Shown in pieces: positions 1-64,000 of a stretch of 64,000 nucleotides of DNA. Below the pieces are notes generated by a model. The model ran no database searches and was not told the DNA's origin. It saw only the letters and a program-made list of their open reading frames with translations. Made by a program: the position numbers and the translations under genes. The stretch is from Raja brachyura (taxonomy: Eukaryota), in the NCBI GenBank assembly GCA_963514005.1, contig OY740805.1, positions 31,496,001 to 31,560,000 on the forward strand, read 5' to 3'. Positions within the stretch are counted from its first letter, which is position 1. Each line of letters opens with the position of its first letter.

Positions 1-312
1 TCAGGTAATCGCAGCGCAGAAAGATGACCAGGGGGGCATAGGTTCAAGATGAAGGGAAAAATATTTAATTGGAATCCGAAAAATAAGTTTTCCACACAGA
101 AGGTGGTGGGTATATGGAAGAAACTGCCAAAGGAGGTAGTTGAGGCTAGGATTGCCCCATCTTTTAATAAACAGTTGGACGGATACATTGATAAGACAGG
201 CTTCGAGAGTTATGGAACAAGAGCAAATAAGTGGGACTTGAGTAGCTGGGACGTTGTTGGCCTGTGTGGGAGGGCCGAAGGGCTTTTTTCCACACTGTAT
301 CACTCACTCCAT
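1..312 (+). mobile_element. CR1/HER1-like LINE 3' end, degenerate
   Basis: [20 protein letters not shown] matches the CR1 ORF2 C-terminus (F.QRVV..WN.LP..VV.A); gggccgaaggg 3' motif. Confidence 0.8.
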
Positions 313-510
313 GATCCTACTACTCGAAGGCGTTGTTTGGCAAATGTATTTCTCGTATATTGTAGGAACCTACTCCCTTCACTTGGAGCTAACAGTTATG
401 TATTTAATGACTTTATTTCAATTAATTTTATAATGCATTACATAGCTCCAACATTGAAGACAAAATTGCAAAATAAACGGTTCTTCAACAGAGTTTACTC
501 TTTCTTTCAG

Positions 511-546
511 AATTAGAGCACATAAAAGAAGAGCTTGAGAAAACAG
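511..546 (+). CDS. Gene A micro-exon, 36 nt (ELEHIKEELEKT)
   Basis: tttctttcag|...|gtgaga. Confidence 0.88.
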
Positions 547-3500
547 GTGAGAATAGACTGCGACGTTTTGGTGCCTTTGATTAATGCCTATCGAAAACAA
601 ATCGTTGGCAAAATACATGCTACAAAAACAGTCCCTATGTTGTCAATTAATAATTGTAGTTCTGGAAAGAATTGACTCCGCAAGAAGCGCTTCAGTTAAA
701 CGATCAAGACTTCTAATGCATCCTCGCTTTGCACTCATACTGCAGTGCTGATTATATGCGTAAAGCAACTGCTGATTTTAGTTTGCGCTGGGTTTGTCAT
801 TAAAAGGGTAAAGCATGTTAGCGTCTGCAAATTACGACAATGCGTTTACTATTTGTGTTAAATCTATTCTGTGTTTATAGCTCATAAATTGAAGAAGAAT
901 GATGCAGGTACGAAAGAATCAGAGAGTGGCGAAAATATTCTTCATGATTTGAGTATGGTAGCATTTATCTGCACGTTCATTGCTTTCAATAATCATTGTT
1001 CGACAATAATTGTGGCTTAATTATCTTTAGAAATTGCAGAACATCTGAAAAACGATGGTGAGTAAAAATAATCAGTTATACGAAAAAGAAAACATATTTG
1101 GAAGTGGCAGTCAGCATAAGTAGAGGGAGAGAGGAGGCCTCTGGTTATGAAACTTCGCAGAGTTCATTTTTTTTTAAACCACCAGACCTACTAACTGGCG
1201 TTCGCATACCTACGTACCACCACGGTTAGAAGAGTACTTCACTTATTTATCACTGGTGGTATCAAAACTACTTGAAGGTCGTGATATGAAAGCAGCCCGG
1301 AGAGACGGGTACGCTGGCACAGCAACAATTCCAGCATTGCCATTAAACCCGCCAACAATGGAGGTGTCGCTGTAGTCTGGTACGCTGACCTGAGTCTGAA
1401 AAACGATGCCGAATTTAAACGTCATCATTGTTCTGCATTGTACATCATGTCCCACTGAGATCCTGCAGCATTTTTTTTCTTTCCATTCGTTCCTTCCCGT
1501 TTCCGCTTTCTACAAAAATAAAGTATTGATTAGTATTATAGTCAGTCTGATTCTCGCAGTCACAACAAAGCACAAGGCAACGTGCGAATCTATTTGGTTT
1601 CCCAAGGGACACATTCTACACAATGACTTTTATAACTATTTTACTTGCAAGCTAACGTAAGAGGTCTTGGAATCTCATAATCAAGAATAACCGTTTCCTA
1701 AGGTTAAACTGTTATAGTTCTAAACATTGTCGTTTATATTAACATAAAAATCTGCAGGGTGTTCATGAGAAGCAGCGATTTGGCTAAACTTCGTGCTATT
1801 TTCTGTTTTTTTTGCTTTCGAGTTTTATATCATTTCATTTTTATTTTTCAGAAATACGTTTAAAAGAATCGAAATCAGGTTAGTGCATCCGAGTAACATT
1901 TACGATCTGAGAATCGAGTTTTTCCCTACTAAATTCAGTGACATAATTTCGGTCCTTTTTCCGAAGGGCGCTTGATACTATATATTTTGTTCACTATCGT
2001 CGAGGACAATTTTTTGGGCAATGGAAATATACAGAAATACATTTTGCGTGCATGCGCGCACACATTCATATTACCTCGCACGGTGAAGTAAATATGGAAT
2101 TAAAAGTGCATTTAAATTGTGCGCAAAATGAGGGGCGTTTTTTAAGTAAATGATTGACTTAGGGCAAATTTGGCCTTGTAATGCTCTGCGAAAAATTGGT
2201 GACAGATGTATTAACGGTAACTGGGTGATGCTCTGACACGGTTTGTAACTTTGGAGAGTGGGAACTCTGTGCGACGTTGTACGAACAGAGATAATTGCAA
2301 AATATGTTTCGCTTGGATGCTGTGTGTGGCTACGTGAGACAACTTTAAGTGTTGAATAAGTATGGAGAGATGAAAAGATATTTACTTTCTAATTTCAGAA
2401 TTAGACAAATTGGAAATCATTCGCAAGGACGTCGGTAAGCAGCGAAACCTGCTTTCGTTTGAAAATGCACGTGGATTAAGTACCCAAATCTCTAAACAAA
2501 ATAAAGCATGTTCTGCTTATCTCGAACGATGTGCTCCACTCGGTACACAAAATTCGCTAAATGCTTCTGGCTCTGTCATATGAAAGACCAAACAACCATG
2601 CTGAACCAGTGGTGCTTTGCTTGTCACATATTCAACTGCTCAGTGAAAATATTTGTACATAAATAACTTATTCTGGCGCCGCCATTTTAGGCGCAATTTT
2701 TCGATGTCCGTTTCCCTGCGCACGCGATGTACTGGGGCAGTTCCCCGAACCGACAGCCCTCTCCACCCCAGCGAAATGTTTGTCCCGGGGGCGCCTTCTG
2801 CAGCCGTCCTTAAAGGCGCTGGATGCAATAATCCGGTTCACCCTTCTACCGACCCTTGCTCCTCGGGTCCCGCAGGCCTTCCAGTGATTCCCGCCGAACG
2901 AGGAGCCTTAGAGCGGGCCCCGAAGAGCCTTAGCGCGGGCCCCGAAGAGCCTTCGAGCGAGGTCTCGCCGGACGACGAGCCTTCCGGCGAAGACCCCGCC
3001 CCGCCAAAAGTAATGCGTGAGATTAACGGAGAACGGAACACCAAAATAACAGTGCAGTTTCGAAAGTTGCACCTTCGCGATAGAATCCAAAGCCTATTAT
3101 ATTATTTCCAAAATACCTCTGCAGCAACATCTGTACAGCCCACCATATTAAAGCTGCTTTCCTGCTACTGCACCGTTTTACTTTTCTATCACACACACGA
3201 GTTTGCAAAACACAAACGTCCACTTGCACACTCGCGCGCACGCACATCGATCATATTGCTAAGTTCTCCATGTCACTGGACTTTTAAAGATCTGGTCGCT
3301 TTGCATTTCATTGCTCATCCCGTAGTGATATCGTAGGTGACGTTTTAAATTTTTTGAAAGTATTTTTAAATTCCTTAAAACGGTACCATGAGAATTGACA
3401 TTATTATTCGAAGGCATGCATTCCATATAATCAGAAGGTATTGCAATACATGGGATGGTACGGAAGGTTATTCTGCATGTAATTAACCAGGACTACTTTG

Positions 3501-6500
3501 CAGCAGACGTAGCGTCAATTATGTCCTGTGATTAATCGTGTGAAGCTGAATGGAACGTTAAACCATTCAATATGTCATTAATTTAATAACAGTATATGAC
3601 TAATTTGCACGTATGGCACGTAATCTTATATTCTATTTTGATTTTCAGAGGCATTGGTTAAGCAAAAGGATGAAGGTAAAGCATTTCCTGATTTTTCTGC
3701 GTCCCTTTTGATATTGCCGTTACAAAATACCTATGATAAACAGGTGGCAGTAAAACCAGTATATCATTGACCATAATGTCCAGGTAGCGTGAGTACATGA
3801 TGAATATTGAAACTTATGCTCTTCAAGCAAATACAGTTTCCGTAAAACACTGGTTAACACTTACCTTTCACTACAAAACTATACCACGCCGCTATTTGAA
3901 ATTAACATACTTGCAAGCTGAAGTTGTAACGACACAGCTTGTTTAATCGTGAGGTGATAGCTAAAACACGACGATTAATGAGCCACAATCAAGCATGAAT
4001 AGTAGCCAAGTTATATCCCATTTGGATTGACGGGCAGAAATAATCAAGTAGCACGTACATTTGTATCTATCTTCCTATTGCACGCAATACGTATTATTTG
4101 AGACTAACAATCAGGTGACATTAGGCCGAGGTTACTGCGGTTACACCTAAACACGAAAATGCAGGAAGTAACTGATGTCCCTGGTGCAAGGAATTTGGAG
4201 GTACTCAGCAATTTCTAACTTTGAAATGTGCCTTTGTGTTACAGAACTTGAAAGGCTACGAAATATTATTAGTAAGTCATGGCATCTGGCATTTAATGAT
4301 CAGGTTGCGTGCAGGCGTTGTATTGAAATTCACCATGAATTTATCAAGAATGATGTTCGGCTAACCCTCCGATATATTTCACACGGAAACGCTCATGTAT
4401 AGCAGAAACCGGCAAGGATAATTTAACTGAACACGAGACGGGATTTTGGCTGCGTAGTCTGTGACAGGTCGATTAAGGTGATTAATTTAATTCATTTATG
4501 TTATAGTTTCGTGCTTCATTTTCCCTTTTCCTATATATATATATTGACATTGTAAAAATTATGTAACGGGACGACAGGGAAACAACATCACACTTGGAAC
4601 ATAATTTAGACATAAAGTGTGAAGACTGGTAAACACGCCGAAGTATGTTATAATTGGTGAGAGATTGGGTAATTTGGAAATTGAATATGACCTGGTTTTC
4701 GTGTACAAATCATTCAATGCCTTGTATCGTTATGTAATTATGCACCCATGCAGAACAGACTGACTTCATCCATTTCACCACCAACGTCCATCCGGAACTG
4801 AAATTCACCTGGACCATTTCCGACATCTCCTTACCCTTTCTAGACGTCACTATCTCCTTCGCAGGTGACAGACTACTGACCGACATATACTGCAAACCCA
4901 CTGACTTCCATTGCAATCTGGACCACACATCTTCCCACCCTGCTTCTCTAAGAACTCTATCCCCTACTACCAATTGCTCCGTCTGCACCGCATGTGCACC
5001 CAGGATGAGGTGTTCCAAACCAGGGCATCGGAGATATTCTCATTCTTGAGCGAACGACGGTTCGCCTCTTCGACTATAGATGAGGCTGTCACCAGGGTCT
5101 CCTCTATATCCCGCAGCTCACTCTCACTCCCCATTCCCCCACTCATAACAAGGACAGAGTCCGCCTTGTCCTCACCTTCCACCCCATCAGCCGTCACATA
5201 CAACGGATAATCCTCAGACATGTTCGCCACCTCCAACAGGATCCCACCACTGGCCACATCTTCACATTTCCTCCTATTGCGGATTTCCGCAGAGACCGCT
5301 CCCTCCGTAACTCCCTGGTCAATTCGGCCCTTCCCACCCAAACCACTCCTCCCCCCCCCCCCCCCCGGTACTTTCCCTTGCAACCACAGCAAACGCTATA
5401 CTTGTCTCTTTACCTCCCCTCTCGACTCCATGCAAGGACCCAATCAGTCTTTCCAGGTGAGTCAGAGGTTCACCTACACCCCCTCCAATCTCATCTATTG
5501 CATCCGTTGCTCTAGGTGTCAACTGCTCTACATCGGTGAGACCACGTCCGGTCTTGGCGATTGCTTCGCCCAACACCTCCGCTCGGATCGCATTAACCAA
5601 CCTTAGCTCCCGGTGGCCCAGCACTTCAAATCACCCTCCCATTCCGAATCCTACCTTTCTGTCCTGAGCCTCCTCCATGGCCAGAGTGAGCCCATCGCAA
5701 ATTGGAGGAGCAACACCTCATACTTCGCATGGGCAGTTTACACCCCAGCGGTATTAACATTGACCTCAAATTTTAGATAGTCCTTGCTTTCTCCCTCCCT
5801 CCCTTCCCATTCCCCTCTCGTTCTCAGCTCTCCCAGGGCCTACTGTCTCCGCCTCTTTGTTTCATCCCCCCACCCACACCCCCACCCCCACATCAGTCTG
5901 AAGAAGGGTATCGAGCCGAAACGTCACTATTCCTTCGCTCCACAGATACTGGCTCACCCGCTGAGTTTCTCCAGCCTTTCTGTCCACCTAGGATGACAAT
6001 TAATATTCTGGCCTTGATGATGGTAGGATTTCAGCACGAAACTAAATGTATCTTTAATGGGGCAATGGTAAGACTACGATGGTTATAATGTGGATATATT
6101 TGCCCTCCCTACCAAATATGGAAAAACCTTTCCTGCAGGGGTTTACAGATTCGTCCAAATTCCTTTATCCCGATTTGCTGGAATGAGATGTCAATTCAAA
6201 TATATTACGGGGATGGATAGGCTTGATGGAAGATTAATGATTCCCATGAGGAAAGTGTCATAACCAACCATCTATGTCATTGGAAAGGGGTTTGTATCTT
6301 TGACGGAGATTAGAAGGAAAGTCTTATAGGGCAGTGAAACATTGGATTTAACTATCGCGGAGAAATCTAGCAATAACTGTGTAAAACTGAAAACAGCGTT
6401 ACCCCGTTTATACGTATGTCACAGGTACACAAAGGTAAACAGATAATATAAAAATGAACTTTAAAAGTATTTATTCGCCCGATAAACGTACAGAACTGCA

Positions 6501-6710
6501 AGGACTGGTTTGCGCTTGGAGGTTAGGATCTTAAATTAAAGGTTAATAATTACATGAGAAGCATCTTGAATTAATAGTTTGGGCACTGTAGAAATATTAA
6601 GAATTATAAACGATTATACAAGTTATTTCTCGAAGAGCATATATTTCTCATCGACGTTTACAACTCCCATGTCTTTGCCCCAACAGAGGATCGGGAAAAA
6701 ACGAATGCAG
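511..6710 (+). CDS. Gene A (3' part): micro-exon coiled-coil protein, 8 exons
   Basis: Exons 511-546, 881-907, 1031-1057, 1852-1878, 2399-2434, 3649-3675, 4245-4271, 6687-6710, all AG/GT and phase 1. Spliced: ELEHIKEELEKT-AHKLKKNDA-EIAEHLKND-EIRLKESKS-ELDKLEIIRKDV-EALVKQKDE-ELERLRNII-KDREKTNA. First residue assumes an upstream G. Terminal exon uncertain. Confidence 0.85.
881..907 (+). CDS. Gene A micro-exon, 27 nt (AHKLKKNDA)
   Basis: gtgtttatag|...|gtacga. Confidence 0.8.
1031..1057 (+). CDS. Gene A micro-exon, 27 nt (EIAEHLKND)
   Basis: ttatctttag|...|gtgagt. Confidence 0.85.
1335..1510 (+). mobile_element. Penelope-like element fragment, degenerate
   Basis: IKPANNGGVAVVW resembles the PLE RT motif IKPADKGGAVVVW. 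Confidence 0.5.
1852..1878 (+). CDS. Gene A micro-exon, 27 nt (EIRLKESKS)
   Basis: ttatttttcag|...|gttagt. Confidence 0.85.
2399..2434 (+). CDS. Gene A micro-exon, 36 nt (ELDKLEIIRKDV)
   Basis: ttctaatttcag|...|gtaagc. Confidence 0.88.
3649..3675 (+). CDS. Gene A micro-exon, 27 nt (EALVKQKDE)
   Basis: ttttgattttcag|...|gtaaag. Confidence 0.85.
4245..4271 (+). CDS. Gene A micro-exon, 27 nt (ELERLRNII)
   Basis: ctttgtgttacag|...|gtaagt. Confidence 0.85.
4740..5990 (+). mobile_element. Penelope-like retroelement 3' part (RT C-terminus, GIY-YIG endonuclease, pLTR tail), frameshifted
   Basis: HPELKFTW..LPFLDV; SNLIYCIRCSRCQLLYIGET (GIY-YIG); tail ctgaagaagggt..cgaaacgtc. Confidence 0.88.
6687..6710 (+). 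CDS. Gene A micro-exon, 24 nt (KDREKTNA)
   Basis: tctttgccccaacag|...|gtgaaa. Confidence 0.72.
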
Positions 6711-6769
6711 GTGAAATGTTTTATTTTATGGTTACATTATATATATTTTTTACCTGCTATTGAATCACA

Positions 6770-7237
6770 AACTGTTCCATGCAAGAACGCAAGAAATCTC
6801 AGTTGTGGACGCAGTCCACGCCTCCCTTCCATTAACTCCATCTGTACATCTCGCTGCCTCGGCAAGGCCAGCAGCAAAATCACGTATCAGTTTCACCATG
6901 CTCAATCCGACTTTCCAGCTCTACCATCAGCCAAGAGATACAGAAGTTCTAGAACGCATACCTCCAGATTCAGGACATTTCTTTTGAGCTGTTAGTGGGC
7001 AATTGAAAAGTCACTTGATCAGATAGTATACGGTCCAGACCTCGCACCTACTTCTTTGGAGACCCTGGAAAGTTTTTCAATCGGCTAAATGTTATATCTT
7101 CCGCTAATTAATGTACCCTCTATCCTTTACTTGTGCTCTGTGCACAGATTATATTCATGCATCGTGTTTTCTTTGAAAGTATGGCACGCAAAACAAACCT
7201 ATATGTTGTAACTCGGTACACGGGTTAATAATAAACT
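6770..7237 (+). mobile_element. Rex/Babar-like LINE 3' fragment
   Basis: LPSINSICTSRCLGKASSKI..LPSAKRYRSSRTHTSRFR, typical of the ORF2 C-terminus. Confidence 0.7.
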
Positions 7238-7428
7238 AAGGTAGACGAAAATGCTGGAGAAAATCAGCGGGTGTGGCAGCATCCATGGAGCGAAGGAAAT
7301 AGGCAACGTTTCGGGTGGAAACGATACTTCAGTATGAAGAAGGGTTTCGACCCGAAACGTTGCCTATTTCCCTCGCTCCATAGATGCTGCCTCACCCGCT
7401 GAGTTTCTCCAGCATTTTTGTCTACCTT
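7238..7428. mobile_element. Palindromic element made of two inverted Penelope-type terminal repeats
   Basis: aaggtagacgaaaatgctggaga...cttcag versus gaagaaggg...tctccagcatttttgtctacctt; about 95-nt arms, near-complementary. Confidence 0.8.
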
Positions 7429-7819
7429 CGATTTTGCAGCATCTGCAGTTCCTGCTTAAGCAATAGTAAACTAAATCGTTGTCCGATTTTATACATGGAC
7501 AGAGGGGGGAAATTGAGAATCCCACAGATTCACTATATTGTACGAGAGGTATTTTATTTGCACTTCACGTTTAACTTAGCTGTGATTTGACATATAACCA
7601 TGTCTATGTCGTTCGAGGATATATCATTTGTAGAAACGCGTTGGCATCTGTCATGTTGTGCTCCAATTATCACAAATACCTTTCAAGAAGGATTTAATTT
7701 ACCTAATCGTTCATTGCTTTCTGAGGCTTTGCTAGATAGCTCTCGTTTTCCACGTACTTGGGACGAAAACCGTGACTGCAGCCGAGGGACGAAAACCGTG
7801 ACTTCATCCGTGACTTTAA

Positions 7820-8835
7820 CATTGCCTTTTCTAACTTCACGTGTCCCTTGCTTCCCCTCTCCCTCCGTAGCTCTCCCTTCCCAGATCTCCGACCACTTAC
7901 TGTCTCCGACTACATTTTACCAAGTACAACGAGATCTGAGGGGCCCTTGTTCATCCGTCAATGAAAGTAAGCTTGCAGGTGCAGCTGGCAATGAAGAGAG
8001 CGAATGGCATGTTGCCCTTCATAACAAGTGGCGTTGAGTACAGGAGAAAAGTGGTCCTTCCGGAGTTGTATGGGGCCCTAGTGAGACCCAACCTGAAGAA
8101 TTGTGTGGAGATGTAGTCCCCTAATTTGAGGGAGGACAGCGCAGGTTTGCAAGGTTAATTCCCGGGATGGCGGGACTGTCTTATGCTGAGAGAATGGAGC
8201 GGCTGGGTTTGTACACGCTGGAGTTTAGAAGGATAATTGATTATTAAGGGTTTGGGCACGCTGGAGGCAGGAAACATGTTCCCGATGTTGGGGGAGTCCA
8301 GAACCATGGGGGAACAGTTTAAGAATAAGGGGTAAGCCATTTAGAACGGCGGCGAGAAATACCTCTACACACAGAGAGTTGAGAGTTTGTGGAATTATCT
8401 GCCTCAGAGGGCGGTGGAGGCCGGTTCACTAGATACTTTCAAAAGAGAGCTAGATAGGGCTCTTAAAGTTAGCGGAATCATGGGATATGGGGAGAAGGCA
8501 GGACCAGCCATGATCACGTTGAATGGCGGTGCTACCTCGAAGGCCCGAATGGCCTACACCTGCACCTATTTTCTATTGTCTATTGTCTATTTCCTATTGT
8601 TTATATCCCTGTTTGTTTTGCTGTTACCTTATTCCAGCTAATAATGCCCCGTTTTCACACCGTACACTTTCGTATCTATATATCTCCCTCTCCCCTGACA
8701 TAATTCTGAAGAAGGGTCTCGACCCGAAATTCTCACTCATTCCTTCTCCACAGAGACGCTTATATCCCTCTGAGTTACTCTAACATTATGTTTCTATATT
8801 CGGTGTAAACCAGCATCTGCAGTTTCTTCCTACAG
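7820..8835 (+). mobile_element. Penelope-type 3' tail interrupted by a CR1 3' fragment (about 7921-8600)
   Basis: CR1 motif WNYLPQRAVEAGSLDTFKRELD and (ctattgt)n tail; flanks match the PLE tail seen at 34745-35340. Confidence 0.75.
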
Positions 8836-11800
8836 GCTGCATCCGGGTCGGTCAAGAATGGCCAGTGTAACAAAATGGATGGATAGTGTAAACTGTAGGC
8901 TGGTTCGGTAAGATTTGGTTCAAAGGAGAAGGAAACGAAAAACACATGCTCCAATTTCACATTGTCATGTTCTGCCAAGTCGTTTCAAACGATTTTATTT
9001 TCAAAAATTGTGAAATCAAAATTAGCCATTGTCTGCTGCCTAATTTTACTTATTTTTAATTGCAGGTCGCGGGTAATCATATTGTCCTTTACGCGACAGC
9101 AGTATCGGAGCTCAAGAGAAAACAGTCTGTTTTCTTCAACTGGATGTATTTGCTTTATTTAAAATATGCTCGTAACACAATTTTATTATATACATTTTGG
9201 CATTACAGTATAAGTACCGCTTTCCATTATTAAAACAATCTGTAAAGCTGTGCATCTGTTCATCTTTTTCCAAGTGCTTTTGAACGGCACACAGAATCGT
9301 GTTTTAGAAAACAGCTTTACGAGGAAACATGCTCTGTGTGTTAAGTGGAAGGTGAAATTGTCACTGGATAGTGAAACAATGTTGTTTTTGTCAGAGAAAG
9401 GTTAGATGCCTAAAATAAGAAGCGGATTTTTGTTATTGATATCAACGAATCTTCCAGCTAGAGAGTGTAGAATAACTATTGAATTTTAGGCTGGATATGA
9501 TATTAAAGTTTCATCATCTTGTACTTTCTTATTTGAACCAGAATGTGACCGTAAAAATCTGGATGTTTGCGAACCGTGCATTACACATATTGTTCGGTTA
9601 AATAGATATTGATTTGCCTTGGATATGTGGGGCTCGTTCGAAGTGTTACCAATGCAGCTTTATAGCAGTATCACCGAATTGTTCCCATTTTCTATATTAG
9701 GCATAAGAACATGATAACAAAAACACTTTTTTTGGTAAAGAAAGACCAATATTGGAAACATTTTCTTCGAAATTAAGCGGCGGGCTGGGAAAGTGAAGAG
9801 TGTGTAGGGGGAGATTGAGTTCACTTCATCATAAGATAACGAACTCTCACATACTCTGAAAAGGGAACACCGTTTTTGAAATGCACACTGCATTTCTCTC
9901 TACGATAATGCTGCCCCACGTGTCCATTGTATTTTCAGTATTTCTCCACATGTTCAGCAATGTCATTCCATACCAGAGTTTCTTATAGCGTGTATCTATA
10001 GTTAAGAACTAGAAACGTTCTGTGCATCTTAGATTATTTTTGAATTCCTTTAAAGTAATTCAAATCAGTTAAATTCGGAAACTTACCTCTACTTCAGATG
10101 GACCTTTTAGATTAACTTTCCTCAAACGACGAAACACGGCATTCCATCATGCGAATCATTAACCACAAATGGGTAAAATTCGAACTAGTTAGATGTAGAT
10201 CTGAACTGAATAAACCGCCATCAAATCCGCCTCGTCACCATTCCCTTCTATAATTACAGGAAGCCACCAAAACGACATAATTGATTGTGGACTATTTATA
10301 AAGATGTTTGATTAATTCCTGAGTGGAGGCTGGGAGTACATCATACAGCATTTTAGTTCACATGTACGATTATCTGTTTAGCTACAACATAAATAAACCT
10401 TAAATTTATGCTCAAGTCGTTATATCCTTCTCAAATAATATAATTGTTTTCATGACGTAAGATCCATGCAGCCGCTTATCGTTGCAAATGCACGGTTTAA
10501 TGCTACTGTATTCATTTACTTCGCTATATATATGTGTGTTTACTTAATGACACTATTAATATTTCACTTCATATGTTATTCGGCTGGTTTGGATATTAAT
10601 AAAAATCATAACACGAATTGCATGCCTTTTACTAATTGACAAGAAGTCACGTAATGGAATCATTTCAGTGACGTTAGTGGAATATGAAAAATTATAGCAG
10701 TGGCAGACATGTATACGTACACTCTATTTACCAGCGGAATGGGGGCCTGGGATTTGCTTGTCTAGTCGAATATCCGCCGTTTTACCTTACATGTTACATA
10801 TGTCGGGCAGATATATTCCAGTGGTTATAATTTCTTCGAAGATAGCTGAAGATTCCTAGAGGCGATGTTCAGCTTATTTTAGAACATGAGTTTCTATATG
10901 ATATCGCTATCCACGGAAATGCGTAACCCCTTCGCCAATCCCTGAAGAATTTCGGAGTTTATACACTTCACAGCATTACAAATTTATACAACCATACAGT
11001 GAATGAATAATACACCAAGCTCTTCAAGACCGAATTAAGAAGAAAACACACAAACGTATCACAGCAATGCAGTATCTCCATTAGCCCATTTTTAATTCGA
11101 GCATCTTTGAAAATTCCACCACAGGCGTTCGGCTGTTTACATTAAATAGTGATATTCCAGAGGTCTCACCATTTGCACATGCAAAGTACACATATTAGCA
11201 CATATGGTCAAAAATGTTCCATGCGTTACACGCAACAGCCTAGGATAGAACAAGTTAAATATCTTATTGGACCATTCTGAACAGGTATAATATAATACAT
11301 TCTAACTAATTCGGTTGACCAATTCCGATTATTCCATGAATCACAATCACTTGGTCGCTTTCCGGTTCCGTGTAATAAATGGCGTATTTTTGACATGAAA
11401 TGTTAGAATTATTGTGATTAGACCTTCTCTGCAGGTGCTCTAATTACCATCCACTGGGGATGACGGTTGTTTGAAAACGTTATTTTTAAGAGCCCCGTGA
11501 TGTTTCGGCGCTACAATTGGTCCCATTTTCAGGATTTTTAAAATATATATGGAGCGTGGAATGTTTAAGAAGGAACTACAGATGTTGGTTTAAACCGAAG
11601 ATGGACACCAAATGCTGGAGTCAGATGAACAGGCAGCATGTCAGCTGTGAGAGCGGAAGATCAGATGGTGTGGGGAAGGAGTTTGAGAAAGCGAGTTCGG
11701 AGAGCTGAACGGATAATCGCTGTTGGACCGGGAGTAAGGGTCAACCACTTATCGGCAAGTTATAGCATGGTATGTTAAATTGGCAAATAACCTGATTAAT

Positions 11801-12578
11801 CCATTGACATCGAGCATTCACTAGGATAATGTGAATTAGGTTGTCTCGCAGCTATAGAATGAGCGAACGTGTGGAAGAAAATACTGCAGCGAGCCAAATG
11901 ATCGACAGTAGATGTCAATATCTCATTATCTATGGCTTAGAACGACCTTAAACAAAATCTGCAAATATTCTGACAAATACCAATAAACAATGGAATTTAT
12001 GGGTATTATAGCTTCCAATACACCCATTCCCCAGAGGAATGCTGATAATAGAAAGAGAAGGGTTAACATTAGCCTACTATTGATTTAAGAACAGCTCCTG
12101 CAACAGTGAAAAAACTGCCTAAGTGGGTAAAGAACAAAGCAGGCGCATTGCAGACTACAGCAACCTAACAGTGATAGCAAAGAGGCAGGCGGCCCAGGGT
12201 GTGGACATGAATACGGAGAATGATTCAGGGATGGGATAAACATCGCAGCGGACACCTGGTACGTAGGTAAAGCAATGCTCTGATTTCAAAGAAATTTAAA
12301 AGCGCACAACGTGTGATAAATCTGATATTACGTCAATTCAATGTCGGTTTATTAACAGTCAGATCAAGAAAATTGACGCGCTCCTAAAATGCTAAAAGGG
12401 GAAAACGGTATATTTATGTTTAACGTCCATCATGCCTTGTAAAGCAAGCCATAAGGATAAAAAATGGGGACAAATGTATGCTAAACCGAGATGGAGTCCT
12501 TTTACAGGTAGCACAGGTAACTGGAATGCCCCATATATTTTTTGGTAAATATATATTTAATAGAAACCCGAATATTTA

Positions 12579-12804
12579 TCTATATACTATTAAAACTCTG
12601 TGTGTGTGTCTGTGTGTCTGCCGACAGGGTGTGTGGGTGTATGTCAGATTTGCCCTTTGATTTTATGGTTCGCCAAAATCACACTTTCAAACACCGAGAA
12701 ATTTTCCATTTTGCTAGACATTTCACTTTTATATTCACGGATTCACTCCTCATTACATTTAGACATGTTTATGTACACGTTTTTAAATCAAATCCTTCAC
12801 TCCC

Positions 12805-12860
<56 letters not shown>

Positions 12861-13290
12861 ACGCACACACACACACTAATTTTGTGGCCTCCTGCTGGCC
12901 AGCCACCACAACGGCAGCTGCTGCAGCCCGCTTTTCTCCAAAAACGCCGCCACTTTTATTCCCCGCGGCCGATTATCCCTGGCGATTCGGCTCCCGATTT
13001 CACTTCCTCCCGCCGGCCCGGCTCGGCTCCATCACGCTGGCTGAAGACAAAGATCTCCTCTTCCACCGCTGTTTTTCGTGCTCCTAAATACAGCGGGTGA
13101 ACAGTCGATCTTTGCCTTGAGCCAGAGGGAAGGCAGGGACAACTCATTCCACAGTGAGTTCAGTTCGCTAACATTGTAATTGTCAGATTTGATCCGATTA
13201 ATGTGATTGGGGAGGGAGGGGGCTGGTTGTGATTGCCGTGGAGTTCCATCCATGTTTCTTCCGGGGGAGAAAGCGATTCTTCACTAATTA
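12579..13290 (+). mobile_element. Unclassified, possibly non-autonomous Helitron-like element with internal poly-C
   Basis: Begins a|tctatatactattaaaac followed by a (TG)-rich tract, like Helitron-N 5' ends; no clear CTAG 3' end found. Confidence 0.35.
12806..12860. repeat. poly-C tract
   Basis: About 55 consecutive C. Confidence 0.95.
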
Positions 13291-13479
13291 GAACGGCTTC
13301 GACCAAGATCCACGAAAAAAAATAATTCTTAATGACACAGCCAGGTCACGGAAGGGAGAAGAAATATTCGATCTTATGTTCTTAACTTTGCTGGTGAAAA
13401 ATGTAGTAAATTCTTTACGCACTTAGCAGGGGACCCAGCAGAGGTAGGACATGTGATAGAGTGACGGTTCAAAACATGA

Positions 13480-14495
13480 CCTTGGAGTTATGAGCTTTTT
13501 TGGAAATAAGGGCGGAAAGGTATTTCATTCTTGCCGATTTTACTGCTACCTGGTAATGACTTCTTCCTGATAATGACTTTATCACCGCACGTGGATTGGA
13601 CTTACTACTTATCACAGAAACCTGGCTAAATCCTGGTGAGCTTGCTCCACTCGTGGAATTCTGTCCTGACACCTGTAAAGTTTTCAGCTCGCATAGGCTC
13701 TCCGATCGCGGTGTAGCCACTGTATTTAAGAATCATTTCAACAGCCTCCGCATGAACGCTGATCATTTCTCCATTTTGAACATAGTTGGTCTAATCTGTC
13801 CACTTTTAATTGTTCTTGTGTATCGCCCACCAAAAATGCATAAGGATTTATCTCACAATTTGCTGATCTTATCGCTAGCTTGTTGCACAAATTTGACCGA
13901 GTCCTGATTCTTGGTGACTTTAACATTCATGTCCCACAAAGCCTCTTGAGAGTGAATTTATGAACCTGGTTGAGTCATTTTATCTGACTCTACTCACCAC
14001 TGGACCAACGCGCAAGCTTGGCCATACACTAGACCTGGTGCTTTTCTCTGGTCTCCTATGTTTTAATACATAAATTATTTGTGCCTGTCTGTCTGATCAT
14101 AGTGCAATTATATTCGATGCATCTCTCCCGCTCTCTCCCTCAAAATCCCATCTCCCTGCTCGCTACTCCCGCTACGTATATTCTTCGACTGCCAGCAAGT
14201 TCTCTGAGGCTCTCATAGCCACCCGCGACATCTGCAGTATTGAGGCGTCTCCCCTCCATCTCAGCACTGACGATCTAATGTATTTATTCAACACCACTTG
14301 CTCTTCCATCTTGGATTCTGTTGCTCCTCTAAAAATGAAAACGCCTAGGCCTAAAGGCTGGCAGTGGCTCAATGACACCAACAGAACCCTAAGAAGAGAG
14401 TGCAGAAAATCAGAACGGAAGTACAAATCTGAGAAGCTTCAAATTTCCTTTGAACTTATGAAAAACAATATTCACAAATACCAACACACACGTGT
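13480..14495 (+). mobile_element. L2/CR1-clade LINE ORF2 AP-endonuclease fragment, frameshifted
   Basis: DLLLITETWL, LVYRPPK, ILGDFNIH, GPT..LGHTLDLV, LSDH motifs in order. Confidence 0.85.
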
Positions 14496-16374
14496 TTAAG
14501 GGAGAAAATTATTCGACGAATATGGGAACCGATGCGAAGCGTCTTTTGTCCATTCCTTCCACCGATGCTGCCCGGTACATTGAGTTCCTGCAGTATCTGC
14601 AGTTTCTTGCCAATCGCGCATTTTAGACGTGCTCGATAACGCAGTGAATGAAAGTGTGCCTACCCACGGAATAATAGCCAACGCGTATGTCTTCCTTACT
14701 TCGCAAGGCACGCAAGCGGGAATCGCGCTTTCACGCGAGAACAGTAAAATACTGCAATCAAGGCCACTGGGATTTCAAAATGCCTTGGAGATTTACAAGG
14801 GCAGAGAGAAAGTAGGAAAGGTTTCACTATAGGTCTTCGCGGGTTTCAGGAGGCACCTGGTTTGTACATTGGCAAAATAACTATTTCCCTTTCTTGGCTC
14901 AAAATAAAACAAGCGCATTGATTGGAGATAAAATCAGAGATTATCAAACTGAAGTACCTTGCCATGTTTACAAGTAACGGTGGCCTGAAGCGATACTGAA
15001 AGCGCGATACGGAGGAGAATTGCTGGAAACTTATTGTAATTATTGGCATACCATTAAAGGTGACATCGAAGGTTTAGTATAATGGTGGGGGAAGGGAATA
15101 AACATCTCGAGGTAATGTTGAGCGCAATTTATTTAATTTAGGCTACACGTTTTGCTGAATATAAAAGTGATTAGAACAAATATGACACATCGGTGATGTT
15201 TGAATCAATATATATTGATCGCAAATGCGATCTTGCTGTCTGGACGTGCTAAAGTGTGGCGAACAAAGGCTATGGTATGTTATTTGTGGCAAATCTAATG
15301 CAATGAGCACTGCATCTTTGTATACACAGACAGAAACCTGTGTAGAACGAAATGATGGCGGAAAACCGTTATCTACTTCTCTGTAGAATAGTCTTGGAGA
15401 AATAATATATCCGAAACAAAATTGCTTTGTGGTATCGTGTCAAGCATATTTAGCTGTTAAATATTTAAGATTTGATGCAGGATGGCGAATGCAAACGATT
15501 AAATTTGTGTATCTGCACCAAAATAGAAACGCATATTTTATTTTTCCATTCAGACAATCACCGAACCTGCCAAAACTCCAAATGTTGGATGGATGAACTG
15601 ATCAGTTGAACTGTCAGTTGAACTATCAACTGATAGTTAAATACACTGTGAGTGAATATAAATACGGGAGAAGATTAGGTAGATAGTCAGTTAATGTTAT
15701 TGAGCTTTCCCGTCGCTTTAACCTAACATATTTTTATGCGTAATGGGCTTTCAATATTTTATTGGAAGCATTTGTACAAAAAACTTGATAATTTTACAGC
15801 TTTGTGAAGAGCTTCAATTTTAACACTTTCCACAAGAACATTGAATTAAAAAAAGAGAGAAAGCATAAGAGAGAGAAAAGAGAAGAAAGAAGAGGGGAGA
15901 TATACCCGTCGATCCACCCATACGCCCGTTCACACAACTGTACGAGTAACTTCCAATTTGTGTTCAAATATTGTGTTGCTCGAGAAAATCAATAAAATGT
16001 GACCTTATTTTTTTTTTAATTGGTCCAGTTTATTATTCAAGATGAACCTAATTATCTGTAGATATAATGTGTCTTTTATTTCTGTAAACCACATCTTCAC
16101 TGGAGGAACTTCAGCATTTTACCAGAATTTAATTCTGTTTTTTTGCTGATATTAGTCCATCGCCCACAGCGTCGCTGAAAAGCAGTCAATTTACTATATG
16201 CCTCTGATATTCCCAGTATTATCAGTTTTGAGTCTGGCTCTAATGGGATTTTCAGTATGTTGGAGAGGACGCTGAATATTTCCGTCCAAAAACGTTCTAT
16301 TTTTGTACAGATTACAAAACTGTGGGTTAAAGTGGCTTCTTTGACCTAACACTTATGGTCACAGAAAAGGTCAC

Positions 16375-17100
16375 AGAACGGGGAATGTACAGGGACAGTG
16401 TAGAGGGAGTGCCCAGCTTTAAGTTTCTGGGCACACACATCTCAGAGGACCTCACATGGTCCACCAACACCGCTGCGCTGGTCAAAAAGGCACAGCAACG
16501 ACTTCCTAAGAACATTGAAACGGACTGGTCTGCCCCAACAGCTGCTGACGACCTTCTACCGCTGCACGACAGAGAGCATACTAACGTATGGAATCTCTGT
16601 GTGGTATCTCAGCTGCACGGAGGCGGAGAAGAGAGCTCTTCAGCGCGTCGTCCACAGAGCGCAAAATATTATTTTAGACACCGCTACCAGCCTTGTAGAG
16701 CATCTACCCCACACGGTGCCTCAGGAAGGCCGTCAGCATCCATAAAGACTCCTCTCACCCTTATAATCAACTGTTCGAACTACTACCTTCCGGCGGACGT
16801 TAAAAGGCCTTCTACGTCCGCACCTCCAGACTCAGGACAAGCTTCATTCCCAGAGCTATAGCGGCTCTCAACGGGCCCTGAGTGCCCCCCACCCCCATGG
16901 ACTGTCTCCCTCGGATGGTCACGTCGCACAAACACATCTGCACTTCAGTCTGTTTTGACGGTTTACTGTTCTAATTTCCTTTTTACAAACCTTGTTCTCG
17001 GGGTATTTAAACGTAAATGTTATTAGTCGTTTAACTTATGACATCGGATGGAAGTTGCAAACCAAATCTCGTTGCACTTATGTGTAATGACAATAAAATA
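16375..17100 (+). mobile_element. Rex/Babar-like LINE 3' fragment
   Basis: VPSFKFLGTHISEDLTWSTNTAALVKKAQQRL; FYRCTTESILTYGISVWY; ends tgacaataaa followed by a microsatellite tail. Confidence 0.88.

Positions 17101-17181
<81 letters not shown>
17101..17181. repeat. (TAT)n microsatellite, LINE tail
   Basis: Perfect trinucleotide run. Confidence 0.95.
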
Positions 17182-17236
17182 CGCAAAGAGGGGAAACACT
17201 GGTGAAAATGTTGTCCAGTTTCGTTTTATGATTGTA

Positions 17237-17512
17237 TTACCTGTTCAGCGCTTTGAACTGTATCAGGCAATGTCTGGCATTTAAGGAGCAAGTATGGACG
17301 TATTCTAAGCTTTCGTCCCATATATCTTTTGAGATTTGTTGACCCACCTCATATTCCCATGCACGCTTGTAAACATTAGATGATGGGGTGTTGATGTTTT
17401 GAAGAACATTGTATATGTGGGATATCAACTGCTCTGTTTCTGTACGTCTATGCAAACATTCATCGAGTTTATCTGGACTTGCAGTCTTGTAGTCGTGCAT
17501 GTATATTTTCAC
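17237..17512 (-). mobile_element. L1/Tx1-like ORF2 C-terminal fragment
   Basis: KRAWEYEVGQQISKDIW...SLNARHCLIQFK. Confidence 0.75.
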
Positions 17513-19229
17513 ATATACACATTTTATACGCCATGTAATATTTGTAATATACTGTAATGCGTAATATTTATATTAACTCTGATCAAACAAAACAATCATG
17601 CAGTTTCTTTAAATTTCATTTGTTAAACCGTTGTGTGCTATGCAAGTTACAAATTGTAAAATAATAGAAAAAATGTCAACATTTTTATACTTATGTAATT
17701 GTCAATGGAGCTAGCGTGACCGTGAACGCAATTGCACACAAGTGGACACATTCGGGATGTACTTCCTGGAATAAAATGTGCACTTGCAATATATTTTGCT
17801 ACATGTTAAACAACAATTGAGCTCCGCAAATGACAAACTCGAAAGGAATCTGCCTTTGTTTAATTTATATATTTCAGAATCGAATACTTCGTGTACTTCT
17901 GTAAACTTCAAAGACCTTTGGAGGACGGTAGGTACATATACGTAATTGGGGTGTACACGATGGAGAATGTAAGGGGACATTAAGACTGTTGTGTGTCTAA
18001 ATGTGAGAGAGGACCGTGCACATTTATATAGTCCAAACGTTCTCGTGTTGCTCGATTTGATAGTTTAAAATCGTCACCCGGCGTAAATATTCGTGGTTGG
18101 AACCAGCGTTTGCAATGACAATGGATTACACGACAGCTCACTGACATTAATGAAATGCAATTATCGTAATTCAGAGTTGCTCGACAGTGCATTTCGCCTT
18201 CTTTACCTAATTTGCATAAGACACTAACATTCGCTGCATTGTGGAATTTGGTGAAATCCCTTGCCCCGAGAGAAATGGCCGTGAGCGGAAATGCTTTGCG
18301 GCATTCCGCCTGTAACTGAACGCCAATGTAAACAAGAAATTAATATAGGAAACCAAATTCAAAGCATTTCAAATTTGCTTACATTGTATGAGAATTTAGC
18401 AATGAAAAGACGAATTTAAGTATAACTGGAACAATACAACATTTATACAATTCGTTGCTATTACGTCTGTCAATAATCAGACTTCCAGAATTGTAATAGT
18501 AATTATAATCAGCTTGCAGAGAGTTCAGTGCAATTAATATCTTCAAACATCTCGGGGAGCGGTTAATCTCCAATTGACACAGCCTCGTCGAAACAGCTCT
18601 CCGAAGTCCACTGTGATAAAAAAATAAGCATTAATATCAATACAGTTTGGATTTTTAGAATGTGCACGTCCATCCTCTCGTGAAAGCAAAATACAACAGT
18701 TGTTCGGCCAGTGATTATTTCAAGCATCGCCTTCAAAGGGTGATGTTGCCACTTACATAGTGCATGCCCCTCTGAAAGACAGGTTAGCGAGCAATATCGT
18801 TCCACGTTCAGTTATTTGTAACCAGCAGAAAGGAGAGACGTTTGCACATTATTCAAATGCAAACGTAGAATTATATTCAATTATAGAAAGTCAACGAGCA
18901 TTTCAAATGCGATAAGGAAATGTGCCGCTATTCTCTATTAAAGTTTACAATATATACTGGTAATTCACAAATATCTTCCAGATAAACAACAGTTTACACA
19001 TTGGTAATGCACACAAAAGCGCCTCACTCCACGGGTACTCGTTTTAATTCATGGTGTGAGACGAATTCCATTCTCTCACCTTTTTTTCCTCTCTCCACTG
19101 AAATACCATTTCTTTTGATTTTCCAATTTTAGTTTTATTCCATCGTGTTCTTAGAGTTTCATTCCCTCCTTAAACAACGTGGCGAAATGCGAGCAACCCG
19201 TGGAACATTGCCTCTATTCAAAAATATGC

Positions 19230-20160
19230 GTCATTCATTTGGATGAAAAACGACATGGCATGATTAGCACGTTTGCAGATGACACGGAATTGGGTAGTGT
19301 TGTAGATGGTGAAGGTGATTGGCACAATTTGCAGCAGGATCTTGAAAGTTTAGCGAGATGGTCTGAGGCATGGTTGATAGAATGTAATACAGAAATATTT
19401 AACATTTTGGGATGACTTGCATGACAGGACCGACACAACGAATGGTAGAGCTCAGGCGATTGTTATTGAGCATAGGGATACACTAGTGCAGGTACAGGAT
19501 GCGTTGAAAGTGGCATCACAGGAAGACTGGGTGGTCAAAAAGGCTTTTGGCACATTGGCCTTTATCCGTCAGGGTACTAAGTATAACAGTTGGGCGTTCA
19601 TTTTGTCATTATATGGGACGTTGGTGAGGTCGTATTCAGAGTGTGGTGTTCATAACTGGGATCCATGTTATAGGGAAGATGTTTGTCAAATTGGAAAGGG
19701 TGCAGAGAAGATGTACAAGGATGTTGCATGGGCTCGAAGGCCTGGGCTATTCAGAGGGGTTGAGCAGGCTTGGACTCACTTCCTTGGAGTGCAGGAGGAT
19801 AAGCGGCGATCTTATGGAAATCACGAGAAGCATAGATCGGGTACACGCAAAGGGCCTCTTCCCTAGCGTAGGGCAATCGTGAAACCATAGGTTTAAGGCG
19901 AGGGGAATATGAAATAGGAACCTATTTTCACAGAAAGGGTGATGGGAGTTGGGAACGAGTTGTCGGAGGAGATAATTGTTGCAGGTACAATCGCATGTTT
20001 AAGGAACATTTACAGTAGAAAGGTACAGGGATATGAGATGTTTAGAAATGTATGGGTTTAACTCAGCCAGATGGGACTAGTGTAGATGGGATATGATAGT
20101 CACTGTGGGCAACTTTGGCCGTAGGGCTTGATTCTACTGTGTATGACTCTGTGACACTAT
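19230..20160 (+). mobile_element. CR1-like LINE 3' fragment, degenerate
   Basis: ISTFADDTELG, LYGTLVRS, LERVQRR motifs. Confidence 0.85.
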
Positions 20161-20267
20161 AACAACAAATCTCTAGATTTAACGTCTTAAAATGAAAATC
20201 AGTGGATGAAATGTGTCAGCATTTCCACTTTGTTTTATTCTCCATTTGCAACAGACGGGAAGTGACC

Positions 20268-20349
20268 ATGAATGTTACTGTTCATCGTTTGATACATTTA
20301 CTACATTTCCTCCTGGTGTTCGCAACCATTTTACGTCAAAATGTTGCAA
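20268..20349 (+). CDS. Gene B first coding exon, signal-peptide-like ([27 protein letters not shown])
   Basis: Strong acceptor tgttttattctccatttgcaacag ending 20254; gaccATG with A at -3; hydrophobic core [15 protein letters not shown]; phase-1 donor gttcga at 20350 (alternative phase-1 donor gtatct at 20359). Both donors are weak. Confidence 0.6.
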
Positions 20350-23300
20350 GTTCGATTCGTATCTGATGAAGTATTGCAATGGAATTTCTGGGTTTACATA
20401 TATATGGAATTGCAGTTGTGAATATAACCACTGTTTTATCCATTGCTCGCGATTTACAAACGAAGTTCATTGGAGGAACGAGGTATACTTTTTTACTTTT
20501 CTCTTTATAATTCTTACTTCTGAAACAGACGTGGTAGCTTTTGCTGGTACAGATACGTTGAATTATGTAAATCGATGTATCTGTCCTGTACTTTTCTTAG
20601 CACAGCATAAGGACTGCTTTGCTCAATTTGTACCATCTCTGAGGTCTTGTTCTACTCACTGGGAGTACATCATTGCAAGCCAAGATCCGATTTAATTATT
20701 TCCTCATAATTGTACTTTGCATTTAAATTAGGAAACTATTATTAATATTACATTGGCACATTTCTCAAACAAATTTGGCGATTTGATGAAATACTAGCAA
20801 AATATAAACATAAAACTATTTTCACTTTGCACGATAGAGTAAGTGGTGTCGGTCGTTATTTTCCATTTAACCATACAACCATATGACAATTACAGCACGG
20901 AAACAGGCCTTCTCGGCCCTACCAGTCCGTGCGGATCATTTATTTTCCCTTAGTTCCATCTACCTGCACTCAGACCATACCCCTCCATCCCTTCCCGTCC
21001 ATATACCTATCCACTTTACTTTTAAATGTTAAAATCGATCCTGTCTCCACCACTTCTGCTGGAAGATCATTCCACACAGCCACCACTCATTGAGTAACGA
21101 AGTTCCCCCTCATGTTACTCCTAAACATATGTCCCTTAATTCTCATGTCATCCCCTCTTGTTTGAATCATCCCTACCCTCAATGGGAAAATGTTTTCCAC
21201 GTCAACCCTGTCTATCCGTTTCATCATTTTAAAGACCTCAATCAAGTCCCCCCTTAACCTTCTGCGCTCCAAAGAATAAAGGCCTAACTTCTTCAACCTT
21301 TCTCTGTAACTTAGCTGCTGGAACCCAGGCAACATTCTAGTAAATCTCCTCTGTACTCTCTGTATTTTGTTGACATGTTATGTTATTTATTAGCTGTTTT
21401 TCTCTTCATTGTTGTGTCGAGGATATATAATGTTTCAAACTAAAACAGCTAGCTGGAACAACAGGAATATAATTGTCACATAATCTTTGTTTTCAGCGCA
21501 TTGTTTAAAATGTTGCCCAAAAATGTATATTTCGCTGTGGGCCTACAAAAACCTACTGAATGAACATAATATGTTTCATCGCTTTTCAGTTCCATACTTG
21601 AAAAACGAGAAAAAAGGAAGAGAATCATAATATTTACATTGTAACGTAACAAATTACATTTTCATTTCTACAACAGCAATGGCAGCACCGTCTGATCAAT
21701 ATATCAAAACGGAACCAGAAGATGGCGATGAAAAGAAGAGAGATGACTTGCACATTGGACATGAACGAAAGTTCAAATCCTTTAACGCAAAAGGTAATTA
21801 GGTGTGGATGATTCACTGGTATTCGTTAAAATGTCGTACTATTTGTAGTGCAATCTTGTTTTGAAAAATCCGTTGCAATTTCTATCTTAAGATAGTTTTT
21901 GAATAACGTCCATAAATATTGCAAATAAAAATCAAATAGGGTTTATCAAAAAAACGCAGCAAAACAAATTGTAAAATATAATGTGGTCCAGATTTCATAG
22001 AATAATGTTTTGAGTTGCCCGAGTTTGCAATGACAATCTGAACAACATTCGAAAAGCCAGCGGCGGATCTCGCTACTGTTTATCTGAGAGAATAAAATCT
22101 ACCCCATGAATTAACGTCTATTTACATATAAACCAATAGAATATACTAATTATCAAGACCAACACACAACCACCTCTCCACAACCGCTTCCCCACTTCCC
22201 CATAACCACCTCTCAACTTTAACTATCCGATGTGTTTCCAATTTCAGGATTGCTTTATTTAACGTATACGATTCATCATGACAATTCATCAGTTTGCGAT
22301 ACTCATCCACCAAAAGAGAGCCCGAATATATCACGTGCAGTTATGCCCAATGCCGATACTATCCAAGGATTACCTCTGTCCAAAGTACTACCACTGTTTC
22401 GATGTCAATGCAGCTTCAATAGATCGAGGTGCATTGAAGTATTTTGTACAATATACAAAATAAGCATTTTTGGTGTATTGGCGAAGGATGAACTTCAGTG
22501 CGAGATAGTCAATTAAAGTAATTAATATTCACCACATCAGCGAATGGACGTCACGTTTATGTTACTAAACCTTTATTGATCACCAAATTTGTACGCTTAT
22601 ATCAGAAATTCGGAATCGAGAAGAGAATGTCTTCTTTAACGTAATCATAATTATCATAATCATAATAGTATTTTACTAGCCAAGTATGTTTGCAACATAC
22701 GAGGTATTTAATTTATCATACAGTATTACAAATAAAGAGCAACAAGACAGCCAAATACTTTTTTTAACATGAACATCCACCACAGTGACTCCTCCACGTT
22801 CCGCACCGTGATGGAAGGCAAAAAAAAGTTCAACCTTCTTCCCTTTTTGGGCTGTTAGGGCACTCGTACTTTCCATTGCCGGGGCGATCTTGGCTCCCGC
22901 AACCGGCGGTCGAGCCTTCCGCGTCGGCGCGATCACGCTCCCACATCAGGATGATCTCAGTTCCCCCGCGCCCCACGATCAGAACCCGGGGCCGGTCTAG
23001 TCGAACCTCCTGCGACTTTGAAACTTCTCGACATCAGCCTCTACCCGAGACGTCGATCTCCTCGATGTTGAAATCCGCAGGCCGCGGTTGGAGCGTCAAT
23101 CCCAGGCAAGGGGTTGTCGGCTCCGGTAGTACGTCAACGACCCCGAGGTGGGGCTCATAGTCAGTCTCGAGCACGGCCGCCAGTTCCATGATGTTAGGCC
23201 GCAGAGTGTCCGGAGACACGACCCAGAAAATAATCGTATATCCGGTAAGGTAAGAGATTGAACAATGTTTCCGCCGACCCCCTCTCCCACCTCCCAGGCA

Positions 23301-26300
23301 AAACAAACCAAATAACATGAACACATACCTTTAAAACACACTAAAAATATTTTTTGAAAACGACGAAAAGACAGACACACTGTTGGCGAGGCTCCCATGG
23401 ATGACGGCGCCACCCGGTGTACATAATGTATGCTATTGTGCTCTCCGTAGCATTATGACTATGTAGTAGTATGCTTAGGAGTTCAGAATTCCCAATTGCT
23501 TGGAAACTGTAACACAGTGAGGAAATGGGGTTATTGCAACAATTTAGCAAAGTGATCATTTTTCTGAGCAGATGAATAGTATGTTGGCGAAATGCTAATT
23601 TTCTGATCCTCTTAAAATATCTAGAAATTATTCTTATGTTGTTAATTTTAATTTCTGAATTCTGCTTATTTTTTGGAATCGATTCTTATCTGGGTCGTCG
23701 TACAGAATTATGGACAATTCTATTCCAATTTTGCTATAACATAACTCTTAATTTATGATGATAGAATTACGCCAGAAAAGTGAGACGATTACTTTCACGA
23801 GGCTCCATCCTAAATTTGAGATATAAGGTATTTTGCGCAGTCGTTGGAAGGCTAAAGATAGAGTAAGATCGTTTGTTTAGCTGGTGTACATTGTGCATTT
23901 TAGTTCAGAGCAAGAGAGCACGAACGACGCCATTACACATTATCATATGTAGGTGCATTGGTTAAATGTGTAACATTGGACTTTCATTATGCGCTCAATA
24001 ATTTAAAGATAAAACTCTTACCCCTCCTCAAAACAAGGTTTATTTTTCTCTGTTATTAATAAACAATATTTTCATTAACCCTCCTAAAGAAAACGGTATT
24101 ATCGAACAGATGCCATCAAAGACTCAGTTTCGTTATGACAGTTCGTTTTGCCTTTGTATCCAATATTAGTTCTGATTATATCGAATGTAAATTCGCTTTA
24201 CATTTTTGCAATGTGAGCATTGACAAATGCAAATTCGGTATCCAGGGTTCCATTCAATGGGTAGTACGACTATGGACTTTGGGCATACATTTCAAGTGTC
24301 ATGTCTGTGCATTACAGATATCGCAGACTTGGTGGACAGTTTAAAAAATGCAGGTAAGACGTAAAGGGTAACGTCACTAATGCGGGGAGGGAGATATTCA
24401 AATGTTACTAATACCTTCTTTATATGATTGTGTTTCTATGGTAGCATTTTCTCAAAGATGCGCATGTCCAAAAATCGTGATATAAGTAAAGTAAAAAGGG
24501 GAAAACATCCCCGCATATTGTCAACTAGCTACTAACGATGCCAAACGATTTTCTGGTTAGATATCATAAAACGGGTATTTTACCTATGAATGTTGAAACT
24601 AAATGCATACACTGTAGTCAACACTCTCGACAACGGGAAAGAAAATAAACATATTTGGAGGATTGCTGACATTTGTTCTCCCGCCTGCATTATTTTCTTT
24701 CAGAAGCCGTACTTAGCGAAAAGGAGGAAGGTGTGTTATTATGTGGACCGTAAAGACTACGGATGCTTCAATCTTGACCAAATAACGAACTACCAGAAGA
24801 TCTCAACGAGTCAGGCATCATCTGTAGAGGGAATCATTCTGATGAAGTGTCCGGGCCCTAACATTGGCAGTCTGAAGAATGATTCCGACCCAAAAAGTCG
24901 CCTATCTATTTCCTGATTACCTGTTTCCGCTGAGTTCCTCCTCCGCGCCTGACCACTTGAGTTATGTATGTTTTTGCTGAAGGTAAATTAATTCAAAGTT
25001 CACCAACTAAAGCAAATCCGGGCGAATAAAGCATCATGACAACATAAGAAAAAATCCTAACATTGCGATCCAACTGCCTCGGCGTTTGTTGTAGGATATC
25101 CGGTATACTGCAAATGGTATTTTCGGTCAGACAATATCAAAATCATTCACTGTTGTCACTGTCCAGATGTCAAGTACGAGCCACATCATTGGAGCCTACC
25201 AGGGAGAAGGAAAATCTGGATTTAGTGTTATGTAATGAACCGGATTTCACAAAGGACCTCGAGGTTAATGAGCCATTAGAAGGCAGTGACCATAACATGG
25301 CCAGGTCTAATCTACAATTGGAGAGGGAGAAGAGAAGATTGGAGATGTCATTGTTGCAGTTGAATAAAGGGGACTTCGGGCCATGAGGGAGGAGCTGGCC
25401 AAAGTTGACTGGCAGATACACTAGCTGGGATGACAGTGGAGCAAAAATGGCAGGTGTTTGTAGGAATAATACAGAAGGTGCAGGATCAGTTCATTTCTAG
25501 GAGGAAGAAAGATTCCAAGGGAAGAAAGGGACGACCATGGCTGTCAGGGGACGTCAAGTGCAGTATAAAGATTAAAGTGAAGAAGTACAACGTAGCAAAG
25601 ATGAGCATGTCCACAAATCGTGATAGAAGTAAAGTAATAAGGGGAAAACATCCCCGCATATCCCCCGAAAAAAGAGGATTGGGTAATGTTTCAAGAACAG
25701 AAGACAACCAAAAATACAATACGGGGAGAAAAGATGAGGTACGAAGGTAAGGTAGCCAAGAATAAAAAGCAGGATAGTAAAAGCTTCCTTAGGTATGTGA
25801 AGAGGAAGAAAATAGTTAAGACCAAAGTTGGATCCTTGTCTACCGAAAAATGTGAATTTATCATGGGGAACAAGGAAATGGCAGACGTTGAACAGGTACA
25901 TTGGATCTGTCTTCACTAAGGAAGACACGAACAATCTTCCCGATATAGTAGTGGTGAGAGGATCAGGGGTGAGAGAGGAACTGAAGCAAATCGAGATTAA
26001 GCAGGAAATGGTGTTGAATAGACTGATGGGACTGAAGGCTGATCAATCCCCAGGGCTTGATGGTCTGCATCCCAGGGTACTTAAGGAAGTGGCTCTGGAA
26101 ATCTTAGGAGATCAGAATTAGAAATACATCGATATATGCAATTCCAAACGAAATTCCGTTGCATTTGGCTCTGCGTGCAACGCAATAAGAAACAGAAGGA
26201 TAAAATGGATTAAAATATAAATTGGAACAAAAGATAAAATAGACAATGTTGGCAGCCCATTACATGGCATTCAGGAGTCTGTTGGCTCGTGGGAAGAAGC

Positions 26301-29300
26301 TGTTGCAAAACCTAGACGTTCTGCTCCTTATGCTACGATATCTTTTGCCCGAGGGCAGCAGAGTGAACAGTCTGCTGCCTGATTTGAGGGTAGCTAATGT
26401 TGTCCCACATTTTGAGAAAGGCGGGAAAGAGAAAACAGGGAATTATAGACCAGTTAGGCTGACATCGGTGGTGGGGAAGATGCTGGAGTCAATTGTAAAA
26501 GATGAGATAGCCGAACATTTGGATAGTAGTAACAGGATCGGTCCGAGTCAGCAGGGATTTACGAAGGAGAAATCATGCTTGACTAATCTTCTGGTATTTT
26601 TTGAAGATGTAACTTGGAAAATGGACAAGAGAGAGCCAGTGGATGTAGTGTACCTGGACTTTCAGAAAGCATTTAATAAGGTCCCACATAGGAGATTAGT
26701 GGGCAAAATTAGGGCACATGGTATTGGGGGGTAGAGTGCTGACATGGATAGAGAAGTGTTTGACAGACAGGAAACAAAGAGTAGGGATTAACGGGTCCCT
26801 TTCAGAATGGCAGGCAGTGACTAGTGGGGTACCACAATGCACGGTGCTGGGACCGCAGCTATTCACAATATACGTCAATGATTTGGCTGAAGGGATTCAA
26901 AGTAACATTAGCAAATTTTCAGATGACACAAAGCTGGGTGGCAGTTTGAACTGTGAGGAGGATACTATGAGGGTGACTTGGACAGGTTGGGGAAGTGGGC
27001 AGCCGCATGCTCGATTACTATCTAAATGGCGTCAAGTTGCGAAAATGGGAAGTACAACGGGATCTGGGGTGTCGTTGTACATCAGTCTATGAAAGTAAGG
27101 ATGCAGGTACAGCAGGCAGTGAAGAAAGCGAATGGCATGTTGGCCTTTATAACAAGAGGAATCGAATATAAGAGCAAAAAGGTCCTTCTGCAGTTGTACA
27201 GAGCACTGGTGAGACCACACGTGGAGTATTGTGTGCAGTTTTGGTCCACGAATTTGAGGAAGGACATTCTTGCTATTGAGGGAGTGCAGCGTATGTTTAC
27301 AAGGTTAATTCCCGGGAAGGCGGGACTGCCATATGCTGAGAGAATGGAGCAGCTGGGCCTGTACACCTTGGAGTTCAGAAGGATGAGAGGGGATCTTATT
27401 GAAACATATAAGATTGCTACGGGCTTGGATACGCTAGAGGCAGGAAACATGTTCCCGATGTTGGGGGAGTCCAGAACCAGGGGCCACACTTCGAAGGAGT
27501 GAGCCACTTCGAACGGAGTCGATGAAACACTTCACCTCACAGAGAGTGGTGAGTCTGTGGAATTCTCTGCCTAAGAGGGCGGTGGAGGTAGGTTCTCTGG
27601 ATGCTTTCAATAGAGAGCTAGATAGGGCTCTTAAAAATAGCGGTGTCAGGGCATATGGGGAGAAGGCAGGAACGCGGTACGGATTGGGAATGATCAGCCA
27701 TGATCACATTGAATTCCGGTGCTGGTTCGAATGGCCGAATGGCCTAGCGCTGCACTATTGTCTATTGTCTATTATCATGTTTGAAATTGGATATCCCGAC
27801 AGAACCTTGATATATCACTCTCACGTTTTATCTTAATGACTTGGATTATCCTATTGGCTATCCTTAATGAAATCATGGATTGACCTATTAAAATAACCCC
27901 CTCGACTTTTCGTCATGTGGTGGACAGTTTTGATATTTTCAGAATTCGGAGTTCTTTTTTAAATTGTAAAATGCAATACAAATCAATTATATCGGAAATA
28001 TGGGCCAGAATTCACAATTAAATCTATGCTCTGCGTTGCTGTATTTTATTCAGAATTGAAGAAAATTATTGAAGCACTGAAGCGGAAAGGTGACTAATCA
28101 CTAAATATCGTTTTTAGCATGACGTACGAAAAAGCATGACATCACGACAATCTATGCTTCAAAGAGAAACAGAATGATATAGTGTGGGAATAGGCTCTTG
28201 GGCCCAACTTGTTCACACCGGCCAACATGTCCCAGCTACATTAGGCCCACCTGCCAGTATTTAGTGCAGAACCTTCCAAACCTGTCATATCCATCTGCCT
28301 GTCTAACTGTTTCTTGAATGTTGCGATAATCCCTGCCTCATCCACCGCCTTTGGCAGCTTGTTCCATAGTCCCAACACACATTGTGTGAGGACATTTTCC
28401 CTCACATTCCTATTAAATCTTTCCCCCTCACCTCGAACCTATGTCCATCTGTCTCCGTAAGCTACAAGAGTTTGGAAATTAAAGACACATGATTAAAGAA
28501 TGGCCCTTCGGCCCAGTATGTGCGTGAGTGCCATTAATTATGCCATCCCCGCTTCTACAGGTCCCATCTTCTCGTGAAAAAAATCACCCTGATCTAGAAC
28601 TCCATAGGCACCGATTCCCAAATTATTTCCGGCCACATATTCGTCGGACCAAAGTGGAAGTATAAAGCAAGAAATGTGGAATCTGATAACTTGAATATAA
28701 ACCGAAAATGATGGAAGCATTCAGTAGCAAGACAGTATATATGGAATAGAAACAGATTTAACGTGTAATACCCAAAGCACCTTGGACCCAGGTGCTTATT
28801 ACTATTTTGATTGTTGTGCTTCTGTCAACAGAAAATACTTTCGGTCAGCAAGAAAAAGGTATCAATTCTAATACGTGCGGTCCTTGTTCCATAGGTTTTT
28901 GTTTGCTTAACTTGCTATTTCATCAACATCTGTCAAATCTGTGTTGGGATATCTGTCAAATATTTGTGTCTTATTTTCCATAAAACTGTTTCCACTGTTA
29001 TGCCTTTGTCGTTCCCTACAGGAAGTATGCAACACACTCCCTCTGCATCGTGAATTCTGTATTTTAGCTCAGATTCTCTGAATTACTTCTGGGAAACGGA
29101 CGAGAAGAAATATGCGCAAGGAAAAATGCAGACGGTGAACATGCTCCCGGAAGAGTAAATTAACAGAGACATGCTAACAATGAAGATGGTTTAACCATCA
29201 ATAGCTCTATAATCTGAGAGCCATTAATTTGTCATTTATGTCCATTATTTGCTCCGTGAGATAACAGTAAGACTTCATTCACGTAAATCTTCAAAAGGAA

Positions 29301-32300
29301 AGCAGAAACAATGAAGATACCCAAAGCAAAAGTTAGGAAAACGCAACCCATCCCACAAAAGCGTCCAATGGGCGAGATTGGTTATACCGACAGCAAATAA
29401 TGAAAGGTTAGCAATAAGTACTGACAATGTGTTACAAAATCTTGCTATAACCAAACCCCTGTTTTATGAGATTGAAAGGTTCACAGTCTCATGTCTAAAA
29501 TAAAATTAATTTCAGCTCAGGCATCTATTAGGTGATATTCTGTTTCAGTAAGAGTGTACAAAAGTGTTGACGTCTAAACGTCGCGCCAATAATCAATAAC
29601 CCCTTCATTGAGCACTCCATAATCATCCCACTCTGTTATTTGATGCGACTGGACCCTAATTACATCAAAACATCGTGAAAACCATTTCAATTAATCGTCA
29701 CTAAATTCGAGAAGAGAAAATACCACTGACACGCAGATATTCTGTAATTGAGACTACCTGCAGAAAATGAACCCAATATAATATATGTAAAAGTTGTCAT
29801 TTATTATCTGCCATTTGGTCAGGTGATCAGAGCACTCGATCGCGAATTCTTCCTTAGTATTGACGGAATTGTACTACCTAATTTTAGTATGGAGTTTGTT
29901 CAACAAGAGGAGCATTCGCCGTACCTGACGACATGCAACTTGCATGAACAAGTACTGAGTACAATAACAATTGTGCCTGTCATTTGATGATATTAAGAAC
30001 GACCTTCGAATTCATCTGGAGAGAAGGTATGCGGGTAGAGCGTGAACGTGACTGGTCTCAAAATTATGTTTACTTTCCAACCTTGCTACATGCAGGTGTA
30101 CCTGCCATGATTTCTAGTTGGCCATTTAACCTCAGAACAAAATGACATCAAGCAAGGCCGTGTTCTCGCTGCACATTTCTCCTCCACCTCATTGGCACTA
30201 TTAGTCACTTCCTGTTAACATCCATTCACATTTTCTTTCCTACTCTATCTCATACATATTTATTTTTCTGCTTCAGGGAGCGACACGACCGAACCTGGGA
30301 TTTCAGAAAAAGGTAGAGTCAAAATAAAATATCCAACTATGCTGATTAAGATAGCCCAATTATAAGGTAGTCTAATTTTGCAGGAAATTATACATGTAAT
30401 AGTTATCAATCAAGTTTATTTTCTTTCACGATAGGGCAATGCTGAACAGTTCTATTTTTTCAACCTGGACGCAACATTGTATCGAAATCCGCAGGAGAAA
30501 AAAAACATATTTTTAAAAATATTGTGTATTCTCGATTTATCCACACGAAATCCCCTCAACTGAAGATTTCACCTTCAATAAGCCACGGGTAAAATTAAGT
30601 CAAGACGCCTGCAATTAATTCCACTAAGGTGTAACTGTGTAAATTCGCTGTTGCTCCAACCAGGTAATTTTTTGGGATCAGTTCGACATTTTTATTCAAA
30701 ATTATATTCACGCATTAGCAGAAAACGGTGAGTTCCATCAAATATATTCTTCCAACGGTGTATTCCCTATTTTTTTTATTCTACACGGAGACTACCACCG
30801 ACTGACAATTATATATTAACATTGTTCAAGAATTGTACTCCAGGTGACTTGTAGATATCAATGTTACACTTGGCTTTGTACATCAGGACCATTTGATCTG
30901 CACCAAGACACACCGAATTTCAACGCTATGCCTTTTCGTTTTGACACCGACCGGTGGTGCAAATTGAAGCCCATTGTGCAGCTACCAAGTATCAACTATC
31001 GTATCAGGAATCAAAATAAAACATTCAACGATTTCTCAACCTCGAGCAATAACAATCGAAGATAAATTATCTTGCTCTTAGACGACTGCAAATCAATGCA
31101 AGTACATTAAAAATTGCAAATATACATGTATATTCGAATTCTGTTTTTACATTGCAGAAATCTCCATACTGGACGACAGCCTAAATAAAGCAGGTAAACT
31201 CTATCAAACATAATTCAAGGAAACTTGTAATTTGCCAGTGACAACGATAATAAGGAAACTATGTTGCGTTCTAAACCATTTGAGGCTTTAACTGTCGTAA
31301 GCAATACCTGTGCCATGAAAAATGTTAGCACTTTGTCGTTCCACCAATTGCAAGATTAATTCTGAACGTAATTTAAGACATGCGAAAGTTGGAGATTAAC
31401 TGCCAAGAGACGTTGCAGACCAATTCGCTTCCAGAAAAGCCAACAGATAACAATTCGCTCGCAACTCATTTTGGCATTTCCTCGAAGTTTTCATGTGGGC
31501 TTCATAACAAGCAAATGTATGGAGTATTTCAGGTCAGCCATGATTGGAGTATCTAATCTCGCTTCAACTACTGAACACATAATCTTTCCAATAGGATTAA
31601 CGTGTCATTCTGAAAAGAGGCAACAAATACATATATATTATTTTCTCCATCTTCATTAAAATAATTACTGTGGTAAATGAAGGGGCGTTCATTTTGATTG
31701 TAAAATAGAGGAAAAAGTGGAAAAAGCTAACTCCAGTATTGTGTTTGGTTTAATGCATTCTTTTTAAAAATCGTTTATTTTCAACGACACTAATTATCCA
31801 ATCTTATATTATTTCTTTGTAATTAGCGTTCAGTTTTACAAACTGTAACATTATAGTTTATTGTAAAGAATTTTGGCAGAAAAACGCAATGGACTGGAAT
31901 GTCTGCCTGTTCTGGAAATGTGAGCTCAGCCTTAAACCATCTAGGCACACGGTGCACCCCTAACCTTCTACGGTAGCGGGTTGTTCAAGAAGGTCAAACA
32001 AGAACACGTTCTGAAACGGGAAAATGAAAAGAAATAGCAAATATGTGTAACAAGCATCGAAATATCCAGTACAATATGGTTTTTTTTAAAGTAGCGTAAT
32101 AACTCCATTTTGATTGCACATTTTAAAATATCTACTTCTTTCAGAACGCCTGCTGCTGAAGAGAGAAACGGGTACGGCGATTAAATAAATTAAAGTTATC
32201 GTCAGCATATTGAGGAAGATCCGTAGTAAAGTGCGGCTAGACCACGCACACAACTATCTATCTATCTCTATCTAATTATCAATCTACCTATCTATCGACC

Positions 32301-35300
32301 NNNNNNNNNNNNNNNNNNNNNNNNNNNNNNNNNNNNNNNNNNNNNNNNNNNNNNNNNNNNNNNNNNNNNNNNNNNNNNNNNNNNNNNNNNNNNNNNNNNN
32401 NNNNNNNNNNNNNNNNNNNNNNNNNNNNNNNNNNNNNNNNNNNNNNNNNNNNNNNNNNNNNNNNNNNNNNNNNNNNNNNNNNNNNNNNNNNNNNNNNNNN
32501 NNNNNNNNNNNNNNNNNNNNNNNNNNNNNNNNNNNNNNNNNNNNNNNNNNNNNNNNNNNNNNNNNNNNNNNNNNNNNNNNNNNNNNNNNNNNNNNNNNNN
32601 NNNNNNNNNNNNNNNNNNNNNNNNNNNNNNNNNNNNNNNNNNNNNNNNNNNNNNNNNNNNNNNNNNNNNNNNNNNNNNNNNNNNNNNNNNNNNNNNNNNN
32701 NNNNNNNNNNNNNNNNNNNNNNNNNNNNNNNNNNNNNNNNNNNNNNNNNAACGTTTTTTTCATCAATCAAAAGATTCATTTCATGTCAAGTTATTTTCAA
32801 GACGCTCGCAAGAATGCATACGCAAATCCGGCACCGTTGTCCTCACATATTTGGGGTTTGCGGATACACTTGCAAATTCCAATAGTGAGAATATTTTTTA
32901 TCCGATTTTGAAATTATTTTATAAAGAAACAGATTAGATGCTAAATAGCTGAAAAGAACAGACATAGAAAGTGACACTATCACTGGGATGTCAACATTAT
33001 ATATAGTTGAGAATACATTTTTATTTGAAACGCTGAAAATCAATACTTTGTTTTCTTAAACAATTACGCACTTTTTTTAGAGGTTGCTATAATGACAGAC
33101 AGAAAATGGTGGAGTAATCAGGCAGTATTTATGGAGAAAAGGAGTGGGTGACCTTTCGGATCACGACCGATCTTCAGACTGTGATTCATGAGAGAGGGAA
33201 ACTAGAGGTATGAAAAGATACAGAACAAATCAGAGCCGGCACCGATGACAAAGGAAAGGTGGAGCCCATAATGTGCTATTGTTGGGTACTTTAAAATTTG
33301 TTTTGTTGACCTAATTATTTGGCGTTCAGTATGAATCACTGCTAGCCTATTTCGGCCCCTTTGTGCAGTGCATATGTAAAACTGCAGCAAATAATAATAA
33401 TAACAACTTAAATATATTAACGTAAATGTATTTGCGCTAAAATATCACATATTCTATAATCCCTCAACAGACAGTGAACTCATTGAGAAAGACACAGGTA
33501 AGATAACATCTTCTCCAGATTCGAATAATTCTCAAGAGATGAAACATTTCAAAGATGGCCAAATTCGCGGGACATATTATGGTGATTAGATGTGCTCTTG
33601 CGGTTATTGTATTAAATAGTGAAGGTCGCCTTTTACTTGGACAACTTTGATGGGAAACGGGTATAGGGGGTTTTAAAGCTCTGAGCAAACTATCAAAATC
33701 AGAAGTGAAATTGAGGTTGTAAGCATCGTTCAAATTTTTGCAAGCAATCTAAATGGTACTTTTCCATGGGCTGGCTGTTGGAAAATGACTTATTCCACAC
33801 AACTGCAAGTCAAACTCGGAAAAAGAGGCAGCGGAAGCTAATCTTCCTGATATTCCGTTGCAATATCACCGCAGAGTCCCCACCATTAACTTATTGAACG
33901 TCAGCATTGTCTTGCAAGTTAACTGATATAGCTGCGTAAAGGTCTTGGCATTGGAAGAGGTAGAAGTTGGGTATGCTCTGCCTAATATTTCGCTTCCTAA
34001 TAATTTCCTGCATCTACAAATTGAATGTACTTAAACGCATTCCATTTTTCTTACTGAAAACTGCCCATAAAACGACTCCAGCCAAAAACACAATCCTGGA
34101 AAAAGTAAACGGCCTGATTGACCACAAACTATCAATACAATACATTCATTTTCTCTAACGCTGTCGAACGGTGATCGCGATCCATATAACCTGAATTTTA
34201 TTTTGCCTCCTCTATTCCGGTAGCACCATATAAACACTTCACGCATCCGAGCTATTAATTCCGATGAATACTGCGATTGTTAATCCTTTTTAGTCAAATA
34301 TATCTATTTTGCTAAATACCTTATATCGTACAATGTAATGTTTATTCATTCGCAATGATATAACGATTGACACGTTTAACAATGAACAATATCATTCAAC
34401 GATTGGACGGGGATGCATGGGTTAAATTGAGGGCAATGGGTGAAATTCTAAATTGAACGTCAAATACTCTAGCTTTTTGCGTCCGTCTTCGATTTAAATC
34501 AGCATCTGCAGTTCCTTCCTGCATAAGAGTTACGCCACATTTTTGTGAAAACATCCGGAAGTATGTATGCCTTTGGAAAAACACCTGCCACAATCTCTGT
34601 GCTGAGAGTATCTATGAGACTTTCGCCAATTCACAGTAAAATACAACATTCTCGTTAATTGGGAATGTTATATTGCACCCACCTCATATCTACGTAGTTG
34701 CTGATCGTCAACCACGTTAATGTCGTGCAAATACATGTAATCTGGAGGAATCATGTAATCTGGAGGAAGGAACTGCAGATGCTGGTTCACACCGAAGATA
34801 GACACAAAATTCCCGAGTAACGCAGTGGGACAAGCAGCATCCCCGGAGAGAAGGAATGGGTGACGCTTTGGGTCGAGACCCTTCTTTAGACTGAGAGTCG
34901 GGGAGAGGGAAACTGGAGATATGGGAGGGTAAGGTGTGAAAACGACAGATAAAAGCAGACGCTGGTCAAGATGTGGAGGGTTCATTGTTGGCTGAGGCGA
35001 AACGGGTAACGAGGCATACAAACAGTAAAATGAATCAGGAAGACAGTGAAACTAGTCGGAGAACCAGGGTGGTCTGGAATGAGATCAAATGAAAGCAAGC
35101 ATTATTTGAAGTTAGATTTTTGGTGTTTCATTGCATTTGTTATCCGGCTGCGTTGGAAGCTGCCCATGCGAAATATGATGTGTTGGTCCTCCAAGCTGCG
35201 GTTCTCCTCACTATAACAGTGGAGCAGGCCCAGGGCAGGATGGTCAGAATGAAAATGGGGGAATTAAAGTGTTTAGCAAACTGGAGATCGCGTAGGCCTT

Positions 35301-38300
35301 GGCGGGCTGAGGCAGCTCTTCAGCGAAACGTCAGCCTGACGTATAACATTCTGCCTTAAATGAAATGTTGCTGGAGTTTCCCAAACGTCTCAAGTGTGTT
35401 GAAAACAAAATACAATGTCTATCGCTACTGTGTTTTTGCAATATCCCTATGTCCAGAATAATATGTGATTACGCTTTTGAAGGTTTATTGTTGTTTCATA
35501 TGTTTATGTTCGGCGTCGATATATTAAAATAACAAGATGAACGGGTGCATGCGTTGCAAATGTACTGAGAATATGAATATTATTCAGGTCAAAAATAGAA
35601 GCTATTTAGAAAAAGTTTTGAATTGGTGAAATTATAACCCCACTTTTCTCTGTAAGCCGCACAAAGTATAAACATTTTCAGAAGTTGAATTGAAGAAAAC
35701 TAATTTCATTGCAAATTATGTGCAATGTTTAGCACGTGCTCTTACGAATGTCATTTTATTTTGGTTTTATCAGCGATTAAGAAACTAAATGTGTTTTTGG
35801 AACAAGCAGGTGAGGTCTTGTATAATAATCTAGCGTGCATTCAAGAGCTGCGCATAAAAACACTCGATTTTCTTCCGGCAATGTATCCTCAATCGTTCCC
35901 GCTCACGAATTATGTCTTTTTTTTATATATATATTATCGTCGGTGCGTTTTTACTAATTATATTCACCAGAAAAAAATACGTTAATACGATTGTCAAGTA
36001 ACATAGAATTTAAGTTCAATTTCGCGTAAATTCGATTGTCGGACACTCATGGTACTTCGTACAAAGCGATTCGTGTAACTAATTTTGCGCATGGCATGTC
36101 ATTGTTTGGCGTTCAGTAATTAACAAATAATTTTCTCTTGAAGAGAAATCACGCAGAGATCAAGAGAACGGTAAGTGTTACAGATTACGCGGTTTTTTTT
36201 CAATTTAAATAAATAATTTTCTGATAATCAACCCCTGATAAAACATTGCATTCGATACAATTCTCAATCTTACATTCACCAGGTTTCTGTGCTTGAGATA
36301 ATGTTGTAGGATGTTTTTATGTCATTTTTATATTATCTTAGCTAAACAGGTTAGAAATATATCCGGCAAGAGATCATCTTAAATTATGATTTATCCAATC
36401 AGCGTTCCTCTCGTCATAAGGGTGTACACGTCGTATATTCTCCACCAGATTCGCGTCATCTTCAGCTGACCCTTTTAAATGTTTCGGATTAATTTTAATG
36501 AAGTCGTTGATGGCTATTATTGCAATTTTTCTGATTATGTCAATGCCCAGTGTTTCTTCTTTTCTATAACACATAAGGAGGCCATTCAGCCCAACGGCAC
36601 GAAGGCGGCAGAAACCCATGTGCTCACAGTGGGAATGCTTAAATTTCAAGCTGACACTCCCTGACGTCATTTCGACGCTCGATGTTTACAGCTCTGAGCT
36701 AGTTGTACGAACGGCTGCACACACGGTCTGAGTTGTGTCATTTATTTAATAATTGTATTTTGTAATAGTAATAATAGTACTAAATTTTATGTTACAATCC
36801 ATGCTGTTTTCTATTGCCTCATTTTTCTGATTAGGACAGTGGGCTTAAAATTGCGAATAAACCAATTCATCCGATGGTCTTCATGTGCATCCATGGGCGT
36901 AGACGTTCAGAAGCTAGTCGCATCTCGGAGCACCATTCCGACTTTTTGAATGGTCTTGACACTGTCACCGATATGATCTTAAAGGCATCTGCGATATCTA
37001 TTCCAGACATGGAGTTTCAGAAATGGGTAGGCATGACTCGCAACTTGAAAATCATTGTTTCGAGGTCTTTCAAATCAAGAGACTCCGGATTGATGTGCAC
37101 CCATAATTAGGTAGCTAATTTAGTTTAGTTGGCGGTGCATATCATTGTCCTAATTGCGTGATCTACTCGTTAGTCATACAATGATGATGTAATCTGTACG
37201 TGTAACCTAAGTAAGATTTTCGAAATACCTTAGGTCCTTTCACGAGACAATTTTTAGATTGCCATTTGGGCAACGCGGAAAGTAATTGTTCCGCCTTTCC
37301 CTTTTAAGAGACATATGGTTAATCAAAAAAGATACATGTAAATAAAATGAAAAGGTATTTCTCAATGTGCAGGAACCAGTTTTCTTTAAACCACTGAGTG
37401 AATGAATGAATGAATGAATGAATGAATGAATGAATTTATTTGTCGTTGTAAGCACTGCACAAAACTAAATTATTATTGCCACCCCATTGGTGCATAATAT
37501 ACAAACATAAAAGCACAGGGCAAAAATTGAAAACATTGTTATAAAACTAGGTATCAAGATAAATAAATAATCAGTATTGCAAGTGGTGATAGTAAAGTGC
37601 GAGGTGGGTAGCAGCATGGCAAAGTGTAGCAAGAATAATACTCAGTATTTTTTCATCTTGAGTGGGAAGATTGCTTTGGGAAATAAACTCTCTGCGCCTG
37701 AAGGTGCGTGTTTTGGCTGACCTGTAACGCCTGCCAGAAAACAACGGTTCAAAAACGTGGTGACCGTGGTGCCCGGAGTATTTCATGATGATAGTGGCTC
37801 TGCTGAGGTAGCGTGATGTGGCAATGTCCTCCAGAAAGGGCAGTGGGCAGCCGGTGATTCTCTCTGCAGTTTTTACCACTCTCTGGAGCGCTTTCCAGTC
37901 TAAAGCAGCGCAGCCTGCACACCACACTGACATACAATATGTCAGCAGTCTCTCAATGGTCGCCCCGTAGAAGGCCACCATCAGCTTCTACTTAATGTTT
38001 TGCTTCCCGAGCACTCTCGGGAAGTGGTCTCCGTTGTGTTCTCTTGACGGTTGGAATGGTGTTGGCCGTCCAGGAGAGGTCCTCGGATATGAGGATCCTA
38101 GGAATTCCAAAGTCTGCACCCTTTACACATATGCCCCATGTATGCAGAGCGGGACGGGTCTGCGTCCCGTTTCCTCCTGAAGTCCAGTATTAGCTCGTTT
38201 GTCTTCGTGGTGTTCAGTGTCAGGTTATTGTGTTCAGAACGTCGTAATATTATCTTACGAAACAAAAGATAAAGAACTCCAAAATATAAAATAACGTGTT

Positions 38301-41300
38301 GTTTTATTTAATTTATTTCACGAAAAGAAACAGTAAATGTGAAAAGAGGTAACTAAATCATTATTATCAAGCAAATCTCCTAAATCCAATGTAATATAAA
38401 TTTGCTACTCTGGAGTCTATGATTATTATTTATGCGTCGGTGTACGAACTAGACGATTCCGTTATTCAAACATATTTTATTGCACGTTTGCTTTAGGTGT
38501 TGGTATTTACTGTAAGACACCGTTTATATCACTGCGTGGTGTAAATAGATTTCCACCATATGAATATTTTGAAACCGGTTCACATCTCTGAGGAGCCACA
38601 CGATAATGTTTCCCGGGATCAAGTCCATAGCCAGCCAGCAAAGTGGGGGGGGGGGCAAGGCTCGTGCCGGAGGGGTCTACATGTGTCGCAGGCATTGAAT
38701 CCCAAAACCACATTCTCAACTCACTCTGGTATTCTTTGAATCGGTGTTTGTCTAATATTTTTCTACTAATCAAATACATAAAAACTGAAATAAAAAGAAA
38801 CAATTAACAATTTACACACATATAGGGAGAATACGTTACTTTGTGCATTTCTATCTCATGAAAAAAATGTGAACTATGTTACACAAATCAACAAATCAAA
38901 AAATGCAATGAACCACCAAAAATTCGCAATTCGTAGATCCATGCTTTGGACAAATCTGTAGGTCAGATACCAATCGCAAACGCCTTCTCCATTACAACCG
39001 AGTGCGGTTGGATCCAATCCGTGTTTACAGTAAATTATGCTGGCGGAGAACTAAATCAAATCGTTTATACTACAGCATTTTGGTTTCCTTTCCAGAAATG
39101 GAGCAACTGAAAAAAAGACTCAAATATTCGGGTGAGAAAGGATTCTTGTTTTCATTTCACTACTGTATATTTATAGTAATTTAAAAAATGAATTTTTGGT
39201 TTCTCGTATTATCCCTAACTGATACGCTGGTTAACAATTGACCGGTGCTAATAAAAAATACACTTGAATACATATAATTCCTGAGACACATATGTACCTT
39301 TACGTTCAATTCCTCGTCGATAAGCTCCCGATAAGCTCAGTCAATTCTGACATGTTTCAGTCATGATTTTCATATTATATACCCATTGAATTCAACTCTA
39401 ATTATTATTTTCCAAGTGGCATGTTCCAAATTCCTTAACTATGAATTATTTCTCCAAGAAAGTTTTCAGGCTAAATGTTCTGAATTTCTTCAATTTCTAC
39501 GTGATGTCGTTGTGCTTGATTCCCTCGAAAATCTGGTAACAATTCAAAATCTATAGGATTTCATGGATGAGTTCAATAACGAAACAGCCAACAGGTAACA
39601 GGGACTTTGAAAAATACGGTTAAAGAAAACGGTAAATATCGATGAGGGCATGATAATTAAATAAGCTAATTAAATGCAGCTTATATAAATGACTCTCCGA
39701 GAGTTCATAGTCGCCACCCAGACATGTTTTACGGTAGGAAAATCAAAAAGACCACATGGTAAAACATTTTTCCTTCATCTAATTTGTAAGTTGTTGATCT
39801 TTTTTCCTGATCCAATACACAGAGTTCTACATTTATCAGCAGCATAAACAACTTTCCAGCATTGGAAATACGTCTGCAATTATGTCATGTAACAAATGAA
39901 TGCCATTAAAAACTCACGTCACGCGCAGCAGAGGGAAAATGTGAAAATCTTCCAACCAAGTCATGAAATAAATTTGTTGGAAGTCAGAAACAGAAACGAT
40001 GACCTCTTTTTCTCATATACAGTGCAAACATATTATGTAAAATTCGTGACTGGATGATGCATGTTAGTTTTGGCACCTTCGTATAAACTATTGCCACGGC
40101 GAATCACCTTGTAAAGATAAATGCGGCCGTGGACTTGACCACAGTTGAAAATATAATGGAACACAACATTTTGGAAACGGCCCCACTGCTCGGATTTACA
40201 TTTACAGATATGAAATACCGCCTGTTCAGTCCTACTTACCTGGCGAGTTTCCGGGAATGCAGGCATCCGATTAAGGGGAAAAAAACCTTGTTCACCTGGC
40301 CCACGTCGTGCAACGCTATGTGTCACTAGAACCGCCGGAGACTGATAATAGCTGTCAGTCAATGTTGTGTGGAGAGGAGCCGACTTCAGAGGAATGCCTA
40401 TGAAAGGAAATTAAGTAATATCGCAAAACATCCATTGAAAACAGTGTTGAAAGGAATAATGTGATATATTCATGAACAAAACGAAACATTAGCTTTCAAC
40501 CGATAGGCGAAGTCATCTAAATCGTGGTTTTTCATTCGAAGAAGAGGAAGAAGAGATAATCTGAATTAATAGCATGTGCTCATTAAAAAAAGGGAAAGAC
40601 TAAACGATAAATTGAAGGGTATTATTGCTATTGTACAAGAATAAAATCGCGCCATTCGCTTTCATAGTTGGAACCATTTATTCCTTTCATGGAGGATGAG
40701 TGTTTTTTTTACGCAGCAGACGTTACGCAGCAGAAATGCCATCTTCATGGATGATGCATGTCTTTTCTTATCTGATGATCTTTCATTATTTTAACAATCT
40801 GATGCATTCGGCAGGCAAACATTGCTTATTCATTTCTAATTGCAATATATGTCTTTGCAAGTTAGGTCATCAGATAATTGTATTTTGGTTGCTCAAGTCA
40901 CTGATGGTGGAAGATTATTTCTATGAATATTCCGTCCCTCATTTAGAAGACACATGCAATGAGAAAGAAAGAGGTATGTGCATTGAGGTGGAAAAAAAAC
41001 ACTTTTATGGGTTACGTAAATCAGATTCATAAAGCAAGGAAAGCAACTTACATTATTTTACATTTTATAATAGTCTATGAATTTTATTTCTCAGAACTAA
41101 CATCTTTGAAGCAAGCTTTGCAAGTGACACGTGAGTAACAACCTTGCATTAAGATAGGGAATTTTAAATTAGATTACGCCATACATTTGTTTTAAACCGG
41201 AATGTTTCCCGTTTTGTAAAAAATAACGTCAATACCTAAATTGTTCCCCCTTATTTTTGCTATGCCTTGAATATTCGTCAGTGGCATTCAAATATTGCAA

Positions 41301-44300
41301 AGCTGGAAATGTATAGAATGAACGATTTATGAAATCTATTCATTTATTCAAGAGTATCGCATTCTCATATTCCAACGTTAGCTATACCTGCACTCCCATT
41401 CACAATGACGAATGACTTTCATACTGACCATGTGACATGTATTTTTGCACAATAGAAGAAAGCCTAAAACAACGAGATAAAGGTAAACACGAACATTTAA
41501 ATCTGGTCCACCTTAAAGATAAAACTATCTATGTTTTTCTAAATTTAAACTGTGAATAAGTCTCGTAATTTCAGGTAATCTCGCGCGTTGGATTATCATC
41601 AGGATTCAATATCTGCCTGCCCTTATGTTTCTCGTGTATATATATCGCAGAGTCACTGCGATTCGCCTTATTTCAGACTGCATATATCCACCTATTTATT
41701 TTTTAAAAAACATCCGATTGATTATATTTCTATAATGGTATATGGACATACTGATCTGTCCTGCATTCATTCCTACTATATTCTGTTGTACTAAAGCAAA
41801 ACAAGAATGTCATTGTCTTTACTGGGACACATGACAATAAATTCTCTTGAATCTCTTGATTGGTGTTTCTATGTTTTGCATTGTCTCAACTCTCAGGGTA
41901 ATTCAGATAACCAACGGCGACTGTCAATGAACAATCCATTGCGGTTACCGGATCTTCCAGAGGCAGTTTCTGGAATAATTGCTGCAGAACAATATATTAG
42001 CTTCAGATTCCGCAGTTTCCAATGCCTAGTGTGATTTTTACGATAACTATGATCATAAAACATAAAATACATGTACTTAACCGTAATTCACTGGCAAGCA
42101 TTTTCGATCAACGTATCCTACTTGCTTTGACAAATCGCTTTTAATATTCCCGTCGATAGGCTGCAACCTTGTCATAGAAATGCTTCGCAATCCAAAATAA
42201 AATTTAAAGCCTTCAACATCAACTGATTTCGTTTCTATTTAAGTGTTCGTTCCCATGCTAAAATGTTGTCCGTATCAAGTGATAGCGCCCCTGGACTACC
42301 GAAATTAATACAAATATTTTCACTCTGAATTAACAGTGAGCCATTGTTGGCAGGAAGGTCACTCGACATCGCTTACGATTTTTCAGATAATTTCCATTTC
42401 TAGACAAAAAATCTATGTTAATTGAATAGTGATAGCAAAATGATAATAATGGACAAATTATAAATATGTCGCTTGATCTATCTTTTTACATTCGACCATT
42501 TTGGAATGTCGTTTTAAAGACACAAAAGTGAAGGTCCTACTTCCGAGTGAATAATTGAATAAGCTGTATTCCTCATTGCATAAGTTGTGATACATCGCCT
42601 TTGAAGTAAATAACGCAGAAGCTTTAAGGAGACTGGAAAGGCTAAAAAGCCGGATATATATGGAAGTGAGTAACATGGGTAAAATTAACTCACCATAATA
42701 CACTATTTACAGATGCGCTGAGAACTCGGAGAAATCTTGCTGCACCCGGTAAGAGCTGCGGCATGGATATACGAACATGCACAAACAGCGTTTGGAACTA
42801 TTACTTAGTTATGTTAACTTGCATCGATACGTATTCCAATGATTTCTGCCTGACAGGCTTCCGCCACGTGTTTGCATATATGTTAGTTTATTTTCTTTTG
42901 CGGATTATTGTCTTGAATTCCAAGGAAATATCAATGTGGGTGCAGGGAGTTTAAGCAAATGTTCCATTTCGAGTTCGATGCCCAGCATCATGAATCAGAG
43001 GTAATCGGAAACATTGACTGCATGCAGCAAAACTAAATGTTGGTTGTAGGCTTGCTGATTATATATGGGTGCAAATGGGTGCGGATGATGAGAACAGGGA
43101 CCAGTTCCTGGGTAGGGCAGGGCTCCGTTTTTAACAGGCGGAGCAGATGGGGAGGGACTTATTTGAAATTTGCCAATATAATGTTCATGCCATTACGGTG
43201 TAAAAAAAAAACCATGCGGAAAAAAAACCATAGTGGCGGGGGGGGGGGGGGGGGGGGGGGGGGAGGCGGAGCTGAGACGCAGAGAAAATTCGAATCACCG
43301 TGGAGGTAAATGACTGGAAAATGTTTCCCCCGACCCCGCACTCACCCCCTCACCCCAACCCGCCACGTAAAATATACCAAGAGACATAAAAACAAAATTC
43401 GAAACACACTTAAAATAATAAAAACAGAGAAGGCTATAACGGACGCCACCCACTCGCTCATCTGTTTGGGGAATGGGGGAAAGTAGTAATCTCTACTTTC
43501 CATGGCTTAGTACAGAAACGCGGGGTTAAAATCAGACTAGGGGCGAAAGGTCAGTGCAATAAACCTGTGCTGCAGGTTTCACCAATGTATATTAGATTGG
43601 ACAAATTAATGCGAGCGGCAGATTAACTACAGCCCATTTGTTATAAATTGGAACTGTAATCCACGAGTGGAAAGGATTTGGGCGGCTAGTGATATTTTAT
43701 TTTCGATTATTTTCGAGCCTATTTTCATGAATTGTCTATCACCGTATAACATAATAATAACGAGCACATACCTTTTTTTTCACATTTCCCCTTTATTATC
43801 ATTGACGCGTGTTTGACATATTACTTAAATAAATCTAGTTACCTCGGGCACTTTAAACGATGCTCGGAGAACCTGGCAAAATTGACTTCCCTTCCCACAC
43901 GCATAACCTAGGGACGCGGCTTCGCTGGCTTCCTTAGAAAAGGGAAAGGTAGTCAAATGTTCGGGTGGTTGCAACACTGGCTCAGTAAATATTTACAGTC
44001 GAAAGGCTTGCTGTATGCAGTGGGGTAATGTGGATAGTCACTCCAACACCTAGCTGATTCTCAGTTCAGCATTATCCGCAATGACAATTTGAGTGATGGC
44101 GGAGAAATAACTTATTCTTCTTGAGCTACAAAACAAATGCCTTCCCTTATTAAAAAAAAATGCTCAGCTGCAAAATTCGACTTAATTAGAACTGATAATC
44201 ACTTTTGATTGTGTTTTATTTTAGCGAATGATGTCCTCCGCATACAATTCAGTAAAGTATCAATTGTTCTTATTTTAATTTCTTTTACGGGCTCTATATT

Positions 44301-47300
44301 TGATGAAAAAAGGAGACGTTATATTTTGATATCTGTAAAAATATATACAGAATCGTTGAAAAGAGTGTTCAATATTCATTTCAGTCGAGTGCATACAACT
44401 TTAGATTGGTCTCTGTAAATTACGTATGCTTGCTAAAATGCTATCTCTCTTGTCATGGCAGGTACCGTTTTCAGTGCCATAACAAATCACATATAAACAC
44501 ATGGCCGTTTTTCATTATTGCTTTCTATCAGCTCTACGTGTACATTAAAAATGAACGCGTATCCTTTTCTCCACGGCCTGTTTAAACATTAATCGCAAAA
44601 AAAAGAAATATCCTCTTGAGAATATTGTGATCATTTTGATTATCCGACTATTTTGTGCAATGTTTCACAACGCCTCGGATGAAAGCATTTCAGTTTTTTA
44701 TATTTCACTCTCTTGTATTGGGAACAATCTTTCACTAGAGAAAGTTTTCAAATGTTTAAGATACATTTCTTTTTTGAGCACTCCACGTTAGTAATGAAGG
44801 ATGTTTTCCCGAGAGAATCCACAGAATAGAATACGGTGCTCCTGTCTTTTTAACTCAAGGAGTTGCCTGGATTTTTTTATCCCGAGAAGATCTCGCAGTT
44901 TGTTTTAGATTTTCAAGAAACCGCAAATAATTGCGGGAGAGCAAGCTGGATGTAGGTTAGAGATGGGTCAAAGCCTGGAAACTCATGGGTAGATACAGCT
45001 GAGAGCGGTGATACGCGCATGAGACGAGTAATTGATAAGAAATAAAAAGCCAAAGGTCAAAAAGAGGGAAAACGGTGGCATTAACGAAAGAAGAGGAGTG
45101 AAGTATGAAGCCGGAGTGAGGGATATGGATGGAAGGGTATATGAATGACGGGAAAGAGGGCAATAAAAGCTCGTTTCTTCACCTGTTTAGAACAAGCATA
45201 ACACAGTAATTAGGTACTCCGCACCATATTACCATGTATATAGATATTGAGTATTCCACAACATGCACTATTGAATTAATTAGATTTCTTTCTTGCAGTT
45301 AACAAAGTCGCCCAAGTCAAAGGTAGTATAGGCATTATTTTATTCGAAAGGTGTAGATATTGATTTCAATGTAAAGCACTTATTGGTGGAAAAATAAGAT
45401 TTCTTACATGGAGGGTACCTTTTTTGAAATCCATGGGAAATCCTGGTTCGTCTATTTTTCTTGTGTTCACCTCACGTCATTCAAAAAGAACTAACGCCAT
45501 GCTTGACTGAGGAGACAATAATTGATGTTCACTTTCTTTCGAACGTGACTGCAGGTCAGTTGCTGTTTCGGTATCCACTTTCTCCTCCACGATGCTATTA
45601 TTAGTTCTAAAATTGGATATCAGGAAATATTGATTGGCTAAAACGGTTATGTTGTTTTTCGTTACTTTGAGGTCTCACTGCAAACTAGCTTAGTCGGCAT
45701 CTTAGTCGGCGTGGACCAATTGGGTGGAAGGGCCTGTTTTCATGACGGATGACTGTCCGTCTCTAAGTCAATGGTTAAAGAATATGTCTATTCCAACGAT
45801 TGATATTTCCTACGGCGTTGCACCTGGATCCTTACAATTTTACTTCAACCATTGAACGTGTAAGCAAACGATACAAAGGGTAGGCTAGCTATCTAACCGC
45901 ACTGCTCTTTCATATTCTGGGTAGGTGACCATGCTCCATCAATTTGATAAAGTCGTTCCTGGCAGAGCACACAATTCATCCGTGAGCTCGTGCTGGCTTA
46001 CCACAGCAAGCAATTGAAGCGTACACTTCGACAGATCTATGCACATAAAGTGTTTACATGGCAATGGAAACATGCAGGCAAATGGGGCCAGCCATGTATG
46101 CCAACTTGGTCGGCGTGGAAGTCGTAGGATGAGGGGCTTGTTTTGGGTCTAGCTTTATCTCATCCACCCCACTCCCTCTTGTCCCCTCTCCCATCAGGCC
46201 GCAGGTATTGAAGTGTGAAAACGCACACCCACAGATTCAGGGACAGTTTCTTCGGAGCTATAATCAGGCAAATTAACAATACTTTCACCAGGGTTCTGAA
46301 CTATTATTGTCGTCAATTGAGACCCTCGGACCATATTCAAGCGGACGTTACAGGACTTTATCTGACACGAAACGTTATTCCTTTTATCGTCTAGCTGCAC
46401 GCAGCGGATGCCTCGAATGTAATAATGTATTGTCTTTCCACTGACTCTTTATCGCGCAAGAACAGGTTTTCAATCTGTCTCGGAACAATAAATTAAACTA
46501 AACTAATCCATCACTTTGTGATTCTATGAGGTCTGCCCTACTGCACGACGCCCACATCGGCCAACATGTCGCAGCCTCACTAGTCCCATCTGCCCGCGGT
46601 TAGTCCATATCCCTCCATACCTGTCCTATCCATCTAACTGTCTAACAGTTTCTTGAACATTGGGATGATCCCAGCCTCAACTACCTCCTTTGGCAGCTAG
46701 CTCCATACACCCACCACCGTCAGTGTGAAAAAGGTTACCACTCAGATTCCTAATAAATATTTTCTACTTCTCCTTAAACCCCTGGCCCCTGGTATTTGAT
46801 TCACCAACTCTGGGCAAGAGACTCTGTGCATCTACCCGATCTATTCCTCGAATGATTTTATCCACCTCTAAAAGATATTTGCATTCGCCATACGTCATAA
46901 TGCAATGTTCTGGATTGATGTCACTCGAGTTGGTAAATTTGACAGTTATTATTTCCTGGTCCAGTTTTGATTCACCTCAGACAGCAAGTTCCTCTGAGAT
47001 TAATATAAATTGCCTCTGTTTACTTTAGATTTGGAGAAAGTTCGTGGAAATTTAGGTATGCACAAATGTATTTAAGTGTTTGTGCCGTTAGAACTACTCG
47101 TCTTTGACTGAGATTTAAATGTGAGGTCGCAACGGGAGACTGAAAACCAATTAAAATTGAATTAAAATTGTAATTTGCCATTTGGAGTGAAAATAAATTA
47201 ATTTCGGTTTACATGCGGGGGTTAAATCCTAAGAAATGTTAAAAATGTATGGAATGTCCGCTGAAATGCATTGTGTCCATTGACTGAGACCTTGACTGAG

Positions 47301-50300
47301 AGCACGCGAAAAATGTCGATTGCATTTGCAAATGTATATTAAAGTGTTACATTATTAGTCAGCAGAAATGTGTTAATTCGTTTCGGCAGAACCGTCATGT
47401 CATCGATGTATCATCTCACTTTAATTTCTACTCATTTTCAAAAATCTGTCAGAGAATTAAATGTTCCCCGCATGTTGTCGGGTGGTTTAAATGTTCCTCG
47501 CATGTTGTTCCTCAGTAACTTGTCCAATACATGTAAAGCTCGGCAGATAGACAGGAAACACGAAACACTGGGATCAACAGGCTATGAAATGCAGTCTACA
47601 TTCACGTACCGGTGAAAATTAATCTCTAAGGTAGACAAAAGTGCTGGAGAAACTCAGCGAGTGCAGCAGCATTTGTGGAGCGAAGGAAATAGGCGACGTT
47701 TCGGACCGAACCCCATCTTCAGACTGATGGAGCGTGGGGGGGACGAGGGGCGGTGAGAATAAAGGTAAAGGGAGGAGGAGGAGCCCGAGGGCTGAGGGAG
47801 AGCTAGGAAGGGGAGGAGACAGCAAAGGATAACGGAATTGGGAGAACTCAATGTTTATGCCACTAGCGTGCAGACTGCCCAAGCGGAATATGAGGTGCTG
47901 TTCCTCCAATTTTCGGTGGTGCTCACTCTGGCTATGGAGTAGGCCCAGGCCAGAGAGGTCGGATTCTGAATCGGAGGGGGAGTTGAAGTGCTAAACCACC
48001 GGGAGGTCAGTTTGGTTAATGCTGACCGAGCGGAGGAATTCGGCGAAACAATCGTCAAGCCAAGATTAAAATTAATCTCTATCCAGGCTTTGGTGGATTT
48101 CCGCGTACATTTTATTTCAACGTTCTTCCCTTTGTCTTGGTTTGAGCAGAGGACCAGTTAAAAGAAAAATCGAACGGTAGGCATCGGCGACAGCTACATG
48201 CCGTTTCGTTGTATACACTACTAAATTTATGTGTTGAGATTAGTGTGTAGTACACAGTTAAATGCCATGGGACGTGTGTAGGCAAAAGTTTGAAATCTAC
48301 AAACTTGAAGGTCAGTACCTTCGGAAGACAACTACAAATATGTAAGATTATGTCACTTCCTCTTACCTATGCAGTTATCCACAGAGCAAAGCATTCTTGA
48401 TTTTATTTTTGCTTGCAGTACAAAATAAGTTACATCACAGCATGCACCGTTATATCTGCCCCGATATTTAGTTGGATTTGGAGCACTGAATATAAAACTG
48501 GGTAACTAAATATGCGATTCTTACGTTGGGACATTTTGCTGCCGATCCCAGTTTTGTGGTCCTTATTTGGAAAATTGCATTATGACTTCAACGTGTTTAT
48601 ATTTATCTTGATTTTGCTTAATAATTGAGTCATGTTCTAGTACATATGTCTCTATTTTAAAGTTGTATTATTGAACAGAGCAATTTTAGAAATATATCTG
48701 ATCATTACAATATGCAAAAAAATCAAATGTGACATATTCAACTTGATTTGCCTAACATGTAAACCCGACCGTGACAGCTGGACCTTTAAAGGTCTCAAAA
48801 CAAGGAGTGGAATCTTGTCAGCAACTGTGATGGGTTGATCTTATTAAATATGTCCATTACAAGTTTCAGATTTCCCATCGACTTTTTTCCAAACATCATT
48901 TAAGTTTTATCTTCAAATTTGGTGGTATAGAATGCAATACAACATTTAAAAACTCAATTTACCTTTCCAGAACTGACCAAGTTTCAAGAAAAAGGTAAAT
49001 AAATCAGGCCTTTCTAGTATTCGCAGTGCAAATGGAGCGTCCACATCTGAAAAATTGTAGTTCAAATTCAGTTTTCAGCATCTGCCTAGCACTTACCAAA
49101 TGGTTATGAGCAACCTTGCATCAATACAGTCGTTTTGGTGAATCTACTAGCACATTGCTGTTCAGTACGGCACACCAATGTTTACGTAGTGCCAATGAAG
49201 GTCAGGCAACATTATTTCAAGTCCAGATAGACTTATACGATGCACAAAATGCACCCGATGGCCTTCACATGCATCGGCAGTGCTAGCCATTCATGATGGT
49301 CTAGTTCACGTGTTTTAAAGGTACGAATAGAATACATTGGATGTGAATTTGGATATTCTTTGGTCGATGTCACTCACCACACGCATTATTTATTGGGACT
49401 GACCGACTAAATTATTAGGCTGAATTTAGCGAACGTCTTTGGCTGATCTGCTGCCTGGTTTATTAGGAATCGTTGCGGGTGAACGTATTTCGTTACTCTC
49501 CTGATATGTGAATTGTTTGCCCATAGAAGTAAATCGGAATATCCGGAGATGAGCCGATTGCAACAAGATATCCATATTCTGAGTTTCGCTCGTAGTGACA
49601 TTGTTTTTGCGGAAGGTTTTGTTATAATCTTGGTGAACATTGGTCACCTGCATATTAATTGTGATGGATACGCCATGAAAATTATATTCAATATGGACGG
49701 TACATTGCAAGACGGATGGGGACGATTATTGCCAGACATTTCTGAAGCGCACTTCCCACAGGTGTGCCTATCTCAGACTTTCATGCGGCCTTCCTCCATC
49801 ATTGGCTAAGACTTTGACTGGGAAGGGCGAATGGAGTTGAACATTTAACAACATCAACTGATATCTCCAATTTCGAATCGGAGGTAGGAAGGTGATTATC
49901 GAATCAGTTAAATATGGATGAGCAAAAAACAATGGCTTAGTTTAAGTTTTGGATTTTCATATAGGTTTACTGCTATCACGTGCAGCGAGGTACAGTGAAG
50001 TGCTTTATTTTGCATGTTATCAAAATTAAATCAGGTTAAACGACATATAAACACAATCGTCCAAATCAAGTACAAAACATTGAGCAAAAGGGAAGATTGG
50101 GAGGAACAGAATATGCTTCTCAACATTTTCGCGCACCAGCTGCCCAGACAACGTCCAATGACACTATGCGGTAGATGTGATCGGACTTAATTACAACGCA
50201 TTTTTACTTATTTTGATTACAGAGAATCAAATGTTTGAAAAACAGAGAGGTAATACAAGCCAATTTTGTAATTTTGTAACTTGGAATATCGTCGAATCAG

Positions 50301-53300
50301 AACGTGCTAAAAAGGCACGGCTCATTATGAGGACATATTTGAGTACAAACAGGTGAAATACGAGAAGGAATACCAAACAGCCAGTCAATACTAATAAGAC
50401 ATTTAAGAAGCCGTTCTTGATGTGAGTACAACAGGAAAACTGTACAAACGCTGACCGTGCTTACTTTTCATGCAAATTATTAATCAAGAATTTATCGACG
50501 TACACCATCACAGTGCATGTGCCATTGCTTCTTGAGGAAGATTATTTCTGAGATTTGCATGCACAGAAACTGAAAAAACAAATTCGCTTCACTGTTGTCT
50601 TTAGTTAGCAGAATTGTGTTTTAATGAGGTCAACGGAGTGTAATTTCTCAAATACGAAATTCGGATTGAAGTAAACAGGATAAACAATCGTTTGATCCAA
50701 ATAATCTCTGCTAAAAAGAGCATCCGACACCCCTGTTTCGCATGAATGAGCATCGCTGTGGGAATCTGCCCTGCGTTCATCAGTGGATGATGTTGCTCGC
50801 TGCATGGGGACGGAATCTCCTGTTAATATTTCACATCGATATTTAAAACAGATGTGGAAATTGGGAATAAGAAGACTATGCAGTTAAGCAACCTAACTGT
50901 ATCTACGAAACTGCAATTATTTTCAACTTTTTTATAATAACATAAACACCATGAGTTAGCTGAGAACGCTTCAGTGAAATTGATCTCTGCTAACTGATTT
51001 GAAACTCGCAATACCTCAACTGGTGTACTGGGTGACATATCATTTATTATTAATAAAAACATCATACATATTTCAGGTAGTGAAGTTAGCAGAGAGTCGA
51101 ATAGCATATTATTATTATTAATGGTAATATACGTATCGGTAGTTGTGGTAGCAGTAACAATTGCAATAGTAGTAGTAGTATCGTTGTTGCTGTTCTTGAT
51201 ATTATAATACTTATTATTAATTTCCTTGACAGAGATGGAAAGTCTTATTAAAATATCAGGTTCGTATTACCTAAGATCTGCTGTGATCGTATGTTTTTGC
51301 TGAAACGAGGATGAAAGATAATGTGATATAAATAATTAATGACATGACCTGCCTCATATAAAATCATGAGATTTTATTGTATTGTATTTTATTGTATGGA
51401 CTAAAATAAGAGGATCCAAATTTAGCCAACATTCTGTAACCATTCATTCAAACAGCTGCGAGCTCAACAGATCAGTTTCGTCACTTTCTATCCCAGATGT
51501 AGGACATTACTAGAAAATATTTAGATTCCAACTTGATCATGGGGCTCTAATTTTGTATTTGACTACGACAGGACGTTTCAAGCGTACGTTATCAGTTTTT
51601 TTCTTTTCGTGTCTGTGGTGACACAACAGTATTGTGCTTTTCCTGCTAAAATATCTAAATATCTCATGCCTCTCTTTAGGGTAAATACCGGGCAGGTTTT
51701 TAACTGTACTTAGACGTAGAGCACCATGAGTCAAAATCTTAATATAAATAGTTTTGCTGTTTGGACCCTTGCGGAGAGGAAATATTTCAACCCAAGACGA
51801 ATTAATATTTGCAAATCTCCACAGAGGATGGACGCCAAGTCTCCTTAAGTGCATGCAAATCTGCAGTGCATAAATTACTGGATGTTGGAGACCAGGGTGT
51901 TGGAGACTGTGGTAAATTTTGCCCCTGTCCCACTTAGGAAACCTGAACGGAAGCATCTAGAGACATTGCGCCCCACCCAACGTTTCCGTTGCGGTTCCCG
52001 GAGGATCCCGGAGGTTTTTGTCCTCCGGCAACCACCTTCAACTAGCATCGCAACCGGCATTGACTCAAAATTTACCGATTTTCAAAACGGAAACCACTTC
52101 CGACCATTAGGGAGACTGCCAAAAACCTCCGGGAACCGCACGGAAAACTTGGGTGGGGCGCAAAGTCTCCAGAGTTTTCCGTTCATGTTTCCTAAGTGGG
52201 ACCAGGGCATTAGGAACTGTTGTTCAGGCTCAAGTTAACCATGATATTGTTTGGGCCAAGAGAGGGTCCGGTTCCCTCTTGCTGCCGTTCTTTTATTCTT
52301 GAACTTGAAGCCTCCTATATTTCCATCAGCCAAATGTATTCCTACTTCAACTACAAACGTAATACCCACTTGAATTTAGCAGGGAACAGCAAATACGATA
52401 ACTGGCTGATCTAGTTGGTGATTGTTGAAAGTTAAGAATTAAATTAGGACGGCAATGTAATTAACATAAGTTTAATAATACGTAAAGTTACGGTCTCCTG
52501 TAATGGCGACCTTATCGGAGACACAGAAGCATCAACGTCATGTTAAGATTATATAATTTCGTCTAAACTCCATATTATTGCAATTAATTGCAGACCACCA
52601 AGAACGTTGATGGAAATAATTAACAAGCGAAGATGTCGAACAAATTATTAGTATCAGATTTGATTTTACATTAAGTACATTATCCTCTTCTTTATTAGCG
52701 GTTTGGCCGTGTAAGGTGTATTACCTTTGAAATTGTTTTCCTTCCTTATTTCAGAAAAGGAGAATGAGTTAAAGGAAAGAGGTAGTGTTCTTTGGATAAA
52801 CTGCTTTCATGGGTCTTCGTTGCACCAGTTTTTTCTATGGAATGGTAAATGATCTATCATCGACTGATTTGTTTTTTCCCACCAAAAACATGTTCACCTT
52901 AAGTACGAAAACGATTACTTTTTGTTTTCATTTCTTGGCAACGCATTTTATTAGGTTTTGTACAGAATGACCCAAAAATGTTTGTTATTATCGCCCGCTA
53001 TGTTTTGGCAAAAAAGGTCAAAATTGCGTCTAAAATTAATACATAACCAGGAGTTCACCAAGTTTTTTAACATCTCCCTGTCACAATCTATCACACCACC
53101 CTGCTTAACGTCAGCCAACATCATGCATATTCCCAAAAAGCCAGTCCCTGAGAATTTGAATGACTATAGACCGATTGCACTTGCACCAGTGATTATGAAG
53201 TGCTTCAAGAAGCTAGTCCTGCATCATATCAGAACCAGCCTACCCCCCTTCCTCGACCTACATAAATAACAGATCCACTGAGGACGCCATCGCCATAGCA

Positions 53301-56300
53301 ATTCACACCGCACTGAGCCACTTGGAACACCGGGAAAGCTACGTGGCGATGTTATTCATTGATTATCGCTCAGCATTCAATACTATAACTCCGGATATCA
53401 AACTGCTTGACCTAGGCCTCTCCTCCCCCATCTCCGCATGGATAAAAAACGTTCTCACAAAACCGCCCACAGAGAGTTAAACCCGGCCCCCACATCTCCT
53501 CCACCATCCTTTAAGCAGTGGCACACCTCAAGGCTGTGAGTTGAATCCACTCCTTTACTCCTTATACACCTGCCCACCCTTCCAACACGATTAATACATT
53601 TGCTGACGACACAACTGTCATCGGGCTGAACTCAGGGGGGGCGAGTCAGCATACAGGGACGAGATACAGTGACTGTCAGTGGTGTTCAGTAAATAACCTG
53701 AAACTGTACACCACAAAGGCAAAGGAGCTAATAACTTAACTTCAGGAGTAAACGGAACGCACACCCGGCCCCGCTCTGCATACATTGGACATGTGTGGAA
53801 AGGATGCAGACTTTCAAAATCCCAGGAGCCCACATATCCGACGGCCTCTCCTGGTCGGCCAACATCACTGCAACCGTCAAGAGAGCACAACAAAGACCCC
53901 ACTTCCTGAGAGTTATCAGCAGGCACAACACCAAGAAGGAGCTGTTGGTGGCCTTCTACCGGGCGACCATTGAAAGTCTACTGACATATTGCATGTTACT
54001 GTGGTATGCGGGCTGCTCTGCTGCAAATAAGAAAGCGCTCCAGAGAGTGGTAAAACATTAGAGAGAATCGCCGGCAACCAACTGCCCTTCGCTGGAGGAC
54101 ATTGCCACTTCACGCTACCTCAGCAGAGCCACTAAAATCACCAAGACTCCACACAACCTGGTCACCACCTTTTTGAACTGTTGCCCTCTGGCAGGTGTTA
54201 CAGGTCAACCAAAACACGCACTTTCAAACCCAGAGACAGTTTCTTCCCCAAAGCAATCTTCACACTCAATATGAAAAAACACTGAGTATTATTGATGCTG
54301 CACTCTTCCATGCTGCTACCCACCTTGCACTTTACTATCACCATGTGCAATACTGATTATTTACCTATCTTGACACCTAGTTTTTAACATTGTTTTTAAA
54401 TTGTGTCCTGTGTTGTTATGTTTGTATATTATGCACCAATGTGTGTCAATAATAATTTCGTTGTATGCAGTGCTTACAATGACAAATAAAGGCATTTAAT
54501 TTAAAAACATGGAATAGGCCATTCGGCCTTTCGAGCCTGCACCGCCATTCAATATGATCATGGCTGATCATCCAACTCAGTATCCTGTACCCGCCTTCTC
54601 TCCATACCCCCTGATCCCTTTAGCCACACATCTAACTCCCTCCATTTAAGAGCCAATGAACTGGCCTCAAGTACCGTGTGTGGCAGGGAATTCCATAGAT
54701 TCACCACTCTCTGTGTGAAAAATGATTTTCTCATCTCGGTCCAAAAATACTTCCCCCTTATCCTTAAACTGTGACCCCTTGTTCTGGACTTCCCCAACAT
54801 CTGAACAATCTTCCTGCATTCAGTTTGACCCTTCACTGGCAACAGAGATTTGCTTTAAATTGGAGTTGCGCTTGAATCTTGCCTTGCATGTATAAATAAC
54901 CTCCTTCCGTTGCTGATGAGATATCGCAGAAATGAGCTAATTAGTGTTCGCTGCCAATGTTCTATGGAAAGTCACGGCATTATTGTATCAACCAGCAGAA
55001 AAAACCGAAAAATCTTATTAATTTTTCTGTGAGCAAAGGTAAAATAAAGAAAAACACTGAATATGTTTTATATGGTTGATGGGTGCTGTCTTAACATTGT
55101 TTTAGAAACTGCTGTTACGAAGCACACAGTATCATTAAACACGTCAATAACGACGTAATGCTTCTATATTTCCCAACACTCTCTCTGTTCCCTTCCCTTC
55201 CGCAATATTTTCCATCTGCATATCTTACATAGCAGTTAGCACAAACATGTACTTGCCCGTAGGTGATTATTTTATCCTTTAGCTGGTACTAGGAAATAGT
55301 GAGCATATCGATCGAAATACTAATGTTTTATCATACAGCGGTGATCTGAGATCGCCTGCACGTTGCCGCAAAATATGTATTAATGGACTATATTCATATG
55401 ATGGAACATATTCATATAACGGAACATATTCATGTGTGTCACAGATGGATAGGGTAGTTAAGAACACTCGTGTTATGATTGCCTTCATAGGCTAAGGCAT
55501 TGATTGTCAATGTTTCTCCGCCTTGTTGCAGATGGACACAATATTGGTTAGACCGTACGGTTAGGTGTATCGTTGTGGTCTCGTTTATCGTTCGTTGCAA
55601 AAGGGACTCACAAGGATGTTGCCTCAAACTGAAGGCTGTAAATATGTGCAGAGACTGGATGGTCTTGGTGTATTCATATTGTATGATGGGGGGTTCAGGA
55701 GTGAATTTATAGATGTTTGTAGAGTTATGACTGGCATCAGTCGGCATCTTTTTGGTTGCACCAGTTCAGAGCTGTTCTGCATCTCGGAGAAAATGAAGAT
55801 ACAGCTCTCAGTGTGAAATATTCTGTATGTGTGGATCTAATTGTGTGTTGTCTGCACGTGAAAAGTCTACGCTTTGAAGATCTTATGGAAATTTGCAAGT
55901 TAACATCCAGCATTCGGACCCCGCTGGACTAAAACGTCTGTAATTCATTTTTAAAAGATGTTAACTCGAAATTTGTTTTTCAGAAAAAGATCAATTAAAT
56001 CAATTGCTCGATAAGGCCGGTTCGTTAAACTTAATTTTCAGATAGCCAGCCATCTTTACGCTTTGCTTCATTGATTTCAAGTATTTATCGGTTTGATGAA
56101 GTACGTCTATTCTGAAATCCCGTCGTATAGAATCACTTTATCCATTTAACGTAATCATGGCAAATGACTCCCTTCCGCATAAAGGAGAATGCATGTGGTT
56201 AAATCCTGAGCAAATATCAACATGCTGGAGGAAATCAGTGAATTAGGTTGCGCCTGTTTGGGGGAATGGACAGTTAACGCTTCGGTCGGGACCCCTCTGA

Positions 56301-59300
56301 GTCTCAAGAAACTCTCTCACCAATATCAATCATACTTTTATGAGTTTCTTACCCAAAAATCACTGCTCTTGATTCGACCGGACACGAAATGTCGCTTGTC
56401 TATGCCCTCCAGCTATGCTGCCTGTGCCGCAAGGTTACCCGAGCATTTGGTGTTGTCCGCTTTTTGTAATTCGTCTGGTATCATTTTTTGCTGTCAGCTG
56501 TTTGACGTCGTGTCTGTTTGCTGGATGTTCATAAGCCATTTGTCTTTTAACTTATTAAAAACTTTCCTTTATCTTAACAGAGCAAAAAATCGCCTTTCTA
56601 GAAGCAGGTAAACATTGTCAAAAATTAAATAAAACGATGTGATTTCATTTCTACAATCAGATTAACATGCATTCAATATATTCAAAGAAAAATGTGTTTA
56701 GCATTTTGGTGATGGTGGTAAAATGTGTTATAAGTGATAGTGATCAGCTTTGTTGCTGTTATTTTACGTTTCTTGCAGCCCAAGACAATAATATGGACAC
56801 CGGTGAGTCATATAACGAGTAATAGCGAGTGAATCCTGAACATATAACGAGTGGCTCGGGACTCTGAACATTAATATCCCTCCATCTGTTATTTGCACTT
56901 TATTAATTTATTAATTCATGGGTGTATTTATGTATAGAATTGTAGTCAATACCTTCTATGTCCTGTCGTGCTATGCAAAGAAAGATTTTCATTGTCCTGT
57001 CAAGGACACATGACAATAAACTCTTTTGACTTGACTTTTTTTGACTTTTGAACTCGAAATGAAATGATGCAGGCACTTGTAATTTCAGCTAAAATAACAA
57101 AATCCCTTCGCCAGAAGTTGGAACGAGCGAGAAAACAAGATGTGGAAGGAATGCTTGGGATAAATGAAATATCTCCGATTAAGTGAAGCTCATGAATGAT
57201 AGCAACGTTGCTGGACCCGATGGCGTTCTATATAAGAGGGAGGCGGAAAGTAAAATAAATTCAAAAGAGCAGCTGAAAAAAAACTGCCTATCGGCCTTTG
57301 GGATAATAAATAAAGCTTTGCATTTATCCTGGCCGTTGTTGGATGTTGCCAGGGTGTGTAAAATGCTACTACGTCACTGCGCCAGAGACCCGGGATCGAT
57401 CCTGACCGTGACTGCTGTATGGATACGGAGATTGTGCGTTTTCTTTGCTTGCAATAGGTTTGTTATAAGCACTTAATAAAGGGCTCACATGACCCAACTT
57501 TCTCGTCAGGTAGGAGGAGACAATGTAATTCAGTGTTATTCCCATTATACGTTCGTACCATTCTGGTAAAATAATATTGGATATGCCATCGTAAGCTCGT
57601 AATTTCTAATGTGATTGCATTTTAAGTGAGTGCTATATTTTGCAGATGATCGATTAGATGCAATCAGGGCAGGTAAATTAGTCCGTTAATTTGGATTGCT
57701 AATATGAAACCGCTATTGACATTTCACAGTTTCTGCGGTGTTTTAATTTAAATTTCGTGAGGTAAATAATAATTATTCTTTTCCCGTTAGAACTGCAAGC
57801 CCTCCGTGAATCTACAAGTGCGTATTCAACTATAAATCCTCAGTATTAGAAAAAATAATGTAATCATTCAAGATGTCGTTATGACTTGCATACTGTAAAT
57901 TAAGCCATTGCGCCTTTCGCATGCAGGTACTGTTGCCAATATTAAAAAAAATTACCACGTAGAGAAACTTGTATAACCCATAATAATGCAGCACCGTCTG
58001 TAGCAGTGGAGCTGCTACCCCACTACGCCAGAGACCCAGGTTCCATCCTTACCTCTAGTGTTGATTTGTTGTCCCTGTGACAGCGTGGCTTTCCTCTGGG
58101 TGCTCCGGATTCCTCCCACATTCCTAAGAAGTGCAGGTTAGAAGATTGGTTAGCTTCTGTGAATTTCACCGAAGGTGAGATAGCATAGCGCTGGTGTACG
58201 CGTGATCATAAAAACATGGAAACATAGGAAATAGGTACAATTCGGAGAAAATAGGTGCCAATAGGAATAGGACATATGGCCCTTTGAGCCTGCACCGCAA
58301 TTCTATATGATCATGGCTGATCATCCAACTCAGTATCCTGTACCTGCCTTCTCTCCATACCCCCTGATCCCTTTAGCCATAAGGGCCACATCTAACTCCC
58401 TCATAAATATAGCAAATGAACTGGCCTCAACTACATTCTGTGGCAGGGAATTCCACAGATTCACCACTGATATCGGTCCTAAAAGACCTCCCCCTTATCT
58501 TTCAACTAGGACCCCTTGTTCTGGACTTCCCCAACATCGGGAACAATCTTCCTGCATACAGCCTGTCCAACCCCTTAAGAATTTAGTAAGTTTCTATAAG
58601 ATCCTCCCTCAATCTTCTAAATTCTAGCGAGTACAAGCCGAGTCTATCCAGTCTTTCTTCATATGAAATTCCTGCCATCCCAGGAATCAGTCTGGCGAAC
58701 CTTCTCTGCAAGAATATCTTTCCTCAGATTAGGAGACCAAAGCTGTACGCAATACTCCAGGTGTGGTCTCACCAAGGCCACACTGCTGTACAACTGCTGT
58801 AGAACCTCCCTGTTCTTATACGCAAATCATTTTGCTATGAATGCTAACATACCATTCCCTTTCTTCACTGCCTGCTGCACTTGCATGCCCACTTTAAATT
58901 ACTGGTGTACCATGACACCCAGGTCTCGTTGCATCTCCCCTTTTCAAAATCGACCACCATTCAGATAATTCTACTTGCCTGGTCTTATCCATCAGAGTGG
59001 ATAACCTCACATATATCCACATTTACTGCATCTGCCATGCGTTTGCCAAATCACCCAACCTATACAAGTCACCCTGCAGCCCCATAGCATCCTCGTCACA
59101 GTTAATACTGCTCCCCACCTTCGTGTCATCCGCAAACCTGGAGTTGTTGCATTCAATTCCCTCGCCCAAATCATTAATAAATATTGTAAATAGCTGGAGT
59201 CCCAGCACTGAGCCTTGCGGTACCCCGCTAATCGATGGTCGGCGTACACTCGTCGGGAGAAGGGCCTATTCCCACGCTATATCACCAATCTACACTCAAC

Positions 59301-60791
59301 TGAATATGTAACCTGATTTTGAGAATGAAGAGACGATTTACGGAAGTAGAATCCGGCCACTGAAACAATTGACTTGTCTGGCTGGTGGTCAAAGCAAGAC
59401 CTTCCACCGATGTGGTTGATCATTACATTGAAAGGCTGTGACTCTTATGGGTACATTGCAGAGGAACTAATTACCAACATACGTACGTAAAAGAAAATAG
59501 GAAGAGATTAGTTATTTTAGATTAGTTCAACTGCCTTATTGCAAACATGAGATAACCTTTAACTACACTAGATTGAATGAAATCAGACCTAATTGAAAAG
59601 TCACTAAGGCAAATACAAAGGCAGAAGCAACTTATATCCGACTAAGCAAATTACAATCCCAGTTATTATACGACACATATAAGATTAAATATATGTCTAT
59701 ATGCGGAAGTCAATATATGTTTCGGTTTGAATAATACAATCTGTTAAACAGAAAACAGATATATCCCTGAGCTTAACTTACTTTAAGAAAAGTATACAAT
59801 AAGGTATTTATGGTAATTTTTGTTTGGCTTAGTTTGAATTTGGCTTACATTAATTCAGTTTAATGTAGTGTAGTTTAGAGATATAGCGCAGAAATAGGCC
59901 CTTCGGCCCACCGAGCCGGCACCAAACAAAGAATCCCGCACATTAACACTATCCCACACATACTCGGGACAATTTACACTTATAACAAGCGAATGAACCG
60001 ACAAACCTGGGCGTGTTTGGAGTATGGGAGCAAAACCGAAGATCTCGGAAAAAACTTACGAGGTCACGGGGAGAACATAGAGACAGCACCGTCGTCAGGA
60101 TAGAACCCAGGTCTCTGGCGCTGCAAGCGCTGTGACGCTGCAACTCTTCCGCACGCCACAGCACTGCCCTAAAATTAAATATATATATTTATATCTGAAA
60201 GAAAGCCACCCTTGTACATCAATCCAATTTCATCAATAACATCGCTTCCTGGACAGCAGTCAACCGGTGCAATCTTGGATGCAAAGGCCGTAAAATTGTA
60301 ATTTTCACAATAACATGCAGATCCGTAACCAACGTGACCATCTTTATAAGGAATACGTCGCATCTTAAAAGTGGGAGACGGTTTCCAAGTTCAGACAGCG
60401 ACGTAGAATGCGTGCTGCTTTCGAAACTAAGCGTTTTATTTCTAATAGTTTGCGCTGAGGTTAAAACATGTTAAAATTTAGTTCTGAGAATGTTTGCGAT
60501 TATTTTTCAGAGCAACAACTATTGACCAAAGAAAACGGTGTGTGTTTGGAAATTTAGATGGACATTGCGAAATTACATTTATCCTTAGAAAACACGGAGA
60601 TGCTGAAAATCTAATGTATGCGAACAAATCACATGAAAAAAAAATCCCGACAGACTCCACAGCACCTCTGGGAGGAGAAAAATGGATGACGTGTCATATG
60701 AAATACATAAGAGAGGAAAACATCCCTCGTCTTTCAATATTTCCATTGGCTCTTCTCCCACTCTCACACGCACGCACTAATTCATGCGCGT

Positions 60792-60877
<86 letters not shown>

Positions 60878-63715
60878 TTCCCTCCTTAATCTCTCACCAT
60901 GATGACTTATCGCTTAATCAACAGCCGACTTTTATTACATTCCTTCCGTCAGCCTTGCAATGGCGGGCTTGCTGGTCTCTCTCTCACAAAGTAGTTTCGA
61001 CCTAAATAGTCAATTCAATTTCTCTTCTCCTTACTTTCCTTTTATGAAAGTTCTGAAGTCTATTATTTCTCAATATTCCAGAAGCTAAGTAAACAATTTA
61101 AAATTAATTACCTACGAGTAAGTTGTTTATTGGAATTTGAAATTGGAAGGTGTTGCCATTTTCCTTTTATTCAAGTGTCAATGTGGAAGATTGAAAGGGT
61201 TCAAAGGTCGTTTATTGTCACGTGTACCAATTAATGTACGGTGATCGAATAAATGCGAGTAGTCGGCATACTGTTTTGAATTTGTAATGGCTGACCACAT
61301 ACATTACCTTAATTTTTAGAAATGAATACTATGCTACTTAGTCTGCAAGAAAAAGGTGAATGAATTGATTGAATGACAATTTAATCCCATCTAAACTTGT
61401 CGTTTGATTATATTGTGGTCCAAGAGACGGCGGATAGAAGTCTGCGCTTCGTATTTATGCCTAATTAGTGTGGACGACCAGGACAATTGGATGCGTCGCA
61501 GTTTCCAGAATGACAATGTACCATCAAACGATTTATGGTGAGCTACTAATACCGGTCAAGTTGATGGCTCAAAGATTGATCCCTGGTTGATTAAATTGTA
61601 AAATGTGCTGGATAACGAGTAACAACTGCAATGATTCCCGTGTAGTTAAATACAAAATAAAATATTTTAAAATGAATAAATAAAATAGTTTAAAAATACC
61701 TGTGATGAAACAATGTATTTACGTCAGAATGTACATTCTTGAAGAAATTGAAACTCAAATCTATCTCAGAGATAAGGAGATAAACCATTTATTTACATTT
61801 AAACCATTAATCAATGGCGGTGACGCATTCATCCGATTACCATCAATGATTATGGCATCTATAAATGTGACGAAGCATAGGAAACAACACTAAGATTAGC
61901 ACGCTTTGTTTTCCTCTTTCCATTCTTTAATGCACTCAATCGCACAGCGACAGGCATTTGCACTGCCATCGATCATCGATAACTGCAATATTCGTAGTTC
62001 CATTCACCGTGGAGGCCACAAACAACCTGAACCACAGGGTATATCCAGAAACGCCACTGTTATAACTGTGAATATATATAGAGGGTGAACAGCCTCGTGC
62101 AAAAAAAATAATTGTTCGCACGAAGTACAAGTCATTTTTGTATTTACTAGAACAAGGATGTTTACATGTTGCCGTTCATCACTTTAAATCTTGAGCGCTT
62201 TATACCCAATGTGGGCTGAACGTCACGCTGTCCGAACTGTCTCGAAAGATGAGGAGCACATTTATGGTGATTGGATTAGGAATGGGAAGTACGTGATATC
62301 CTAACTATGCTTATTTTGGTTTGAAAGATAACGTACTATCAATGAGAACTGCAGGTACGCTCACATCGTTCAGATTTTCGTTTGTATTTCTCACTTCACG
62401 ATGTTGAAACATACTGTATTCCACTGTTTTAAATTCCCTTTGGCATGTGCTGTTCATTCACCAACCTGTATGTGTTTATGTCTGTCTGTGTGTTTGTTTG
62501 TTTTTATCGATTGTTTTATTCTTTTGCAATAGCAGCAGTAATGAAGGATTGGAGATATGTGGGTTGTACGTGTCAACATTCGGGAGATATACAGAGCTTA
62601 AGTTCAGCAACTGCGAACAATCCTGAACATTTGTACTTACAGATTATTTTGTTTGCTGATCTTTTCTTTAAAATGCGTAATTATGTGATAACTCTCGGTA
62701 ATTCTCTGGAGCAAAGTAATTAAAACCCTTAAAACAAAGCAAACTGTAAAATATTGATGAAATGTGTTCTATGCACTCACAAAAGCAACACTAAAGACCC
62801 ATTTATTTATTTTTTCAATTCTGATGTTAAAGTCTCGTTGTATTACGATGGGATTTAACATCGACGCCAAACATTCTTTCAATCACTTTCAGGAAAGGCT
62901 TCAGCAACGGTGATATGCCAGTCAATTTAAATGCAATAGCACAGTAATGTAAATATATAGTACCCAGTGAAAATATATGTAACAATTTGCAGAACTTTGT
63001 GGAAGAAATATCAAACATGCTTACTTCCAGAACTAGAGAGAGTGAAAGACAATCTGCAAAATGCAGGTAAGGGTATATTTTTAAACTGTTAGGTATTAAC
63101 TCACCCTAACTTATTATTTCGGGTTTTGTAAAATATATCAGTCTTGAATAGTGATATAAGTAGAGTTTAAAATTCTTCTGGGTTGCTTACTGGAGTAAGC
63201 AAAGGCATAGGTCCGTACCTACTGGTCGGCACAGTTATAGCGTGCAAAATGAACAGTTTCTGGGCCTGTTTGATTTAATTGAGCCGAAGACTTATGACAA
63301 TCGAAATAGAGATGGAAAACTGGGTGATATTTAAATTAGTATTATCTACTTTTTTTTTAATACATTGACTGTACACACCGAAATTAGCACGAATTTTCTG
63401 AAGATCTGATTCTTACCGGTTTTTAGACTCACTTATCCAATCTAGTTTCTGAACAATAAACACAATACAACCAAAGTAACATAGATGGAAATAGTGGAAA
63501 TAGAAATGTAGTAGATTAGGATGGTGTATGAAAACAGCTCTAAGATCCGATAGCATATGTCAAAAATGAAATCGATTTTTGTAGATACCTTTCATCAGAA
63601 TCTCTAGCCGTTTCCCAAACAGGTGTTGTATTTTCCTTTTCAATATATTGTGTTTTGTTACATTCTATTTTACATTATTTAACTACAGAGGCGCAATTGG
63701 GAGACAAGGTTAAAG
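20268..63715 (+). CDS. Gene B (5' part, runs past window): putative secreted/anchored coiled-coil protein; leader exon, 117-nt exon and 32 micro-exons
   Basis: 34 predicted exons give one stop-free frame of 1153 nt (384 codons + 1). All junctions are phase 1 with canonical AG/GT. Hydrophobic N-terminus followed by heptad-patterned E/K/L-rich sequence. Confidence 0.82.
20870..21375 (-). mobile_element. CR1-like LINE 3' fragment
   Basis: [29 protein letters not shown]. Confidence 0.9.
21677..21793 (+). CDS. Gene B exon, 117 nt ([39 protein letters not shown])
   Basis: ttcatttctacaacag|...|gtaatt; 39 codons, open in phase 1, purine-rich. Confidence 0.78.
22640..23415 (-). mobile_element. Unclassified GC-rich interspersed repeat
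   Basis: Sharp composition shift and (atcata)n end; a partly similar stretch occurs at about 43290-43440. Confidence 0.45.
24318..24353 (+). CDS. Gene B micro-exon, 36 nt ([12 protein letters not shown])
   Basis: tgtgcattacag|...|gtaaga. Confidence 0.88.
24704..24730 (+). CDS. Gene B micro-exon, 27 nt (EAVLSEKEE)
   Basis: tattttctttcag|...|gtgtgt. Confidence 0.85.
25180..27775 (+). mobile_element. CR1/HER1-like LINE ORF2 (partial, frameshifted), with a nested insert at about 26104-26380
   Basis: [55 protein letters not shown]; insert is a minus-strand Rex/L2-type 3' end. Confidence 0.92.
28054..28089 (+). CDS. Gene B micro-exon, 36 nt ([12 protein letters not shown])
   Basis: gtattttattcag|...|gtgact. 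Confidence 0.85.
28180..28455 (-). mobile_element. CR1-like 3' end, degenerate
   Basis: Similar to 46540-46875 and to the reverse complement of 1-312. Confidence 0.65.
28832..28858 (+). CDS. Gene B micro-exon, 27 nt (ENTFGQQEK)
   Basis: gcttctgtcaacag|...|gtatca. Confidence 0.8.
30277..30312 (+). CDS. Gene B micro-exon, 36 nt, linker-like ([12 protein letters not shown])
   Basis: tatttttctgcttcag|...|gtagag. Confidence 0.7.
31158..31193 (+). CDS. Gene B micro-exon, 36 nt ([12 protein letters not shown])
   Basis: tttttacattgcag|...|gtaaac. Confidence 0.88.
32145..32171 (+). CDS. Gene B micro-exon, 27 nt (ERLLLKRET)
   Basis: tctacttctttcag|...|gtacgg. Confidence 0.82.
32301..32749. other. 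Assembly gap (449 N) following a (TCTA)n tract
   Basis: Run of N. Confidence 1.
33471..33497 (+). CDS. Gene B micro-exon, 27 nt (DSELIEKDT)
   Basis: ataatccctcaacag|...|gtaaga. Confidence 0.85.
34745..35340 (-). mobile_element. Penelope-like element 3' fragment
   Basis: Reverse complement resembles 5560-5990 (endonuclease end and tail). Confidence 0.75.
35774..35809 (+). CDS. Gene B micro-exon, 36 nt ([12 protein letters not shown])
   Basis: ttggttttatcag|...|gtgagg. Confidence 0.87.
36144..36170 (+). CDS. Gene B micro-exon, 27 nt (EKSRRDQEN)
   Basis: ttttctcttgaag|...|gtaagt. Confidence 0.82.
37399..38235 (-). mobile_element. Rex/Babar-like LINE 3' fragment with (TTCA)n tail
   Basis: [26 protein letters not shown]; closely similar to 53680-54500. 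Confidence 0.88.
39096..39131 (+). CDS. Gene B micro-exon, 36 nt ([12 protein letters not shown])
   Basis: gtttcctttccag|...|gtgaga. Confidence 0.88.
40947..40973 (+). CDS. Gene B micro-exon, 27 nt (EDTCNEKER)
   Basis: tccctcatttag|...|gtatgt. Confidence 0.85.
41095..41130 (+). CDS. Gene B micro-exon, 36 nt ([12 protein letters not shown])
   Basis: ttttatttctcag|...|gtgagt. Confidence 0.88.
41456..41482 (+). CDS. Gene B micro-exon, 27 nt (QESLKQRDK)
   Basis: tttttgcacaatag|...|gtaaac. Confidence 0.82.
42713..42748 (+). CDS. Gene B micro-exon, 36 nt ([12 protein letters not shown])
   Basis: cactatttacag|...|gtaaga. Confidence 0.78.
45299..45322 (+). CDS. Gene B micro-exon, 24 nt (VNKVAQVK)
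   Basis: tttctttcttgcag|...|gtagta. Confidence 0.7.
46160..46505 (+). mobile_element. Rex/Babar-like 3' fragment, degenerate
   Basis: ctcccatcaggccgcaggtat..cagattcagggacagtttctt; same type as 6770-7237. Confidence 0.6.
46540..46875 (-). mobile_element. CR1-like 3' end
   Basis: ccagcctcaactacctcc..ccatacacccaccacc..gtgtgaaaaag. Confidence 0.75.
47029..47055 (+). CDS. Gene B micro-exon, 27 nt (DLEKVRGNL)
   Basis: ctgtttactttag|...|gtatgc. Confidence 0.84.
   Translation: MWRKFVEI
47628..48060 (-). mobile_element. Penelope-like element 3' fragment
   Basis: [24 protein letters not shown] plus terminal repeat; homologous to 5560-5990. Confidence 0.85.
48150..48176 (+). CDS. Gene B micro-exon, 27 nt (EDQLKEKSN)
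   Basis: tcttggtttgagcag|...|gtaggc. Confidence 0.84.
48971..48994 (+). CDS. Gene B micro-exon, 24 nt (ELTKFQEK)
   Basis: tttacctttccag|...|gtaaat. Confidence 0.82.
50223..50249 (+). CDS. Gene B micro-exon, 27 nt (ENQMFEKQR)
   Basis: ttattttgattacag|...|gtaata. Confidence 0.84.
51233..51259 (+). CDS. Gene B micro-exon, 27 nt (EMESLIKIS)
   Basis: tttccttgacag|...|gttcgt. Confidence 0.8.
51921..52208. mobile_element. MITE with long terminal inverted repeats (Harbinger-like ends)
   Basis: gcccctgtcccacttaggaaac..gcggttcccggagg versus cctccgggaaccgc..gtttcctaagtgggaccagggc; about 80-nt imperfect TIRs. Confidence 0.8.
52755..52781 (+). CDS. Gene B micro-exon, 27 nt (EKENELKER)
   Basis: cttccttatttcag|...|gtagtg. 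Confidence 0.82.
53040..54500 (+). mobile_element. Rex/Babar-like LINE RT and 3' end, frameshifted
   Basis: [37 protein letters not shown] motifs. Confidence 0.9.
54507..54830 (-). mobile_element. CR1-like 3' fragment
   Basis: [25 protein letters not shown]. Confidence 0.88.
55984..56019 (+). CDS. Gene B micro-exon, 36 nt ([12 protein letters not shown])
   Basis: atttgtttttcag|...|gttcgt. Confidence 0.84.
56581..56607 (+). CDS. Gene B micro-exon, 27 nt (EQKIAFLEA)
   Basis: cctttatcttaacag|...|gtaaac. Confidence 0.86.
56779..56802 (+). CDS. Gene B micro-exon, 24 nt (AQDNNMDT)
   Basis: cgtttcttgcag|...|gtgagt. Confidence 0.8.
57646..57672 (+). CDS. Gene B micro-exon, 27 nt (DDRLDAIRA)
   Basis: ctatattttgcag|...|gtaaat. 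Confidence 0.84.
57791..57817 (+). CDS. Gene B micro-exon, 27 nt (ELQALREST)
   Basis: ttcttttcccgttag|...|gtgcgt. Confidence 0.8.
57985..58205 (+). mobile_element. HE1-like tRNA-derived SINE, degenerate
   Basis: cgccagagacccaggttccatcct (B-box-like); ctccggattcctcccacattcc core; related fragment at about 57360-57450. Confidence 0.65.
58210..59230 (-). mobile_element. CR1-like LINE 3' fragment
   Basis: [25 protein letters not shown]; 3' end matches 54507-54830. Confidence 0.9.
59860..60170 (-). mobile_element. HE1-like tRNA-derived SINE
   Basis: gtcaggatagaacccaggtctctggcgctg head; CR1-type ggcccttcggccc 3' tail. Confidence 0.75.
60511..60537 (+). CDS. Gene B micro-exon, 27 nt (KQQLLTKEN)
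   Basis: attatttttcag|...|gtgtgt. Confidence 0.82.
60793..60874. repeat. (CA)n microsatellite
   Basis: Near-perfect dinucleotide run. Confidence 0.95.
61320..61355 (+). CDS. Gene B micro-exon, 36 nt ([12 protein letters not shown])
   Basis: ccttaatttttag|...|gtgaat. Confidence 0.84.
62328..62354 (+). CDS. Gene B micro-exon, 27 nt (DNVLSMRTA)
   Basis: ttttggtttgaaag|...|gtacgc. Confidence 0.75.
63031..63066 (+). CDS. Gene B micro-exon, 36 nt ([12 protein letters not shown])
   Basis: gcttacttccag|...|gtaagg. Confidence 0.9.
63689..63715 (+). CDS. Gene B micro-exon, 27 nt (EAQLGDKVK)
   Basis: ttatttaactacag|...|gtaagc. Confidence 0.86.
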
Positions 63716-64000
63716 GTAAGCGTCTAGAATGAAGGAGATATCATTCTATAACGATCAAGATGCTGAGATTTGATCTTCACATAACTTGGATATACTGAGA
63801 ACAGACAAACGTGAAAGTTTCAAAATAGATGATGGAAAGTTGTCATGGATAAAGTTCCCTCTCGCACAATAACACATAAAATATGGCAAGGATTGCAAAC
63901 ACCCCCACAGCGTGGCGCGGACATAACCAAGAAATATTTGTTAGCAATAAACAAAGGTATTAGATTTCCTTCACTCACCAAAATTATTTCACACCTGTCG

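Follow-up and report, generated by a model that had tools for sequence, protein, structure and literature searches.

A tandem-like array of phase-1 heptad micro-exons in the cartilaginous fish Raja brachyura, probably divided between two same-strand genes

Tandem genes built almost entirely from tiny symmetric exons are represented by the chicken BG tails and the schistosome micro-exon genes (MEGs); such genes are often overlooked or fused in gene prediction. Tandem coiled-coil genes also form the tetherin/PLVAP/TM-CC cluster, the stalk repeats of CD23 encode 21 aa per 63 nt, and the leader exon of SCPP genes typically has a short 5' UTR stretch ahead of its ATG. MEG products have a signal peptide and form a pool of variants through exon skipping, and tetherin has an N-terminal transmembrane helix and a C-terminal GPI signal, with PLVAP next to its gene. 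Excerpts of two studies of chicken BG genes (PMC5938342, PMC4046983) describe heptad exons that are mostly 21 nt (a few 18 or 24), with one heptad apiece, located after Ig-V and transmembrane exons. For schistosome MEGs, the excerpts used here (PMC4350168, PMC10526429) describe coding regions of mostly very small symmetrical exons, introns of up to a few kb, some tandem clusters and a restriction to platyhelminths, and an excerpt of PMC10399815 describes the MEG 2.1 isoforms as disordered. SCPP genes, including elasmobranch scpp, are characterized in part of PMC9122587 by small exons in a tandem cluster, a signal peptide, D/E-rich products and coding introns mostly of phase 0.

The 64,000-nt stretch of R. 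brachyura DNA analysed here (the window) contains 38 phase-1 micro-exons with AG/GT borders on the + strand, eight at 511-6710 (denoted gene A) and 30 at 24318-63715 (gene B). All 38 are 24, 27 or 36 nt long, and they fall into two classes, H and X, that alternate for the most part; a 36+27-nt pair encodes 21 aa, i.e., three heptads. The locus resembles the chicken BG tails and the schistosome MEGs in architecture and appears to belong to neither family. The eight exons that an initial annotation of this DNA had placed at 511-6710 were all recovered there, AG/GT-bounded and open in phase 1:

511..546, +: A micro-exon, 36 nt, class H, ELEHIKEELEKT (first residue presumes an upstream G)
881..907, +: A micro-exon, 27 nt, class X
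1031..1057, +: A micro-exon, 27 nt, short class H; alternative acceptor 1040 with similar score
1852..1878, +: A micro-exon, 27 nt, class X
2399..2434, +: A micro-exon, 36 nt, class H
3649..3675, +: A micro-exon, 27 nt, class X, EALVKQKDE
4245..4271, +: A micro-exon, 27 nt, short class H, weak donor
6687..6710, +: final A micro-exon, 24 nt, X in the H/X alternation

The 5' part of gene A lies beyond the window. Gene B probably also extends beyond it; 882/1081 nt (82%) of its visible model lie in micro-exons. Its 30 micro-exons are listed with two uncertain exons, which are outside the 30, and an assembly gap:

24318..24353, +: B micro-exon, 36 nt, H
24704..24730, +: B micro-exon, 27 nt, X, EAVLSEKEE
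28054..28089, +: B micro-exon, 36 nt, H
28832..28858, +: B micro-exon, 27 nt, X; the weakest, leave-one-out 11.1
30277..30312, +: uncertain 36-nt open exon, strong acceptor, non-helical peptide
31158..31193, +: B micro-exon, 36 nt, H
32145..32171, +: B micro-exon, 27 nt, X
32301..32749, no strand: assembly gap, 449 N, between two X exons; from the alternation, may conceal a 36-nt H exon
33471..33497, +: B micro-exon, 27 nt, X
35774..35809, +: B micro-exon, 36 nt, H
36144..36170, +: B micro-exon, 27 nt, X
39096..39131, +: B micro-exon, 36 nt, H
40947..40973, +: B micro-exon, 27 nt, X, the only Cys
41095..41130, +: B micro-exon, 36 nt, H
41456..41482, +: B micro-exon, 27 nt, X
42713..42748, +: uncertain 36-nt open exon
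45299..45322, +: B micro-exon, 24 nt, class ambiguous
47029..47055, +: B micro-exon, 27 nt, short H
48150..48176, +: B micro-exon, 27 nt, X; second acceptor 48147, 3 nt upstream
48971..48994, +: B micro-exon, 24 nt, short H
50223..50249, +: B micro-exon, 27 nt, X
51233..51259, +: B micro-exon, 27 nt, short H
52755..52781, +: B micro-exon, 27 nt, X
55984..56019, +: B micro-exon, 36 nt, H
56581..56607, +: B micro-exon, 27 nt, X
56779..56802, +: B micro-exon, 24 nt
57646..57672, +: B micro-exon, 27 nt, X
57791..57817, +: B micro-exon, 27 nt, short H
60511..60537, +: B micro-exon, 27 nt, X
61320..61355, +: B micro-exon, 36 nt, H
62328..62354, +: B micro-exon, 27 nt, X
63031..63066, +: B micro-exon, 36 nt, H
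63689..63715, +: B micro-exon, 27 nt, X; final one visible

The micro-exons are real and strand-specific. Splice sites were scanned blindly with generic scores (pair length 12-60 nt, score at least 6, no frame or composition filter), and lengths of 24, 27 or 36 nt were found in 7 of 9 pairs at 1-6710 (0.55 expected) and in 22 of 29 at 24318-64000 (1.8 expected), as against 0/18 on the whole minus strand. At a laxer cut-off of 4, such lengths made up 7/10 and 28/46 pairs in the two regions, 0/5 at 6711-20254, and 5/46 on the minus strand. An exon model trained on B exons only ranked six A exons (scores 19.8-30.4) as the top six of 597 candidates at 1-24317; the remaining two A exons, at 14.8 and 11.2, did not reach the highest minus-strand score, 14.9 (1720 candidates), and the highest candidate at 6711-20254 scored 10.1. 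Phase 1 is open in all 38 micro-exons, partly by selection, whereas phase 0 is open in 14/38, with 29 stops. The likeness between exons of the two regions reported in the initial annotation also held: exons 511 and 63031 are identical at 22/36 nt and 5/12 aa, and exons 3649 and 24704 at 18/27 nt and 4/9 aa, the latter tying as best among all same-length exon pairs.

The data show the exon set, its phase, the heptad period and a module common to A and B. The hydrophobic period is 3.50 in both (reached by 2/500 and 3/500 shuffles), the 'a' position of the 11 H+X pairs is L/I/M/V/F in 29/33 cases, and the 333 micro-exon codons include no Pro and three Gly. Such a coil would be dimeric rather than of higher order. 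In-register similarity between A and B has z=5.7 (0/2000 shuffles) and is class-specific (H-H 3.5 and X-X 1.0, versus -6.4 and -5.7 across classes). Since A-B exon similarity is at least that within B, and A is not separable from B (permutation 206-2185 of 3000), the similarity marks a shared exon module rather than a gene boundary. A blastn comparison of the two regions matched repeat copies only, with no matches on exons or their flanks.

The evidence on a boundary comes from the DNA between the two groups:

6711..20254, no strand: gap of 13.5 kb without a 24-, 27- or 36-nt micro-exon; taken to comprise the 3' end of A, intergenic sequence and B's promoter
9066..9101, +: candidate exon at the end of gene A (penultimate or terminal), with a strong acceptor and a CTAAT branch-like motif
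9209..9255, +: candidate last exon of gene A, end coordinate approximate; top acceptor of 962
20255..20349, +: candidate leader exon of gene B; 13 nt, then ATG 20268, 27 codons and hydrophobic core; phase-1 donor weak
21677..21793, +: head exon, 117 nt, symmetric phase 1, charged, not coiled-coil, own ATG 21679

The initial annotation had described about 13.5 kb with no convincing micro-exon, and indeed none of the three pairs scoring at least 6 at 6711-20254 had a micro-exon length. This gap carries retroelement fragments, and its + strand ORFs hold no globular Pfam domain. The 36 introns have a median of 897 and a maximum of 3816 nt; the size of the gap has p of about 0.10-0.12 for any of 37 introns. 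Within it, 2.4 kb past the final A micro-exon, lies a site at 9066-9234 resembling a terminal exon with a poly(A) signal. The acceptors at 9209 and 9066 rank 1 and 3 of 962. In phase 1, exon 9066 meets a stop three codons in (TAA, 9074-9076), and exon 9209 one codon in (TAA, 9211-9213), followed by ATTAAA at 9229-9234 and a T-rich tract. A GT at 9102 would give the 36-nt version of exon 9066 (a by-eye reading, unscored), and a donor after 9072 would instead give a phase-shifting 7-nt exon, 9066-9072. At the strict cut-off, no terminal-like site was found within the 39 kb of B introns, and the rate by chance was 0.017-0.03 per kb (2 minus-strand matches, 16 in 960 kb).

On the gene B side, no promoter or first exon was identified, and exon 20255 is the sole + strand leader-like exon under a gene-trained filter, 1.3 kb (1327 nt) upstream of the head exon; by chance the filter passes 0.013-0.03 per kb (2 minus-strand matches, 10 in 768 kb of Markov sequence). 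The features first reported for this exon were all confirmed: a stop on phase-1 entry (TGA, 20263-20265; phase-2 entry is open), an ATG with A at -3, and a hydrophobic leader (best 15-residue Kyte-Doolittle mean 2.42). Its acceptor ranks 74 of 962, weaker than 32/38 true acceptors, and its donor (CAA/GTTCGA) 123 of 957, weaker than 36/38 true donors. No relatives of the leader ORF were found, and the secreted-leader part of the proposal is weaker than the two-gene part. Exon-sized protein queries gave no full-length homologue; their sole match was a 40-aa ORF, P0001, which is 80% identical to the head exon. The head exon had no PDB sequence match.

We consider two related genes on the same strand probable and the most likely reading. 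Two tandem genes had already been claimed in the initial annotation, and the terminal-like site at 9066-9234 adds to that claim, although no single signal is decisive and one reading frame runs open through A and B. Each boundary signal is only suggestive, with p of about 0.05-0.12 when taken alone and criteria chosen after data inspection. We infer the gene boundary, the splicing of exon 20255, secretion and the mechanism of length variation as follows. One two-exon module would have been duplicated to build both tandem genes. Gene A would encode a coiled coil up to 6710 and stop in a short terminal exon (9066 and/or 9209), with ATTAAA at 9229 as its poly(A) signal. Gene B would have a promoter inside the gap, a presumed non-coding exon and the signal-peptide-like exon 20255-20349, followed by the charged head exon (39 aa) and 30 or more micro-exons; these would encode a rod at least 294 aa in length, or about 44 nm. 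Because all exons are of phase 1-1 and H+X is exactly three heptads, gain, loss or skipping of a pair would alter rod length and keep frame and register. The product is likely a secreted rod that serves as a structural element or spacer and whose length can be adjusted. The full model, with the 20255 leader and possible secretion of B, has about an even chance of being correct.

Compared with chicken BG genes, heptads are present here too, but in an alternating two-exon three-heptad module of 36, 27 or 24 nt, and 0/38 exons are 21 nt. No Ig-V exon was found in 123 ORFs of 6711-24317, which concerns gene B only, and B's rod is preceded by no credible transmembrane exon. As in MEGs, most of B's visible model is in micro-exons, all 38 are symmetric and introns reach a few kb. 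The arrangement is probably tandem, as in some MEGs, and gene B may have a signal peptide (a leader-like exon with weak splice sites). Unlike MEGs, the host is a cartilaginous fish and the predicted product a regular heptad rod, and exon-sized queries found no sequence relationship to MEGs. SCPP-like features are the small exons, the probable tandem cluster, the D/E-rich composition and the signal-peptide-like leader with its short stretch ahead of the ATG. However, all introns here are phase 1, and the B model (360 aa) contains one SxE, no PDYxxP and two Tyr and is a heptad coil, not a chain rich in Tyr or SxE. Unlike in tetherin/TM-CC genes, no transmembrane exon is supported before the coil, and unlike in CD23-type lectins, no lectin domain follows the last micro-exon of gene A (the end of B lies beyond the window).

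Given two tandem genes, B may instead be a cytosolic coiled-coil protein translated from ATG 21679, similar to the soluble 'zipper' tail of BG, with 20255 arising by chance or rarely included; we regard this as possible but unlikely. That ATG lies just 2 nt inside a strong exon (acceptor 4 of 962, donor 6 of 957) and has G at +4; any preceding exon that ends in G or A would supply a purine at -3. The first eight residues from this Met are identical in P0001, although the start of P0001 there is probably owed to its gene caller. The weak splice sites of 20255 point the same way, as does the lack of N-glycosylation sequons in the 294 B micro-exon residues (0 versus 1.7 expected, not significant). 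Against it, finding an in-frame, leader-like exon of phase 1 upstream, separated by an intron of normal length, has a chance of roughly 0.05-0.11. Somewhat less probable is one long gene, with a single intron of 15 kb at 6711-21676 and two rods joined by an internal hinge that the 117-nt exon encodes. The joined frame (6710>21677>24318) is open for 410 aa, or 371 aa without 21677, the H/X alternation runs unbroken over the gap (X 6687, H 24318), A and B are inseparable by sequence, and the gap has p of only about 0.1. Nevertheless, a single gene needs the coincidence of two top-ranked stop-bearing acceptors with ATTAAA, a leader-like exon, a Met opening the 117-nt exon and an outlier gap.

An improbable alternative is one locus with alternative ends that yields short transcripts of A or B alone as well as a read-through form; in the latter, exon 20255 would be a hydrophobic anchor between rods. 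The 7-nt exon 9066-9072, whose donor ranks 34 of 957, shifts the phase so that 20255 is in frame and 444 aa are open, but a phase-compatible donor arises by chance one time in three, an 11-kb intron and a 7-nt exon are required, and the 20255 segment is on the short side for spanning a membrane, with a best 19-residue mean of 1.71 and two His in its core. Least probable is that the locus forms the 3' half of a membrane gene of BG/butyrophilin or lectin type, its transmembrane exon being 20255 or another exon. BG architecture, as far as the excerpt of PMC5938342 describes it, is matched by the heptad micro-exons in phase 1 and by a stop in the last exon or the one before it, here the candidates 9066 and 9209 under predicted splicing. 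However, Pfam matches to Ig, lectin, B30.2 or C1q were absent from all 123 + strand ORFs (38 aa or longer) at 6711-24317, and no Ig motif was found by pattern. Exon 20255 carries the phase-1 stop, its in-frame alternative acceptor 20263 scores -6.2, and the splice sites of another hydrophobic stretch, 23625-23693, score -1.3 and -4.7.

Neither literature searches nor exon-sized protein searches yielded a two-exon heptad module of 36+27 nt that lacks an Ig, transmembrane or globular domain. A far-reaching possibility, which we consider rather unlikely, is a splicing-tunable molecular ruler, i.e., tandem secreted coiled-coil rods in cartilaginous fish as a vertebrate counterpart of the flatworm micro-exon genes. 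Rod length would then be set in three-heptad steps by skipped or duplicated 36+27-nt pairs, and pairs of 17 and 18 residues (24+27 and 27+27, jointly five heptads) would bring the register back. Such a ruler-type rod family, itself a tentative proposal, would so far be without an assigned family. If the locus is one gene, it would still be an unusual micro-exon gene, and the cluster claim would be lost. If the two-gene secreted reading is true, the locus would represent an unannotated lineage-specific rod-protein family, in which coiled-coil register is seen to constrain exon duplication.

The eight micro-exons that the initial annotation placed at 511-6710 were all present, each bounded by AG and GT and open in phase 1, with lengths of 36, 27, 27, 27, 36, 27, 27 and 24 nt. 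Thirty further micro-exons lay at 24318-63715 and made up 82% of the visible model of gene B. The features considered here are as follows:

511-6710, + strand: gene A, eight micro-exons
6711-20254: the gap
20255-20349, + strand: candidate leader exon
21677-21793, + strand: head exon of 117 nt
24318-63715, + strand: gene B, thirty micro-exons

Since the exon set was picked partly on frame and composition, we tested it blind, pairing sites on generic splice scores alone at any length of 12-60 nt (score ≥6). Exons of 24, 27 or 36 nt accounted for 7 of 9 pairs in 1-6710 and 22 of 29 in 24318-64000, whereas none of the 3 gap pairs and none of the 18 minus-strand pairs had such a length. A model trained on gene B exons only ranked six gene A exons as the top six among 597 candidates; the remaining two scored 14.8 and 11.2, inside the minus-strand range (maximum 14.9). 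The same model gave scores of at most 10.1 everywhere in 6711-20254, in agreement with the earlier description of a gap lacking any convincing micro-exon. The exons, the gap and the common module are real. It should be noted that two additional 36-nt candidates open in phase 1 (30277-30312 and 42713-42748) fitted the heptad pattern poorly; these possible alternative or decaying exons were kept out of every count as uncertain. The strong acceptor at 48419 (13.3), within a gene B intron and lacking a symmetric GT donor, is possibly a cryptic or alternative terminal exon.

Two classes of micro-exon were distinguished: H exons measured 36 nt or, in shortened form, 27 or 24 nt, and X exons 27 nt. 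Under an order-blind rule, the class changed at 7 of 7 steps in gene A (equalled by 524 of 20000 permutations) and at 21 of 29 in gene B (249 of 20000). We searched 45323-47028 for a missing X exon and found none convincing (best score 7.1). The single N gap of the window (449 N at 32301-32749) has an X-class exon on either side, and there the alternation predicts an H exon of 36 nt. An H36+X27 pair encodes 21 residues, and across 11 such pairs the 'a' positions were L, I, M, V or F in 29 of 33 cases; the 'd' positions were hydrophobic in heptad 1, mostly small in heptad 2 and mostly K, R or Q in heptad 3. The hydrophobic period was 3.50 in genes A and B alike (reached by 2 and 3 of 500 shuffles), and the 333 codons included no Pro and three Gly. 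In 48971-63715, runs of 24+27+27+27 nt encode 35 residues, or five heptads, and every 36-nt exon thus begins in identical register. The charged 'd' residues, together with general knowledge of coiled coils, suggest a two-stranded and fairly labile coil. The visible rod of gene B has 294 residues, about 44 nm. A six-exon higher-order repeat in gene B was rejected, since exon sizes recur yet pairs scored just -5 to 6.

In-register similarity between genes A and B over 111 same-length pairs was class-dependent and had a z of 5.7 (0 of 2000 shuffles), part of which could come from the heptad register by itself. Given the matching sizes, phase and alternation, the module of both genes very likely descends from a common ancestor. 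Similarity between A and B was no lower than that within B (206 to 2185 of 3000 permutations), and blastn self-matches were repeat copies, with none on exons or exon flanks. From these two results, the module is old and uninformative on the position of the gene boundary. With self-matches confined to repeat copies, a recent origin of the two genes by segmental duplication was rejected; nor were the eight exons of gene A clearly collinear with any run of gene B exons (best score 31 over 23 windows, a figure without a null).

The initial annotation proposed that gene A ends and a same-strand paralogue, gene B, begins, rather than one gene spanning both. The gap is 13.5 kb long, compared with a median of 897 nt and a maximum of 3816 nt for 36 introns; its log-normal p is 0.004 for a single intron and 0.10-0.12 for any of 37. 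At the 3' end of gene A, two acceptors unremarked in that annotation, 9209 and 9066, ranked 1 and 3 among 962 AG sites in 6711-24317, and stops lay 1 and 3 residues past them on phase-1 entry. An ATTAAA comes next, at 9229, then a T-rich tract, and the distance from 6710 to 9066 (2355 nt) is an ordinary intron length. A strict terminal-site filter gave 2 minus-strand matches and 0 in gene B introns, with 16 in a 960-kb Markov sequence; it also passes 21677 when read as a terminal exon. For a terminal-like site to lie no more than 3.8 kb from 6710, the chance is about 0.06-0.11. After gene A we found no globular domain: the 123 plus-strand ORFs that reach 38 aa in 6711-24317 had only retroelement-associated or weak Pfam matches. 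The rival readings of a single long gene or a read-through form draw on frames that are also open: 410 residues for A+21677+B, 371 for A+B, and 444 through a 7-nt exon (9066-9072) into 20255. Taken together, the gap, the 3' end, the leader and the 117-nt exon probably reflect two transcription units; two paralogues are the probable reading, short of proof.

The leader exon bore the features first attributed to it: its ATG, 20268, has an A at -3, and hydropathy averages 2.42 over a 15-residue core. Over 19 residues the best mean was 1.71, which suits a signal peptide better than a membrane span. Exon 20255-20349 is open under phase-2 entry. On the plus strand, a gene-trained filter passed 20255 alone and a generic filter 3 leader-like exons; the former also passed 2 minus-strand sites and 10 in a 768-kb simulation. 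Both splice sites of 20255-20349 were weak: acceptor rank 74 (of 962), with 6 of 38 true acceptors weaker, and donor rank 123 (of 957), with 2 of 38 true donors weaker. The unusual donor form GTTCG at 20349 recurs at 51259 and 56019, which makes the weak leader donor somewhat more credible. The leader ORF found no candidate among similar-length proteins. A 146-aa phase-0 ORF across the leader had no Pfam match and no usable ESM Atlas match and is therefore probably chance; so, probably, is a 161-codon Cys-rich stop-free frame (20210-20695) overlapping the leader exon in another phase, with no match in Pfam or ESM Atlas.

The head exon had acceptor and donor ranks of 4 and 6 and was the top symmetric open exon of 51-297 nt on the plus strand (21.1; minus-strand 38784 reached 21.9). 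Three strong acceptors, 21497, 21590 and 21677, are spaced about 90 nt apart upstream of it, and just 21677 yields an open symmetric exon with donor 21793. Behind the acceptor that serves the top-scoring exon candidates of the minus strand (38784, 17.8), a 98-codon ORF (38507-38803, - strand) had no Pfam match and could be an antisense exon or transposon remnant. A phmmer search of 1.84 billion representatives gave two matches: P0001, a 40-residue ORF (E 1.8e-14), and P0002 (E 2.4e-4), set aside as 39% identity across a low-complexity stretch. P0001 and the head exon were identical, ungapped, at 32 of 40 positions including two residues past the donor, which shows that the head exon occurs in related sequence and does not thereby indicate selection on it. 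Prohormone cleavage at the KKR of the head exon was rejected, as KKR is absent from P0001. The head exon carries its own ATG at 21679, from which, on a rival reading, a cytosolic gene B product could start; secretion of the gene B product is less certain still than the reading of two paralogues. A membrane receptor is another rival reading. A hydrophobic exon at 23625-23693, which would make the gene B product a type II membrane protein, was rejected for its poor splice sites.

Searched against longer proteins, the head exon gave one candidate and eleven aligned 36-nt exons gave 3154, none at E≤10; the latter negative is weak because the 45-column profile is mostly intron-encoded flank of its first row. 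PDB returned 0 matches for either query, and for the head exon ESM Atlas matches were confined to bacterial hypotheticals scoring below 0.9. Exon-sized queries, in which no contiguous coding piece exceeds 39 residues, recovered no full-length relative, and this negative is therefore weak. Rfam had no match over the window, and a sigma-70 scan, irrelevant to vertebrate DNA, gave chance-level output. In the literature searched, with subscription journals thinly covered, no paper treated the locus or module; RefSeq automatic gene models for the locus may already exist.

The window is about 40% GC and contains retroelement fragments: Pfam matched RVT_1 at 26243-27089 and, weakly, GIY-YIG at 5211-5603 and an endonuclease at 13844. 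The repeats may be of a type found in skate genomes. CpG observed/expected was 0.64-1.01 across all sixteen 4-kb bins, high for vertebrate non-island DNA, and the window may be a germline-hypomethylated region. A 191-nt self-complementary repeat (7238-7428) and an inverted repeat with 85-nt arms of 87% identity (51920-52209) are probably mobile elements. Simple repeats included a 59-nt poly-C (12802-12860) and (TAT)27 (17101-17181) inside the gap, and (CA)41 at 60793-60874.

Tetherin and CD23 are further systems for comparison. The idea that the head exon resembles the N-terminus of human tetherin was rejected, as the PDB search gave it no support and no membrane helix follows. Chicken BG genes have 21-nt exons, unlike genes A and B, and their Ig-V and transmembrane exons were sought in gene B and not found. 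Schistosome MEGs, described as flatworm-restricted (PMC4350168), resemble gene B in their mostly symmetric micro-exons, signal peptide (putative in gene B) and, for some, tandem clusters. The elasmobranch scpp genes have mostly phase-0 introns and SxE/Tyr motifs (PMC9122587), a design that genes A and B do not share. The architecture is possibly a variant on a known kind of gene design, with no family assigned and a named family possible. On our best reading, genes A and B would encode a pair of rod proteins, that of gene B consisting of a cleaved leader, a short charged head and the rod. The pair may be secreted and act as a structural element or spacer, with a length that would be adjustable in three-heptad steps.

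Follow-up and report, generated by a model that had tools for sequence, protein, structure and literature searches.

A 64,000-nucleotide stretch of Raja brachyura DNA (C25:31,496,001-31,560,000, hereafter the window) raised the question of whether exons of only a few codons can form a single gene there, and what kind of gene it would be. An earlier note had described a hidden, leader-bearing coiled-coil gene of at least 32 micro-exons spread over more than 43 kb, and had likened its design to schistosome micro-exon genes (MEGs) and to the tails of chicken BG and butyrophilins. Coordinates below 1 or above 64000 are given on the same axis, extended along contig C25.

The window carries a one-strand array of phase-1 micro-exons

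We found all 32 proposed micro-exons in the DNA as described, on the plus strand at 24318-63715 (Table 1). They all have AG..GT ends, are read in phase 1, and provide 954 coding bases over 39.4 kb in three lengths only: 27 nt (18 exons), 36 nt (11 exons), and 24 nt (3 exons). The joined frame is free of stops, as had been stated, and encodes 317 aa, while the other two frames contain 24 and 19 stops.

Acceptors and donors were scored with approximate splice matrices. Using the splice score only, with no coding filter, we obtained 13, 12, and 3 plus-strand candidates of 27, 36, and 24 nt, respectively. The same scan on the minus strand, which the earlier note had suggested as a null control, returned 1, 0, and 0. 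At every other length from 15 to 60 nt, either strand gave at most 4 candidates. The description of each acceptor as pyrimidine-rich holds for most exons but not for all, since 6 of the 32 scored below zero and one scored zero by our matrix.

The 32-exon product had a heptad score of 0.396, a value reached in none of 1000 shuffles of its residues (0.253) and in 9 of 1000 shuffles of its exon order (0.32 ± 0.03). Adjacent exons add up to 63 nt, or three heptads, in 18 of 31 pairs (shuffle p 0.014), and the eighth full codon of the 36-nt exons is hydrophobic in 11 of 11 cases. As 30 of the 32 exons end in G and the junction residue is Glu in 20 of 31 cases, any exon order stays open (stops in 0 of 1000 shuffles).

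Table 1. Features in the window. Genes C and D are neighbouring paralogues; gene A is a further paralogue.
Feature	Position	Strand	Remark
Gene C (upstream paralogue) exon, 36 nt, phase 1	511..546	+	
Gene C exon, 27 nt	881..907	+	
Gene C exon, 27 nt	1031..1057	+	
Gene C exon, 27 nt	1852..1878	+	
Gene C exon, 36 nt	2399..2434	+	
Gene C exon, 27 nt	3649..3675	+	
Gene C exon, 27 nt, weaker sites	4245..4271	+	
Gene C last micro-exon, 24 nt	6687..6710	+	
Gene C candidate terminal exon: acceptor (score 5.4), two codons, stop; no B30.2	9066..9076	+	inferred only
Gene D candidate leader/anchor exon	20255..20349	+	unproven
Gene D 117-nt phase-1 exon, in-frame ATG at 21679	21677..21793	+	good splice sites
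Gene D micro-exon 1, 36 nt	24318..24353	+	decayed copy elsewhere
Gene D micro-exon 2, 27 nt	24704..24730	+	
Gene D micro-exon 3, 36 nt	28054..28089	+	
Gene D micro-exon 4, 27 nt	28832..28858	+	
Gene D micro-exon 5, 36 nt, Pro/Gly linker-like	30277..30312	+	
Gene D micro-exon 6, 36 nt	31158..31193	+	
Gene D micro-exon 7, 27 nt	32145..32171	+	
Gene D micro-exon 8, 27 nt	33471..33497	+	
Gene D micro-exon 9, 36 nt	35774..35809	+	
Gene D micro-exon 10, 27 nt	36144..36170	+	
Gene D micro-exon 11, 36 nt	39096..39131	+	
Gene D micro-exon 12, 27 nt	40947..40973	+	
Gene D micro-exon 13, 36 nt	41095..41130	+	decayed copy elsewhere
Gene D micro-exon 14, 27 nt	41456..41482	+	copy elsewhere
Gene D micro-exon 15, 36 nt	42713..42748	+	
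Gene D micro-exon 16, 24 nt	45299..45322	+	
Gene D micro-exon 17, 27 nt	47029..47055	+	
Gene D micro-exon 18, 27 nt; alternative acceptor 3 nt upstream possible	48150..48176	+	
Gene D micro-exon 19, 24 nt	48971..48994	+	intact copy in A
Gene D micro-exon 20, 27 nt	50223..50249	+	A copy: donor lost
Gene D micro-exon 21, 27 nt	51233..51259	+	intact copy in A
Gene D micro-exon 22, 27 nt	52755..52781	+	A copy dead: stop and donor lost
Gene D micro-exon 23, 36 nt	55984..56019	+	intact copy in A
Gene D micro-exon 24, 27 nt	56581..56607	+	intact copy in A
Gene D micro-exon 25, 24 nt	56779..56802	+	
Gene D micro-exon 26, 27 nt	57646..57672	+	
Gene D micro-exon 27, 27 nt	57791..57817	+	
Gene D micro-exon 28, 27 nt	60511..60537	+	
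Gene D micro-exon 29, 36 nt	61320..61355	+	
Gene D micro-exon 30, 27 nt	62328..62354	+	intact copy in A
Gene D micro-exon 31, 36 nt	63031..63066	+	intact copy in A
Gene D micro-exon 32, 27 nt	63689..63715	+	intact copy in A; gene runs past window end

Gene D runs far beyond the window

The extent of more than 43 kb turned out to be far too small, although the exons on which it was based are real. The array passes both window ends, and eight more exons lie at 511-6710. Gene D itself runs for about 245 kb to a short terminal exon with a stop at 265,675, about 201.7 kb beyond the window end; this exon has a weak acceptor (score 0.3), and its stop lies at the same place in paralogue A.

Our best model of gene D has 128 micro-exons (77 of 27 nt, 32 of 36 nt, 14 of 24 nt, 2 of 18 nt, 2 of 21 nt, and 1 of 33 nt) in a single open frame of 1,272 aa, counted from the Met at 21679. 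Gene A supports 77 of these exons, the electric ray Narcine bancroftii supports 45, and 37 are supported by both. A few exons of the model are surely false or missing, and we infer the gene boundaries; the 32 window exons are likely the 5′ fifth of the gene. We hold the gene structure itself with high confidence. A 21-nt candidate at 244015 was rejected as a repeat (flanks 95% identical). LINE-type retrotransposon fragments were seen in introns and in the C-D gap (25400-27800, 13560-14500, and 4700-5600).

Gene D belongs to a cluster of micro-exon paralogues

Scanning 1.2 Mb with a combined score, whose composition term was trained on the window exons and used on both strands, we obtained 244 micro-exon candidates on the plus strand vs 8 on the minus strand. 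Over the range from below -798 kb to +470 kb, gaps split the candidate runs into segments that we call Z, A, B, C, D, and E. Gene B, upstream of the window, ends in an intact B30.2 exon (Pfam SPRY, E 7e-12), and we found no other B30.2 in the 1.4 Mb around the window. A second, likewise intact B30.2, 71% identical, closes a copy of B that lies inverted at C25:29.61 Mb (B′). Of 12 blocks of 10 kb sampled between B′ and the region around the window, 9 contained plus-strand micro-exons and 0 contained any on the minus strand. The whole cluster spans at least 2.35 Mb and has at least 7 members.

The above observations raised the question of whether the segments are separate genes. They might instead all belong to one or two giant transcription units that use alternative last exons, with the 117- and 132-nt exons as internal linkers and with B30.2 at the end of the longest forms. 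The large exons do have proper acceptors and are open end to end, and a search for a promoter or first exon of B and E identified none. The C-to-D gap is small (13.5-15 kb vs 9-11 kb for the largest gaps inside D), and B follows A, as E follows D, at a similar offset of about 580 kb. However, the terminal B30.2 exon of gene B lies in the middle of the array, so at least two units would be needed; no B30.2 was found at the end of D or E or in the 134 kb after E, and a RING gene intervenes. Moreover, B, C, and E end at one homologous module (judged by eye), and their DNA sequences are not close copies. B′ is inverted, and in Narcine B and D/A are represented by separate models. We consider giant units improbable and treat the segments as separate paralogous genes.

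Several local duplications were seen among the paralogues. In gene C, a 24-kb block of at least 7 exons, introns included, is tandem-duplicated at about -50 kb to -6 kb (about 75% identity), and several 18-21-nt exons, repeated singly in tandem, lie at -105 to -99 kb. Five similar 27-nt exons stand in tandem in gene E (406.7-423.9 kb). In the inverted B copy, on the minus strand of C25:29,638,000-29,660,000, a short exon group has expanded about 7 times, and many of its exons have a final Cys codon. Gene C starts with a 17-nt exon carrying an ATG (-130902 to -130886, about 131 kb upstream of the window), which corresponds to an 18-nt internal exon of another paralogue; the 17-nt exon has either become a new start or suffered a frameshift.

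The exons of gene D are under purifying selection

Genes D and A are collinear at about 70% identity, introns included. We aligned 83 of 119 D candidates, in a set that includes a few false or mis-paired rows; AG was kept in 82, GT in 79, and 82 were free of indels. Exon identity was 82% vs 71% in the flanks, differences peaked at third positions, and dN/dS was 0.39. By this comparison with paralogue A, the D exons are shown to be under purifying selection. Among the 32 window exons, only 7 have an intact positional copy in A and 2 have dead copies; an assembly gap interrupts the A alignment, which does not reach the first 18 window exons.

Dead copies could also mean that the window exons are a decaying, untranslated duplicate, and a decayed D-like fragment at C25:29.76 Mb would fit this idea, as would the lack of RNA from Raja brachyura over the exons among the matches listed. 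We compared 11 presumed-RNA runs with 20000-39500; 4 matched repeats, and no exon-to-exon joint was among the matches listed, nor was any RNA match listed for 20200-21850, results that are neutral as evidence. Decay is difficult to reconcile with the absence of stops in 32 exons and 31 junctions, with the long open frame of the 128-exon model, with the dN/dS value, and with a conserved Narcine orthologue that has many isoforms. We regard a decaying duplicate as very improbable.

The decayed relic occupies C25:29,756,000-29,775,100 and adjoins an assembly gap. It carries copies of early D exons followed by the last introns of B, a layout that points to an earlier gene that opened like D and closed like B.

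Narcine orthologues, under unrelated names, support the exon order beyond the window

Of 3979 candidates in a homologue search, the 3 that matched were all Narcine proteins. Through the B30.2 exon of gene B, we reached the Narcine bancroftii proteins XP_069775384-90 ("zinc-binding protein A33-like"), which match 14 gene B exons in order and are 65% identical in B30.2. The rod of this B orthologue led to XP_069775418-28 ("golgin subfamily A member 6-like 22/24", "trichohyalin-like"), which have no B30.2. On XP_069775418 (isoform X1), 45 gene D exons chain in order with 69% identity. Of 44 neighbouring pairs, 38 are spaced by exactly one junction residue, vs 1 with the reversed protein. Deletions of 8, 8, 11, and 12 residues among the isoforms each coincide with a single predicted exon, and one of 23 residues coincides with no predicted exon. 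As a rule, RefSeq isoforms are backed by RNA reads.

These models have limits of their own. They are 353-597 aa long, under half of gene D, and carry automatic names; they cover gene D at 132-236 kb only and include zero of the 32 window exons. Their N- and C-termini are unrelated and look like intron read-through, so they do not fix the gene ends. The golgin A6-like and trichohyalin names look like generic coiled-coil labels. In the Narcine protein P0006 we found SPRY and a weak PRY only, and the name "zinc-binding protein A33-like" thus follows from B30.2 alone. An AlphaFold prediction of P0006 made without an alignment (mean pLDDT 53.8) gave three long helices over residues 3-196, with B30.2 poorly modelled, a result of little weight. 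Predicting a homodimer of P0013 residues 75-335 gave a score of 0.00, no answer either way, and an Atlas search with the Narcine rod reached a best score of 0.77, below threshold.

Hence the gene is not wholly hidden, contrary to what had been proposed, since RefSeq holds orthologue fragments under unrelated names; the proposal that predictors would miss it is supported in that they fragment it. It is also uncharacterised, as expected: the open literature, searched through listings and abstracts, yielded no description of the gene family. A table in a shark skin paper has an entry "zinc-binding protein A33-like" that, as it appears in that table, may be any TRIM (PMC10707392). A term search of a paper on cartilaginous-fish MHC (PMC10751288) found no mention of TRIM, BTN, B30.2, or coiled-coil genes.

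The start of gene D

The 117-nt exon at 21677-21793 is present as the earlier note had it. It is a single copy in the genome by DNA and protein searches, has a copy in a relative with 79% identity, and is weakly homologous to the large opening exons of B and E; in this weak alignment, the Met is common to D, E, and B. Its protein search gave no match among longer proteins and no Pfam family, and among 1.84 billion protein representatives only one relative's open frame and one unrelated repeat protein were matched.

The leader-bearing claim is less secure. An ATG and a hydrophobic stretch do exist 1.3 kb upstream, in frame with the 117-nt exon, and would be compatible with a cleaved signal peptide, in which case gene D would be a secreted fibrous coiled coil (of mucus, jelly, egg case, or matrix) with MEG-like exon skipping. 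The candidate exon has an acceptor at 20255, an ATG 13 nt on at 20268, 27 codons, and a phase-1 donor, and its 15-residue hydrophobic stretch has a mean hydropathy of 2.42 (best 19-residue hydropathy 1.71). Look-alikes are rare, 5 on the plus strand and 7 on the minus strand per 811 kb, by thresholds set after seeing the leader exon. For two related species, 0 of 13 listed variant sites fall in the first 226 of 701 bases, leader exon included, with the boundary at 226 chosen afterwards and 5 further differences counted without positions. The lack of B30.2 in gene D would also suit secretion. Yet the leader donor scores -3.7, below the lowest (-1.9) of 78 donors confirmed by paralogue A. We looked for a homologous leader upstream of genes B, C, and E and found none, and the Narcine B orthologue begins without a leader. 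B30.2 proteins are mostly cytosolic, with secreted exceptions such as snake vespryns. We also rejected further leader candidates upstream of B, C, and E, and a hydrophobic 60-nt candidate downstream of gene B.

We give the leader exon roughly an even chance of being used by gene D. It might then serve as a signal that is cleaved off, or as an uncleaved anchor that keeps the rod cytosolic. The secreted gene D seems unlikely to us, and we prefer a rod that faces the cytosol. A CpG-rich low-copy stretch at 12700-13150, with a strong donor at 13153, lies 7 kb upstream of the leader candidate and is a possible promoter or first exon of gene D.

Gene D resembles the BG tail but is no BG, butyrophilin, or TRIM gene

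Of the two analogues offered earlier, the BG/butyrophilin tail is the right one, and the secreted, MEG-like reading depends on an unproven leader. Chicken BG genes and zipper protein have in common with gene D a long heptad tail, many tiny exons, a split first codon, and heptads that straddle exons (PMC5938342, PMC4046983, PMC8813856). The BG cluster, like that of gene D, is tandem, changes in copy number, and lies near TRIM/B30.2 genes on the MHC chromosome, with no terminal B30.2; BG splicing alters tail length, as skipping does in the Narcine models of the D-type gene. A BG gene combines signal, IgV, and transmembrane exons with a tail of 13-36 exons, which are 21 nt long or, in some cases, 18 or 24 nt, whereas gene D has about 128 exons, mainly of 27 and 36 nt, and an Ig exon was not found; the two are compared by design alone. 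The phase-1 heptad design is common to both, but the unit differs, gene D not being built on 21-nt heptad exons. As a putative BG-type transmembrane exon before the tail, the leader candidate would be expected in phase 1 after an Ig exon; its entry is in phase 2. The BG tail is presumed to form a two-chain coiled coil, and the soluble zipper protein is described as a regulator of actin-myosin in gut epithelium (PMC5938342, PMC4046983).

With butyrophilins (PMC12841164), the sister genes B and B′ share heptad exons, a 30-nt exon, and a terminal B30.2 exon. Butyrophilins have few heptad exons, however, while B/B′ and D have dozens to more than 100, and no IgV, IgC, or clear transmembrane exon. 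The best solved-structure match of the gene B B30.2 is BTN3A1 (E 1.4e-24), and TRIM58, pyrin, and TRIM21 also match, so butyrophilin is no more than a candidate ancestor. Schistosome MEGs (bioRxiv 10.1101/2023.06.21.545858) resemble gene D in short exons that are mostly multiples of three, long introns, many splice forms, and being missed by annotation. They differ in having 10-20 exons, mostly of 15 nt, and in their proteins, which reach at most 189 aa, carry a clear signal peptide, and lack a long coiled coil. The likeness is one of design only, and homology is not expected. Gene D nevertheless has the symmetric, skippable micro-exons of the MEG design, and skipping is seen in the Narcine RefSeq isoforms.

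The chromosome provides the linkage known from BG and butyrophilin genes. MHC class I exons lie at C25:18-24 Mb (7 of 12 matches), and a large cluster of SPRY exons lies at C25:33-42 Mb (best 150 of 412 candidates scored), so the gene D cluster is linked to both MHC and TRIM-B30.2 clusters. Butyrophilin IgC (PF22705) gave 50 matches among 85 candidates scored; those on C25 are at 11.7-12.1 and 40.1-42.4 Mb, with none at C25:29.6-32.0 Mb. In the four gaps before B, C, D, and E, no Ig family was found (150 of 152 low-copy plus-strand frames of at least 80 aa, border-crossing frames left out), and neither RING nor B-box was found in these gaps. We therefore reject gene D as a BG, butyrophilin, or TRIM gene, as no Ig, RING, or B-box exon was found and it has no B30.2. 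A triadin- or elastin-type micro-exon gene was rejected too, as a poor fit in composition and heptads. The family shares 27/36/24-nt exons that are homologous, and keep their order, from paralogue to paralogue and from species to species. In summary, gene D follows the BG-tail design and fails membership of the BG, butyrophilin, and TRIM families, and the databases hold misnamed fragments of it.

A model for the growth and role of the rod

We propose that gene D encodes a cytosol-facing, dimeric coiled-coil rod whose length is set by exon skipping, a chain of steps that, taken whole, we judge evenly poised between right and wrong. The rod would have grown as symmetric phase-1 exons were duplicated in tandem, mostly in 36+27 pairs of three heptads, and such exons could be skipped or lost without breaking the frame. 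Whole-gene duplication would then have given paralogues that kept or lost B30.2. The start codon may be the Met in the 117-nt exon; alternatively, translation may begin in the hydrophobic exon upstream, which would then act as an uncleaved membrane anchor. A coiled coil rises 0.15 nm per residue, and the rod would be about 180 nm long if continuous. The rods may dimerise, possibly with B30.2-bearing paralogues, and could act like a free chicken BG tail (zipper protein), as a tropomyosin-like cytoskeletal or immune scaffold.

A bolder and quite doubtful extension is that these ectodomain-free rods, a multi-megabase family on the MHC chromosome of cartilaginous fishes, form a combinatorial repertoire by means of hundreds of skippable heptad exons. 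Rods without B30.2, such as that of gene D, would pair with B30.2 rods and in this way determine how far an intracellular sensor reaches and how it is spaced; the family would have a common origin with BG and butyrophilin tails.

In either case, several hundred coding exons in a cluster of this size lie between the MHC class I and TRIM/butyrophilin clusters of a cartilaginous fish and offer an outgroup for the question of BG-tail origin and role. They also allow exon-by-exon birth and death to be followed under selection in a vertebrate coiled coil with a two-exon, three-heptad unit, and the exact predicted junctions can be used against existing ray and shark RNA.

Neighbouring loci

At about 470 kb the cluster gives way to a RING gene and a tektin-like gene. 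The RING gene comes first after the cluster (L094:2113-2748); its single large exon encodes a RING finger and, at the C-terminus, a hydrophobic stretch, and we take it to be RNF183/RNF152-like. Two minus-strand frames in L100-L101 match Tektin weakly, short of the curated cut-off. Minus-strand frames at L070:9521 to L071:255 and L072:9095-9583, between genes A and B, resemble an RBM4-type RNA-binding protein.

Follow-up and report, generated by a model that had tools for sequence, protein, structure and literature searches.

The stretch analyzed here (the window) comprises 64,000 nucleotides of the + strand of Raja brachyura contig OY740805.1 (C25 in the analysis; positions 31496001-31560000) in a genome of 2.7 Gb; sites beyond it are given as offsets counted from its start. 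The window contains an array of microexons sharing one layout, in which AG is followed by two bases completing a split codon, a series of whole codons, one base, and GT. Because the exons are in phase 1-1, the first residue of each is the junction codon. The array was scanned for first with a splice-site and composition model seeded with 30 window exons and holding no positional amino-acid information, and then with a refined model that adds position profiles, is circular with respect to motifs, and was applied to the window at a score threshold of ≥14. The seed model identified the array on the + strand of the window and a single match on the − strand. In the refined scan, 38 phase 1-1 microexons with scores of ≥14 were present on the + strand (8 at 0 to 7 kb and 30 at 24 to 64 kb) versus 1 on the − strand. 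Across 1.264 Mb, from −800 to +464 kb, the composition-only scan detected 401 exons on the + strand versus 31 on the − strand, and the refined scan detected 429 versus 19 in the same ~1.26 Mb. A repeat-derived 24-nt pseudo-exon occurred on both strands, and 4 such rows were removed before the classes were counted (429 to 425). The strand bias is not a chance effect. The array ends near +468 kb, is still present at −858 kb, and is split by gaps of 15 to 65 kb into blocks Z, A, B, C, D, and E, with the end of block C and the start of block D in the window. The initial annotation had described a single gene grown by tandem duplication; tandem growth stands, but the array is a cluster of genes that extends far past both window ends.

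The leftmost eight microexons, all on the + strand, likely represent the 3′ end of an upstream gene, C (511-6710). In the refined scan, they are located at 511-546 (A), 881-907 (B), 1031-1057 (a), 1852-1878 (B), 2399-2434 (A), 3649-3675 (B), 4245-4271 (a), and 6687-6710 (24 nt), where A denotes a 36-nt class, B a 27-nt class, and a a second 27-nt class of the L-R-x-x-L/F type. Two unconfirmed candidates for the terminal exon follow on the same strand, one at 8836 with a stop at 8868-8870 and one at 9066 with a stop at 9074-9076. Upstream of the window, joining the predicted gene C exons at −80837 and −78565 yields a stop, which may mean that an intervening exon was missed or that the gene is truly truncated.

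A 117-nt, phase 1-1 exon at 21677-21793 (+), with an ATG at 21679, is the likely first coding exon of a second gene, D. It is charged and not coiled-coil, is single-copy in the genome, and gave no match in a search among proteins of 71 to 2000 aa; a homologue, P0006, is 79% identical to it and has the same donor end. No convincing hydrophobic start or signal-peptide exon was found ahead of it in the interval from 9 to 21.8 kb. A 50-nt stretch at 17878-17927 has a good acceptor and donor, lacks an ATG, and is a possible 5′ untranslated exon of gene D. An apparent look-alike of exon 21677-21793, with an ATG at +303.7 kb before gene E, was rejected, as it gave no BLASTP alignment and a score of 4 among 1158 frames.

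The gene D microexons follow on the + strand at 24318-24353 (A), 24704-24730 (B), 28054-28089 (A), 28832-28858 (B), 31158-31193 (A), 32145-32171 (B), 33471-33497 (B), 35774-35809 (A), 36144-36170 (B), 39096-39131 (A), 40947-40973 (B), 41095-41130 (A), and 41456-41482 (B). The alignment with a duplicate gene, A, begins at the next exon, 44225-44251 (a), which is followed by 45299-45322 (24 nt), 47029-47055 (27 nt, with a borderline score of 13.9), 48150-48176 (B), 48971-48994 (24 nt), 50223-50249 (B), 51233-51259 (a), and 52755-52781 (B), whose gene A counterpart is missing both splice sites and contains a stop. The remaining window exons are located at 55984-56019 (A), 56581-56607 (B), 56779-56802 (24 nt), 57646-57672 (B), 57791-57817 (a), 60511-60537 (B), 61320-61355 (A), 62328-62354 (B), 63031-63066 (A), and 63689-63715 (B), and the gene runs ~200 kb past the window. 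A weak 27-nt candidate at 35971 (score 13.7), which would interrupt the series of exons at 35774-41482, was treated as false. The intron at 24730-28054 holds a decayed LINE with reverse-transcriptase frames (25300-27750), within which Pfam RVT_1 was matched at 26243-26731 (E = 1.5e-12). At the 3′ end, genes D and A each have short acidic exons and then a conserved terminal exon with a stop, 3′ of which 686 bases align at 73% identity. Two queries (E ≤ 0.05) gave no B30.2 match after gene D as far as +664 kb.

C and D are probably two genes. The competing reading, to which we assign a lesser but appreciable weight, places the window inside one giant gene (C and D, perhaps with more of the array) and makes exon 21677-21793 an internal linker. 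This exon could be internal because it is 117 nt long and in phase 1-1; the gap is just ~15 kb, and in D the module that ends other genes has more exons after it. However, the last exons of gene C are collinear with the terminal modules of A, D, and E, and the candidate terminal exon at 9066 combines a strong acceptor and an immediate stop with AATAAA motifs ~1.1 and 1.3 kb past it. The Met at 21679 is kept in P0006, and D and A each possess a terminal exon of their own.

Across the array, 113 of the 425 exons are 36 nt long (class A), and an unsupervised two-class mixture applied to the 245 27-nt exons assigned 170 to class B, with the consensus E-x-x-L-R-x-K-[DE]-x, and 75 to class a, which reads E-L-x-x-L and is a truncated A. 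The 414 exons with scores of ≥15 include 240 of 27 nt, 113 of 36 nt, 36 of 24 nt, and 10 of 21 nt. Class B alternates with other exons in 0.696 of steps, compared to 0.481 ± 0.023 after shuffling, and none of 5000 shuffles reached the observed value. The exons therefore cluster by sequence into two alternating types, as the initial annotation had proposed: the mixture separates two 27-nt classes, and B alternates with A or truncated A. The strict 36/27 alternation described for 24318-28858, 35774-41482, and 61320-63715 was recovered in all three runs, the first of which extends by a further pair (31158, 36 nt; 32145, 27 nt). The sole B-B step in the window (32145/33471) borders a run of N, which precludes scoring it. 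Overall, the coordinates and the alternation hold, on a scale far larger than the window.

The predicted core positions were recovered in part. In the 36-nt exons at 24 to 64 kb, said to have core sites at positions 2, 5, 9, and 12, L/I/V/M/F occupies positions 5 and 9 in 9/9 exons and position 2 in 8/9, but the Ala expected at position 12 is present in just 5/9. The composition-only scan, by which 107 exons could be assessed, gave the same pattern as the refined scan, with hydrophobic fractions of 0.81, 0.88, and 0.65 at positions 2, 5, and 9. In the 27-nt exons, for which core sites at positions 4 and 7 had been proposed, 12 of the 15 class B exons are hydrophobic at position 4, but position 7 is K/R in 11/15; this site is polar because Lys occupies it.

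Joined A+B pairs form 21-residue units (83 cases), a+B pairs form 18-residue units (40 cases), and 24-nt+B pairs form 17-residue units (13 cases). The A+B profile (83 pairs) is hydrophobic at positions 2 (0.78), 5 (0.92), 9 (0.61), 12 (0.45, besides Ala in 20/83), and 16 (0.93), whereas position 19 is Lys in 62/83 pairs. The description of the pair as three heptads with 3-4-3-4-3-4 spacing is thus borne out for five core sites (2, 5, 9, 12, and 16), the sixth being Lys rather than hydrophobic. From the profile, the core can be read as a-d-a-d-a-d with Lys at d; a literature search on Lys-at-d layers found no confirming paper. With Lys at its sixth core site and frequent Ala at position 12, the rod may be marginally stable. 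The a+B units have their core at positions 2, 5/6, and 13, with Lys at 16, and fit an 18/5 stutter (7+7+4). Periods of 21 and 18 residues are those that coiled coils accept easily, according to the accessible part of PMC4786415. The 27+27 pairs, which had been thought to disrupt the register, do occur as 18-residue units, but they consist of truncated A plus B and would form a stutter rather than a break. The 24+27 pairs also occur, as 17-residue units; these are mostly acidic and Gly-bearing and are therefore likely hinges, not stammers. Most 24-nt exons are acidic linkers.

When 128 gene D exons were joined in genomic order, the 1,217 resulting residues contained 0 stops, 0.2% Pro, and 1.8% Gly. 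Hydrophobicity peaked at a period of 3.50, and 0/200 exon shuffles reached the peak; the 32 exons of the window likewise gave a period of 3.50 (0/200 shuffles), and the run at 24318-41482 was by itself not significant (26/200). The junction codons of gene D are Glu in 80/125 and Asp in 16/125, and in this register these residues would occupy g and e of the heptad.

Block A is a collinear duplicate of D, aligning from window position 44184 to +269 kb. In a comparison of splice sites, 78 of 113 D exons were mapped, and among these the length was kept in 77/78, the acceptor AG in 77/78, and the donor GT/GC in 75/78, whereas intronic control sites kept AG in 1978/3535 (56%) and GT in 1807/3464 (52%). 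Three gene A exon copies lack a splice site, and two of these contain stops. The dN/dS ratio between D and A is 0.47 (bootstrap range, 0.37 to 0.61; 649 codons), a merely moderate value. In the 36-nt exons, 17/18 (94%) of the residues compared at positions 5 and 9 are identical, versus 50 to 78% at other positions. By these measures of sequence divergence, the exons are under purifying selection. DNA contigs from three runs over 34 to 53 kb differ by ~1 to 1.5%, too few differences for power.

The initial annotation attributed the array to tandem duplication of a two-exon module, long ago, with no similarity left among introns. A repeat-masked comparison of the window with itself confirmed that no similarity between modules remains, apart from one 53-bp non-exonic match, and the expansion there is therefore old. 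In paralogues, the duplication is directly visible. Gene E contains at least 6 27+36 units at +404 to +424 kb with introns 64 to 83% alike, and a paralogue at C25:29.65 Mb contains three tandem 27+36 units that are 80% alike over 1,789 bases. Further duplications comprise a 27+36 pair in A and longer blocks of 8 exons in C and 5 exons in Z; whole genes have been duplicated as well. Matching of D with A paired 91 exons, from 126 and 111 candidates, and revealed two clear gains, both of them exact 27+36 pairs. Exons were lost singly (27 nt) or in runs whose length is not divisible by seven, so that the register is respected by gains but not by losses.

These gains and losses bear on whether the register has been selected. 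With symmetric phase, the gain or loss of any exon would leave the frame intact, and selection acting on the protein would then retain mainly pairs that add three heptads. Alternatively, the alternation could be a trace of duplication history, in which unequal crossing-over spread frame-neutral pairs and the register was inherited, not selected. The loss of single 27-nt exons from gene A and the skipping of single units in annotated isoforms of a relative in Narcine bancroftii are as this alternative would have it, and the test sample is 2 gains. The gene A losses and the Narcine isoforms, which drop units of 6 or 9 residues, break the register and count against selection on it. We nonetheless regard inheritance of the register as improbable, as conservation between D and A peaks at core positions 5 and 9, each of the two gains adds a 21-residue pair, and the common units have the lengths that coiled coils accept easily (PMC4786415, accessible part). 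Selection on the register remains the preferred account of the alternation.

The relatives of gene D were sought within and beyond the array. The last exon of block B, at −169.5 kb, encodes a B30.2/SPRY domain (Pfam SPRY, E = 6e-12), for which the best solved structure by sequence is BTN3A1 (E = 1.2e-24), followed by TRIM58 (1.1e-19) and pyrin (5e-18). It matches one named cluster, the Narcine RefSeq proteins XP_069775384-90 (353 to 378 aa), which consist of a coiled coil and a B30.2 domain without a signal, Ig, membrane, RING, or B-box part. The rod of XP_069775384 maps exon by exon onto block B, and a two-codon start exon like that of the Narcine protein is present at −261.6 kb; a start at the Met shortly past the acceptor at −260.9 kb was ruled out by this upstream exon. 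Thus, the Narcine proteins are the likely orthologues of gene B by sequence comparison. Their annotated isoforms variously lack a unit of 6 residues, a unit of 9 residues (equal to one exon of gene B), or two units of 8 residues at the N terminus. A/B microexons also precede each of four further B30.2 exons of the subfamily (one at C25:29.61 Mb and three on C24), and the window contig contains many B30.2 exons besides. On C24, three microexon-plus-B30.2 genes with the same A/B classes were observed at 15.71-15.82 Mb and 17.57-17.85 Mb; a protein search with a C24 B30.2 exon returned nothing at E ≤ 1e-5.

The order of exons is common to C, A, D, and E (scores of 10.9 to 193.5 versus 3.5 to 6.9 for shuffled lists), and the order in gene B resembles these weakly (3.2 to 5.8 versus 2.3 to 3.5), with scores of 5.8 against D and 4.9 against A compared to ~3.5 when shuffled. 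The putative link of gene D to the B30.2 genes rests on common exon classes, module order, and adjacency. Five gaps in the array contain 382 frames, and the 150 of 155 non-repeat frames of at least 80 aa that were searched gave 0 matches to Ig, RING, or B-box families. An Ig motif scan over 1.46 Mb found nothing convincing, a V-set search in which 150 of 1128 candidates were scored placed none near the array, and no B30.2, Ig, RING, or membrane exon was found for gene D. The sole RING frame, 58 kb past the array (+526 kb), belongs to a separate single-exon type with a C-terminal hydrophobic segment, which we take to resemble RNF183/RNF186. Broken frames at −162 kb beside a long CA/GT repeat gave no Pfam match and presumably recall a ZFP36-like CCCH gene, and frames at −190 kb we assume to resemble a DIRS-type retroelement (RT, RNase H, and recombinase). 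MHC class I exons are located on the window contig at 18.1 to 24.1 Mb (7/12 matches); a search for MHC class II gave no match and was uninformative. No description of this family was found in a literature search with thin coverage of subscription journals. The accessible parts of PMC12841164, on butyrophilins in cartilaginous fish, contain nothing like this array, and the 'A33-like' protein reported from catshark mucus (PMC10707392, accessible part) cannot be tied to this family.

Taken together, we consider it probable that the window holds the start of a soluble coiled-coil rod of ~1,250 residues (predicted gene D), a member of a tandem family whose prototype rod ends in a butyrophilin-like B30.2 domain. 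In such a rod, the 18-residue truncated-A+B units would act as stutters and the acidic 21/24-nt exons as hinges. Dimeric coiled coils have Ile/Leu at a and Leu at d, and because the rods do too, they would be dimeric. Such dimers, if cytoplasmic, could space or scaffold B30.2 ligand-binding heads. Gene D, which would have lost the B30.2 head, might serve as a rod-only partner or a cytoskeletal binder, by analogy with the tail of chicken BG.

The rods might instead be structural or secreted fiber proteins with a function unrelated to immunity, in favor of which D, A, C, and E lack B30.2. We think this improbable as well, given that no signal-peptide exon was found and that the Narcine relative is without one; a cytoplasmic structural role may overlap with the soluble-rod reading. 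Least credible is that the microexons encode the cytoplasmic tail of a membrane-bound butyrophilin/BG-type receptor with signal, Ig, and membrane exons upstream: the B30.2 of the neighboring gene B is closest to BTN3A1, MHC class I exons share the contig, and the tails of chicken BG consist of 21/24-nt exons (PMC4046983, accessible part), but the 150 gap frames searched and the motif scan over 1.46 Mb yielded no convincing Ig, RING, or B-box sequence, no hydrophobic start exon was found ahead of 21677, and the Narcine orthologue of gene B begins directly in coiled coil.

A broader proposal can be entertained, although we hold it as speculative. Under it, the MHC chromosome of rays would carry a family, not yet described and spanning megabases, of soluble rod-B30.2 sensors derived from butyrophilins, with the two-exon, three-heptad cassette as its evolutionary unit and microexon splicing as the determinant of rod length and register. 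In this family, gene D and other giant headless rods would pair with headed paralogues as spacers or decoys, and the design would be convergent with chicken BG tails through a different exon code. More than 400 microexons in ~1.3 Mb, together with gene duplicates and recent pair duplications, constitute a natural experiment on whether register constrains exon shuffling, one that can be read by tallying gained and lost exons over ray genomes. The array further suggests that a butyrophilin-related family of cartilaginous fish has been overlooked, its members being named in automatic annotation by stray BLAST match.

Among known systems, the soluble coiled coil and B30.2 of TRIM58, TRIM21, and pyrin resemble gene B, but no RING or B-box was found in the array, and TRIM B30.2 domains score below BTN3. 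Enterophilins are mammalian soluble proteins with a long leucine zipper and a B30.2 domain, and the overall layout of gene B is presumably the same. BTN3A1, the closest solved B30.2, resembles gene B in having heptad repeats before the B30.2 domain and a location on the MHC chromosome. Butyrophilins possess IgV, IgC, and a membrane segment and few heptads, according to the accessible parts of PMC4046983 and PMC12841164, whereas none of these Ig or membrane domains, and no B30.2, was found for gene D. The Narcine proteins XP_069775384-90 share with gene B 64% identity in B30.2, collinear microexons, and the same two-codon start; their name, 'zinc-binding protein A33-like', is automatic, and their rod is ~205 residues long, whereas that of gene D is about six times longer and without B30.2. 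The accessible part of PMC4046983 describes the chicken BG genes, together with the zipper protein, as, like the array, a tandem same-strand cluster near the MHC encoding a long predicted coiled coil from many tiny exons, with copy number shifting by recombination and a soluble tail form. Unlike the array, BG as described there has IgV and a membrane segment, no B30.2, and 13 to 36 exons that measure 21 or 24 nt and each encode one heptad. The array uses the 36+27-nt pair as its unit, has up to ~128 exons per gene, and has no Ig or membrane exon that could be found. The array thus falls outside BTN, BG, and TRIM alike and, with its function inferred, likely represents a new soluble variant of the butyrophilin/BG heptad-exon design.
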